A stretch of DNA of 64,000 nucleotides, from contig OZ241831.1 of assembly GCA_965202585.1 (NCBI GenBank), positions 2,790,001 through 2,854,000 on the forward strand, given 5' to 3'. This DNA comes from Thalia democratica (taxonomy: Eukaryota). Of this stretch, positions 1-64,000 are shown piece after piece. Below the pieces are notes generated by a model. The model saw only the letters and a list, made by a program, of their open reading frames with translations. It ran no database searches and was not told the DNA's origin. Both the position numbers and the translations under genes were made by a program. Numbering within the stretch: the first letter of the stretch is position 1; the number at the start of each line of letters is the position of its first letter.

Positions 1-502
1 TATTAAACCAATCACCTTTGAAGTAGATACAACTAACTAGAACACATACAGTTTTAGGGTCCAATTCACTAAACAAATCTTTAATTTTTTCTTTAGTACA
101 GTGTGCAACCCAACCATTGATTATATTTTTTGATTTGTCTGCATTGTTTTTATAGTCTAAAGATTGGATTTGGCATTTAAAAGCAGTTTTCATATCACTC
201 TCGTACTTTGAAACCATCTGAAACGTTTTTGAAGGAAAGACAGAGTTAGCAAGTTCAACTTTTAAATTATTAGAGTCGTAGTTAAGTACATCAGTCAGCG
301 CTTTGAGCTTAGAAAGAAGTTCTTCATCTTTTACAAATCCTAGTGCATCTTCAATCTGATGCTTGGTCGTTCCATCTGAACCTAGTAGTAGCATAGAAAG
401 AGCAAGCGAAATGCTCAGTGGTGAAAAGAAAACGTTTTCGTTTTCATCAGTGATTTCACAGAGCTTTTCAAAGAGATTGATATCAAACGAGTTGAAATTC
501 AT
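1..502 (-). CDS. Serpin, 5' part only (runs off the window start); close paralog of the 24872-25986 and 54376-55494 copies
   Basis: ATG at 502-500 (MNFNSFDINLFEKLCEITDENENVFFSPLSISLALSMLLLGS); same frame and sequence as the full-length serpins; RCL not in window. Confidence 0.85.
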   Translation of the reverse strand, partial: MNFNSFDINLFEKLCEITDENENVFFSPLSISLALSMLLLGSDGTTKHQIEDALGFVKDEELLSKLKALTDVLNYDSNNLKVELANSVFPSKTFQMVSKYESDMKTAFKCQIQSLDYKNNADKSKNIINGWVAHCTKEKIKDLFSELDPKTVCVLVSCIYFKGDWFN

Positions 503-935
503 ACTGATTTTAGACACATCAAACTTTACAAGCTGAAATATAATTTTATATTACTCATTAATAAAACATTATTTAACTATTGTGTTTAAAATAGTTTTAC
601 AGTTTGAAAAGCCTAAAAAAATTTTTATTTGATTATAACTCCCTGAGTTTAAATGAAAAATATTTTGATCAACTTAAAAACCTTAGAGCCAAGTACTTAT
701 TATAGCATTTTTTTTAATTCTACAACATTTTGTTGTGTAAAAAAATTAGACATTTCTCTTGCATGTCTTTTATAAATTGTTAAGTAATGAATAATTACAT
801 TCTGATTACTTATTTAAACACGCGACAAATTCAAAATGCACAACTAATATTCAAAAATAAAATAAGTGATATTAAAGAAAACAGTTTAATTTCTTCAATG
901 TTTGGTGTTGTTTGTTTCGACACTTGTGGCGCTAG

Positions 936-942
936 TGAGTCA
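936..942. promoter_or_regulatory. AP-1-type site TGAGTCA
   Basis: Exact consensus ~434 bp upstream of the ATG at 502, in a motif block conserved among paralogs. Confidence 0.4.
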
Positions 943-3837
943 CTGTTCTTTTAAAGGTAACTACGACCTACAGCAGATTTGTATTTAAAAAGAAAATAAT
1001 TGTTAGCTTGTTAATTCAGTTTATTTCGACAATTAAATTAAAACATGTCTTTATATTGATAAACTTTGTTAATAGATATGGTATATAAGATCTAGTTATT
1101 TTATTTATGAGCAATTTTTATAAATCTAGTTTTTTAATTATTTATTTATATGACCAAAAGTTTGTTTAAGTTTTTGCAGTAAATTAGCTACAGTTAACTT
1201 CATTAAGGCTTTTAAATTTTTAAGTTGGTTTTATTGTATATATAAAAATATAGTTATGTTATTTTAAATGTTACATAAAAACTAAAGTTTAAGATTATAC
1301 TTTTGAAAGTTTGAAAATGCATTAATAGGGGTAGTTTATTACTTTTGAAATGAAAATATAGATAAAATAGTATAAAGTAGCAAAGAGTTTAGTCAATTAA
1401 GTATTATTTATTTCATATTTTTCTAAAACAAGTATAGCTAATAAGCACACATTATATTAATATCATTGAAACTTATTTTTAAAAAGTTTTAAGGCTTGTG
1501 TTTTGTTTGATAACTTTTTACAAACAACGTATAAGTATCATTTCAGCACAGTTAAATATTTAAAGTTCTATTACCACTATGTTATAAAATAATAACAACA
1601 TTATTTAAACTAAACAAATTACCTTAATATTTCCAAAAAATCCAAGTAAAATTAAGTAATTTTATAGATCACTGGCCGACAGCATTTTATAATTTACGGG
1701 GAAATTTTATAAGTTGCTAGCGAGATGAACTTGATAGAAAAAGAAATATTTTATTGGTCACAGTTATTTAAAATAGATGTAGTAAACTGAATAAAAATAT
1801 ACTTAAAAAAATTATAATGAGCGAAAATAAATGACTAGTATATTAATTAATGATTGATAAGTTTACTACGTAATTGTTGTTTTTAACTCATAAACTTTAA
1901 TATTCATAATTAGTATGTTTTTAGCTGAAAAGTACATGGTGGGCCAAACATTTTAGTTTTTCGATATGAAAATTCGGAACCTAGACCGCTATTTACTGTT
2001 TTATGAACTAGTAAAAAAGCACTTAAAAATAAATTAAACTAAGTTCTTATACTTACCCTATGTCTTCAAAGACTACAGTTGAAAAAAAAATTATTGTTCG
2101 AATAGCTTATAATAAGTTATTAGTAGTTGTTTAATACTAAAAAATTGGTTTACTTTGCTAAAGCTTTATTTTTAAAATATCTATGCACAAGTATTTAGAA
2201 AACTGTTAAAACAAATAACATATGTAAACTCTGAAATAAGTAAAAATTTACAAAGGCTAACCAACAAAGGACAATTATAACTAACAAAGAAGGTAATTTA
2301 AAAAAAAGACAATTTAAAAATTGGCTTGTTATTTAAATATACAAAGTTTTTGTCTACTAGAATGGTTATTGTTATCATATATGATTTAAGTTGTTCTAAA
2401 ATAAGTTAAAGCAATATAGAATCTAAATAATTTTCTAACTAAACTACACAACTTATCATAACTTCAAAACTGCTAAACTACAACCTTTTATAACATATAA
2501 TCTCAAGAAATATCGTGGTCATTTTTGAAGATTTAAGTTTAGATAATTAATAATTTTAAAATTTGTTAAATAAATTGAATATTCTTTACTCACTAAATTT
2601 ATTAAAATTTTAAGAACAGTTTGTTTTATACAACTTGATTTACTTTGAACACATTTATGGGTTAATAAACACCAGGCTCCAACCTGTTTAGAAAGAAATT
2701 CATCTAATTATAATCTTAAATAATAGAGTTACAATTTGTTAGAGTAATTATACACTTGAATGTAAGTGAACTGCTATAGCTGATGTTAATATTTTTTTTT
2801 TACTTAAATTCCTCGCAATAGCATCTTAAAAACATGTTCATTTTTTTGTACAATTTTGTGTTGTTTAAAAATACTATTCGCTTAACTTACTATATTATTA
2901 TTTTACAATTTTATTAAAAATCATTATATTATAGTTGTATATAACATTTACTATTTTAATTCTTAGAACTTTACATAAATTACCAGGACATAAGTTGTTC
3001 CTATTACCTTTCAATATAAGCAAATAATGTTTAAATTATCTTATTAACAAATTGCTTGGGAAACCTCGTGCTGTTTTAGATTTTTAAAACTTTAAGTAAT
3101 AAAAATTAATTATTTTTTTTAAATTAATTAATTAAAATTAATTGAAACATATAGGTATTGTTTTTGCAACGTTTATTATCAGTGGTTAAAAAGTATAAGG
3201 TTCTAGTAATATTAAGCGTGTTATTATCATAATCGTATGTTTTTATCTTATACGCTATCTTACGTATCACTAGTAGACTTCAATAAAATCATTATGTAAT
3301 GTTAACTAGTAAATACTATCAGTAAACTAATTTTTAAAATATGATATTTCTTTATCTAATTGTGTTTTTTCATAATTACTTTTTACTCATATAAATGTAA
3401 CATCAATTTATTATTTTGATAAAATTCAGTATATACAAGTAATATATAACGTATACTATTTTTATTTGTATAGCTATCATTTTAGCTTCACACAATTTGT
3501 CATGACATTAGCTGTTTGTTTTTCGTATCAATATTACCAATTAATTTTGAAACATTCCTGCTTATTTACTTCAAAAGTATTTAAATATCAACTATGTAAA
3601 ATATCTATTTACTTGCTGCTGAACCCTTTTAAGTTGTAAAAATTAACTATTTCTATTTGGTTTGTATACAAAACAAGGCCATTGTTAAGATATCTTGATT
3701 TATTTTACAAAATTAACATTTATACAACCAAACGTAACACTATTTATGAACCAAAACCATGCTTAGCATCAGACAAAACTTTATATGATAAAGAATAAAA
3801 CGGGATGTACAAACGAAAGCAATCGATCATAACTTCA

Positions 3838-4474
3838 TTACAACGAAGCTACTTTTCCCATGAACAAAGTTTGGCTTTTGAACAAAATCATCAACACAAA
3901 CGGATGATCAACTGTAAAGCGAATTGGCTCATTGACTGGAGAAAAACCACAAATATAATTCTTAACTAATCCAGTTGCTGCTGCTTCGGACACAAAAAGT
4001 CAACTGGATTGCGTGGACATTTCACTAAAGTCTGCAAGAATTTCATCAAAAGCGTCTTTTACTTATAACAAACGTAAGCATTTGTTCAATTTAGCTTCAT
4101 ACTCAAGTTTGAACTTTGGCATTCTCAACGAGATGTGTTTATTACAGTTTTTATTAATATCTTTGAGGATTTCAACAGTTTTAATGTTTAGTTTTCGGAT
4201 CACACTTTTCGATCCAAATTTCTCATCAGGTAAAATTATCAGCATACTAAAATCTGGCTGCTTGTAAGCAATTCTCACACACTTGAACCCTTTTTCATCA
4301 ACTGAAACATACGGAAAGTCATTTCTCTTTATCATCATTTCAACAGTAGAAGTTTTATTTTCTGTACAATAGAATGGAGCTTTGTAGGTTTGATAACTTT
4401 TGAACTTCTTAAACCAATCACTTTTGAAGTAGATACAACTAATTAGAACACATGCAGTTTCAGGGTCCAATTCA
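3838..4474 (-). pseudogene. 5'-truncated serpin pseudogene, RCL class GLVKNYICGFSPV
   Basis: Homology begins at ELDPETAC (~4474); in-frame TAA at 4063-4065 and a TGA near 4010; 48-nt in-frame deletion near 3984; native stop at 3838-3840. Confidence 0.9.
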
Positions 4475-4741
4475 TTATATATCATAAGTTAAAAACTGCT
4501 AAACTACAACCTTTTATAACATATAATCTCAAGAAATATAGTGGTCATTTTTGAAGATTTAAGTTTGGATAATTAATAATTTTAAAATTTGTTAAATAAA
4601 TTAAATATTCTTTACTCATTTAATTTATTAAAGTTTTAAGAACAGATTGTTTTATACAACTTAATTTACTTTAAACACATTTATGGGTTAAATAACACAA
4701 AGCTCCAACCTGATTCTTTATAAAACTATCATCTTAAATAA

Positions 4742-6007
4742 GATGTAACGTTATAAGGCGTTAAATCCTGAAGATCCTGATAAGCTAAGCTTATCGGAAT
4801 GTATATCACAGATGTTCTTGTGCTAAAACTTTATTTCAACTAACGGCGTTTCACTGCTCTCAAATAAATTTAAGAACAGATCTACGGAGTCTATAAAATG
4901 TTAACACACATTAGAAAAAAAGCAGAAAAAAGCATGTATAATTATGTATAGTATTTATCTAGGTAGTAACTATAAATGGACTTTATGGTTTAAAAACAAA
5001 GTTTGGGATAAAAGCATAAAATTATAAAATTGTCTACAAAAAAAACAAATTTAATAAAAGTAGGCACTAACCTCAAAAAGCTCTAAGAATAGGCAAGTTT
5101 TAAAAATGAAGATTAAATTGAGTTGTGCAGAAATGTTACGTCATAATAATTTTAACAAATTGTTCGATAATTTATACAGCTTAAAAGCATGAAGTATTAA
5201 ACTTGCAAGTATATGTGAGTTTTGTGAAATAAATTAGTACATAAATAGACAGAGTTATTTAAAGGATAGATATGCTAATCATAAACATACTTTTAAAAAT
5301 ATAAATAAAAAACAAAGCACGCGTTTATCGGATTATGTCTGGAGCTTTTTTCACAGGTACGGTAAAAGGCCAAACATGGAGTGGAGTATTGTTTCAAAGA
5401 TCAAACATGCATCCAACGGAGTAAGTAGAATTTGCCCAACTTGCAATACAGAAAGAGCAGTAATTGCAGCAGAAGATAAAGACCTACTTCTGAATAAGCG
5501 GCAAGATTTATCGAATATCTGTCCCCATAACCGACGATTCTACTTTAAATAACTCTGTCTATTTATGTACTAATTTATTTAACAAAACTCACATATACTT
5601 GCAAGTTTAATACTTCATGCTTTTAAATTGTATAAATTATCGAACAATTTGTTAAAATTATTATGACGTAACATTTCTGCACAACTCAATTTAATTTTCA
5701 TTTTTAAAACTTGCCTATTCTTAGAGCTTTTTGAGGTTAGTGCCTACTTTTATTAAATTTGTTTTTTTTTTGTAGACAATTTTATAATTTTATGCTTTTA
5801 TCCCAAACTTTGTTTTTAAACCATAAAGTCCATTTATAGTTACTACCTAGATAAATACTATACATAATTATACATGCTTTTTTCTGCTTTTTTTCTAATG
5901 TGTGTTAACATTTTATAGACTCCGTAGATCTGTTCTTAAATTTATTTGAGAGCAGTGAAACGCCGTTAGTTGAAATAAAGTTTTAGCACAAGAACATCTG
6001 TGATATA
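4742..6007 (+). mobile_element. 5'-truncated Penelope-like retroelement (PLE) with inverted 3' arm
   Basis: Arms 4802-5264 and 5543-6007 are near-perfect reverse complements; spacer encodes a GIY-YIG C-terminal tail; flanked by direct repeat ATCTTAAATAA (4731-4741, 6008-6018) that is single-copy at the same site in other module copies. Confidence 0.8.
5268..5552 (+). pseudogene. C-terminal remnant of a PLE GIY-YIG endonuclease (94 codons plus stop, no start)
   Basis: Manual translation RYANHKHTFKNINKKQSTRLSDYVWSFFHRYGKRPNMEWSIVSKIKHASNGVSRICPTCNTERAVIAAEDKDLLLNKRQDLSNICPHNRRFYFK*; matches the remembered PLE pattern RYxNH..STxLSxYxW..W..CxxC..LLNKR..CxH. Confidence 0.75.
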
Positions 6008-6441
6008 ATCTTAAATAATATGCTTACAATTTGTAAGTGTAATTATACATTCGAATGCAAGTGAACTGCTAGAGCTGATGTTAATATTTCTTTTGTAAAA
6101 AATTCACTAAATTCCTCGCAATAGCATCTTTAAAACATAATCATTTTTTGTAAAATTTTGTCTTGTTTAAAAATACTATTCGCTTAACTTATTATAACAT
6201 CATTTTACAAGTTTAATAAAATTTATTATATCATAGTTGTATTTAACATTTACTATTTTAATTCTTAGAGCTTCACATAAGTTATAGCCCTAAGTTTTTT
6301 TCTATTACGTTTCAATATCCTTTTTTTTTTAATTAACTGAGCAAGTTATCTTATTAACAAATTGCTGCGAAAACCTCGTACTATATATAACTTTAAAACC
6401 TTAAATTTTTAAAATTAATATCTTTCACTTGCAAAACATGT

Positions 6442-6830
6442 TTTGTGATAATGATGTTTTTGTCATTTTTATATTGTTTTAACTCTATTATGCAACCCTT
6501 AATCATTCTGAAGTCGCCTAAATCAATTTGTGTACCACTATAACCGCAAAATCACAAATTTTGGCATCTAAACTGTTATGAGCTTCACTACTTAGTCTTA
6601 GACTGTAGAAAGTACCACTATTAACTGCTTATTTATAGTGGTATACAAATTGGTTTAGGTGACTTCAAAATAATTAAGGGTTGCATAAAAGAGTTTAAAA
6701 AACTTAAAAATGACAATAACATCATTATCACAAATTTGGATAAAGATTCTGGTGTTGTAGTTTAAGTTCTTCACATTATCTTAGTAAAATGGAAAATTTA
6801 TTAAACTATTACACCAAATTCAAACATATA
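6442..6830 (+). mobile_element. PLE reverse-transcriptase relic (DKG motif) with ~100-bp inverted repeat; loop orientation A
   Basis: Arms ~6442-6543 and ~6633-6734; right arm and downstream sequence translate, with lesions, to a KNDxNIIIT-x-x-DKxSGVVV..HYxSKMENLL-like peptide. Confidence 0.65.
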
Positions 6831-7524
6831 GGTTGTGTTTTTGCATTATTTATTGTCAGTGGTTAACAAGTATAAGGTATAAGTCAAATTAAGCGTGTTA
6901 TTATAGTAATCGTATGTTTTATATTTTTTACGCTATCTTACGTATCGCTAGTACACTTCGATAAAATAATTAGATATCGTTAATTAGTAAATACTATCAG
7001 TAACTGTAATTTTTAATGCATGATTATTTCTTTATCTTATTATGTTTTTTCATAACTACTTTATACTTAACTAAATGTAGCATCAAATTAATATTTTCTT
7101 AAAATACAGTGTATACTAGTAACATATAACGTATAACATTTTGATTCTGAGCTTAACACAATTTATTAAGAAATAAACTGTTTGTATTGCGTATAAACAT
7201 TACCAATTAATTTTAAAACTTTCCTGCTTTTCACACTATTTCAAAAGTATTTAAATGTAACTGAGTAGAATATCTGTTTACTTGCTGCTGAACCCTTTTA
7301 AATTGTAAAAATTAGCTATTTCCGTTTGATTTTATACAAAATAGGACCATAGTTAAGATATCTCAATTTATTTAACAAAAATCAACATTTACACAACCAA
7401 ACCTATTATTTATTAAACTTAACGAAAATCATGCATAACATCAAACACAAATTCATAATAAAAATGAATAAAAATGAATAAAACGGAATATACAAACGAA
7501 AACAATCGAATCCTGAAATCTTCA

Positions 7525-8643
7525 TTACAACGAAGTTACTTTTCCCATGAACAAAGTTTGATTTTTGAACAAAATCATCAACACAAACGGATGATCAACT
7601 GTAAAACGAACTGGTTTTTTGACTGAAGACATAGCACAAAGAAACCTCATGGTTAATCCAGTTGCTGCAGCAGCTTCAGTTCCATTTTCATTTGTCTCAA
7701 TGAATGCTTTGTGGACTGCTTCGGAGACATAAAGTCCACTGGATTGCGTGGACATCGCACTAAAATCTGCAAGACTTTTATCAAAAGCGTCTTTTACTCC
7801 CAACAAACGTAAGCATTTATTCAATTTAGCTTCATAATCAAGTTTGAACTTTGGCATTGCTAGTGAGATATATTCTTCATGGAATTTGTTAATATCTTTG
7901 AGGTTTTCAATGGTTTCAACGTCCAGCTTTTTAATTACACTTTTTAGACCAAACTTCTCATCAGGTAAAATTATCAGCATACTAAAATCTAGTTGCTTGT
8001 AAGGAATTCTCACACACTTAAAACCTTTTTCTTCAACTGAAATATACGGATAGTAATCTCTCTGTGTCATCATTTTAACAGAAGAAGTTTTATTTTCTGT
8101 ACAATAGAATGGGAACTCGTAAGTGTCATAACCTTTGAACTTGTTATACCAATCACCTTTGAAGTAGATAGAACTAACTAGAACACATGCAGTTTCAGGA
8201 TCGAAGCCGCTAAACAATTTTTTAATTTTTCCATTAGTACAACGTGCAACCCAATCATTGATTTTATTTTTTGATTTGTCTGCATTGTTCTTGTAGTCTA
8301 AAGATTGAATTTGGCATTTAAAAGCAGTTTTCATATCACTGTTGTATTTTGCATCCATTATAAATGTTTCTGAGGGAAAGACAGAGTTAACAAGTTCAAC
8401 TTTTAAACTATTAGAATCGTAGTTAAGTACATCAGTCAGCGCTTTGAGCTTAGAAAGAAGTTCTTCATCTTTTACGAATCCTAGTGCTTCTTCAATCTGC
8501 TGCTTGGTTGTTCCATTTGAACCTAGTAGTAGCATAGAAAGAGCAAGCGAAATGCTCAGTGGTGAAAAGAAAATGTTTTCGTTTTCATCAGTGCTTTTAC
8601 AAAGCTTTTCAAAGAGATTGACATCAAACGAGTTGAAATTCAT
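7525..8643 (-). CDS. Intracellular serpin, intact, 372 aa; RCL ENGTEAAAATGLTMRFLCAMSS
   Basis: Serpin motifs FFSPLSISLALSML, IYFKGDW, LPKFK-like MPKFKL, hinge GTEAAAAT, FTVDHPF; ORF track start 8658 is GTG, first ATG is 8643-8641. Confidence 0.95.
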   Translation of the reverse strand: MNFNSFDVNLFEKLCKSTDENENIFFSPLSISLALSMLLLGSNGTTKQQIEEALGFVKDEELLSKLKALTDVLNYDSNSLKVELVNSVFPSETFIMDAKYNSDMKTAFKCQIQSLDYKNNADKSKNKINDWVARCTNGKIKKLFSGFDPETACVLVSSIYFKGDWYNKFKGYDTYEFPFYCTENKTSSVKMMTQRDYYPYISVEEKGFKCVRIPYKQLDFSMLIILPDEKFGLKSVIKKLDVETIENLKDINKFHEEYISLAMPKFKLDYEAKLNKCLRLLGVKDAFDKSLADFSAMSTQSSGLYVSEAVHKAFIETNENGTEAAAATGLTMRFLCAMSSVKKPVRFTVDHPFVLMILFKNQTLFMGKVTSL

Positions 8644-8673
8644 ACTGATTTTAGACACTACAAACTTTACAAG

Positions 8674-8916
8674 CTGAAATATGATTTTATATTACTCACT
8701 GATAAAACATTATTTAACTATTGTGTATAAAATAGTTTTACAACTTGTAAAGCTTAAAAAATTATTTAGTTGATTGTAACTCAATGAGTTTAAATGCAAA
8801 ATGTTTTGACTAACTTAAAAACATTAGAGCCAAGTCTTTACCAGAGAAATTTTTACAATGTTACAAAATATTTTTGAGTAACAAAATTAGAGATATATCT
8901 AAATAGTCTTTCATAC
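8674..8916 (-). other. Predicted 5'-UTR intron of the 7525-8643 serpin
   Basis: Minus strand CAG|GTATGA donor (GT at 8916-8915) and ATATTTCAG|CTTG acceptor (AG at 8675-8674); equivalent signals in most other minus-strand copies, e.g. 13612-13852. Confidence 0.6.
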
Positions 8917-9084
8917 CTGACAAAATTGTTAAGTAACTGAACTGCCTGTAAATACATTCTGATTACTGAACACGCGACAAATTCAAAATGCACAACTAAT
9001 AATAAAAAATAAAATAAGTGATATTAAACAAATAATTATTTCTTTATTGTATGCTATTGTTTGTTTTGACACTTGTGGCGCTAA

Positions 9085-9091
9085 TGAGTCA
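9085..9091. promoter_or_regulatory. AP-1-type site TGAGTCA
   Basis: Exact consensus 442 bp upstream of the ATG at 8643. Confidence 0.4.
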
Positions 9092-10467
9092 CTGTTTTTT
9101 AAAAGTAACTACTACCTACAGGAGCTTTATGTTAAAAAAATAATAATCGTTAGCTTGTTAGTTAGATTTATTTCGACAACTAAATTAAAACATGTCTTTA
9201 ACAATAATAAAATTTATTCAGAGTTATGGTATATAAGATCTAGTTATTTTATTTATGAGCAATTTTTATAAATCTAGTTTTTTAATTATTCATTTATATG
9301 ACCAAAAGTTTGTTTAAGTTTTTGTAGTAAATTAAAAACAGCTAACTTCATTAAGCCTTTTAAATTTTATAAGTTGGTTTTATTGTATATATAGAAATAT
9401 AGTAATGTTATTTTAGTTGTTATATACAAACTACAGTTTAAGATTATACTTTTGAAAGTTTGAAAATGCATTGATAGGGGTAGTTTATTACTTTTGAAAT
9501 GAAAATATAGATAAAATAGTATAAAGTAGCAAAGAGTTTAGTCAATTAATATTATTTATTTCATATTTTTCTAAAACAAGTATAGCTAATAAGCACACAT
9601 TATATTAGTATCATTGAAACTTCTTTTAAAAAGTATTAAGGCTTGTGTTTTGTTTAATAACTTTTTACAAACAACGTATAAATATCAATTTAGCACAATT
9701 AAAACTTTAAAGTTCTATTACCAATATGATATAAAATGATAACAACATTGTTTAAACTGAAAAAAAACCTTAATATTTCCAAAAATCCAAGTAAAATTAC
9801 GTAATTTTCTAGGTTACTGGCCGAAAGCATTTTATAATTTACGGGTAAATTTTATAAGTTGCTAGCGAGATGAACTTGATAGAAAAAGAAATACTTTACG
9901 GGTCGTAGTTATTTAAAATAGATGTAGTAAATAGTATTAAAAAATATTTAAAAAATAAAAATAATAATATTAATTTAAAATGAATTACTAGTAGTTAACA
10001 ACTGATAAATTTACTTCCTATTTGTAATTTTTAACTACAAAAACTTTATTTTATTCTAGTATGTTTTTAGCTGAAAAGTACATCGTGGACCAAGCATTTT
10101 AGTTTTTAGAAAATTAGGCACCTGGACCGCTATTTGCCGTGTTCTTATCGGAATAGTTAAAGTAAAATCACTTTAATAAAAATTAAGCTAAATTTTAATA
10201 CTTACCCTAGATCTTTAAGGACTATAGTTTTTTAATTTTATACTTCGAATAGTTTATAATAAGTTATCAGTAGTTGTTTAATACTGAAAAATTAGTTTAC
10301 TTTGTTAAAGCTTTATCTTTAAAATGTTTATGTATAAGTATTTAGAAAACTGTTTAAACAAATATCATGTTAAAATACATAGTTGGCCGGATATGGGTTC
10401 TAGACTTCTGTTTGCAGTCTTCTAAAAAATATACTTCAAGAAAAGTTTATTTATACTTACCCTAGAT

Positions 10468-10812
10468 CAGGGGTCGGCAAACTGCGGCCCGCGGGCTAAA
10501 TGCGGCCCTCTAAGTCAAACTTTGCGGCCCTCAAAAGTAATCAGCAAAAAATATACATTTTAAATACAATAAAAATTCTATTTTTTGTGAAAAAAAAACT
10601 TACATTTAGGCTCTTAATTCAATAAGTACTCTTTATTAATTGTATAATATTGCTTAATTTGTTACTCTTTTGATCTTATATAATATTTATCAACTGATTA
10701 CTAGAATATTTTTTAGATAAATTCGGCCCTAAAGGTTTTTTAAATAGTGCGGCCCGCAAGCAAATTATTTAAAGAAAATTGGCCCGTTAGTCACAAAAAG
10801 CTGCAGACCCTA
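10468..10812. mobile_element. hAT-type MITE, degenerate
   Basis: Starts CAGGGGTCGGCAAACTGCGGCCCGCGGGC, with subterminal GCGGCCC repeats at both ends, and ends AAGCTGCAGACCCTA (eroded TIR); no clean 8-bp TSD seen. Confidence 0.65.
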
Positions 10813-11413
10813 CACCTTTATTCTATATCGTTTTAAATTAAACATTGCACAGTTTATAATAAGATATTAGTTGGATAATTATAATAATAGCTATGTTTTT
10901 TAAGTATTTGATTACAAGTAATTAGCTAACTAGTTAAGTAAGTAACACGAGTAAAGTGTAAACTTAATCTGAATCTCAAATAATATGGTTATAATTTGTT
11001 AGTGTAATTGTAAAATCGAGTATAAGTGAACTGCTATACAGATGTTAATATTATTTTTTTATAAAAAAATTGACTTAAATCCTCGCAATAGTATCTTTAA
11101 AACATGATCATTTTTTTGTTCAAAACTGTGTTTTTAAAAAATACTATTCGCTTAACTTTTTATAACATAATTTTACCAGTTTAATAAAAATTATTATATC
11201 AAAGTTATATATAACATTTACTATTTTAATTCTTTGAGCTTTACATAAGTTAAGTTAAGACATAAATTGTTTCTATTACGTTTAAATATCCTTTTTTTTA
11301 ATTAAATTGAGTAAGTTATCTTATTAACAAATTGCTGCAGAAACCTCGTGCTTTTTTAGATTTTTAAAACCTCAAGTTATGAAATTTTATTATTTACACT
11401 TGTAAAACATGTT

Positions 11414-11802
11414 TTGTGATAATGATGTTTTTGTCATTTTTATATTGTTTTAACTCTTTTATGCAACCCTTAACCATTCTGGAGTCACCTTAAGCAGTTT
11501 GTGTACCACTATAACCGCAAAATACAAATTTTAGCATCTAAACTGTTTTGAGCTTCAGTACTTAGTTATAGACTATACAAAGTACCACTATTAACTGCAT
11601 AGTTATATTGGTTCATAAATTGATTTAAGTGACTTCAGAATGATTAAGGGTTGCATAAAAGAATTTAAACATCTTAAAAATGACAAAAATATCATTGTCA
11701 CAAAATTGGATAAAGGTTCTGGTGTTGTAGTTTTAATTTTTCAGATTATGTTAGTAAATTGGAAAATTTATTAGACAATTGCACTAAATTCAAACATATA
11801 GG
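11414..11802 (+). mobile_element. PLE RT relic with inverted repeat; loop orientation A
   Basis: From 11640: MIKGCIKEFKHLKNDKNIIVTKLDKGSGVVVL, then after a -1 shift FSDYVSKLENLLDNCTKFKHIG. Confidence 0.7.
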
Positions 11803-12462
11803 TTGTGTTTTTGCAATGTTTATTGTCAGTGGTTAACAAGTATAAAGTATAAGTCATATTAAGTGTGTTATTATCATAACCGTATGTTTTATATCTTATA
11901 CGCTATCTTACGTATCGCTAGTAGACTTCAATAAAATAATTATTCATCGTTAACTAGTAAATACTATCAGTAACTTATGAATGTTTTCTTTGTCTAATGT
12001 TATTTCATAATTACTTTTTACTTAACTAAAGGTAACATCAATTTAACATTTTGATAAAATTCAGTGTAGAAAAGTAATATATAACGTATACTATTCTATT
12101 CTAAGAACTTCACATAATTTGTAATGACATTAGCTGTTTGTTTTGCTAATCAATATTATTAATTAGTTTTAAACATTCCAGCTTATCACACTACTTCATA
12201 AGTATTTAAATGTAACTGAGTAGAATATTTATTTACTTGCTGCTGAACCCTTTGAAACCGTAAAAAATAGCTACTTCTATTTAGTTTTTATACAAAATGA
12301 GACCATTGTTAAGATATCCTAATTTATTTAACAAAATTAACATTTACAAAACCAAACGTAACACTATATATAAACCAAAAACCATGCTTACCATCAGACA
12401 AAACTTCATATGATAAAGAATAAAACGGGATGTACAACCGAAAACAATCGAATAAAACTCCA

Positions 12463-13581
12463 TTACAACGAAGTTACTTTTCCCATGAACAAAGTTTGAT
12501 TTTTGAACAAAATCATCAACACAAACGGATGATCAACTGTGAAATGAATTGGCTTATTGACTGAAGACATAGCACAAAGAAACTGCATAGTTAATCCAGT
12601 TGCTGCTGCAGCTTCAGCTCCATTTTCATCTGTCTCAATGAAGGCTTTGTGGACTGCTTCGGACACAAAAAGTCCACTTGATTGCGTGGACATTGCACTA
12701 AAGTCTGCAAGACCACTATCAAAAGCGTCTTTTACTCCCAACAAACGTAAGCATTTATTCAATTTAGCCTCATACTCAAGTTTGAACTTTGGCATTGCTA
12801 GTGAGATATATTCATCATGGAATTTGTTAATATCTTTGAGGTTTTCAATAGTTTCAACGTCCAGTTTTTCTATCACCCTTTTCAATCCAAATTTCTCATC
12901 AGGCAGAATTATCAGCATACTAAATTCTGGTTGCTTGTAAGGAATTCTCACACACTTGAACCCTTTTTCTTCAACTGAAATATACGGATAGTAATCTCTC
13001 TGTGTCATCATTTTAACAGTAGAAGTTTTATTTACAGTACAATAGAATGTTTCGTCGTTGGTTAACCTTGACTTGAACTTTTCATACCAATCGCCTTTGA
13101 AGTAGATACAACTAACTAGAACACATGCAGTTTCAGGATCCAATTCACTAAACAAATCTTTAATTTTTCCATTAGTACAATGTGCAACCCAATTATTGAT
13201 AATTTTTTTTGATTTTTTGGTATTGTTCTTGTAGTCTAAAGACTGAATTTGGCATTTGAAAGCAGTTTTTATATCACTCTTGTATTTTGCATCCATTATA
13301 AATGTTTCTGAGGGAAAGACAGAGTTAGCAAGTTCAACTTTTAAACTATCAGAATCGTAGTTAAGTACATCATTTAACGCTTTGAGCTTAGAAAGAAGTT
13401 CTTCATCTTTTACAAATCCTAGTGCTTCTTCAATCTGCTGCTTGGTTGTTCCATTTGAACCTAGTAATAGCATAGAAAGAGCAAGCGAAATGCTCAGTGG
13501 TGAAAAGAAAATGTTTTCGTTTTCATCAGTGCTTTCACAAAGCTTTTCAAAGAGATTGACATCAAACGAGTTGAAATTCAT
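12463..13581 (-). CDS. Intracellular serpin, intact, 372 aa; RCL ENGAEAAAATGLTMQFLCAMSS
   Basis: Full ORF with all serpin motifs; hinge P14 is Ala instead of Thr. Confidence 0.95.
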   Translation of the reverse strand: MNFNSFDVNLFEKLCESTDENENIFFSPLSISLALSMLLLGSNGTTKQQIEEALGFVKDEELLSKLKALNDVLNYDSDSLKVELANSVFPSETFIMDAKYKSDIKTAFKCQIQSLDYKNNTKKSKKIINNWVAHCTNGKIKDLFSELDPETACVLVSCIYFKGDWYEKFKSRLTNDETFYCTVNKTSTVKMMTQRDYYPYISVEEKGFKCVRIPYKQPEFSMLIILPDEKFGLKRVIEKLDVETIENLKDINKFHDEYISLAMPKFKLEYEAKLNKCLRLLGVKDAFDSGLADFSAMSTQSSGLFVSEAVHKAFIETDENGAEAAAATGLTMQFLCAMSSVNKPIHFTVDHPFVLMILFKNQTLFMGKVTSL

Positions 13582-14558
13582 ACTGATTTTAGACACTACA
13601 AACTTTACAAGCTGAAATATAGTTCTATATAATTCTTTAATTAAGCATTATTTAAATACATTGTATAAAATAATTTTACAGTTTAAAAAGCCTTAAAAAT
13701 TTCTTAGTTGATTATAACTCCCTGAGTTTAAATGAAAAATATTTGATTAACTTTAAAACTTTAGAGCCAAGTATTTATTATAGCAATTTTAATAATACTG
13801 CAAAATATTGATCTGTAACAAAATAAATGTATTTCTAGTATGTATTTCATACCTGAATAAGTTGTTAAGTAACTGAATAAGTACATTCTGATTACGTAAT
13901 TAAACACGCAACTAGTTCAATATGCACAATTAATAATCAACCATAAAGCAACTTACTCACGAAAATTAATTTTGTTTTTTAATAATCACTGTGGTTTGGT
14001 CTACCACTTTTGGCGCTAATGAGTTGTATTTCGTTTTAATTGAGATAACTGCTGCAGGCAGAAGTTGTTTATATTTAACAAAATAATAATAAAGATCGGA
14101 ATAAAAAATGACTTTTCTAGTTTTTTATTAAAGTACATGGTTTTCCTACCGTGTCCTTTAGTTTTTGTAATTAAAAAGCTACTATAATATTTTTTGACCT
14201 AAAATAAATTGGTGTTCTAGTTGTGTTATATAATAACCAAGTTTTATGAATAATATTTTTCAGTTTTATATGCAAAAACATGCCTTAATACTTTTTAAAA
14301 TTTCCAACGTAAAATCGCTCTAGGTAGTGAATAGTTTTACTTGTATAATCTTGTAAATAAATCGATTGTCAAGTACTGTCACATAAACAAATAAAATTTT
14401 TAGAAATATAACAAATTAAAATTATGCTTTTAATCATGTTTATCATTAGAAGTCATGTTTTAATTTAATTGTCGAAATAAATTTAATTAACAAGCTAACA
14501 GTTCTTTTCTTTTTAAATACAAATCTTCTGCCGGTAGTAGTTACTTTTAACAGAACAG

Positions 14559-14565
14559 TGACTCA
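14559..14565. promoter_or_regulatory. AP-1-type site TGACTCA
   Basis: ~454 bp upstream of the ATG at 15019; same orientation relative to the gene as in minus-strand copies. Confidence 0.4.
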
Positions 14566-15018
14566 TTAGCGCCACAAGTGTCAAAACGAAAAATAGCTAG
14601 AGTTGAAGAAATTAAATTGTTTTTATTAGTATCACTTATTTTATGATTTATTATTAATTATTCAAATATAGATTTTGTTACGTGTTTAAATAACTATTAA
14701 AAATTCGCTTCTAAGCATTGTTGCATTGTTCTAACACTTATATCAATTATTAAAACTCGAATTATTTTAAGTTTAAACTGTACAAACATTCATGCTACTT
14801 TAAAATAGAACTTAATACTATAACTAAAGCAGAGCTTTAATAAACATTTGGTTATATACAAAGTAATAAAAATTAATTTAAGCAAATAAGTAGAGTAATA
14901 GTTTCCTAGGCTTTTACAAACGTTTAAAACTTTTTGAAAAATATTATTTAAATAATATTAATTATTCATGAGTAACATTGAAAATTTTTTAGGTTGTAAA
15001 GTTAGTTTTCAAATCAGT

Positions 15019-16137
15019 ATGAATTTCAATTCGTTTGATGTCAATCTATTTGAAAAGATCTGTGAAAGTACTGATGAAAACGAAAACATTTTCTTTTCGC
15101 CGCTGAGCATTTCGCTTGCTCTTTCTATGCTACTACTAGGTTCAAATGGAACAACCAAGCAGCAGATTGAAGAAGCACTAGGATTTGTAAAAGACGAAGA
15201 ACTTCTTTCTAAGCTCAAAGCGTTAAATGATGTACTTAACTACGATTCTAATAGTTTAAAGGTTGAACTTGTTAACTCTGTCTTTCCTTCAGAAACATTT
15301 ATAATGGATGCAAAATACAAGAGTGATATGAAAACTGCTTTAAAATGCCAAATTCAGTCTTAAGAGTACAAGAACAATACCAAAAAATCAAAAAAAATTA
15401 TCAATAATTGGGTTGCACATTGTACTAATGGAAAAATCAAAAATTTGTTTAGGAAATTAAACCCTGAAACTGCATGTGTTCTAGTTAGTTGTATCTACTT
15501 CAAAGGTGATTGGTATAAAAAATTCGAACGTTATAACACTTACGAATTATCATTCTATTGTATAGAAACCAAAACTTCTACTGTTAAAATGATGAGACGG
15601 GAAAGTTATTACTCTTACATTTCAGTTGATGAAAAAGGGTTCAAGTGTGTGAGAATACCTTACAAGCAACCAATGTTTAGTATGCTGATAATTTTACCTG
15701 ATGAAAAGTTTGGATTGAAAAGTGTGATCGAAAAACTGGATGTTGATACTATTGAAAACCTCAAAGATGTTAACAAGTTCCATGATGAATATGTTTCGCT
15801 AACAGTTCCAAAGCTCAAACTTGAGTATAAAACTAAATTGAACAAATGCTTACATTTGTTGGGAGTAAAAGACGCTTTTGATAGTTGTCTTGCAGATTTT
15901 AGTGCAATGTCCACGCAATCAACAGGACTATTTGTGTCCGAAGCAGTCCACAAAGCATTTTTTGAGACGAATGAAAATGGAACTGAAGCTGCTGCTGCAA
16001 CTGGATCAACTTCTGTTGACATTTGTATATCTTCATCAGAAGAAGAGTTAATACCCTTTACAGTTGATCATCCGTTTGTGTTGATGATTTTGTTTAAAAA
16101 TCAAACTTTGTTCATGGGAAAAGTAACTTCGTTGTAA
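15019..16137 (+). pseudogene. Full-length serpin with one nonsense codon; RCL GSTSVDICISSSEEE
   Basis: TAA at 15361-15363 replaces Leu (TTA in paralogs); frame is otherwise intact to the stop at 16135-16137. Confidence 0.88.
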
Positions 16138-18284
16138 TGAAGTTTTAATCGATTGTTTTCGTTTGTACATCCTGTTTTATTCTTTTTTATAATGAAGTTT
16201 TGTTTGATGTTTGCATAGTTTTTGTTGAGTTTAATAAATATTAAGTTTGATTGTGTAAATGTTAATTTTTGTTAAATAAAGTAAGATTCGTAAACAATAT
16301 AATTTAAAAGGGTTCAGCTGCTAGTAAATAAATATTCTACTTAGTTAAATTTAAATACTTTTGAAGTAGTGTGATAAGCAGGAATGTTTCAAAATTAATT
16401 GGAAATATTGATACGCAATACAAACAACTAGTGTCATAACTTTTTATGTAGTTCTAAGATTAAAATAATATACGTTATGTATTTCTAATATGAACTGAAT
16501 TTTTATCTAAAATTCAAAGTGATGTTACATTTAGTTAAGTAAAAAGTAATGATGAAAAATCATTAGTAGACAAAGAAATTATCATGTTTAAACTAAGTTA
16601 CATATGTTATTAACTAGTTAATGGTATATAGTTATTTTTTGTAGTCTATAAGCGACACGTTAGAGATAATAAACATACTATTACGATAATAACACGCTTA
16701 ATTTGACTAGAACGTTTTACTATATATAATAATAACATTCAACTAAACAAATTACCTTAATATTTCCAAAAAATCCAAGTAAAATTAAGTAAATTTTTTA
16801 GATCATTGGCCGATATCATTTTATATTACTCGGGGAAGTTTTACAATTTGCTAGATAATAGACGAATTTTTTTTACGGGTCGCAGTTATTTAAAACAGTT
16901 GTGGTAAACAAAAGGAAAAAAAATTAAACGAAATAATTGAAAATGAATTACTAGTAGTTAACAACTGATAAATTTACAACTTAATTGTAAATTTTAACTA
17001 CAACAACTTGATTTTATTCTAGTATGTTTTTAGCTGAAAAGTACATCGTGGACCAAACATTTTAGTTTTTGGAAAATTAGGCACCTGGACCGCTATTTGC
17101 CGTGTTCTGATCGGAATAGTTTAAAACAATTTCATATAATTTAAGCTAAATTTCAATACTCCCCATAGATCTTCGAAAAATATAGTTGAGTAAGTTATAT
17201 ACTTCGAACAGCTTACAATAAGTTATTAGTAGTAGTTTAACAATAAATATAATTCACTTTGTAAAGCTTTATTATTTAAATATTTATTTATAAGTATTTA
17301 GAAAACTGTATAAACAAATAACATGTGTAAACTCTGAAATAAGTGGAAACTGACATAAGCTAACCAACAAAGGACAATTATAACTAACAAAGAAGGTCAT
17401 TTATAAAAAAAAATCAAAAGTTGCTTTGTTATTTTCATATACCAAGTTTTTGTCTACTATATTGGTTATTGTTATCATAAATGATTTAAGTTGTACTAAA
17501 AAAAATTTTAAGCGACGTACGATCTAATTATTTTTATAACTAAACTACACAACTTATATCAGAAGTTCTAAACTGCTAAACTAAAACCTTTTTAAATACA
17601 TAAATAATCTCAAGAAATATCGTGGTCATTTTTGAAGATTTGAGTTTGAATAATTAACATTTTTAAACATTGGTAATTAAACTAAATATTATTTACTCAT
17701 TAAATTTATTAAAATTTTTAAGAACATTTTGTTTTAAACAACTTGATTTAGTTTAAACACATTTATGGGTTAATAAACACCAGGCTCCAACCTGATTTCA
17801 AAGATAGAGTATCAAAAAAATTCATAAAACTATAATCTTAAATAATATGGTCACAATTTTTAGTGTAATTATACACTCGAATGCAAGTGAACTGCTTTAG
17901 CTGATGTTAATATTATTTTTTTATAAAAAATTGAATTAAATCCTCGCAATAGCATCTTTAAAACATGATCATTTTTTTGTACAAAATTGTCTTGTTTAAA
18001 ATACTATTCGCTTAACTTATTATAACATCATTTTAACAATTTAATAAAATTAATTATATCATAGTTGAATTCAACATTTACTTTTTAACTCTTATATTAA
18101 CTTTAAAGCTTTACATAAGTTATCAAGACATAATTTGTTTCTATTACGTATATTACATATCAATATCCATTTATTTTTTAGTTAACTGAGTAAGTTATCT
18201 TATTAACAAATTGCTGCGGAAACCTCGTACTGTACTTAATTTAAAAACCTTAAATTAATTAATTACTTTCACTTACAAAACATG

Positions 18285-18675
18285 TTTTGTATTAATGTTT
18301 TTGTCATTTTTATATTGTTTTAACTCTATTATGCAACCCTTAATCATTCTAAAGTCACCTAAATCAATTTGTGTACAAATATAACCGCAAAATCACAAAG
18401 TTTGGCATCTAAACTGTTATGAGCTTTAGTACTTAGTTATAGACCATAGAAAGTACCACTATTAACTGCTTATTTATAGTGGTATACAAATTGGTTTAGG
18501 TGACTTCAGAATGATTAAAGGTAGCATAAAAGAGTTTAAACATCTTAAAAATGACGAAAACATCATTATCACAAATTCGGATAAAGGTTCTGGTGTTGTA
18601 GTTTAAATTTTTCACATTATGTTAGCAAAATGAAAAATATATTAAACGATTACACCGAATTGAAACATATAGGTT
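18285..18675 (+). mobile_element. PLE RT relic with inverted repeat; loop orientation A
   Basis: Paralogous to 6442-6830. Confidence 0.65.
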
Positions 18676-19352
18676 ATGTTTTATGCAATGTTTATTGTCA
18701 GTGGTTAACAAGTAGAAGGTATAAGTCAAATTAAGCGTGTTATTATCATAATCGTATACTTTATATCTTATACGCCATCTTACGTATCGCTAGTACACTT
18801 CGATAAAATCATTATATATCGTTAACTAGTAAATACTATCAGTAAACTAATTTTTAAAACATGATATTTCTTTATCTATTTGTGTTTTTTCATAATTACT
18901 TTCTACTCAAACAAATGTAGCATCAATTTAACATTTTGATAAAATTCAGTATATACAAGTAATATAAAACGTATACTATTTTTATTCTTAGAGCTTCACA
19001 CAATTTGTCATGATATTAGCTGTTTGTTTTGCGTATCAATATTAAATTAATTTTGAAACGGTCCAGCTTATCACAATACTTCAAAATTATTTAGATGTAA
19101 CTGAGTAGAATATCTATTTACTTGCTGCTGAACCCTTTTAAGTTGTAAAAAAATAGCTATTTCCGTTTGATTTTTATACTAAACAAGATCATTGTTAAGA
19201 TATCTTAATTTATTTAACAAAAATCAACATTTACACAACCAAACCTATTCTTTATTAAACTCAACGAAAACCATGCATATCATCAAACACAACTTCATAA
19301 TAAAAAAGAATATTACGGGATGTACAAACGAAAACAATCGAATAAAACTTCA

Positions 19353-20471
19353 TTACAAAGAAGTTACTTTTCCAATGAACAAAGTTTGACTTTTGAACAA
19401 AATTATCAACACAAACGGATGATCAACTGTAAAGCGAATTGGCTCATTGACTGGAGAAAAATCACAAATATAATTCTTAACTAATCCAGTTGCTGCTGCA
19501 GCTTCAGTTCCATTTTCATCTGTCTCAAAAAAGGCTTTGTGGACTGCTTCGGAGACATAAAGTCCACTTGATTGCGTGGACATTGCACTAAAATCTGCAA
19601 GACTTTTATCAAAAGCATCTTTCACTCCCAACAAACATAAGCATTGGATCAATTCAGCTTCATACTCAAGTTTGAACTTTGGCATTCTCAACGAGATGTC
19701 TTTATCACAGTATTTATTAATATTTTTGAGGTTTTCAACTGTTTTAATGTCCAGTTTTTGGATCACACTTTTCAATCCAAATTTCTCATCAGGTAAAATT
19801 ATCAGCATACTAAAATCTGGTTGCTTGTAAGAAATTCTGACGCACTTGAACCCTTTTTCATCAACTGAAACATACGGAAAGTCATTTCTCTTTATCATCA
19901 TTTTAACAGTAGAAGTTTTATTTTCTGTACAATAGAATGGAGCTTCGTAGGTGTTATAATGTTTGAACTTATCAAACCAATCACCTTTAAAGTAGATACA
20001 ACCAACTAGAACACATACAGTTTCAGGAATCAATTTTTTAAACAAAACTTTAATTTTTCCATTAGTACAACGTGCAACCCAATCATTGATTTTAGTTTTA
20101 GATTTGTCTGCATTGTTGTTGTAGTCTAAAGACTGGATTTGACATTTGAAAGCAGTTTTCATATCACTCTTGTATTTTGCATCCATTATAAATGTTTCTG
20201 AGGGAAAGACAGAGTTAGCAAGTTCAACTTTTAAACTATTAGAATCGTAGCTAAGTACATCATTTAACGCTTTGAGCTTAGAAAGAAGTTCTTCATCTTT
20301 CACAAATCCTAGTGCTTCTTCAATCTGCTGCTTGGTTGTTCCATTTGAGCCTAGTAGTAGCATAGAAAGAGCAAGCGAAATGCTCAGTGGTGAAAAGAGA
20401 ATGTTTTTGTTTTCATCAGTGATTTCACAGAGCTTTTCAAACAGATTGATATCAAACGAGTTGAAATTCAT
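19353..20471 (-). CDS. Intracellular serpin, intact, 372 aa; RCL ENGTEAAAATGLVKNYICDFSP
   Basis: Full ORF with serpin motifs. Confidence 0.95.
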   Translation of the reverse strand: MNFNSFDINLFEKLCEITDENKNILFSPLSISLALSMLLLGSNGTTKQQIEEALGFVKDEELLSKLKALNDVLSYDSNSLKVELANSVFPSETFIMDAKYKSDMKTAFKCQIQSLDYNNNADKSKTKINDWVARCTNGKIKVLFKKLIPETVCVLVGCIYFKGDWFDKFKHYNTYEAPFYCTENKTSTVKMMIKRNDFPYVSVDEKGFKCVRISYKQPDFSMLIILPDEKFGLKSVIQKLDIKTVENLKNINKYCDKDISLRMPKFKLEYEAELIQCLCLLGVKDAFDKSLADFSAMSTQSSGLYVSEAVHKAFFETDENGTEAAAATGLVKNYICDFSPVNEPIRFTVDHPFVLIILFKSQTLFIGKVTSL

Positions 20472-20912
20472 ACTGATTTTAGACACTACAAACTTTACAA
20501 GCTGAAATATAATTCTATATTACTCATTCATAAACCATTATTAAACTATTGTGTGTAAAATAGTTTTACAATTTGTAAAGCTTAAGAAATTTTTTAGTTG
20601 ATTATAACTCCATGAGTTTAAATGCAAAATGTTTTGACTAACTTAAAAACGTTAGAGCCAAATCTTTATCAGAGAAATTTTTAAAATACTACAAAATATT
20701 TTTGAGTAACATAATTAGAAATATATCTAGTTAGTCTTTCTAACCTGACCAAATTGTTAAGTAACTGAACTGCCTGTAAATACATTTTGATTAATAAACA
20801 CGCGACAAATTCAAAATGCACAGCTAATAATAAAAAATAAAATAAGCGATATTAAACAAATAATTATTTCTTTAATGCTTGTTACTGTTTGTTTTGACAC
20901 TTGTGGCGCTAA

Positions 20913-20919
20913 TGAGTCA
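20913..20919. promoter_or_regulatory. AP-1-type site TGAGTCA
   Basis: 442 bp upstream of the ATG at 20471. Confidence 0.4.
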
Positions 20920-23164
20920 CTGTTTTTTAAAAGTAACTACTACCTACAGCAGATTAGTATTTAAACAGAAAATAATTGTTAGGTTATTAATTCAATTTAT
21001 TTTGACAATTAAGTTAAAGCTAGAATTTAATAATAATAAACTTATTTAGAGTTATGGTATGTAAGGTCTAGTTATTTTATTTATGAGCAGTTTTTATAAA
21101 TCTTTTTTTTTAACCAAAATCTTATCTGACCAAAAGTTTGTTTAAGGTTTTGCAGTAAATTAGCTACAGTTAACTTCATTAAGCCTTTTAAATTTTATAA
21201 GTTGCTTTTATTGTAGATATATAGTAATATAGTTTGGTTATTTATAGTTGCTATATATATGTATGTATATACAAACTACAGTTGGTAATTGTACTTTTGA
21301 AAGTTTTAAAATACATTAATAGGGGTAGTTTATTACTTTTGAAACGAAAACATAGATAAAGTAATATAAAGTAGCAAAGAGTTTAAACAATTAAATGTTA
21401 TTTATTTGATACTTTTCAAAAACAAGTATAGCTAATAAGCACACATTATATTAATATCATTGAAATTATTTTTAAAAAGTTTTAAGGCTTGTGTTTTGTT
21501 TGATAAATTTTTACAAAAAACGTATAAATATCAATTTAGCACAATTAAAATTTTAAAGTTCTATTACCACTATGATATAAAACAATAACAACATTATTTA
21601 AACTAAACAAATTACCTTAATATTTCAAAAAAATCCAAGTAAAATTAAGTAATTTTCTAGATCATTGGCCGAAAGCATTTTATAATTTACGGGAAATATT
21701 ACAAGCTGCTAGCGAGATGCACTTAATAGAAAATAAAATATTTTATGGGTCACAGTTATTGAAATAGATGTCGTAAACAGTATAAAAAAAAAACAATTTT
21801 AAACAAAAAAATCACAAAATAATTGAAAATGAATTACTAGTAGTTAACAACTGATAAATTTACAACCTAATTGTAAACTTTAACGACAAAAACTTTATTT
21901 TATTCTAGTATGTTTTTAGCTAAAAAGTACATTGTGGACCAAACATTTTAGTTTTTTAAAAATTAGGTGCCTGGACCGCTATTTGCCGTGTTCCGATCGG
22001 AATAGTTAATGTAATTTAATACTTACCCTAGATCTTCAAGGACTATAGTTTTTAAATTTTATACTTCGAATAGTTTATAATAAGTTGTCAGTAGTTGTTT
22101 AATACTGAAAAATTAGTTTACTTTGTTAAAGTTTTATTTTTATAATATTTATTTATAAGTATTTAGAAAACTGTTTAAACAAATAACATGTGTAAATTCT
22201 GAAATAAGTGGAAACTGACATAAGCTAACCAACAAAGGACAATTATAACTAACAAAGAAGGTCATTTATAAAAAAAAAAATTAAAAATTGCTTTGTTATT
22301 TTCATATACCAAGTTTTTGTCTACTATATTGGTTATTGTTGTCATAAATGATTTAAGTTGTACTAAAAAAATTTTAAAGCGACGTACGATCTAATCATTT
22401 TTATAACTAAACTACACAACTTATATCGGAAGTTCTAAACTGCTAAACTACAACCTTTTTAAATACATATATAATCTAAAGGAATATCGTGGTCATTTTT
22501 GAAGATTTGAGTTTGAATAGTTAACAATTTTAAACATTGGTAATTAAAATAAATATTCTTGTTCATTTGATTTATTAAAATTTTGAGAACAGTTTGTTTT
22601 AAACAACTTGATTTACTTTAAACACATTTAATGGTTAATAAACACCAGGCTCCAACCTGATTTCAAAGATAGAGTATCAAAGAAATTCATAAAACTATAA
22701 TCTTAAATAAAATGGTTACAATTTAATAGAGTAATTATACACTCGAATGCAAGTGAACTGCTTTAGCTGATGTAAATATTATTTTTTTATAAAAAATTGA
22801 CTTAAATCCTCGCAATAGCATCTTAAAAACATGATCATTTTTTTGTATAAAAATGTGTTTTTAAAAAATACTATTCGCTTAAATTATTATAACATCATTT
22901 TACAAGTTTAATAAAATTTATTATATCATAGTTGTATATAACATTTACTATTTTAATTCTTATAGCTTTACATAAGTTATTAAGACATAAGTTGTTTCTA
23001 TTACCTTTCAATATAAGCAAATAATTTTTAAAAATTACTGTTTAAGTTATCTTATTAACAAGTTTCTGCGGAAACCTCTGGCTGTTTTAAGATTTTTAAA
23101 ACCTGAAGTAATAAAAATCAATTATTTACACTTCTAAAATCTGCTTTGTAAACGCTAAAAACAA

Positions 23165-23535
23165 TATGAAAGTGACAAAAATATCATTAACTCTTTTATG
23201 CAATCCTTATTCATTCTGAAGTCACTTAAATCAATTTATGTACCAATTTAACTATGCAGTTGATAGTGGTACTTTGTATAGTCTATAACTAAGTACTGAA
23301 GCTCATAACAGTTTAGATGTCAAACTTTGTGATTTTGCGGTTATATTGGTACACAAATTGGTTTAGGTGACTTTAGAATGATTAAGGGTTGCATAAAAGA
23401 GTTTAAACATCTTAAAAATGACAAAAACATCATTGTCACAAAATTGGATTAAGGTTCTGGAGTTTAAATTTTTCAGATTATGTTAGTAAAATGGAAAATG
23501 TATTAATCGCTTGCACTAAATTCAAACATATAGAT
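23165..23535 (+). mobile_element. PLE RT relic with inverted repeat; loop orientation B (collinear with the RT frame)
   Basis: Loop is the reverse complement of the loop at 6545-6630. Confidence 0.65.
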
Positions 23536-24205
23536 TATGTTTTTGCAATGTTCATTGTTAGTGGTTAACAAGTTTAAGGTATAAGTAAAATTAAGCGTGT
23601 TATTATCATAATCGTATGTTTTTATCTTATACGCTATCTTACGTATCACTAGTAGACTTCGATAAAATAATTAGATATTGTTATCTAGTTACTATCAGTA
23701 ACTTAAATTTTAAAACCTGATTGTTTCTTTATCTAATTGTGTTTTTCATAATTGCTTTTTAGTCAAAAAATGAAACATCAAATTAACTTTTTCCTAAAAT
23801 TAGTATATACAAGTAATGTTTAATGTATACTTTTTTTATTCTTAGAGCTTCACACAATTTGTCATGACATTAGCTGTTTGTATTGCGTATCAATATTTAC
23901 AATTAATTTTGAAACGTTCCTGCTTATTACACTACTTCAAAAGTATTTAAATTTAACCAAGTAGAATATTTATTTATTTGCTGCTGAACCCTTTTAAATT
24001 ATAAAAAATAGCTATTTCCATTTGGTTTAAACAAAATACGACAATTGTTAAGAAATTTCAATTTACTTAACAAAAATTAACACGTACTCAACCAAACGTA
24101 GACTATTTATTAAACTCAACGAAAATCATGCATAATATCAAACAAAACTTCAAAACGAATAAAACGGGATGTACAAACGAAAACAATCGAATCCTGAAAT
24201 CTTCA

Positions 24206-24317
24206 TTACAACGAAGTTACTTTTCCCATGAACAAAGTTTGACTTTTGAACAAAATCATGAACACAAACGGATGATCAACTGTGAAATGAATTGGCTCTC
24301 TGTTGCATTTAATGGCT
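24206..24317 (-). pseudogene. Serpin 3' stub (AIKCNREPIHFTVDHPF..GKVTSL*)
   Basis: Only the last ~36 codons plus the 3' flank; breaks within the prime side of the RCL. Confidence 0.85.
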
Positions 24318-24871
24318 TAGTTATTTATGGTTAGAATATATATTTTAGTGGTCAAGAACGAAGAGTATGAAAAAAACAGTTTTTAAAATATCTTGGTAGT
24401 AAATAAAGTCATAATTATAAATTGTTGGTTACCTTTTGTATTTTTCTTCTTTAGACTTTATTCGTGTTACTTTACAAAGTACTTTACAAAGAACAATAGT
24501 TGTCGTTTGCATTAGGACTTAAGTATACAATAATATTATATATATTACTAAGATGATATATTAAATTAAGTAGTATATTTTTCACGAAAGTTACAGGACA
24601 TGATCTATTTGTATTGCGTATATGAAAAGTATAAAGGTTTCAAATTTTCACACTTAATTTTTCAAACCTTAAACCATAGAAAATTATATTTAAAATAGAT
24701 TTAATACAAAATATTCCATTGTTAAGAAACTTAGTTTAATTATCAAAAATATACAAATCTAAAATCCATTTAAGAACTCACGAAAACTATTCATAGCAGC
24801 AAACACAGCTTAACAATACATAAGAATGAAGCAACAAATACAACGAAAATATTTAACTCATGAAAACTTCA

Positions 24872-25986
24872 TTACAACGAAGTTACTTTTCCCATGAACA
24901 AAGTTTGACTTTTGAACAAAATCATGAATAAAAACGGATGATCAACTGTAAAACGAATTGGCTCTCGGTTGCATTTAATGGCTGTATGTGGTATTAATCT
25001 TGATGCAGTTACTGCTGCAGATTCAGTTCCATTTTCATTTGTCTCAATGAATGCTTTGTGGACTGCTTCGGAGACAAAAAGTCCACTTGATTGCGTGGAC
25101 ATTGCACTAAAATCTGCAAGACTTTCATCAAAAGCATCTTTTACTCCCAACAAACGTAAGCATTCGTTCAATTTAGCTTCATACTCAAGTTTGAATTTTG
25201 GCATTCTCAACGAAACATATTCATAATGGAACTTGTTAACATCTTTGAGACTTTCATTTCAACGTCCAGTTCTTTAATTACACTTTTAAGACCAAATTTC
25301 TCATCAGGTAGAATAATCAGCATACTAAAATCTGGTTGCTTGTAAGGAATTCTCACACACTTGAACCCTTTTTCATCAACTGAAATGTAAGAGAAAGAAC
25401 ATTCCCGTCTCATCATTTTAACAGTAGAAGTTTTATTTTCTGCACAATAGAATTGAGCTTTATTGGTTTTATAACTTTTGAACTTATTAAACCAATCACC
25501 TTTGAAGTAGATACAACTAACTAGAACGCATGCAGTTTTAGGATCCAATTCACTAAACAAATCTTTAATTTTTTCTTTAGTACAGTGTGCAACCCAGCCA
25601 TTGATTATATTTTTTGATTTGTCTGCAGTGTTTTTGTAGTCTAAAGATTTGATTTGGCATTTAAAAGCAGTTTTCATATCACTCTCGTACTTTGAAACCA
25701 TCTGAAACGTTTTTGAAGGAAAGACAGAGTTAGCAAGTTCAACTTTTAAACTATTAGAATCGTAGTTAAGTAAATCAGTCAGCGCTTTCAGCTTAGAAAG
25801 AAGTTCTTCATCTTTTACAAATCCTAGTGCTTCTTCAATCTGCTGCTTGGTTGTTCCATTTGAACCTAGTAGTAGCATAGAAAGAGCAAGCGAAATGCTC
25901 AGTGGTGAAAAGAAAACGTTTTCGTTTTCATCAGTGCTTTCACAAAGCTTTTCAAACAGATTGACATCAAACGAAGTGAAATTCAT
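24872..25986 (-). pseudogene. Full-length serpin with 4-nt deletion frameshift; RCL ENGTESAAVTASRLIPHTAIKC
   Basis: ATAG missing at ~25256 relative to the 54376-55494 copy; two ORF pieces in different frames. Confidence 0.88.
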
Positions 25987-28900
25987 ACGGAATTTAGACA
26001 CAACAAACTTTACAAGCTGAATATAATTCTATATTACTCATTGATAAAACATTATTTAACTAATGTGTATAAAATATTTTTGCAGTTTTTAGAGGTTTAG
26101 AAATTTTTTAGTTGATTGTAACTCCCTGAGTTTAAATGAAAAATATTTTGATCAGCTTGAAAACCTTACTTACTGATAAAACATCATTAAACTGTTGTGT
26201 ATAGAATAATTTTACTGTTTATAAAGGTTAAGAATTTTATTAGTTTATTAAAGTGCTCCCTGAATTTTAATGCGAAATTTATTAATCAACTTAAAAACCT
26301 TAGAGCCAAGTGTTTATTAAAGCAACTTTTGTAATACTACAAATTGTTGTTGTGTAACAAAATAAGATATATATCTAGTATGCCTTTCATACTTGACTAA
26401 ATTGTCAAGTAACTGACTAAATACATTCTGATTACTTAATTTAAACGCGACAAGTTATAATCAACTATAAAATAAGTGACTTACAACAACTACTTTTATT
26501 TTTTAGTGTTTACTGTGGTTTGGTCTACCACTTTTGGCGCTAATAAGTTATATTTCGTTTTGATTGAGATAACTGCTGCAGGCAGAAGTTGTTTATATTA
26601 AACATAAAAAAATAATAATGAACGGAATAAAAAATTACTTTTTGTAGTTTTTTATTAAAGTTCATGGTTTTCCTACGGTGTCCTTTAATTTTTGTAATAA
26701 AAATCTAACAAACAGTTTTGTAACCTAAAATAAATTGGTGTTCTAGCTATGATATATAATAACTAAGTTTAATGGATAATATTGTTTAGTTTTATATGCA
26801 ATAAACATACCTTGATACTTTTCAAATTTTCCAACGTAAAATCGCTCTAGGTAGCGAACAGTTTTACTTGAATACTGTAAATAAATCAATTGTCAAGTAC
26901 TGTCACATAAACAAATAACAATTTTAGGAATATGAAAATTCAAATAATGCATTAAAACACTTATAGAGAAAAGAGTTTAGAACATGCCGTAAATGTTTTT
27001 GTTAACAGATGTTTTTTTTTACGATATTTATAGTGTTATGATAAACATTTAATGTAACATTATCTTTAAATAAATTAACTATTTTTTATGATATTTTATT
27101 AGAAAAGATATTTTAAAATACATTTATAAGTCCAAATGAGTTTACTCCGAAATTTAATACAGAAATATTCTATTGAAGTTCAAAGTGTATGTATTCAAAG
27201 TATAACACAAACATACTTATTTTTATAAAAATATTTTTGTTTTAATTGTTTATTTAACCTTAATGTTTTTCGTAAATAAAATGGGATAACATATGATTAT
27301 AAAAGTTCTAAAATGGTATCTTTTGACAGGTTTAATTGTTTTTATGAACTATGTAAGGTAAGATCGACTCCTTAGCCTATCGTTATGCTAAACGGGGCTG
27401 ACTAGATTGGAGGAAAAACGTGTTTATTGTTGCAAGTCTTTTGTTAAACGTTAGACCAAGACATCAAAACCTAAAGCTTAAACTTAAAGTCACTGATTAA
27501 AAAAGTAAAAAGTAAAAAAAAGTTAGAACAAAGATAAAACATGTTTCAATTTATCTTTAAATTTATATATTAACATAAAAAGCAAACTTTTAACACATAA
27601 ACTTATACTTATTATTTTATTTACTGTTTTATGTAGCAGGTTTTGTTTAATTTTGTCTTTTAACCTCCTTAAAATCAATTTTATCATTATTACTTTCAAT
27701 GATCTGTGAGATCTCACAATGATAGTTAAACAAATTTTAACTTTAACATTAACTTTTAGCTTCTCACCAATATAAAATACTCTCTGCAAAACTTAGGAAA
27801 AAACATACTGGAACAATTAAATCATTCAAAGATTCTTGTGCAAGAGTAAAACATTTAGAAAAAAATAAGTGAAGTGTAAATAGATTAACAAAAATCAGAA
27901 ATGAGTTTAGTACTAATAAATGCATAGACTAAAGTGAAAAATAAAGTATTTGATACAATAGAGAACAACTTGCGATAAAAAGTAATGCCTAAACAACTTA
28001 ATGTTTATTAAAAAACTGAAAACAGTGAAGCAATGTAACACATGTGTACTAAAAAAAGTACAGCTGTTTCAATGAGTTAAAAAATTAGTTTTGTACAATA
28101 TAAATTAAAAAATTTACTGATTAAAAGCAAACTGAATATAAACTAAGCTAAAAAAATAAATAGTAAAACTCATTACTTTTAAATAGAAAAAATAAGTCAG
28201 TGATATAACTATAAATTAATATTAATTTCATACTTGTTTTAAAACAAGTATAGGTAAAAAACTCATATTTTTTAAATATGTCCTCAAAAGTTATTCTAAT
28301 AATATTTTTTTAGTTTTATATATTTTTTTGACTTTCAAAGAGTTAAAAACAAAATAAAATAGTCTATTTTGCAAAAAAAAAAAGTTTGAATATACTTTAC
28401 ATATTCTAAAATAATAGCAATATTTTTAATTTAAACAGATTAGTTTAAAATTTTTATGATTAGTAAAAGTTAAGAATTTTTATAAATCACTGTTCGGCGT
28501 TATTTTATAATTTACGGAAAAATTTCGCAAGTTCTTAGCAACACGCTTTTTTTAAAAAACTTCTTTCATAAGTCGCAGTTATTTAAAGAAAAATGAAGTC
28601 AACAATATGAAAAACAATTTAAAACAAAAACAAAACAAGCAAAAATAAATCATTAGTAATTACTAACTAATTAACTCACAACCTAATTGTAATTATTACT
28701 ACAAAAAACTAATTTAATCTTATTTATAAAAAAATACATTTATCAGTAAAGCACATCGTAGGCCAGACATTTTTCTTTTTCAAAAATTCGGCTTCTGGAC
28801 TTCTGCTTGCCGTCTTCTGTTACAGATAGTTAAAGCGAAAAAAAAGTTATATTAAAACATACGTTATTTATTATAGTTCCAATAATGTATAAGATTTTTT

Positions 28901-29097
28901 AAAATTACACGTAAGTTAAAAAACAAGATCTTATTAACCATATCCATTAACAAAATTTATCATTAAAAAGTGAAGTTTTAATTCAATATTCAAAATAGAT
29001 CACAGTGTTAAGCTAACAATTCTTTTCTTTTAAACATAAAGCTTTTGTCGATAGTAGTTAATTTTAAAAGAACAGTGACTTGTTAGCGTTAGACCTT

Positions 29098-29354
29098 GTA
29101 GTGGTCTTGCAGATTTTAGTGCAATGTCCACGCAATCAACAGGACTATTTGTGTCCGAAGCAGTCCACAAAGCATTTGTGGAGACGAATGAAAATGGAAC
29201 TGAAGCTGCTGCTGCAACTGGATCAACTTCTGTTGACATTTGTATATCTTCATCAGAAGAAGAGTTAATACCCTTTACAGTTGATCATCCGTTTGTGTTG
29301 ATGATTTTGTTCAAAAATCAAACTTTGTTCATGCGAAAAGTAACTTCGTTGTAA
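29098..29354 (+). pseudogene. Serpin C-terminal fragment; RCL GSTSVDICISSSEEE
   Basis: Promoter-homologous sequence (AGAACAGTGACTTGTTAGCG, ~29070-29090) is joined directly to the SGLADFSAMS coding sequence. Confidence 0.88.
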
Positions 29355-31579
29355 TGAAGATTTCAGGATTCGATTGTTTTCGTTTGTACATCCCGTTTTA
29401 TTCGTTTTTATTTTGAAGTTGTGTTTGATGTTATGCATGGTTTTCGTTGAGTTTAATAAATACTGTTAGGTTCGATTGTGTAAATGTTGATTTTTGTTAA
29501 ATAAATTAAGATATCTTAACTATGATCTTATTTTGTATACAAACCAAATGGAAATAGCTAATTTTTACAACTTAAAAGGGTTCAGCAGCAAGTAAATAGA
29601 TATTCTACTCAGTTACATTTAAGTACTTTTGAAGTATTGTAATAAGCAAGAACGTTTCAAAATTAGTTGGTTATATTTATACACAATACAAACAGCTAGT
29701 GTCATAACTTTTTATGTAGTTCTAAGATTAGAATAATATACGTTATGTATTTCTAATATAAACTGAATTATTATCTAAAATTCAAAGTAGCTAACTTTAA
29801 GTAATGATGAAAAATCATTAGTAGACATAGAAACTATCATGTTTAAACTAAGTTACATATGTTATTAACTAGTTAATGGTATATAGTTATTTTTTTGTAG
29901 TCTATAAGCGACACGTTAGAGATAATAAACATACGATTACGATAATAACACGCTTAATTTAACTAGAACGTTTTGCTTTAAACAATAACAAAATTATTTA
30001 AACTAAACAAATTGACTTAATACTTCCAAAAAATCTAAGTAAAATTAAGTTAATTTTCTAGATCACTGGCCGAAAGTATTTTATGATTTACGGGAAAATT
30101 TTATAAGTTGCTAGCGAGATGCTTAAAGGAGAAAAAATATTTCACGGGTCGCAGTTATTTAAAACAGATGTGGTAAACTGAACAAAAATATAACTTAAAA
30201 AAATAATGATAATAAGCAAAAATAAATGACTAGTATAGTATAGTAATTAACGATTGATAAATGTACAACGTAATTGTAGTTTTTAACTACATAATCTTTA
30301 TTTTTATTCATTAGTATGTTTTTAGCTGAAAAGTAAATCGTAGGCCAGAAATTTTTGTTTTTAGAAAATTCGGAACCTAGACCGCTATTTACTGTTTTCT
30401 GAACTAGTAAAAAAGTTAAAAAGCACTTAAAAACAAATTAAGCTAAGTTCTTATACTTACCCTATATCTTCAAAGACTATAGTTGAAAAAAAAATTATAC
30501 TTCGAATAGCTTATAATAAGTTATTAGTAGTTGTTTAATACTGAAAAATTGGTTTACATTATTCAAGTTTTATTTTTTAAATATTTGTTTACAAGTATTT
30601 AGAAAACTGTATAAACAAAAAAGTAAACTGTATAAACAAAACTCTGAAATAAATGGAAAATTACAAAAGCTTACTAACAAAGGAAAATTATGACTAGCAA
30701 AAAAGGTCAATTATTAAAAAAAAAAACAATTTAAAAATTGCTTTGCTATTTTAATATACTAAGTTTTTGTCTACTATAATGGTTATTGTTAACATAAATC
30801 ATTTAAGTTATTCTAAAAAATAATAAAGCAATATAGAATCTAGATATTTTTATAACTAAACTACACAACTTATATCAGAAGTTCTAAACTGCTAAACTAC
30901 AAGCTCTTTAAATACATATATAATCTCAAGAAATATCGTGGTTAATTTGGAAAATTTGAGTTTGAATAATTAACAATTTTAAACTTTGTTAAATAAATTG
31001 AATATTTTTTACTTATTGGATATAATAAAATTTTAAGAACAGTTTGTTTTAAACAAACTGATTTACTTTCAACACATTTATGGGTTAATAAACACCAGGC
31101 TCCAACCTAATTAAAAAAGGTTTCATAAAATTATAATCTTAAACAATATGCTTACAATTTGTAAGCATATTTATACACTCGAATGCAAGTGAACTGCTAT
31201 AGCTGATGTTAATATTATTTTTTTATAAAAAATTGATTTAAATCCTCGCAATAGTATCTTTAAAACATGATCATTTTTTTGTATAAAATTATTTTGTTTA
31301 AAAATACTATTCGCTTTACTTATTATAACATAATTTTAACAATTTAAAAAATTTATTATATCATAGTTGTATATATTATTTACTATTTTAATTCTTAGAG
31401 CTTTACACAAGTTAACAATACTCAAGTTGTTTCTATTACCTTTCAATATAAGCAAATAATATTTAAAAAATAATTGTTAAGTTATTTAATTAACAAATTG
31501 CTGCGGAAACCTCGTGCTGTTTTTAGATTTTTTAAAACTTTAAGTAATAAAAATCAATTATTTACACTTGTAAAATATG

Positions 31580-31980
31580 TTTTGTGATAATGATGTTTTT
31601 GTTACTTTTAATATTGTTTAAACTCTATTATGCAACCCTTAATCATACTGAAATCGCCTAAATCAATTTATGTACCTCTATAACTATGCAGTTAATAGGG
31701 GTACTTTGTATAGACTATAACTTAGTACTGAAGCTCATAACAGTTTAGATGCCAAAATTTGTGATCTTGCGGTTATAGTGGTACACGAATTGATTTAGGT
31801 GACCTAAGAATGATTAAGGCAAGGGTTGCATAAAAGAGTTTAAACAATATTAAAATGACAAAAAAATATCATTGTCACAAATTTCGATAAAGATTCTGGT
31901 GTTGTAGTTTAAATTCTTCACATTATGTTAGTAAAATGGAAAATGTATTTAGCGATTGCACTAAATTCAAACAAATAGGT
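31580..31980 (+). mobile_element. PLE RT relic with inverted repeat; loop orientation B
   Basis: Reads EAHNSLDAKICDLA / YSGT.IDLGD through KNDKKNIIVT..DK.SGVVV with small lesions. Confidence 0.65.
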
Positions 31981-32213
31981 TATGTTTTTGCAATGTTTAT
32001 TGTCAGTGGTTAACAAGTATAAGGTATAAGTCAAATTAAGCGTGTTATTATCATAATCTTATGTTTTATATCTTATACACTATCTTACGTATCGCTAGTA
32101 GACTTCAATAAAATCATTATATATCGTTAACTAGTAAATACTATCAATAAACTAATTTTTAAAACATGACTTTTCTTTATCTAAGTATGTTTTTTCATAA
32201 TTACTTTATACTA

Positions 32214-32948
32214 CAGTAACCTCTCGGATCTTTACGCACTCGTGACGTTACGCACTCTCGTTTAGTTACGCATTTCAGAATTCTATAAAATTCAGAAAAT
32301 AAAAACTTTCATTTTTTTTAATATTGCACAAATTAGGTTTAATGTATATTTCTGAATTAAAATATGTTTTTGAACGCTAACACACCTCTCTATATCTTTA
32401 AATTTTGTTAATTTATGTTCCTTGACTAATTGATAAACATTTAGTTATACCTCAGTATATCAGAAATTTTGTTAACAATAAGAGATTAAATCAAAATTCT
32501 GAAATAAACATGACTGTGTTTAATAATAAAAGTATAAAAAAATAATGAGAGTTTAAAACACAAAAAAAAATAATACAGCAGTCTTGCCCTATATAAACAC
32601 CATCTTATAATTGAAAAGAAAAGCTAAATTATAAATTGAATTTGATAAAGATAATTTCTACTTATTATCAATATAGTAAAACTATATCTACTCGTATTAT
32701 TATTTTATAGAAATTCAAATCTTTTTTTTTAATACATGTATAGTTTTATCTGTTGTTTTCATATTTATAAATTAAGTAAACAAATAGTTAAAAGTGGGAA
32801 AGTGCCCAGTCTGCTTTTAACTAGAAGCAATATAAAAAACAGCTATTAAAGTTAGTATATTTGGTACCTCTCGTTTCTTTACGATCTCTCATATCTTTAC
32901 GCACTTTTTCTGTGAACACAATGTGCGTAAATAAGCGAGAGGTTACTG
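32214..32948. mobile_element. Tc1/mariner-superfamily (pogo/Tigger-like) MITE, 735 bp
   Basis: 13-bp perfect TIR CAGTAACCTCTCG (about 26 bp imperfect), TA duplication at 32212-32213 and 32949-32950, subterminal TTACGCA repeats; empty site in all other module copies. Confidence 0.9.
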
Positions 32949-33385
32949 TAAACTAAATGTAACATCAATTTAACATTTTGATAAAATTCAGTATATACAA
33001 GTAATATATAACGTATACTATTTTATTCTTAGAGCTTCACATAATTTGTTAAGACATCAGCTTTTTGTATTGCGTAACAATATTACCAATTTTGAAAAGT
33101 TTCTGCTTTTCACAAGACTTCAAAAGTATTTAAATGTAACTGAGTAGAATATCTATTTACTTGCTGCTGAACCCTTTTAAGTTGTAAAAAATAGCTATTT
33201 CCATTTGGTTTAAACAAAATAAGACAATTGTTAAGAAATGTCAATTTATTTAACAAAAATTAAAATTTACACAACCCAACGTAACACTATTTATTAAACT
33301 TATTCATGCAAAACATCAAACACAACTTCATAATAAAAATTAATAGAACGGGATGTACAAACGAAAACAATCGATTAAAACTTCT

Positions 33386-34498
33386 TTACAACGAAGTAAC
33401 TTTTCCCATGAACAAAGTTTGATTTTTAAACAAAATCATCAACACAAACGGATGATCAACTGTAAAGAGTATTAACTCTTCTTCTAATGAAGAGGCACAC
33501 ATGTCAACAAAAGTTGATCCAATCGCAGCTGCTTCAGTTCCATTTTCATTTGTCTCAATAAATGCTTTGTGGACTGCTTCGGAGACGTAAAGTCCACTGG
33601 ATTGCGTGGACATTGCACTGAAGTCTGATTTTTCTTCATCAAAAGCGTCTTTTACTCCCAACAAATGTAAGCATTTGTTCAATTTAGCTTCATAGTCAAG
33701 TTTGAACTTTGGCATTGCTAGCGAGATATATTCTTCATCGAAGTTATCAACTTTTTGCAGATTTTCAATAGTTTAAACCAGTTTTTCTATTACACTTTTC
33801 AATCCGTTTTTCCCATCCGGTAAAATTATCAGCATACTAAATTCTGATTGCTTGTAAGGAATTCTCACACACTTGAACCCTTTTTCATCAACTGAAATGT
33901 AAAAGTAAAAACCTGTCCGTCTCATCATTTCAACAGTAGAAGTTTTATTTTCTGTACAATAGAATTTTTCATCTTTAGTTAACCTTGACTTGAACTTTTC
34001 ACACCAATCACCTTTAAAGTAGATACAACTAACTAGAACACATGCAGTTTCAGGGTCCAAATCACTAAACAGAGCTTTAATATTTCCATTAGTACAACTT
34101 GCAACCCAACCATTGATTTTATTTTTAGATTTGTCTGTATTGTTCTTGTAGTCTAAAGATTGAATTTGGCATTTAAATACAGTTTTCATATCACTCTCGT
34201 ACTTTGAAATTATCTGAAACGCTTTTGAAGGAAAGACAGAGTTAGCAAGTTCAACTTTTAAATTATTAGAATCGTAGTTAAGTACATCAGTCAGCGCTTT
34301 GAGCTTAGAAAGAAGTTCTTCATCTTTCACAAATCCTAGTGCTTCTTCAATCTGCTGCTTGGTTATTCCATTTGAACCTAGTAGTAACATAGAAAGAGCA
34401 AGCGAAATGCTCAATGGCGAAAAGAAAATGTTTTCGTTTTCATCAGTGATTTCACAGAGCTTTTCAAAGAGATTGACATCAAACGAGTTGAAATTCAT
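33386..34498 (-). pseudogene. Full-length serpin with in-frame stop; RCL ENGTEAAAIGSTFVDMCASSLEEE
   Basis: One codon deleted and TAA at 33773-33775 (LV*TIEN vs LDVETIEN); both ORF pieces in the same frame; hinge one residue shorter. Confidence 0.88.
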
Positions 34499-36300
34499 AC
34501 TGATTTTAGACACTACAAACTTTACAAGCTAAAATATAATTCTATATTGCTCATTAATAAATCATTATTTAACTGTTGTGTATAAAATAATTTTATAGTT
34601 TGTAAAGCTTAAGAAAATCATTAGTTGATTTTAATGCTCCCTGAATATTAAATGCAAAATGTTTTGATCAAATTAAAAATATTATAGCCTAGTGTATATC
34701 AAAATAATTTTATGTTACAAATATTGTTGAGTAACAAAATAAGACATATTTCTAGTATGTCTTTTATACCTGACTAAATTGTTTAGTAACTGAATAATTA
34801 CATTCTGATTACGTAATTAAAAACGCAACAAACTCAAAATGCACAATTAATAATCCACCATAAAATAAGTGACCTACAACAATTATTTTGATTTTGTAGT
34901 GTTTACTGTGGTTTGTTCTAACACTTTTAGCGCTAATGAGCTGTGTTTCGTTTTGATTAAGATAATAGACAGAATTTGTATATATTAAACAGAAAAAAAT
35001 GGCTCAACTAAACTTTAAAGTTATATATTGTAAATTATAACTAGTTTTTCTTAAAGTTCATGGTTTTCTTACCGTGTCCTTTAGTTTTTGTAATAAAAGA
35101 GCTACTACAATATTTATTTTTTAACCTTTAAAATGTTATAAATTGGTACATTAGTTGTAGTATATAAGTTTCAGCTGATACTTGTTAATATATAAATTTT
35201 TATTTAAATTAAATAATATGACCAAATACTTTTGAAATGATTAGATAAATAAGTTAGTAACTTTAAAAACTTTGCAAAACGTTTAGACTAAATAGTTATT
35301 TATGTTCAGTTTAAAAAATTAAAATTAAAGCACTATATACAAAATATTTAAATATGTTCTTAAAGTAAATTTTGTCTTTTCATCTCCTTAAAATCAGTTT
35401 TATCATTTATACTTTCTATGATCTGTGAGATCCCACAATAATAGTTACACAAATTTCAAATTTAGCATCAACTTCTAGCTTCTCCTCAACATAAAATATT
35501 CTCTGCAAAACTTCGGAAAAACATACTGGAAGACTCAATCATTTCAGTGATTCTTACAAGAGTAAAACATTTGAAAAAATTAAGTTTACTGTAAACAGAT
35601 ATAAAAAAATCAGAAATAAGTTTAGTAATAAGAAATACTGAGACTAAAGTGAAAAATAAAGTATTTGAAACAACAAAGAACAACTAAAAATAAAAAGTAA
35701 TGCTTAAAGAACGATATTTTTATTAAACACTGAAAACAGTGAAGCAAATGTAACACATGTGTTCTACAAATAAAATTACAGCTGTTTCAATGAGCTCTGG
35801 AATAAACGTAACTGGACTGGTTATATTTCTGGAATGTATAATAGCTAATTTTTATAGACTCTTTTTTTAAAACTTAACATCTCAACAAAAAATACAAACA
35901 AGCCTAATAAAACTTTTATGACAAACTTTTTGTAAATAGGCGAGGAATATAGTGTTAGACTTTAATATATAAAATACATTGTATTTTTCTTTTGATGCTA
36001 AGTGCGCACCTAAACATTTTTTAACTAATTACAAGAAAATACAATACTACTATCATCGGCTGTAGGTCATCGCGTAGGGGGCACTGGAGCTGTTATTCCA
36101 CATAGCAAAAAAAACTTTGAATTTCAGATTTTACGCATTTTTTCATTGAGTTTAATAATAAATTTGGTTATTTTTTTTTCTTTGTCCTTCAAACACTACT
36201 AAGTTAGAGCTGCAAGCTCAATCTGTGTCAGATGCATTTTAAATATATACAAGTTTTTCAAACACAAAAAGTTGTTGAAACATAAATTTTGAACTGCAGC

Positions 36301-38552
36301 ACAATGTGAATTAAAAAATTAGTTTTGCACAGTATAAATAAAAAATTTAGTTTTGTACTATGTGAATTAAAAAATTAGTTTTGTACAATATGAATTAAAA
36401 AATTAGTTTTGTACAAAATGAAATGAAAAAGTAGTTTTGTACAATATGAATCGAAAAATTAGTTTTGCACAATATGAATTGAAAAATTAGTTTTGTACAA
36501 TATGAATTAAAAAATTAGTTTTGCACAATATGAATTGAAAAAGTAGTTTTGTACAATATGAATTAAAAAATTAGTTTTGTACAGTATTAATTAAACAATT
36601 AGTTTTGCAAAATATGAATTAAATAATTAGTTTTGTACTATGTGAATTAAAAAATTAGTTTTGCACAATATGAATTAAAAATTTAGTTTTGTACAATATT
36701 AATTAAAAGATTAATTTTGCACAATATGAATTGAAAAATCAGTTTTGCACAATATAAATTAAAAAATTAGTTTTGCACAATGTGAATTAAAAAATTAGTT
36801 TTGCACAATATGAATTTAAAAATTAGTTTTGCACAATATAAGTTGAAAAATTAGTTTTGCACAATATGAATTAAAAATATAGTTTTGTAGAATATTAATT
36901 AAAAAATTACTTTTGCACAATATGAATTGAAAAATTAGTTTTACACAATATGAATTGAAAAATAAGTTTTGCAAAATATGAATTAAAAAATTAGTTTTGC
37001 ACAATATGAATTAAAAAATTAGTTTTGTACAATATGAATTGAAAAATTAGTTTTGCACAATATGAATTAAATAATTAGTTTTGTACAATATGAATTGAAA
37101 AGTTAGTTTTGCACTATGTGAATTAAAAAATTAGTTTAGCACAATATGAAATGAAAAATTAGATTTGCACAATATGAATTAAAAAATTAGTTTTGCACAA
37201 TATGAATTTAAAAATCAGTTTTGCACAATAGGAATTCAAAAATTAGTTTTGCACAACATGAATTGAAAAGTTAGTTTTGTACAATGTGAATTAAAAATTA
37301 GTTTTGTACAATATGAATATATGAATTGAAAAATTACTTTTGCACAATATGAATCGAAAAATTAGTTTTGTACAATATGAATTAAAAAAATAGTTTTGTA
37401 CAGTATGAATTTAAAAATTAGTTTTGCACTATGTGAATTAAAAAATTAGTTTTGCACAAAATGAATTAAAAAAGTAGTTATGCACAATATGAAGTAAATA
37501 ATTAGTTTTGTACAATATGAAATGAAAAATTAGTTTTGCACTATGTGAATTAAAAAATTAGTTTAGCACAATATGAAATGAAAAATTAGATTTGCACAAT
37601 ATGAATTAAAAAATTAGTTTTGCACAATATGAACTTAAAAATCAGTTTTGCACAATAGGAATTCAAAAATTAGTTTTGCACAACATGAATTGAAAAGTTA
37701 GTTTTGTACGATGTGAATTAAAAATTAGTTTTGTACAATATGAATATATGAATTGAAAAATTACTTTTGCACAATATGAATCGAAAAATTAGTTTTGTAC
37801 AATATGAATTAAAAAAATAGTTTTGTACAGTATGAATTTAAAAATTAGTTTTGCACTATGTGAATTAAAAAATTAGTTTTGCACAAAATGAATTAAAAAA
37901 GTAGTTTTGCACAATATGAATTAAATAATTAGTTTTGTACAATATGAAATGAAAAATTAGTTTTGCACAATAGGAATTCAAAAATTAGTTTTGCACAACA
38001 TGAATTGAAAAGTTAGTTTTGTACGATGTGAATTAAAAATTAGTTTTGTACAATATGAATATATGAATTGAAAAATTACTTTTGCACAATATGAATCGAA
38101 AAATTAGTTTTGTACAATATAAATTAAAAAAATAGTTTTGTACAGTATGAATTTAAAAATTAGTTTTGCACTATGTGAATTAAAAGATTAGTTTTGCACA
38201 ATATGAATTAAAAGATTAGTTTTGCACAATATGAATTAAATAATTAGTTTTGTACAATATGAACTTAAAAATTAGTTTTGCACAATATGAAATGAAAAAT
38301 TAGTTTTGTACAATATGAATTAAAAAATTAGTTTTGCACAATATGAATTGAAAAATTAGTTTTCTACAATATGAATTAAAAAATTAGTTTTGCACAACAT
38401 GAATTAAAAAATTAGTTTTGCACAATATGAATTTATAAATTAGTTTTGCACAATATGAATTAAAAAATAAGTTTTGCACAATATGAATTTATAAATTAGT
38501 TTTGCACAATATGAATTGAAAAATTAGTTTTGTACAAAATGAATTGAAAAAT
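36301..38552. repeat. 28-bp minisatellite, ~80 units, consensus CAATATGAATTAAAAAATTAGTTTTG(C/T)A
   Basis: Period measured directly (36498 to 36526); variant units recur in higher-order blocks. Confidence 0.95.
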
Positions 38553-39247
38553 TACTGATTGTAAACAATGTGAATATACTGAAATAAAAAATTAAGTAGT
38601 AAAACTTATTACTTTTAAATAGAAAAGACAATTTAATGATATAACTATAATTTAAAGTAAATTTCATACTTGTTTTAAAACAAGTATAGCTAGAAAATAC
38701 ATATTTTAAAAATATGTCATTAAAACTATTTTAGTAATAGTTTTATGGTTATTTTAAACAATTTTTAAACTTTCAAAGGAAATTACAAACAAAATAAAAT
38801 AGTCAATTTCGCAAAAAAAAAAGTTTAGATAAAACTTACCCTTTCATTCTAAAATAATAGCAATATTTTTAAATTAAACAAATTAGTTTAAAACTTCCAA
38901 AAAATCTTTGTAAAAGTAATAACTTTTTATAGATCAGGTCGGTTTTTTTATAATTCATGGTAAAATTTTTCAAGTTCTTAGCGAGACGCTTTTTATAAAA
39001 AAATCTTTCATAGGTCGCAGTTATTTTAAAAAGATGAAGTTAACAGTATAAAAAACAATAAAAAAAAAAACGAGCAAAAATAAATGATTAGTCTTCTGTC
39101 GTTATTTATATTTGTTATTTCTAAGTTGATTATTGTTAAAGACTTGTTTTAATGTGATTGTCGAAATAAATTTAATTAGTAACCTAACAATTATTTTCTG
39201 TTTAAATACAAATCTGCTGTAGGTAGTAGTTACTTTTAACAGAACAG

Positions 39248-39254
39248 TGACTCA
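39248..39254. promoter_or_regulatory. AP-1-type site TGACTCA
   Basis: ~452 bp upstream of the ATG at 39706. Confidence 0.4.
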
Positions 39255-39705
39255 TTAGCGCCACAAGTGTCAAAACAAACAACAGCAAGCATTGAAGAAC
39301 TCATTATTTCTTTAGTATCACTTATTTTATGATTGAATATCAATTATTCAAATATAGATTTTGTTACGTGTTTAACTAACTACTAAAAATTCGCTTCTTA
39401 GCATTGTTGAATTGTTCTAACACTTATATCAATTATTAAAACTCGAATTATTTTTAAGTTTAAACTGTACTAACATTCATGCTACTTTAAAATATAACTT
39501 AATACTATAACTAAAGCAGAGCTTTAATAAACATTTGGTTATATATAAAGTTATAAAAATTAATTTAAGCAAATAAGTAGAGTAATAGTTTCCTAGGCTT
39601 TTACAAACTTTTAAAACTTTTTGAAAAATATTAGTTATATAATATTAATTATTCATGAGTAACATTGAAAATGTTTTAGGTTGTAAAGTTAGTTTTTAAA
39701 TCAGT

Positions 39706-40824
39706 ATGAATTTCAATTCGTTTGATGTCAATCTTTTCAAAAAGCTTTGTGAAATCACTGATGAAAACGAAAACATTTTCTTTTCACCACTGAGCATTTC
39801 GCTTGCTCTTTCTATGCTACTTCTAGGTTCAAATGGAACAACCAAGCAGCAGATTGAAGAAGCACTAGGATTTGTAAAAGACGAAGAACTTCTTTCTAAG
39901 CTCAAAGCGTTAAATGATGTACTTAACTACGATTCTAATAGTTTAAAAGTTGAACTTGCTAACTCTGTATTTCCCTCAGAAACATTTATAATGGATGCAA
40001 AATACAAGAGTGATATGAAAACTGCTTTTAAATGCCAAATCCAATCTTTAGATTACAAAAACAATACAGACAAATCTAAAAATAAAATCAATGATTGGGT
40101 TGCACATTATACTAATGGAAAAATTAAAAACTTGTTTAGGAAATTGTTTCCTGAAACTTCATGTGTTCTAGTTAGTTGTATCTACTTCAAAGGTGATTGG
40201 TATAAAAAATTCGAACGTTGTAACACTTACAAATTATCATTCTATTGTACAGAAAACAAAACTTCTACTGTTAAAATGATGAGACGGGAAAGTTATTACT
40301 CTTACATTTCAGTTGATGAAAAAGGTTTCAAGTGTGTCAGAATTCCTTACAAGCAACCAGAATTTAGTATGCTGATAATTTTACCTGATGAAAAGTTTGG
40401 ATTGAAAAGTGTGATCGAAAAACTGGATGTTGATACTATTGAAAACCTCAAAGATGTTAACAAGTTCCATGATGAATATGTTTTGCTAACAATTCCAAAG
40501 CTCAAACTTGAGTATAAAACTAAATTGAACAAATGCTTAAATTTGTTGGGAGTAAAAGACGCTTTTGTCAGTGGTCTTGCAGATTTTAGTGCAATGTCCA
40601 CGCAATCCAGTGGACTATTTGTGTCCGAAGCAGTCCACAAAGCGTTTTTTGAGACGAATGAAAATGGAACTGAAGCTGCTGCTGCAACTGGATCAACTTC
40701 TGTTGACATTTGTATATTTTCATCAGAAGAAGAGTTAATACCCTTTACAGTTGATCATCCGTTTGTGTTGATGATTTTGTATAAAAATCAAACTTTGTTC
40801 ATGGGAAAAGTTACTTCGTTGTAA
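39706..40824 (+). CDS. Intracellular serpin, intact, 372 aa; RCL ENGTEAAAATGSTSVDICIFSSEEE
   Basis: Full ORF; TTTAG|GTTG acceptor upstream; AATAAA at 40920-40925. Confidence 0.95.
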   Translation: MNFNSFDVNLFKKLCEITDENENIFFSPLSISLALSMLLLGSNGTTKQQIEEALGFVKDEELLSKLKALNDVLNYDSNSLKVELANSVFPSETFIMDAKYKSDMKTAFKCQIQSLDYKNNTDKSKNKINDWVAHYTNGKIKNLFRKLFPETSCVLVSCIYFKGDWYKKFERCNTYKLSFYCTENKTSTVKMMRRESYYSYISVDEKGFKCVRIPYKQPEFSMLIILPDEKFGLKSVIEKLDVDTIENLKDVNKFHDEYVLLTIPKLKLEYKTKLNKCLNLLGVKDAFVSGLADFSAMSTQSSGLFVSEAVHKAFFETNENGTEAAAATGSTSVDICIFSSEEELIPFTVDHPFVLMILYKNQTLFMGKVTSL

Positions 40825-43024
40825 TGAAGTTTTAATCGATTGTTTTCGTTTGTACATCCTGTTTTATTCTTTTTTATAATGAAGTTTTGTTTGATGTTTG
40901 CATAGTTTTTGTTGAGTTTAATAAATATTAAGTTTGGTTGTGTAAATGTTGATTTTTGTTAAATAAATTGACATTTCTTAACAATTGTCTTATTTTGTAT
41001 ACAAACCAAATGGAAATAGCTATTTTTTTACAACTTAAAAGGGTTCAGCAGCAAGTAAATAGATTTCTACTCAGTTATATTTAAATACTTTTGAAATAGT
41101 GTGATAAGCAGGAATGTTTCAAAATTAATTGGAAATATTGATACGCAATACAAACAACTAGTGTCATAACTTTTTATGTAGTTCTAAGATTAAAATAATA
41201 TATGTTATGTATTTCTAATATGAACTGAATTTTTATGTAAAATTCAAAGTGATGTTACATTTAGTTAAGTAAAAAGTAATGATGAAAAATCATTAGTAGA
41301 CAAAGAAATTATCATGTTTAAACTAAGTTACATATGTTATTAACTAGTTAATGGTATATAGTTATTTTTTTGTAGTCTATAAGCGACACGTTAGAGATAA
41401 TAAACATACTATTACGATAATAACACGCTTAATTTGACTAGAACGTTTTACTATATATAATAATAACATTATTCAACTAAACAAATTACCTTAATATTTC
41501 CAAAAAATCCAAGTAAAATTAAGTAAATTTTTTAGATCACTGGCCGATATCATTTTATATTACTCGGGGAAGTTTTAAAATTTGCTAGATAATAGACGAA
41601 TTTTTTTTACGGGTCGCAATTATTTAAAACAGTTGTGGTAAACAAAAGGAAAAAAAATTAAACGAAATAATTGAAAATGAATTACTAGTAGTTAACAACT
41701 GATAAATTTACAACTTAATTGTAAATTTTAACTACAACAACTTTATTTTATTCTAGTATTTTTTTAGCTGAAAAGTACATCGTGGACAAAACATTTTAGT
41801 TTTTGGAAAATTCAGCACCTGGACCACTGGTTGTCATTTTCTTATCTGAATAGTTTAAAACAATTTCATATAATTTAAGCTAAATTTCAATACTCCCCAT
41901 AGATCTTCAAAAAATATAGTTGAGTAAGTTATATACTTCGAACAGCTTACAATAAGTTATTAGTAGTAGTTTAACAATAAATATAATTCACTTTGTAAAG
42001 CTTTATTTTTTAAATATTTATTTATAAGTATTTAGAAAACTGTATAAACAAATAACATGTGTAAACTCTGAAATAAATGAAAACTGACATAAGCTAACCA
42101 ACAAAGGACAATTATAACTAACAAAGAAGGTCATTTATAAAAAAAAATCAAAAGTTGCTTTGTTATTTTCATATACCAAGTTTTTGTCTACTATATTGGT
42201 TATTGTTATCATAAATGATTTAAGTTGTACTAAAAAAAATTTAAAGCGACGTACGATCTAATTATTTTTATAACTAAACTACACAACTTATATCAGAAGT
42301 TCTAAACTGCTAAACTAAAACCTTTTTAAATACATAAATAATCTCAAGAAATATCGTGGTCATTTTTGAAGATTTGAGTTTGAATAATTAACATTTTTAA
42401 ACATTGGTAATTAAATTAAATATTATTTACTCATTAAATTTATTAAAATTTTTAAGAACATTTTGTTTTAAACAACTTGATTTAGTTTAAACACATTTAT
42501 GGGTTAATAAACACCAGGCTCCAACCTGATTTCAAAGATAGAGTATCAAAGAAATTCATAAAACTATAATCTTAAATAATATGGTCACAATTTTTAGTGT
42601 AATTATACACTCGAATGCAAGTGAACTGCTTTAGCTGATGTTAATATTATTTTGTTTTATAAAAAATTGACTTAAAATCCTCGCAATAGCATCTTTAAAA
42701 CATGATCATTTTTTGTACAAAATTGTGTAGTTTAAAATACTATTCGCTTAACTTATTATAACATCATTTTAACAATTTAATAAAATTAATTATATCATAG
42801 TTGAAGTCAAAATTTAGTTTTTAACTCTTATATTAACTTTAAAGCTTTACATAAGTTATCAAGACATAAATTGTTTGTATTACGTATATTACATATCAAT
42901 ATCCATTTATTTTTTAGTTAACTGTTTAAGTTATCTTATTAACAAATTGCTGCGGAAACCTCGTACTGTACTTAATTTAAAAACCTTAAATTTAAAAAAT
43001 TAATTACTTTCACTTACAAAACAT

Positions 43025-43415
43025 GTTTTGTAATAATGATGTTTTTGTTTTTTTATAATGTTTAACTCTTTTATGCAACCCTTAATCTTTCTGAAGTCGC
43101 CTAAATCAATTTGTGTACCACTATAACCGCAAAATCACAAAGTTTGGCATCTAAACTGTTATGAATTTCAGTACTTTGTTATAGACCATAGAAAGTACCC
43201 CTATTAACTGCTTATTTATAGTGGTATACAAATTGGTTTAGGTAACTCCAGAATGATTAAGGGTTGCATTAAAGAGTTTAAACAACTTAAAAATGACAAA
43301 AACATCATTATCACAAATTCGGATAAAGGTTCTGGTGTTGTAGTTTAAATTCTTCACATTATGTTAGCAAAATGAAAAATATATTAAACGATTGCACCAA
43401 ATTGAAACATATAGG
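43025..43415 (+). mobile_element. PLE RT relic with inverted repeat; loop orientation A
   Basis: Paralogous to 18285-18675. Confidence 0.65.
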
Positions 43416-44093
43416 TTATGTTTTTGCAATGTTTATTGTCAGTGGTTAACAAGTAGAAGGTATAAGTCAAATTAAGCGTGTTATTATCATAATCGTATAT
43501 TTCATATCTTATACGCCATCTTACGTATCGCTAGTAGACTTCAATAAAATCATTATATATCGTTAACTAGTAAATACTATCAGTAAACTAATTTTTAAAA
43601 CATGATATTTCTTTATCTATTTGTGTTTTTTCATAATTACTTTCTACTCAAACAAATGTAGCATCAATTTAACATTTTGATAAAATTCATTATATACAAG
43701 TAATATAAAACGTATACTATTTTTATTCTTAGAGCTTCACACAATTTGTCATGATATTAGCTGTTTGTTTTGCGTATCAATATTAAATTAATTTTGAAAC
43801 GGTCCAGCTTATCACAATACTTCAAAATTATTTAGATGTAACTGAGTAGAATATCTATTTACTTGCTGCTGAACCCTTTTAAGTTGTAAAAAAATAGCTA
43901 TTTCCGTTTGATTTTTATACTAAACAAGATCATTGTTAAGATATCTTAATTTATTTAACAAAAATCAACATTTACACAACCAAACCTATTCTTTATTAAA
44001 CTCAACGAAAACCATGCATATCATCAAACACAACTTCATAATAAAAAAGAATATTACGGGATGTACAAAAGAAAACAATCGAATAAAACTTCA

Positions 44094-45211
44094 TTACAAA
44101 GAAGTTACTTTTCCAATGAACAAAGTTTGACTTTTGAACAAAATTATCAACACAAACGGATGATCAACTGTAAAGCGAATTGGCTCATTGACTGGTAAAA
44201 AACACAAATATAATTCTTAACTAATCCAGTTGCTGCTGCAGCTTCAGTTCCATTTTCATCTGTCTCAAAAAAGGCTTTGTGGACTGCTTCGGAGACATAA
44301 AGTCCACTTGATTGCGTGGACATTGCACTAAAGTCTGCAAGACCACTATCAAAAGCGTCTTTTACTCCCAACAAACGTAAGCAATCGTTCAATTTAGCCT
44401 CATATTCAAGTTTGAACTTTGGCATTCTCAACGAGATGTCTTTATCACAGTATTTATTAATATCTTTTAGGTTTTCAACAGTTTTAATGTCCAGTTTTTG
44501 GATCACACTTTTCAATCCAAATTTCTCATCAGGTAAAATTATCAGCATACTAAAATCTGGTTACTTGTAAGAAATTCTGACGCACTTGAACCCTTTTTCA
44601 TCAACTGAAACATACGGAAAGTCATTTCTCTTTATCATCATTTTAACAGTAGAAGTTTTATTTTCTGTACAATAGAATGGAGCTTCGTAGGTGTTATAAT
44701 GTTTGAACTTATCAAACCAATCACCTTTAAAGTAGATACAACTAACTAGAACACATACAGTTTCAGGAATCAATTTTTTAAACAAAACTTTAATTTTTCC
44801 ATTAGTACAACGTGCAACCCAATCATTGATTTTATTTTTAAATTTGTCTGCATTGTTGTTGTAGTCTAAAGACTGGATTTGACATTTGAAAGCAGTTTTC
44901 ATATCATTCTTGTATTTTGCATCCATTATAAATGTTTCTGAGGGAAAGACAGAGTTAGCAAGTTCAACTTTTAAACTATTAGAATCGTAGTTAAGTACAT
45001 CATTTAACGCTTTGAGCTTAGAAAGAAGTTCTTCATCTTTCACAAATCCTAGTGCTTCTTCAATCTGCTGCTTGGTTGTTCCATTTGAGCCTAGTAGTAG
45101 CATAGAAAGAGCAAGCGAAATGCTCAGTGGTGAAAAGAGAATGTTTTTGTTTTCATCAGTGATTTCACAGAGCTTTTCAAACAGATTGATATCAAACGAG
45201 TTGAAATTCAT
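44094..45211 (-). pseudogene. Full-length serpin with nonsense codon and 1-nt deletion; RCL class GLVKNYIC
   Basis: CAA>TAA at 44561-44563; 1 nt missing in the A-run at ~44196-44203 relative to 19353-20471 (length 1118 vs 1119). Confidence 0.88.
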
Positions 45212-45652
45212 ACTGATTTTAGACACTACAAACTTTACAAGCTGAAATATAATTCTATATTACTCATTGATAAACCATTATTAAACTATTGTGTGTAAAA
45301 TAGTTTTACAATTTGTAAAGCTTAAGAAATTTTTTAGTTGATTATAACTCCATGAGTTTAAATGCAAAATGTTTTGACTAACTTAAAAACGTTAGAACCA
45401 AATCTTTATCAGAGAAATTTTTAAAATACTACAAAATATTTTTGAGTAACATAATTAGAAATATATCTAGTTAGTCTTTCTAACCTGACCAAATTGTAAA
45501 GTAACTGAACTGCCTGTAAATACATTTTGATTACTAAACACGCGACAAATTCAAAATGCACAGCTAATAATAAAAAATAAAATAAGCGATATTAAACAAA
45601 TAATTATTTCTTTAATGCTTGTTACTGTTTGTTTTGACACTTGTGGCGCTAA

Positions 45653-45659
45653 TGAGTCA
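45653..45659. promoter_or_regulatory. AP-1-type site TGAGTCA
   Basis: 442 bp upstream of the ATG at 45211. Confidence 0.4.
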
Positions 45660-47889
45660 CTGTTTTTTAAAAGTAACTACTACCAACAGCAGATTAGTAT
45701 TTAAACAGAAAATAATTGTTAGGTTATTAATTCAATTTATTTTGACAATTAAATTAAAGCTAGAATTTAATAATAATAAACTTATTTAGAGTTATGGTAT
45801 GTAAGGTCTAGTTATTTTATTTATGAGCAGTTTTTATAAATCTTTTTTTTTAACTTATCTGACCAAAAGTTTGTTTAAGGTTTTGCAGTAAATTAGCTAC
45901 AGTTAACTTCATTAAGCCTTTTAAATTTTATAAGTTGCTTTTATTGTAGATATATAGTAATATAGTTTGGTTATTTATAGTTGCTATATATATGTATGTA
46001 TATACAAACTACAGTTGGTAATTGTACTTTTGAAAGTTTTAACATACATTAATAGGGGTAGTTTATTACTTTTGAAACGAAAACATAGATAAAGTAATAT
46101 AAAGTAGCAAAGAGTTTAAACAATTAAATGTTATTTATTTGATACTTTTCAAAAACAAGTATAGCTAATAAGCACACGTTATATTAATATCATTGAAATT
46201 ATTTTTAAAAAGTTTTAAGGCTTGTGTTTTGTTTAATAAATTTTTACAAAAAACGTATAAATATCAATTTAGCACAATTAAAATTTTAAAGTTCTATTAC
46301 CACTATGATATAAAACAATAACAACATTATTTAAACTAAACAAATTACCTTAATATTTCAAAAAAATCCAAGTAAAATTAAGTAATTTTCTAGATCATTG
46401 GCCGAAAGCATTTTATAATTTACGGGAAATATTACAAGCTGCTAGCGAGATGCACTTAATAGAAAATAAAATATTTTATGGGTCACAGTTATTGAAATAG
46501 ATGTCGTAAACAGTATAAAAAAAAACAATTTTAAACAAAAAAATCACAAAATAATTGAAAATGAATTACTAGTAGTTAACAACTGATAAATTTACAACCT
46601 AATTGTAAACTTTAACGACAAAAACTTTATTTTATTCTAGTATGTTTTTAGCTAAAAAGTACATTGTGGACCAAACATTTTAGTTTTTTGAAAATTAGGT
46701 GCCTGGACCTCTATTTGCCGTGTTCCGATCGGAATAGTTAATGTAATTTAATACTTACCCTAGATCTTCAAGGACTATAGTTGTAAAATTTTATACTTCG
46801 AATAGTTTATAATAAGTTGTCAGTAGTTGTTTAATACTGAAAAATTAGTTTACTTTGTTAAAGCTTTATTTTTATAATATTTATTTATGAGTATTTAGAA
46901 AACTGTTTAAACAAATAACATGTGTAAATTCTGAAATAAATGAAAACTTACAGAAGCTAACCAACAAAGGACAATTATAACTAACAAAGAAGGTCATTTA
47001 TAAAAAAAAAATAAAAATTGCTTTGTTATTTTCATATACCAAGTTTTTGTCTACTATATTGGTTATTGTTGTCATAAATGATTTAAGTTGTACTAAAAAA
47101 ATTTTAAAGCGACGTACGATCTAATCATTTTTATAACTAAACTACACAACTTATATCGGAAGTTCTAAACTGCTAAACTACAACTTTTTTAAATACATAT
47201 ATAATCTGAAGGAATATCGTGGTCATTTTTGAAGATTTGAGTTTGAATAGTTAACAATTTTAAACATTGGTAATTAAAATAAATATTCTTGTTCATTTGA
47301 TTTATTAAAATTTTGAGAACAGTTTGTTTTAAACAACTTGATTTACTTTAAACGCATTTAATGGTTAATAAACACCAGGCTCCAACCTGATTTCAAAGAC
47401 AGAATATCAAAGAAATTCATAAAACTATAATCTTAAATAAAATGGTTACAATTTGATAGAGTAATTATACACTCGAATGCAAGTGAACTGCTTTAGCTGA
47501 TGTTAATATTATTTTTTTATAAAAAATTGACTTAAATCCTCGCAATAGCATCTTAAAAACATGATCATTTTTTTGTATAAAATTGTGTTTTTAAAAAATA
47601 CTATTCGCTTAAATTATTATAACATCATTTTACAAGTTTAATAAAATTTATTATATCATAGTTGTATATAACATTTACTATTTTAATTCTTATAGCTTTA
47701 CATAAGTTATTAAGACATAAGTTGTTTCTATTACCTTTCAATATAAGCAAATAATTTTTAAAAATTACTGTTTAAGTTATCTTATTAACAAGTTTCTGCG
47801 GAAACCTCGTGCTGTTTTAAGATTTTTAAAACCTGAAGTAATAAAAATCAATTATTTACACTTCTAAAATCTGCTTTGTAAACGCTAAA

Positions 47890-48265
47890 AACAATATGAA
47901 AGTGACAAAAATATCATTAACTCTTTTATGCAACCTTTATTCATTCTGAAGTCACTTAAATCAATTTATGTACCAATTTAACTATGCAGTTAATAGTGGT
48001 ACTTTGTATAGTCTATAACTAAGTACTGAAACTCATCACAGTTTAGATGTCAAACTTTGTGATTTTGCGGTTATAGTGGTACACAAATTGATTTAGGTGA
48101 CTTTAGAATGGTTAAGCGTTGCATTAAAGAGTTTAAACATCTTAAAAATGACAAAAACATCATTGTCACAAAATTGGATTAAGGTTCTGGAGTTTAAATT
48201 TTTCAGATTATGTTAGTAAAATGGAAAATGTATTAATCGCTTGCACTAAATTCAAACATATAGGT
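47890..48265 (+). mobile_element. PLE RT relic with inverted repeat; loop orientation B
   Basis: ETHHSLDVKLCDFA / YSGTQIDLGDFRMVKRCIKEFKHLKNDKNIIVTKLD*GSGV. Confidence 0.7.
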
Positions 48266-48940
48266 TATGTTTTTGCAATATTTAATGTCAGTGGTTAACA
48301 TATTTAAGGTTCTAGTAAAACTAAGCGTGTTATTATCATAATCGTATGTTTTTATCTTATACGCCATCTTACGTATCACTAGTAGATTTCGATAAAATAA
48401 TTAGATATTGTTATCTAGTTACTATCAGTAACTTAAATTTTAAAACCTGATTGTTTCTTTATCTAATTGTGTTTTTTCATAATTACTTTTTAGTCAAACA
48501 ATGAAACATCAAATTAACTTTTACCTAAAATTCAGTATATACAAGTAATGTATAATGTATACTAATTTTATTCTTAAATTTTAGAACTTCACACAATTTG
48601 TCATGACATTAGCTGTTTGTATTGCGTAACAATATTACCAATTTTGAAAAGTTTCTGCTTATCACAATACTTCATAAGTATTTAAATGTAACTGAGCAGA
48701 ATATCTATTTACTTGCTGCTGAACCCTTTTAAATTGTAAAAAATTAACTATTTCCATTTGGTTTCATACTAAATAAAATCTTTGTAGAGAACCTTAAATT
48801 ATTAGAAAAAATTGACGTGTACACAACCAAACCTAACACTATTTATTTAACTCAAAAAAAACCATGCATAGCAACAAACACAACTTCAAAATAAAAAAGA
48901 ATAAGACAGAATGTACAATCGAAAACAATCGAATAAAACT

Positions 48941-50062
48941 TCAATACAACGAAGTAACTTTTCCCATGAACAAAGTTTGACTTTTGTGTAATATCATTAA
49001 CACAAACGGATGATCAATTGTGAAATGAATTGGCCCTTTGACTTGTATAGAAGCACAATATTTCCTACAAACTGATCTAGTTGCTGCTGCAGCTTCAGTT
49101 CCATTTTCGTTTGTCTCAATAAATGCTTTGTGGACTGCTTCGGACACAAATAGTCCACTTGATTGCGTGGACATTGCACTAAAGTCTGCAAGACCACTAT
49201 CAAAAGCGTCTTTTACTCCCAACAAACGTAAGCAATCGTTCAATTTAGCCTCATATTCAAGTTTGAACTTTGGCATTTTCAACAAGACATACTCACAATG
49301 GAATTTATTAATATCTTTGAGGTTTTCAATAGTTTCAACGTCCAGTTTTTTGATTACACTCTTTAGACCAAATTTCTCATCAGGTAAGATTATCAGCATA
49401 CTAAAATCTGGTTGCTTGTAAGGAATTCTGACACACTTGAACCCTTTCTCTTTAACTGAAATATAAGAGAGGAAACTTTCCCGTCTCATCATTTCAACAG
49501 CAGAAGTTTTATTTTCTGTACAATAGAATGGAGCTTTGTAGGTGTTACAACCTTTGAACTTGTTATACCAATCACCTTTGAAGTACATACAACTAACAAG
49601 AACACATGCAGTTTCAGGGTCCAATTCACTAAACAAGTCTTTAATTTTTCCATTAGTATAACGTGCAACCCAATCATTGATTTTAGTTTTTGATTTGTCT
49701 GCATTGTTCTTGTAGTCTAAAGATTGGATTTGGCATTTAAAAGCAGTTTTCATATCACTTCTGTACTTTGCAACCATCTGAAATGTTTCTGAGGGAAATA
49801 CAGAGTTAACAAGTTCAACTTTTAAACTATTGTAATCGTAGTTCAGTACAACATTTAACGCTTTGAGCTTAGAAAGAAGTTCTTCATCTTTCACAAATCC
49901 TAGTGCTTCTTCAATCTGCTGTTTGGTTGTTCCATTTGAGCCTAGAAGTAGCATAGAAAGAGCAAGCGAAATGCTCAGTGGTGAAAAGAAAATGTTTTCG
50001 TTTTCATCAGTGCTTTCACAGAGCTTTTCAAAGAGATTGACATCAAACGAGTTGAAATTCAT
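48941..50062 (-). CDS. Intracellular serpin, intact, 373 aa; RCL ENGTEAAAATRSVCRKYCASIQ
   Basis: Full ORF; C-terminus extended by one residue (SLY*). Confidence 0.95.
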   Translation of the reverse strand: MNFNSFDVNLFEKLCESTDENENIFFSPLSISLALSMLLLGSNGTTKQQIEEALGFVKDEELLSKLKALNVVLNYDYNSLKVELVNSVFPSETFQMVAKYRSDMKTAFKCQIQSLDYKNNADKSKTKINDWVARYTNGKIKDLFSELDPETACVLVSCMYFKGDWYNKFKGCNTYKAPFYCTENKTSAVEMMRRESFLSYISVKEKGFKCVRIPYKQPDFSMLIILPDEKFGLKSVIKKLDVETIENLKDINKFHCEYVLLKMPKFKLEYEAKLNDCLRLLGVKDAFDSGLADFSAMSTQSSGLFVSEAVHKAFIETNENGTEAAAATRSVCRKYCASIQVKGPIHFTIDHPFVLMILHKSQTLFMGKVTSLY

Positions 50063-52881
50063 ACTGATTTTAGACACTACAAACTTTACAAGCTGAAATA
50101 TAATTTTATGTTACTCATTGATAAAACATTATTCAACTATTGTGTATAAAATATTTTTACAGTTTGTAGAGGTTTATAAATTTTTTAGTTGATTATAACT
50201 CCCTGAGTTTAAATGAAATTTTAAATAAAGAATTAAATGAAATAATTTTACTGTTTATAAAGCTTAAGAATTTTACTAGTTTATTATAGTGCTCCCTGAA
50301 TTTTATTGCGAAAAGTATTGATCAACTTAAAACCTTAGAGCCAAGTGTTTATTATAGCAATTTTCATAATACTACAAAATATTGTTTTGTAAAAACATTA
50401 GACATATATCTAGAATGTTTTTCATACCTGACTAAATTGTTAAGTAACTGAATACGTACATTCTGGTTACTTAGTTTAACACGTGACAAGTTCAAAATGC
50501 ACAATAAATAATCAACCATATAGTATGTGACTTACAACAATTGTTTTGATTTTTTCAAGGTCACTGTGGATTGGTCTAACACTTTTGGCGCTAATAAGTT
50601 ATATTTCGTTTTGATTGAGATAACTGCTGCAGGCAGAAGATATTTATATTAAACATAAAAAAAATTAATGAACGGAATAGAAAATTACTTTTTCTAGTTT
50701 TTTATTAAAGTTCATTGTTTTCATACCGTGTCCTTTAGTTTTTGTAATAAAAATCTAACAAAATAGTTTTATATCCTAAAATAAATTGGTGTTCTAGTTG
50801 TGGTATATAATATATAAGTTTTATGAATACATTTTTTAGTTTTATATGCAGAAAACATGCCTTGATACTTTTCAAAATTTTTAAAGTAAGATCGCTCCAG
50901 GTAGTGAACAGTTTTACTTGAATACTGTAAATAAATCGATTGTTAAGTACGGTCACATAAACAAATAACATTTTTAGAAATATAAAAAACTAAAATAATT
51001 CATTAATACACTTATAGAGAAAAGAGTTTAGAACAAGCTGTTAATGTTTTTGTTAACAAATGTTTTTTAACGATATCTATAGTGTTATGATAAACATTAA
51101 ATGTAACATTATCTTTAAATAAACTTGACTATTTTTTAAGATATTTCATTAGACAAGGTATTTTAGATTATAATTATAAGTCAAAATGAGTTTACTTCGA
51201 AAATTGATAGAGAAATATTCAATTGAAGTTCAACGAATGTATTAAAACTATAACACAAACATACTTATTTTTACTAAAATGTTTTTGTTTTACTTATTTA
51301 TTTAACTTTAATTTTTTTAGTAAATAAAATGGGATAACAAGTGATTATAAAAGTTTTAAAATGTTTTTTTTTTCACAGGTTTATTTGTTTTTATGAAATA
51401 TGTAAGGTAAGATCGACTCCTTAGCCTGTCGTTATGCTAAACAGGGCTGACTAGTTTGGAGAAAAAATATGTTTATTGTTGCAAGTCTTTTGTTTTGCAA
51501 ACCATTAAAACATTAAGCTTAAACTTAAAGACACAGAACAAAAAAGTAAAAACTAAAAGTTTATACAGTTCGAAAAAAAATTAAACATTTTTAATTTATT
51601 TTAAAGTTTAAAGATTAACATAAAAATCAAACTTTTAACACACAAACTTATACTTATTATTTTATCTACGCTTTGATGTAGCAGGTTTTATTTAAATTTT
51701 GTCTTTTCACCTCCTTAAAATCAATTTCATCATTATTACTTTCAATGATCTGTGAGATCTCACAATGATAGTTAAACAAATTTCATTTTTAACATCAACT
51801 TTTAGCTTCTCACCAATATAAAATATTCTCTGCAAAATACTTTTTGTGATACTGTAAAGGGGATGCCATAGAAAATTATAAAGTTGTAAGCTTGTGAATC
51901 AAAACCACCTATCAAAATTGTTATGAAAATTACTGATAGCTTTCTGAATAATTCTGAAGGTTTGTTTACATATAAAGTATACTCATTTTGTAGTGTAAGT
52001 GTATATATCTATTAACCATACAAAAAAAAACTTTTGATAGCTAAAAGTTTAATTTTAATATTGAAAGGCTGTTTCTAAAAATATATACATACACTAAATA
52101 TCTATTACTAAACTTTATATAGGTGTGGCCTAGTGGTGTAAGAGTTCTTATGACAATTTGAAAACTCTCTGTGTTGAAGTGGTACAAAAATATTTTATTT
52201 TGTGATACCAGCAATAAAAAATTTGGTAAAGCTAAGTAGTATCCTTTGTTGATTTCCTGTAGTAGGTACTTACCCAAAAACAAAGAAAACAAATACATGT
52301 ATCCAGGGTTGTCAGAAAAAGTTTTATAAACGTAATAAAAAAGTCGACGCTCAAAAATTTTGATCAAACAACCTAAAGTATAGAGAGATCGTTCCGTTGT
52401 CAAACGAAAATATAAAGTACTAAAACCTATTTTAAAATATGGAATTTTAAGTACTTAACAAATGTTTAATTGAATCAATCTAAAACACCACTTTTAGATT
52501 TACTTGTCGCCTGAACTGCAACTATGCTCAATGCATGATCTACAGTGGGTCATTTTTATTCACATGTAGTTTTTAAAAGTTGCTAAAGTGTGGCATTTCA
52601 GGTTAAATCAAACAAACGTCTACCTAGTTTTTAGTTTTCAGATCTCATAGCAACCCTTAATTTCTGACAATCCTTCTCTACAGAATAGAGCCAAGTAGTA
52701 CCCGTAACAATCGTTCTAGAACGGATAGTTCTTAAATACAGAATTCAGACAACGGTACATGTTTGGGGGATCAAGATTCAAATCAGACGGGCCTTTAGGT
52801 TTATTTTCTCTCGTGTTGATAGTATTACAACAGGGGATTCTTAAAGACGACAGTAACATGCTCTACTTATGTAGAAACAGT

Positions 52882-53030
52882 CAGGGGCGTCGCGTGAGGG
52901 TGGCACACTGGAGCTGGAGTGTTCCACGTAGTCAAAAGTGATAAAATAAAAAATATTTTTTCATTAATTTCAGATTTTTCGTCTTTTATGATTGAATTTG
53001 ATAATATGTTTGGTTATTTTTATAATTTTA
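52882..53030. repeat. GC-rich interspersed repeat head (CAGGGGCGTCGCG..CACTGGAGCTG..GTTCCAC); eroded copies at ~36067 and ~58544 precede the 28-bp arrays
   Basis: Three related copies; the CAGGG start is typical of DNA-transposon termini; other end not identified. Confidence 0.45.
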
Positions 53031-54375
53031 TTTACCAAATTATTTTTACACAATTAACATATACCAAATTTCCCATACAAAAAGGTCTTTAAAAGCTTAT
53101 TTGTTTACCATACAAACTTATTCTTATTATTTTACTTACGCTTTGATGTAGCAAGTTTTGTGTAAATTTTGTTTATTCATCTCCTTAAAATCAGTTTCAT
53201 CATTATTACTTTCTATGATCTGTGAGATGACACAATAACATCTACATAAATTTTCATTTTTGCATCAACTTCTAGCGTCTTACCAATATGGAATATTCTC
53301 CGCAAAATCTAGGATATTCTATCATAGACAGTCAAACTTAAAAAAAATAAAATGCTATAATACATTCTAAAATTTTATTTTTGCAATAGATCTTCAAGTT
53401 ATTGTTGTATAGCTTATACTCTAAACAGTTTATAATAATTTATTAGTAATTGTGTATTACTTAATCAGTTAACTTTGTTTAAGTTTATTTTTTTAGTATA
53501 TTTTTATAAGTAATTAGCTAACTATTTAAGTAAGTAACACGAGTAAAGTCTAAGGAAGAAAAAAAAAATAGCTAACCAACAATTTAAAATTCTTACCAGC
53601 TAAATGTTATTTACTAGCAAGATAATTTAATAACTGCTTTTTTTTTCAAATTGTTCGTTCTTGATCACTAAAATATATATTCTAACCATAAATAACAAAG
53701 CTTTTATAAAAAGAAAAAAGTGTTAATGTAATAAAAAAATTTAAATACTTATTAAATTACCTATGCAACTGCTAGACTACCATTTTTGAACATATCAATT
53801 TCATGTAACATTCGTGAAGCTTTAATAACTTAAATAGTGTTACATTACTAGTATATATCAAACTGTAGTACAATAGTTTATTTTGTCAAGCTACAGCTGT
53901 TTTAAAGAACAATAGTTGTAGTTTTATTTCGACTTAAAACTACAATAGTTCTGTATATATTACTGTTATATATTATTTTTATTCAACTGGTAAAATGATG
54001 TTATAATAAAGTAGTATATTTTACACGAAAGTTACAAGACATCATCTATTTGTATTGCATATATGACAAGTAATTTATAGAAGTCTCAAATTTTCACACT
54101 CGCAAGACATTAAAATTCAATCAAAATTGCTGTTGAGACCTTGTACTGTTTTACAATTTTATTAGAGTTATATAAAATTACATTTACAACAAATTTAGTA
54201 CAAAATGATACCATAGTTAAGAAACTTAGTTTATTTAACATAAGTATACAAACCTAAAAATCTCAAAAAGTATTCTAAAAGAACTCACGAAAACTATACG
54301 TAGTAGCAAACACAACTTAACAATACATAAGAATGAAGCAACATATACAACGATAATAGACTCATAAAAACAGCA

Positions 54376-55494
54376 TTACAACGCAGTTACTTTACCCATG
54401 AACAAAGTTTGACTTTTGAACAAAATCATCAACACAAACGGATGATCAACTGTGAAATGAATTGGTTCTCGGTTGCATTTAATGGCTGTATGTGGTATTA
54501 ATCTTGACGCAGTTGCTGCTGCAGCTTCAGTTCCATTTTCATTTGTCTCAATGAATGCTTTGTGCACTGCCTCGGAGACGTAAAGTCCACTTGATTGCGT
54601 GGACATTGCACTAAAATCTGCAAGACTTTTATCAAAAGCGTCTTTTACTCCCAACAAACGTAAGCATACGTTCAATTTAGCTTCATACTCAAGTTTGAAT
54701 TTTGGCATTCTCAACGAAACATATTCATAATTGAACTTGTTAACATCTTTGAGGCTTTCAATAGTTTCAACGTCCAGTTCTTTAATTACACTTTTTAGAC
54801 CAAATTTCTTATCAGGTAGAATTATCAGCATACTAAAATCTGGTTGCTTGTAAGGAATTCTCACACACTTGAACCCTTTTTCATCAACTGAAATGTAAGA
54901 GAAAGAACATTCCCGTCTCATCATTTTAACAGTAGAAGTTTTATTTTCTGCACAATAGAATTGAGCTTTATTGGTTTTATAACTTTTGAACTTATTAAAC
55001 CAATCACCTTTGAAGTAGATACAACTAACTAGAATACATGCAGTTTTAGAGTCCAATTCACTAAACAAATCTTTAATTTTTTCATTAGTACAACGTGCAA
55101 CCCAATCATTGATAATTTTTTTTGATTTGTCTGCATTGTTCTTGTAGTCTAAAGATTGAATTTGGCACTTAAGTGCAGTTTTCATATCACTTTCGTACTT
55201 TGCAACTATCTGAAATGTTTCTGAGGGAAATACAGAGTTAGCAAGTTCAACTTTTAAACTATTAGAATCGTAGTTAAGTACATCATTTAACGCTTTGAGC
55301 TTAGAAAGAAGTTCTTCATCTTTTACAAAACCTAGTGCTTCTTCAATCTGATGCTTGGTTGTTCCATTTGAGCCTAGTAGTAGCATAGAAAGAGCAAGCG
55401 AAATGCTCAGTGGTGAAAAGAAAATGTTTTCGTTTTCATCAGTGATTTCACAGAGCTTTTCAAAGATATTGACATCAAACGAATTGAAATTCAT
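54376..55494 (-). CDS. Intracellular serpin, intact, 372 aa; RCL ENGTEAAAATASRLIPHTAIKC
   Basis: Full ORF with serpin motifs. Confidence 0.95.
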   Translation of the reverse strand: MNFNSFDVNIFEKLCEITDENENIFFSPLSISLALSMLLLGSNGTTKHQIEEALGFVKDEELLSKLKALNDVLNYDSNSLKVELANSVFPSETFQIVAKYESDMKTALKCQIQSLDYKNNADKSKKIINDWVARCTNEKIKDLFSELDSKTACILVSCIYFKGDWFNKFKSYKTNKAQFYCAENKTSTVKMMRRECSFSYISVDEKGFKCVRIPYKQPDFSMLIILPDKKFGLKSVIKELDVETIESLKDVNKFNYEYVSLRMPKFKLEYEAKLNVCLRLLGVKDAFDKSLADFSAMSTQSSGLYVSEAVHKAFIETNENGTEAAAATASRLIPHTAIKCNREPIHFTVDHPFVLMILFKSQTLFMGKVTAL

Positions 55495-58400
55495 ACCGAT
55501 TTTAGACACTACAAACTTTACAAGCTGAAATATAATTCTATATTACACATTAATAAAACATTATTTAACTATTGTGTATAAAATATTTTTACAGTTTGTT
55601 AATCTTAATAAAATAATTAGTTTATTATAACTTCCTGAGTTTAAATGCAAAATATTTTGATCAACCTAAAAACCTTAGAGCCAAGTATTCACTAAAGCAA
55701 TTTTTATAATACTACAAAGTATTGTTGTGTAACAAAATAAGATATATATCTAGTATGTCTTTCATACCTGACTAAATTGTGAAGTAACTGAATAATTACA
55801 TTCTGATTACGTAATTAAAAACGCAACAAACTCAAAATGCACAACTAATAATCAACTATATAGTAAGTAACTTTAAACATTTTATTTTATTTTTTAGTGT
55901 TTACTGTGGTTTGTTCTAACACTTTTTGCGCTAATGAGTTATATTTCGTTTTGATTGAGATAATAGGCAGAATTTGTATATATTAAGCAGAAAAAAAATG
56001 GCTCAACTAAACTTTTAAGTTATATATTGGAATTATAACTAGTTTTTCTTAATGCACATGGTTTTTTCACCGTGTCTTTTAGATTTTGTAATAAAAAAGC
56101 TACAATATTTACTTTTTAACCTTTAAAATGTTATAAATCGGTATTTTAGTTGTAGTATATAAATTTCAGCTGATACTTGTTAATATATAAATTTTTATTT
56201 AAATTAATTAATATAGTTAACTACTTTTGAAATGATTAGATAAATAAGTTAATAAAACTTTGCAAAATGTTTAGACTAAATAGTTATTTGTGTTCAGTTT
56301 AAAAAAATAAAATTAAAGCACTATAAACAAAATATTCAAATATGTTCTTAAAAAAATTTTAATGAAAAATTTTAGATTGTTTTTTATATTTTATTAACTT
56401 TAAAAGTAACTTACAAACAAGATATAACTTTTTGATTAGCACGTAAAAGAAAGTTAAAACTTCTCCTTTTATTATGATATAAAATTACAGCAATATCGTT
56501 TAAGTTAAATAAAATAACCTTACAAATTTTCCAGAATGGTAAAACAACTTTTAAAATAAACAATTTTAGATTACTAATCGGCAAATTATAAAAGAGACTC
56601 ACTTTGTAGAAAAATCTTTCATAGGTTGCAGTTAACTAAAGTAGGTAAAATATGAAAGTACAATTATAAACTAAATTATCAATTTAACAAGCAAAAAAAA
56701 TACATTAGTAAATACTAATTGATAAACTTAGAACCTAATTATAAGTTTTGAATACGAAAATACAACTTAAAAATATACTTTTAGCTGAAAATTTTATCGT
56801 GGGCCAGGTATTTTTGTTTTTAAACCGAAAAATTCGGCTCCTGGACCGCTCTTTGTCATCTCGTGTTATAGATGGTCAACGTTAACAAATATTTTTGTCA
56901 TAGATCGTCAAGGGTTATCGTCAAATAAAGTTTATACTATGAACAGTTTGTAATAATCTATAGTAGTTTTTTTATTACATAAAAATCAGTTTGCTTTGTT
57001 AAAGTTTTAATTCTAAAGTATATAATAACAAGTTATCAGTGAGCTGTTTAATTAAATTACGTGAGTAAGATCTAAAAGAAGAAAATACAAAAGCTAACCA
57101 ACTAAGAACAATTTTTACCAGAAAAAAGGTCATTTAAAAGTGAGAGATTGTTAAAAAGCTACTTTGTGATTTTGATATATCCTGTTCTCGTCTACTCAAA
57201 TTTATATTATTATCATAAAAATTAAGTTGTAATAAAAGTAAAATAAAGTCAAATCAATTTAGAGTTTAAATACTTTTTTAAGTAGTTCATACTACTTATA
57301 CCATAAGGTCAAAACCGCTAAACTTTAATTTCTCTAAATAAATATAATTTATTGAACAACAAAAACAGCGCTCAAAATAGTTAGTATTTGAACTGGTGCA
57401 CAAAAAGTCCTTTCGGTTATCGAGTCGCACACCACAGATACCTTTTAACGTCTTGGCCAAAACAGATACATGATTTTAACAAATATACTTGTCAACTGGA
57501 GTTGAGTTTGAATAGTTGTTAATTTTATACTAGCTTTAATAACAATTACGCTAAACATTTTATATATACTCACAATATTTATTAAAAAAAAATAAATGTT
57601 TGTTTTTAAAGCAACTTGATTTACTTATACCATATTTATAGTTGAACAAACACTAAGCTCCAAACTTTTAACACACATCCTATTTCTTATTATTTTATTT
57701 ACGGTCCGATGTAGCAGGTTTTATGTAAATTTTGTCTTTCTATCTCCTAAAAATCAATTTCATCATTGATACTTTCTATGATCTGTGAGATCCCACAATA
57801 ATAGTTACACAAATTTCCATTTAAGCATCAACTTCTAGCTTCTCCTCAACGTAAAATATTCTCTGCAAAACTTAAGAAAAAACATACTGGAACACTCAAG
57901 TCAATCATTTCAGTACTTCTTGTGCAAAAGTAAAACATTTGAAAAAAAATAAAGTTTACTATAGATAGATTAACAAATATCAGAAATAAGCTTAGTATTA
58001 GTAAACACATAGACGTGAAAAACATAGTATTTGATGCAATGAAGATCAACTTAAGATAAAAAGTAATGCTTAAACAACAATATTTTTATTTAACACTGAA
58101 AACAGTAACTCAAATGTAATATAAATGTTCTTCAAATAAAATTACAGCTGTTTCAATGAGCTCTGGAATGAAAGTTACTGTTTACTGAACAACAAAAAAG
58201 CGTTCAAAACAATTTGTCTTAGGCCTTGGTGCACGAAAAACCTTTCAGTTATCGAGTCGTACACCACTTGGATACATTTTAACGTCTTGTCCAAGACAAG
58301 CTATACTGGACTCTGGCTATATTTCTGGAAATAAAGCTAACTTTTATAGACTCTTTTTCAAACTCTACATTTCAATAAAAATACAAACAAGACTAATAAA

Positions 58401-58802
58401 ATTTTATGACAAATTTCATGTACAAAGAAGGAGAAAAATAGTCTTATACTTTTGTATATACAAATACATTGTAATTTTCTGTTGATTTTAAGTGCGCACC
58501 TAAATGGTTTTTAACAAATTAAAATAAAATACTGCTATCAAGTGTCATCGCTGGAGGGGAAACACTGGAGCTGTTGTTCCACGTAGTAAAAAAATAGAAG
58601 AAAAAAAAATGTTTAAATTTCAGATTTTACGCATTTTTTCATTGAGTTTAATGATAAATTTGGTTATTTTTGTAGTTTTCATATTTGTTCTTTGAATACT
58701 ACTAAAATTATAGCTGCAAGCTCAATCTGTGTCAGCTGCATTTTAAATATGTACAAGTTTTTAACACAAAAAGTTGTTGAAACAAAAATTTTTAACTGCA
58801 GC

Positions 58803-59180
58803 ACTGTGAATTAAAAAATTAGTTTTGTACTATACCAATTAAAAAATTAGTTTTGTACCATATGAGTTGAAAAATTAGTTTTGTACAATATAAATTAAAA
58901 AGTTAGTTTTGCACTATGTGAATGAAAAATTAGTTTTGTACAACATGAATTAAAAAAATAGTTTTGTACAATATGAATTAAAAAATTAGTTTTGTACAAT
59001 ATGAATTAAAAAAATAGTTTTGTACAATATGAAATGAAAAATTAGTTTTGCACAATATAAATTGAAAATTAGTTTTGTACAATATGAATTAAAAAATTAG
59101 TTTTGCACAATATATTAAAAAATTAGTTTTGCACAATATGAATTAAAAAATTAGTTTTGCAAAATATGAGTTGAAAATTA
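58803..59180. repeat. 28-bp minisatellite, ~13 units
   Basis: Same unit and same flanks as 36301-38552. Confidence 0.93.
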
Positions 59181-59858
59181 CTGATTGTAAACAATGTGAA
59201 TATACTGAAATAAAAAATTAAGTAGAAAAACTTGATAATTTAATGATATAACTATAATTTAAATTTAATTTCATACTTGTTTTAAAACAAGTATAGCTAG
59301 AAAGTACATATTTTAAAATTATGTCATTAAAAGTATATTAGTAATAGTTTTATGGTTATTTTAAACAATTTTTAAACTTTCTAAGGAAATTACAAACAAA
59401 ATTAAATAGTCAATTTCGCAAAAAAAAAAAGTTTCGATAAAACTTACCCTTTTATTTTAAAATAATAGCAATATTTTTAAATTAAACAAATTAGTTTAAA
59501 ACTTCAAAAAATCTTAGTAGAAGAAATAAATTTTCATAGAACCACTGGTCGGCGTTTTTTTATAATTCAAGGGGAAATTTTTCAAGTTCTTAGCGAGACG
59601 CTTTTTATAAAAAAACCTTTCATAGGTCGCAGTTATTTAAAAAAGATGAAGTTAACAGTATATAAAAACAATTTAAAAAAACGAGCAAAAATAAATGATT
59701 AGTCTTCTGTCGTTATTTATATTTGTTATTTCTAAGTTTATTATTGTTAAATACTTGTTTTAATGTGATTGTCGAAAAAAATTTAATTAGTAACCTAACA
59801 ATTATTTTCTGTTTAAATACAAATCTTCTGCCTGCAGTAGTTACTTTTAACAGAACAG

Positions 59859-59865
59859 TGACTCA
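59859..59865. promoter_or_regulatory. AP-1-type site TGACTCA
   Basis: ~439 bp upstream of the ATG at 60304. Confidence 0.4.
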
Positions 59866-60303
59866 TTAGCGCCACAAGTGTCAAAACAAACAACAGCAAG
59901 CATTGAAGAACTCATTATTTCTTTAGTATCACTTATTTTATGATTGAATATCAATTATTCAAATATAGATTTTGTTACGTGTTTAACTAACTACTAAAAA
60001 TTCGCTTCTTAGCATTGTTGAATTGTTCTAACACTTATATCAAATATTAAAACTGGAATTATTTTTAAGTTTAAACTGTACTAACATTCATGCTACTTTA
60101 AAATATAACTAAAGCAGAGCTTTAATAGACATTTGGTTATATATAAAGTTATAAAAATTAATTTAAGCAAATAAGTAGAGTAATAGTTTCCTAGGCTTTT
60201 ACAAACTTTTAAAACTTATTGAAAAATATTAGTTATATAATATTAATTATTCATGATTAACATTGAAAATGTTTTAGGTTGTAAAGTTAGTTTTTAAATC
60301 AGT

Positions 60304-61422
60304 ATGAATTTCAATTCGTTTGATGTCAATCTTTTCAAAAAGCTTTGTGAAATCACTGATGAAAACGAAAACATTTTCTTTTCACCACTGAGCATTTCGC
60401 TTGCTCTTTCTATGCTACTTCTAGGTTCAAATGGAACAACCAAGCAGCAGATTGAAGAAGCACTAGGATTTGTAAAAGATGAAGAACTTCTTTCTAAGCT
60501 CAAAGCGTTAAATGATGTACTTAACTACGATTCTGATAGTTTAAAAGTTGAACTTGCTAACTCTGTATTTCCCTCAGAAACATTTATAATGGATGCAAAA
60601 TACAAGAGTGATATGGAAACTGCTTTTAAATGCCAAATCAAATCTTTAGACTACAAAAACAATACAGACAAATCTAAAAATAAAATCAATGATTGGGTTG
60701 CACATTATACTAATGGAAAAATTAAAAACTTGTTTAGGAAATTGTTTCCTGAAACTTCATGTGTTCTAGTTAGTTGTATCTACTTCAAAGGTGATTGGTA
60801 TAAAAAATTCGAACGTTGTAACACTTTCAAATTATCATTCTATTGTACAGAAAACAAAACTTCTACTGTTAAAATGATGAGACGGGAAAGTTATTACTCT
60901 TACATTTCAGTTGATGAAAAAGGTTTCAAGTGTGTCAGAATTCCTTACAAGCAACCAGAATTTAGTATGCTGATAATTTTCCTTGATGAAAAGTTTGGAT
61001 TGAAAAGTGTGATCGAAAAACTGGATGTTGCAACTATTAAAAACCTCAAAGATGTTAACAAGTTCCATGATGAATATGTTTTGCTAACAATTCCAAAGCT
61101 CAAACTTGAGTATAAAACTAAATTGAACGAATGCTTACATTTGTTGGGAGTAAAAGACGCTTTTGATAGTGGTCTTGCAGATTTTAGTGCAATGTCCACG
61201 CAATCCAGTGGACTATTTGTGTCCGAAGCAGTCCACAAAGCGTTTTTTGAGACGAATGAAAAAGGAACTGAAGCTGCTGCTGCAACTGGATCAACTTCTG
61301 TTGACATTTGTATATCTTCATCAGAAGAAGAGTTAATACCCTTTACAGTTGATCATCCGTTTGTGTTGATGATTTTGTTCAAAAATCAAACTTTGTTCAT
61401 GGGAAAAGTTACTTCGTTGTAA
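60304..61422 (+). CDS. Intracellular serpin, intact, 372 aa; RCL EKGTEAAAATGSTSVDICISSSEEE
   Basis: Full ORF; recent duplicate of 39706-40824. Confidence 0.95.
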   Translation: MNFNSFDVNLFKKLCEITDENENIFFSPLSISLALSMLLLGSNGTTKQQIEEALGFVKDEELLSKLKALNDVLNYDSDSLKVELANSVFPSETFIMDAKYKSDMETAFKCQIKSLDYKNNTDKSKNKINDWVAHYTNGKIKNLFRKLFPETSCVLVSCIYFKGDWYKKFERCNTFKLSFYCTENKTSTVKMMRRESYYSYISVDEKGFKCVRIPYKQPEFSMLIIFLDEKFGLKSVIEKLDVATIKNLKDVNKFHDEYVLLTIPKLKLEYKTKLNECLHLLGVKDAFDSGLADFSAMSTQSSGLFVSEAVHKAFFETNEKGTEAAAATGSTSVDICISSSEEELIPFTVDHPFVLMILFKNQTLFMGKVTSL

Positions 61423-63632
61423 TGAAGTTTTAATCGATTGTTTTCGTTTGTACATCCTGTTTTATTCTTTTTTATAATGAAGTTTTGTTTGATGTTTGCA
61501 TAGTTTTTGTTGAGTTAAATAAATATTAAGTTTGGTTGTGTAAATGTTAATTTTCGTTAAATAAAGTAAGATTCGTAAACAATGTTATTATTTTTTATAA
61601 TAACTATTTGGAAATAGCTAATTTTTATAATTTATAAGGGTTCAGCTGCTAGTAAATAAATATTCTACTTGGTTAAATTTAAATACTTTTGAAATAGTGT
61701 GATAAGCAGGAACGTTTCAAAATTAATTGGTAATATTGATACGCAATACAAACAACTAGTGTCATAACTTTTTATGTAGTTCTAAGATTAAAATAATATA
61801 CGTTATGTATTTCTAATATGAACTGAATTTTTATCTAAAATTCAAAGTGATGTTACATTTAGTTAAGTAAAAAGTAATGATGAAAAATCATTAGTAGACA
61901 AAGAAATTATCATGTTTAAACTAACTTACATATGTTATTAACTAGATAATGGTGTATAGTTATATTTTGTAGTCTATAAGCGACACGTTAGAGATAATAA
62001 ACATACTATTACGATAATAACACGCTTAATTTGAATAGAACGTTTTACTATATATAATAATAACATTATTCAACTAAACAAATTACCTTAATATTTCCAA
62101 AAAATCCAAGTTAAATTAAGTAAATTTTTTAGATCACTGGCCGATATTATTTTATATTACTCGGGGAAGTTTTACAATTTGCTAGATAATAGACGAATTT
62201 TTTTTACGGGTCGCAGTTATTTAAAACAGATGTGGTAAACAAAAGGAAAAAAAAAATAAACGAAATAATTGAAAATGAATTTCTAGTAGTTATTAATTGA
62301 TAAATTTACAACCTAATTATAATTTTTAACTACAAAAACTTTATTTTCTTCTAAACTAGTTTGTCTTTAGCTGAAAAGTACATCGTGGGCCAAACATTTT
62401 AGTTTTTGGAAAATTCAGCACCTGGACCACTGGTTGTCATTTTCTTATCTGAATAGTTTAAAACAATTTCATATAATTTAAGCTAAATTTCAATACTCAC
62501 CATAGATCTTCAAAAAATATAGTTGAGTATGTTATATACTTCGAACAGCTTACAATAAGTTATTAGTAGTAGTTTAACAATAAATATAACTCACTTTGTA
62601 AAGCTTTATTTTTTAAATATTTATTTATAAGTATTTAGAAAACTGTATAAAAAAATAACATGTGTAAACTCTGAAATAAGTGGAAACTGACATAAGCTAA
62701 CCAACAAAGGACAATTATAACTAACAAAGAAGGTCATTTATAAAAAAAAATCAAAAGTTGCTTTGTTATTTTCATATACCAAGTTTTTGTCTACTATATT
62801 GGTTATTGTTATCATAAATGATTTGAGTTGTACTAAAAAAAATTTAAAGCGACGTACGATCTAATTATTTTAATAACTAAACTACACAACTTATATCAGA
62901 AGTACTAAACTGCTAAACTACAACTTTTTTAAATACATGAATAATCTCAAGAAATATCGTGGTCATTTTTGAAGATTTGAGTTTGAATAGTTAATAATTT
63001 TAAACATTGGTAATTAAATTAAATATTATTTACTCATTAAATTTATTAAAATTTTTAAGAACATTTTGTTTTAAACAACTTTATTTAGTTTAAACACATT
63101 TATGGGTTAATAAACAACAGGCTCCAACCTGATTTCAAAGATAGAGTATCAAAGAAATTCATAAAACTATAATCTTAAATAATATGGTCACAATTTTTAG
63201 TGTAATTATACACTCGAATGCAAGTGAACTGCTTTAGCTGATGTTAATATTATTTTGTTTTATAAAAAATTGACTTAAAATCCTCGCAATAGCATCTTTA
63301 AAACATGATCATTTTTTTGTACAAAATTGTGTTGTTTAAAATACTATTCGCTTAACTTATTATAACATCATTTTAACAATTTAATAAAATTAATTATATC
63401 ATAGTTGAATTCAACATTTACTTTTTAACTCTTATATTAACTTTAAAGCTTTACATAAGTTATCAAGACATAAGTTGTTTCTATTACGTATACTACATAT
63501 CAATATCCATTTATTTTTTAGTTAACTGTTTAAGTTATCTTATTAACAAATTGCTGCGGAAACCTCGTACTGTACTTAATTTAAAAACCTTAAATTTAAA
63601 AAATTAATTACTTTCACTTACAAAACATGTTT

Positions 63633-64000
63633 TGTAATAATGATGTTTTTGTCATTTTTATATTGTTTTAACTCTATTATGCAACCCTTAATCTTTCTGA
63701 AGTCGCCTAAATCAATTTATGTACCACTATAACCGCAAAATCACAAAGTTTGGCATCTAAACTGTTATGAGCTTCTGTACTTAGTTATAGACCATAGAAA
63801 GTACCACTATTAACTGCTTATTTATAGTGGTATACAAATTTGTTTAGGTGACTTCAGAATGATTAAGGGTTGCATAAAAGAGTTTAAACATCTTAAAAAT
63901 GACGAAAACATCATTATCACTAATTCGGATAAAGGTTCTGGTGTTGTAGTTTAAATTTTTCACATTATGTTAGTAAATAGGAAAATGTATTAAACGATTG
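63633..64000 (+). mobile_element. PLE RT relic with inverted repeat; loop orientation A (runs to the window end)
   Basis: Paralogous to 43025-43415. Confidence 0.65.

Follow-up and report, generated by a model that had tools for sequence, protein, structure and literature searches.

A tandem serpin array with five classes of reactive-centre loop on a common intronless scaffold

The 64,000-nt stretch of DNA analysed here (the window), AT-rich sequence of a marine animal genome, carries an array of serpin-homologous loci spanning no more than 62 kb. We read it, with a probability of about 0.8, as a tandem array, specific to its lineage, of clade-B-like (ov-serpin-like) inhibitory serpins with a single coding exon; the array would have evolved by birth and death and diversified in specificity. 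A single intronless scaffold lacking a signal peptide underlies every copy (78-96% amino-acid identity), and on it the reactive-centre loop (RCL) falls into five discrete classes, A to E, each with at least one intact gene. The pattern is of a well-known kind, seen in rodent Serpina3 and Serpinb and in tick and parasitoid serpins.

Gene content and predicted inhibitors

A first-pass annotation of this DNA had described a repertoire of 15 serpin copies, and a tblastn search with one copy, followed by nucleotide and codon alignment, likewise found exactly 15 loci in the window. Only seven of these loci are intact, running from ATG to stop over 372-373 codons, and some copies stem from segmental duplication. 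One further locus is cut by the window edge, four are full-length pseudogenes and three are fragments. The loci are as follows; a hyphen in a loop string marks the predicted P1-P1' bond.

1-517, minus strand: c01, 5' 167 codons, ATG at 502; the remainder and the RCL lie beyond the window start
3838-4485, minus strand: c02, pseudogene fragment, codons about 148-372, two stops, class B RCL GLVKNYI-CGF
7525-8643, minus strand: c03, intact, class A RCL GLTMRFL-CAMSS, predicted P1 Leu335
12463-13581, minus strand: c04, intact, class A RCL GLTMQFL-CAMSS, P14 is Ala
15019-16137, plus strand: c05, full-length pseudogene of class C, RCL GSTSVDI-CISSSEEE, broken by TAA at codon 115
19353-20471, minus strand: c06, intact, class B RCL GLVKNYI-CDF
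24206-24316, minus strand: c07, fragment, final 36 codons with the P' side of class D, AIKCNREPIHF...
24872-25986, minus strand: c08, full-length pseudogene of class D, hinge TESAAVT, 4 nt deleted near codon 245
29098-29354, plus strand: c09, 5'-truncated copy, last 85 codons, class C RCL
33386-34498, minus strand: c10, full-length pseudogene, class C variant RCL GSTFVDM-CASS
39706-40824, plus strand: c11, intact, class C RCL GSTSVDI-CIFSSEEE, hinge and RCL at 40660-40743
44094-45211, minus strand: c12, full-length pseudogene, class B, stop at codon 224, 1-nt deletion in the RCL
48941-50062, minus strand: c13, intact, 373 codons, class E RCL RSVCRKY-CASIQ
54376-55494, minus strand: c14, intact, class D RCL ASRLIPH-TAIKC
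60304-61422, plus strand: c15, intact, class C RCL, P16 is Lys, 96% identical to c11

In c03 the hinge plus RCL occupies about 7606-7689. A 48-nt deletion takes out the hinge of c02, and a palindromic insertion (4802-6007) stands in place of its 5' half; c10 carries one stop and has lost 3 nt at each of two places, one of them in the hinge, which is thereby shorter, and the conserved FMGKV motif of c09 carries a Gly-to-Arg change. The loop strings first quoted for the five classes are all present as written, save that the fragment at 24206 holds the P' part (AIKCNREP...) alone and not the full class D string.

The single intronless scaffold of the earlier description was also recovered, the whole domain being read through an unbroken ORF in all intact genes. 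A scan of five of these genes, one from each RCL class (c03, c06, c11, c13 and c14), matched Pfam Serpin (PF00079) over its full length (model positions 4-369/370, E 1e-102 to 1e-107), and c04 and c15 align full-length to c03 and c11 at 89-96% amino-acid identity. An AlphaFold2 (AF2) model of c11 (pLDDT 88.9, pTM 0.88) has the serpin fold with a disordered RCL; Foldseek aligned it to solved serpins at TM 0.84-0.92, the best being SERPINB3/B4, serpin 42Da, conserpin and SERPINB1 at TM 0.86-0.92, and the top PDB sequence matches were conserpin and leukocyte elastase inhibitor.

Conserved elements flank the coding sequence on both sides, with examples at these positions:

55495-55530, minus strand: conserved 5' leader, T-rich acceptor plus 30 nt before the ATG
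7375-7524, minus strand: 3'-UTR-like stretch, about 150 nt, conserved past the stop, AATAAA at about +105 and +145

The T-rich acceptor (TTTCAG or TTTTAG) stands 30 nt 5' of the ATG in all copies and is a candidate trans-spliced leader acceptor or 5'-UTR intron acceptor. The proposed gene model would run from this acceptor through a 30-nt leader and a 372-codon ORF to a 3' UTR some 150 nt long that contains AATAAA. The protein begins at helix A (MNFNSFDVNLF...), residues 1-24 contain no hydrophobic core, and a search of the 2.5 kb upstream of the copies turned up no conserved signal-peptide exon, in agreement with the first description of the scaffold as lacking a signal peptide. Class C copies have an in-frame stop upstream of the ATG, whereas the other four classes (A, B, D and E) have an open frame over the 30 nt from acceptor to ATG, so that an upstream coding exon might in principle exist there. 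Given the lack of a signal peptide, the 8-11 cysteines, of which one lies in the loop, and the N-x-T sequon that the hinge contains, the intact serpins are probably cytosolic. The immune or cell-death role suggested by the first-pass annotation draws no support from the 64-kb window, in which no protease, caspase or immune gene adjoins the copies.

The hinge reads E-N/K-G-T/A-E-A-A-A-A-T in all seven intact copies, which fits the inhibitory consensus of Glu at P17, Gly at P15, Thr or Ser at P14 (Ala in c04) and small residues at P12-P9, and the breach and shutter motifs (FKGDW, FSPLSI, VHKAF) are kept in all of them. The intact serpins would act by the standard suicide-substrate route, in which a target protease would cut the exposed RCL at P1-P1' and the hinge (E-N-G-T-E-A-A-A-A-T) would then insert into sheet A, trapping the enzyme.

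P1 was set by counting 17 residues from P17, a count that gives ...AVMM-C in frog SERPINB1-like matches. The predicted P1 residues are then Leu, Ile, Ile, His and Tyr for classes A to E, and P4-P1 followed by P1' reads M-R/Q-F-L then C in class A, K-N-Y-I then C in class B, S-V-D-I then C in class C (with Asp one residue ahead of the canonical P1), L-I-P-H then T in class D, and C-R-K-Y then C in class E. RCL length is identical across classes in the intact copies, and in all classes the predicted scissile bond falls 16-17 residues past P17, a loop length that fits inhibitory serpins. Five loop classes had been called unrelated; the number stands, but the P' sides of A, B and E can be aligned, and in four classes P1' is still Cys, as it is in SERPINB6, B8 and B9. 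Given five baits of equal length on seven intact genes, several protease specificities are expected, and as predicted from the loops the array should cover hydrophobic or aromatic, possibly acidic and possibly basic ones; the individual protease targets are guesses from P1 counting.

Loop divergence and the exchange of tracts

That the RCL diverges beyond the rest of the scaffold, as first proposed, was confirmed well beyond chance: in 10/10 class pairs no other of the 323 codon-aligned windows diverges as much as its 45-nt core, whose p-distances between classes are 0.33-0.76 against 0.07-0.11 for the median window and exceed the divergence of the non-coding flanks (0.08-0.30). In the RCL dN is 0.70 and elsewhere 0.02-0.20, as expected of a repertoire diversified specifically in the loop. 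Between classes the RCL has a dN of 0.34-1.07, with omega 1.5-4.4 in A/B/E comparisons, and the scaffold a dN of 0.06-0.10 and a dS of 0.18-0.31; the ratio of non-synonymous to synonymous change is higher in the RCL core than in the scaffold (Fisher p 0.0001-0.03). Amino-acid diversity also peaks in the RCL window (0.72, against 0.57 for the next), and secondary variable patches map to sheet-C strands, as judged by the order of strands. Taken singly, pN/pS of the 15-codon RCL core is not significantly above 1 (binomial p 0.07-0.8), and in classes C and D synonymous sites are saturated, so that selection is there inseparable from wholesale loop replacement or older divergence. Copies of one class are set apart by 0-2.5 non-synonymous differences in the RCL core, but by 14-48 in the scaffold. 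Because the loop exceeds neutral DNA in divergence between classes and is constant within them, its history points to diversifying selection, or loop replacement, followed by purifying selection.

The copies have also exchanged sequence. None of 1000 permutations in the PHI test for recombination reached a value at or below that observed, and the nearest neighbour of a unit changes along the alignment. The body of c04 is mosaic, with tracts that most resemble c03, c15, c05 and c10, and c08 is a chimaera in which a class-D tract of about 1.2 kb lies inside a unit with class-E-type (c13-like) flanks. This c14-like tract extends from about CDS nt 400 to some 500 nt past the stop (about 24336-25586), with 96-100% identity to c14 over CDS nt 450-850 and a distinct 3' UTR variant common to c14 and c08; c07 is the remnant left behind the inserted tract. 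Exchange is thus able to carry an RCL plus 3' UTR into another unit. In c12, a 120-nt tract (about 44306-44425) matches the neighbouring c13 at every variable site (p<0.0005) and ends about 75 nt short of the RCL. Together these observations bear out the gene conversion or recombination invoked by the first-pass annotation.

Given such exchange, it is possible, if clearly less probable than the main reading, that the loop classes are old paralogue lineages whose scaffold, especially the 5' third, was homogenised by conversion while selection kept conversion out of the RCL, which would then appear 'hypervariable' through retained age rather than fast evolution. Recombination is demonstrable, pooled dS climbs from 0.145 over codons 1-70 to 0.47 over codons 201-265, the class D loop lies at the random level (p 0.62-0.76) with the most divergent 3' flank (K 0.29-0.38), and the tract shared by c12 and c13 stops before the loop, all as this account would have it. 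On the other hand, non-coding flanks have diverged no more than scaffold dS, and therefore whole units, not just coding bodies, look young; RCL dS in classes A, B and E is near scaffold dS, with a non-synonymous excess; all seven intact copies are monophyletic with respect to every relative found; and in c08 conversion did carry the RCL along. The two accounts are largely complementary, and lineage-specific birth and death with diversified loops is the reading that we retain.

Array growth is by unit and segmental duplication, with tracts exchanged by gene conversion or unequal recombination. The interval 14437-24302 (c05 on the plus strand, c06 on the minus strand, and c07) is 95.6% identical to 39127-49040, which contains c11 on the plus strand, c12 on the minus strand and the 3' end of c13, the homology ending at the RCL of c13. 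In a second duplication 38174-43394 is 95% identical to 58805-64000, the c11 unit corresponding to the c15 unit. Part of the copy number is therefore owed to two recent segmental duplications of about 95% identity, which, with the copies of single units, substantiate the whole-gene duplication proposed at the outset; the turnover proposed with it is visible in the 7/15 loci that are dead or fragmentary.

Two block pairs 95-96% identical over 5-10 kb could also be divergent, uncollapsed haplotypes of a highly heterozygous marine animal placed in tandem, with a true array much smaller, and c11/c15 and c06/c12 differ by only 1-4%. We consider such a partial assembly artefact unlikely, as N runs are absent from the window, the duplicated blocks alternate with unique sequence and have unlike ends, paired copies differ in state (c06 intact and c12 broken, c11 intact and c05 broken), and the conversion tract of c12 derives from its own neighbour c13; full collapse of the near-identical blocks would still leave all five RCL classes. 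Least probable of all is that these are non-inhibitory serpins (storage, chaperone or structural) with unconstrained, drifting loops, a reading consistent with the unusual predicted P1 residues (Ile and His, rare among inhibitory serpins), the many pseudogenes and the placement of the hinge in sheet A in the AF2 model, a loop-inserted state that is common in such predictions and is not evidence on the native protein, but at odds with the inhibitory hinge and invariant loop length of all intact copies, with a loop that diverges faster than neutral flanks, as drift cannot, and with loops that stay constant within classes while the scaffold changes.

Relatives and significance

In a tree of 32 sequences, in which vertebrate serpins were limited to the SERPINB1 type, all seven intact genes fall into a single clade (100/100) that excludes every metagenomic relative; each of these relatives has an RCL of its own. 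The array and these marine relatives form a 100/100 clade apart from a group that comprises frog and shark SERPINB1, an oyster serpin and prokaryotic serpins.

The closest known system is that of the vertebrate clade B (ov-)serpins, especially SERPINB1/B6/B9; the best named sequence and structure matches belong to clade B (34-38% identity). Clade B is marked by the lack of a cleavable signal peptide and by short termini (PMC3880077), and the array proteins share both, with the C-terminus ...GKVTSL resembling the ...KVTSL ending of that clade. As in the clade B expansions of mouse (Serpinb1a-c, b3a-d, b6a-d; PMC3880077), paralogues on one scaffold differ mainly in the RCL. Unlike vertebrate clade B, the array groups with marine metagenomic relatives outside the sampled vertebrate sequences, its P' side exceeds that of SERPINB1 by four residues, as judged from the frog SERPINB1-like matches, and its coding sequence is one uninterrupted ORF, whereas a structure of 7 or 8 exons is conserved among clade B genes (PMC1308813). 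An intronless Serpinb6-like gene has been described in the tunicate Ciona intestinalis (Kaiserman & Bird 2005, PMC1308813), likewise a clade-B-like urochordate serpin without introns; by that description it is a single gene, against 15 loci and five RCL classes here. If the present genome is that of a tunicate, a serpin of the Ciona type is, by analogy, most likely the kind of ancestor from which the array arose.

Tandem duplication with the RCL as a hot spot of positive selection and functional diversification also characterises rodent Serpina3/Serpina1, bovine SERPINA3, woodrat SERPINA and the teratocyte serpins of Cotesia vestalis (PMC12646145, PMC2373789, PMC10735303). Those serpins are secreted and their genes have introns, in contrast to the single coding exon without a signal peptide found here, and tract exchange among copies is directly visible in the array, unlike in those sets. 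Manduca sexta serpin-1 and other insect serpins also place many baits on one scaffold, by mutually exclusive RCL exons, but each RCL of the array is contiguous with its own complete gene body. We considered c07 and c09 as alternative RCL exons and rejected this, because they lie on the other strand or far from intact genes and no intron is present there; they are truncated duplication units.

A much bolder proposal, which we hold to be very unlikely, is a germline 'cassette' system in which a specificity module, made up of the RCL with its neighbouring sheet-C patches and the 3' UTR, would be shuffled among scaffolds by gene conversion, giving new inhibitor combinations against pathogen, parasite or prey proteases as an intracellular innate-defence repertoire of pelagic tunicates; if true, its logic would be analogous to that of other diversified invertebrate immune gene families. 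The array leaves knowledge of how serpins work or evolve unchanged. It is a clean, compact case of protease-inhibitor repertoire evolution, with five equal-length baits, conversion tracts and dead copies in 62 kb, and it offers seven natural RCL variants on one body that could be used for specificity studies. Our literature search found no description of such a serpin expansion in tunicates, and if the host is a pelagic tunicate, the array would extend the intronless clade-B-like serpin of the Ciona type to a large lineage-specific expansion.

Serpin loci and their reactive-centre loops

With one copy as a tblastn query, and the matches then aligned as nucleotides and as codons, we located 15 loci homologous to a single serpin gene in the window, which has a G+C content of 25% and no runs of N. 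We numbered these loci c01 to c15 along the window; seven have an intact reading frame, ATG through stop codon (372-373 codons), with 78-96% protein identity among them.

c01, 1-517: cut by the window edge
c03, 7525-8643, minus strand: intact
c04, 12463-13581, minus strand: intact
c06, 19353-20471, minus strand: intact
c11, 39706-40824, plus strand: intact
c13, 48941-50062, minus strand: intact
c14, 54376-55494, minus strand: intact
c15, 60304-61422, plus strand: intact
c05, c08, c10 and c12: full length, disrupted by stops or frameshifts
c02, c07 and c09: fragments

A reading of c07 and c09 as alternative exons was rejected on the basis of self-comparison and the alignment of the copies.

The inhibitory hinge, E-N/K-G-T/A-E-A-A-A-A-T, is retained in every intact copy, and the loop does not vary in length among them. 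The reactive-centre loop (RCL), the serpin bait, occurs in five classes, each with at least one intact gene. P1 was assigned by counting 17 residues from P17, a rule that gives ...AVMM-C in frog SERPINB1-like matches (the hyphen marks the scissile bond). The loops, from P7 to P1 and then past the scissile bond, are as follows.

Class A: GLTM(R/Q)FL-CAMSS, in c03 and c04
Class B: GLVKNYI-C(D/G/V)F, in c06, c12 and c02
Class C: GST(S/F)VD(I/M)-C..., in c05, c09, c10, c11 and c15
Class D: ASRLIPH-TAIKC, in c08 and c14, with the P' part only in c07
Class E: RSVCRKY-CASIQ, in c13

The first-pass annotation had described 15 serpin loci bearing five unrelated loops on one scaffold (the rest of the coding sequence), and our alignments bear out the loci, the five classes and the common scaffold. 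Given that the P' side of classes A, B and E is still alignable and that Cys is kept at P1' in four classes, however, "unrelated" fits only class D and, in part, class C.

Opposite the 3' third of most copies lie antisense ORFs of 120-127 aa.

12557-12940, plus strand: antisense ORF
15660-16022, minus strand: antisense ORF
40347-40709, minus strand: antisense ORF
49038-49421, plus strand: antisense ORF
60945-61307, minus strand: antisense ORF

Neither of the two tested had a Pfam match, and we treat these ORFs as by-products of coding-strand composition, conserved only through the conservation of the serpins. Where the 5' half of c02 would be expected there is a nested palindrome (4802-6007), with outer arms at 4802-5045 and 5764-6007 (244 nt, 100% complementary) and inner arms at 5038-5264 and 5543-5769 (227 nt, 98% complementary).

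Protein fold and gene model

Five intact copies, one per RCL class, were scanned against Pfam, and each matched the Serpin model along its whole length (E 1e-102 to 1e-107). Among solved structures, conserpin and SERPINB1 come closest in sequence, and a protein atlas search returned nothing further than "serpin". AlphaFold2 gave c11 (model m510910ec75c4, pLDDT 88.9) a serpin fold in which the loop, residues 327-341, is disordered; on superposition with SERPINB3/B4, serpin 42Da, conserpin and SERPINB1 the model reaches TM 0.86-0.92. The hinge (residues 321-328) is drawn as a strand in this model, and cleaved or latent serpins are the structures that the model fits best, which makes the predicted state relaxed-like rather than the native stressed one; we take the model's loop-inserted appearance to be a property of the prediction and not of the protein.

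In all copies a T-rich, splice-acceptor-like motif, TTTCAG or TTTTAG, precedes the ATG by 30 nt, and a conserved segment of ~150 nt that includes AATAAA follows the stop. This acceptor, like the Tara Oceans relatives described below, would fit a pelagic tunicate that trans-splices a spliced leader. In class C copies an in-frame TAA precedes the ATG by 9 nt, and MNFNSF... is therefore the start of the protein. The coding sequence is without introns, the first 24 residues lack a hydrophobic core, and the 2.5 kb upstream yielded no conserved exon that could supply a signal peptide in the acceptor's phase. The C terminus is ...GKVTSL, without extension; each intact copy has 8-11 cysteines, one of them in the loop, and in five of the seven an N-G-T sequon lies inside the hinge. 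Taken together, the start, termini, cysteines, hinge sequon and missing signal-peptide exon suggest a cytosolic protein.

The array shares terminal features with clade B serpins and would share their mode of working, but it departs from them in gene structure and forms its own clade in a limited protein tree, where the seven intact copies group together (100/100) apart from all relatives. The nearest relatives, 59-69% identical, come from Tara Oceans contigs that are short and similar in G+C, and every relative has a different RCL. The only long contig from Tara Oceans carries just one serpin, and a metagenome scan for arrays in relatives gave only one distant locus. Several metagenomic relatives (P0004, P0007, P0017, P0018, P0026 and P0029) have hinges that do not fit the inhibitory consensus, such as EEKIEAAAAT and EDGTVAVTVT, which points to a wider family that probably includes non-inhibitory members. 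In P0012, a Tara Oceans relative of 411 aa, the loop region (...AAAATGIRMCYESSAATGIRMCYERS...) is an in-frame repeat of the hinge end and loop.

Duplication, tract exchange and loop divergence

Self-comparison revealed two segmental duplications, one between 14437-24302 and 39127-49040 (95.6% identity) and the other between 38174-43394 and 58805-64000 (95%). A 28-bp minisatellite (consensus GCACAATATGAATTAAAAAATTAGTTTT) is found at 36299-38554, with ~80 copies upstream of c11, and at 58807-59177, with ~13 copies in the corresponding position upstream of c15. Clonal descent was rejected by the PHI test (230 informative sites; 0/1000 permutations at or below the observed value), an outcome unchanged without the RCL, and the nearest neighbour switches along the length of each copy. 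The 5' and far-3' flanks of the c08 unit are c13-like (84-98% identity), while from about nt 400 of the coding sequence, through the RCL, to ~500 nt past the stop the unit is c14-like (96-100% identity to c14 over coding nt 450-850), with the leftover 3' fragment c07 behind this tract; a class D loop and its own 3' UTR variant therefore moved into another unit. An insertion of ~100-110 nt in the 5' flank (about 26240-26350 and 50310-50400) is common only to c08 and c13, which are therefore sister units despite their differing RCL classes. In c12, a 120-nt tract is identical to the neighbouring c13 at 36 consecutive variable sites (p<0.0005), and is lacking from c06, the near-twin of c12. Across the copies, dS runs from a minimum of 0.145 in the 5' third to a maximum of 0.47 in codons 201-265, a gradient compatible with stronger homogenisation at the 5' end.

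RCL statistics were taken from an alignment of coding sequences only; when the flanks were included in a wide MAFFT alignment, the RCL was broken up into blocks of gaps. The first-pass annotation had made its finding depend on the RCL diverging more than other surface loops, and it does, so the finding stands: in 10-residue windows, mean pairwise amino-acid difference peaks at 0.72 in the RCL, against 0.57 at the next hot spot and a mean of 0.15 outside the RCL. By the Nei-Gojobori method, scaffold dN is 0.06-0.10 and dS 0.18-0.31, and dN in the RCL (P8-P12') is 0.34-1.07. For comparisons among classes A, B and E the RCL dS is similar to that of the scaffold (omega 1.5-4.4); comparisons with class C or D show saturation at synonymous sites as well. 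Pooled by region, dN is 0.70 (omega 1.27) in the RCL versus 0.02-0.20 (omega 0.15-0.64) elsewhere.

Relaxed constraint alone is insufficient as an explanation, given that the 45-nt RCL core, at 0.33-0.76 differences per site between classes, exceeds the distance in non-coding flanks (p 0.08-0.30); the core also tops divergence among 323 windows in all ten class pairs. Within classes it holds 0-2.5 non-synonymous differences versus 14-48 in the scaffolds. Compared with the scaffold, the core is significantly enriched in non-synonymous relative to synonymous change in most comparisons among A, B, C and E (Fisher p 0.0001-0.03); with a core of only 15 codons, no pair was individually significant against strict neutrality (p 0.07-0.8). 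We infer that the loop differences were driven or are maintained by selection.

Residues 142-148, 171-178, 193-198 and 255-262 are also variable, with omega ~1.1 over residues 131-160. By secondary-structure order in the c11 model the four patches lie in the helix F-s3A linker, s4C and its preceding loop, the s3C-s1B turn, and s2C. In serpins, sheet C lies next to the RCL, and in several of them it bears exosites. Variation in patches 193-198 and 255-262 follows RCL class; that in 171-178 does not, as c04 differs there from c03 and matches c10.

Likely function and comparable loci

Seven intact genes in the array carry, at the sequence level, every hallmark of an inhibitory serpin, and between them they offer five discrete baits; the array has undergone duplication, tract exchange and gene death. 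Each class would target a different protease or set of proteases, presumably inside the cell. Judging from P1 and P2, one guess for classes A, B and E is chymotrypsin- or elastase-like serine proteases or papain-like cysteine proteases; for class E another is a basic-residue-specific enzyme cutting one residue earlier. Class C might act on an Asp-specific enzyme if cleaved one residue before the canonical position; CrmA, the comparison for the register of this Asp, is deposited in the PDB as cleaved chains, of which only the 41-residue C-terminal peptide (1c8o_B) matched.

Duplication, conversion and RCL-specific diversification, as first proposed, are upheld, but the assignment of any specific biological role is not: no protease, caspase or immune gene lies between the copies (no ORF of at least 70 aa outside the serpin loci has a Pfam match), no Rfam family is present in the window, and it holds nothing specific to immunity or cell death.

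Tandem arrays in which positive selection focuses on the RCL are described for rodent SERPINA1/A3 (PMC12646145), the bovine SERPINA3 cluster (PMC2373789) and Cotesia teratocyte serpins (PMC10735303); mouse clade B paralogue sets have been catalogued (PMC3880077), and the tunicate Ciona has an intronless Serpinb6-like gene (PMC1308813). Among the papers we searched, none described an expansion of serpins in pelagic tunicates. The array adds to a documented kind of locus, of an ordinary type, and is a tidy example of it.
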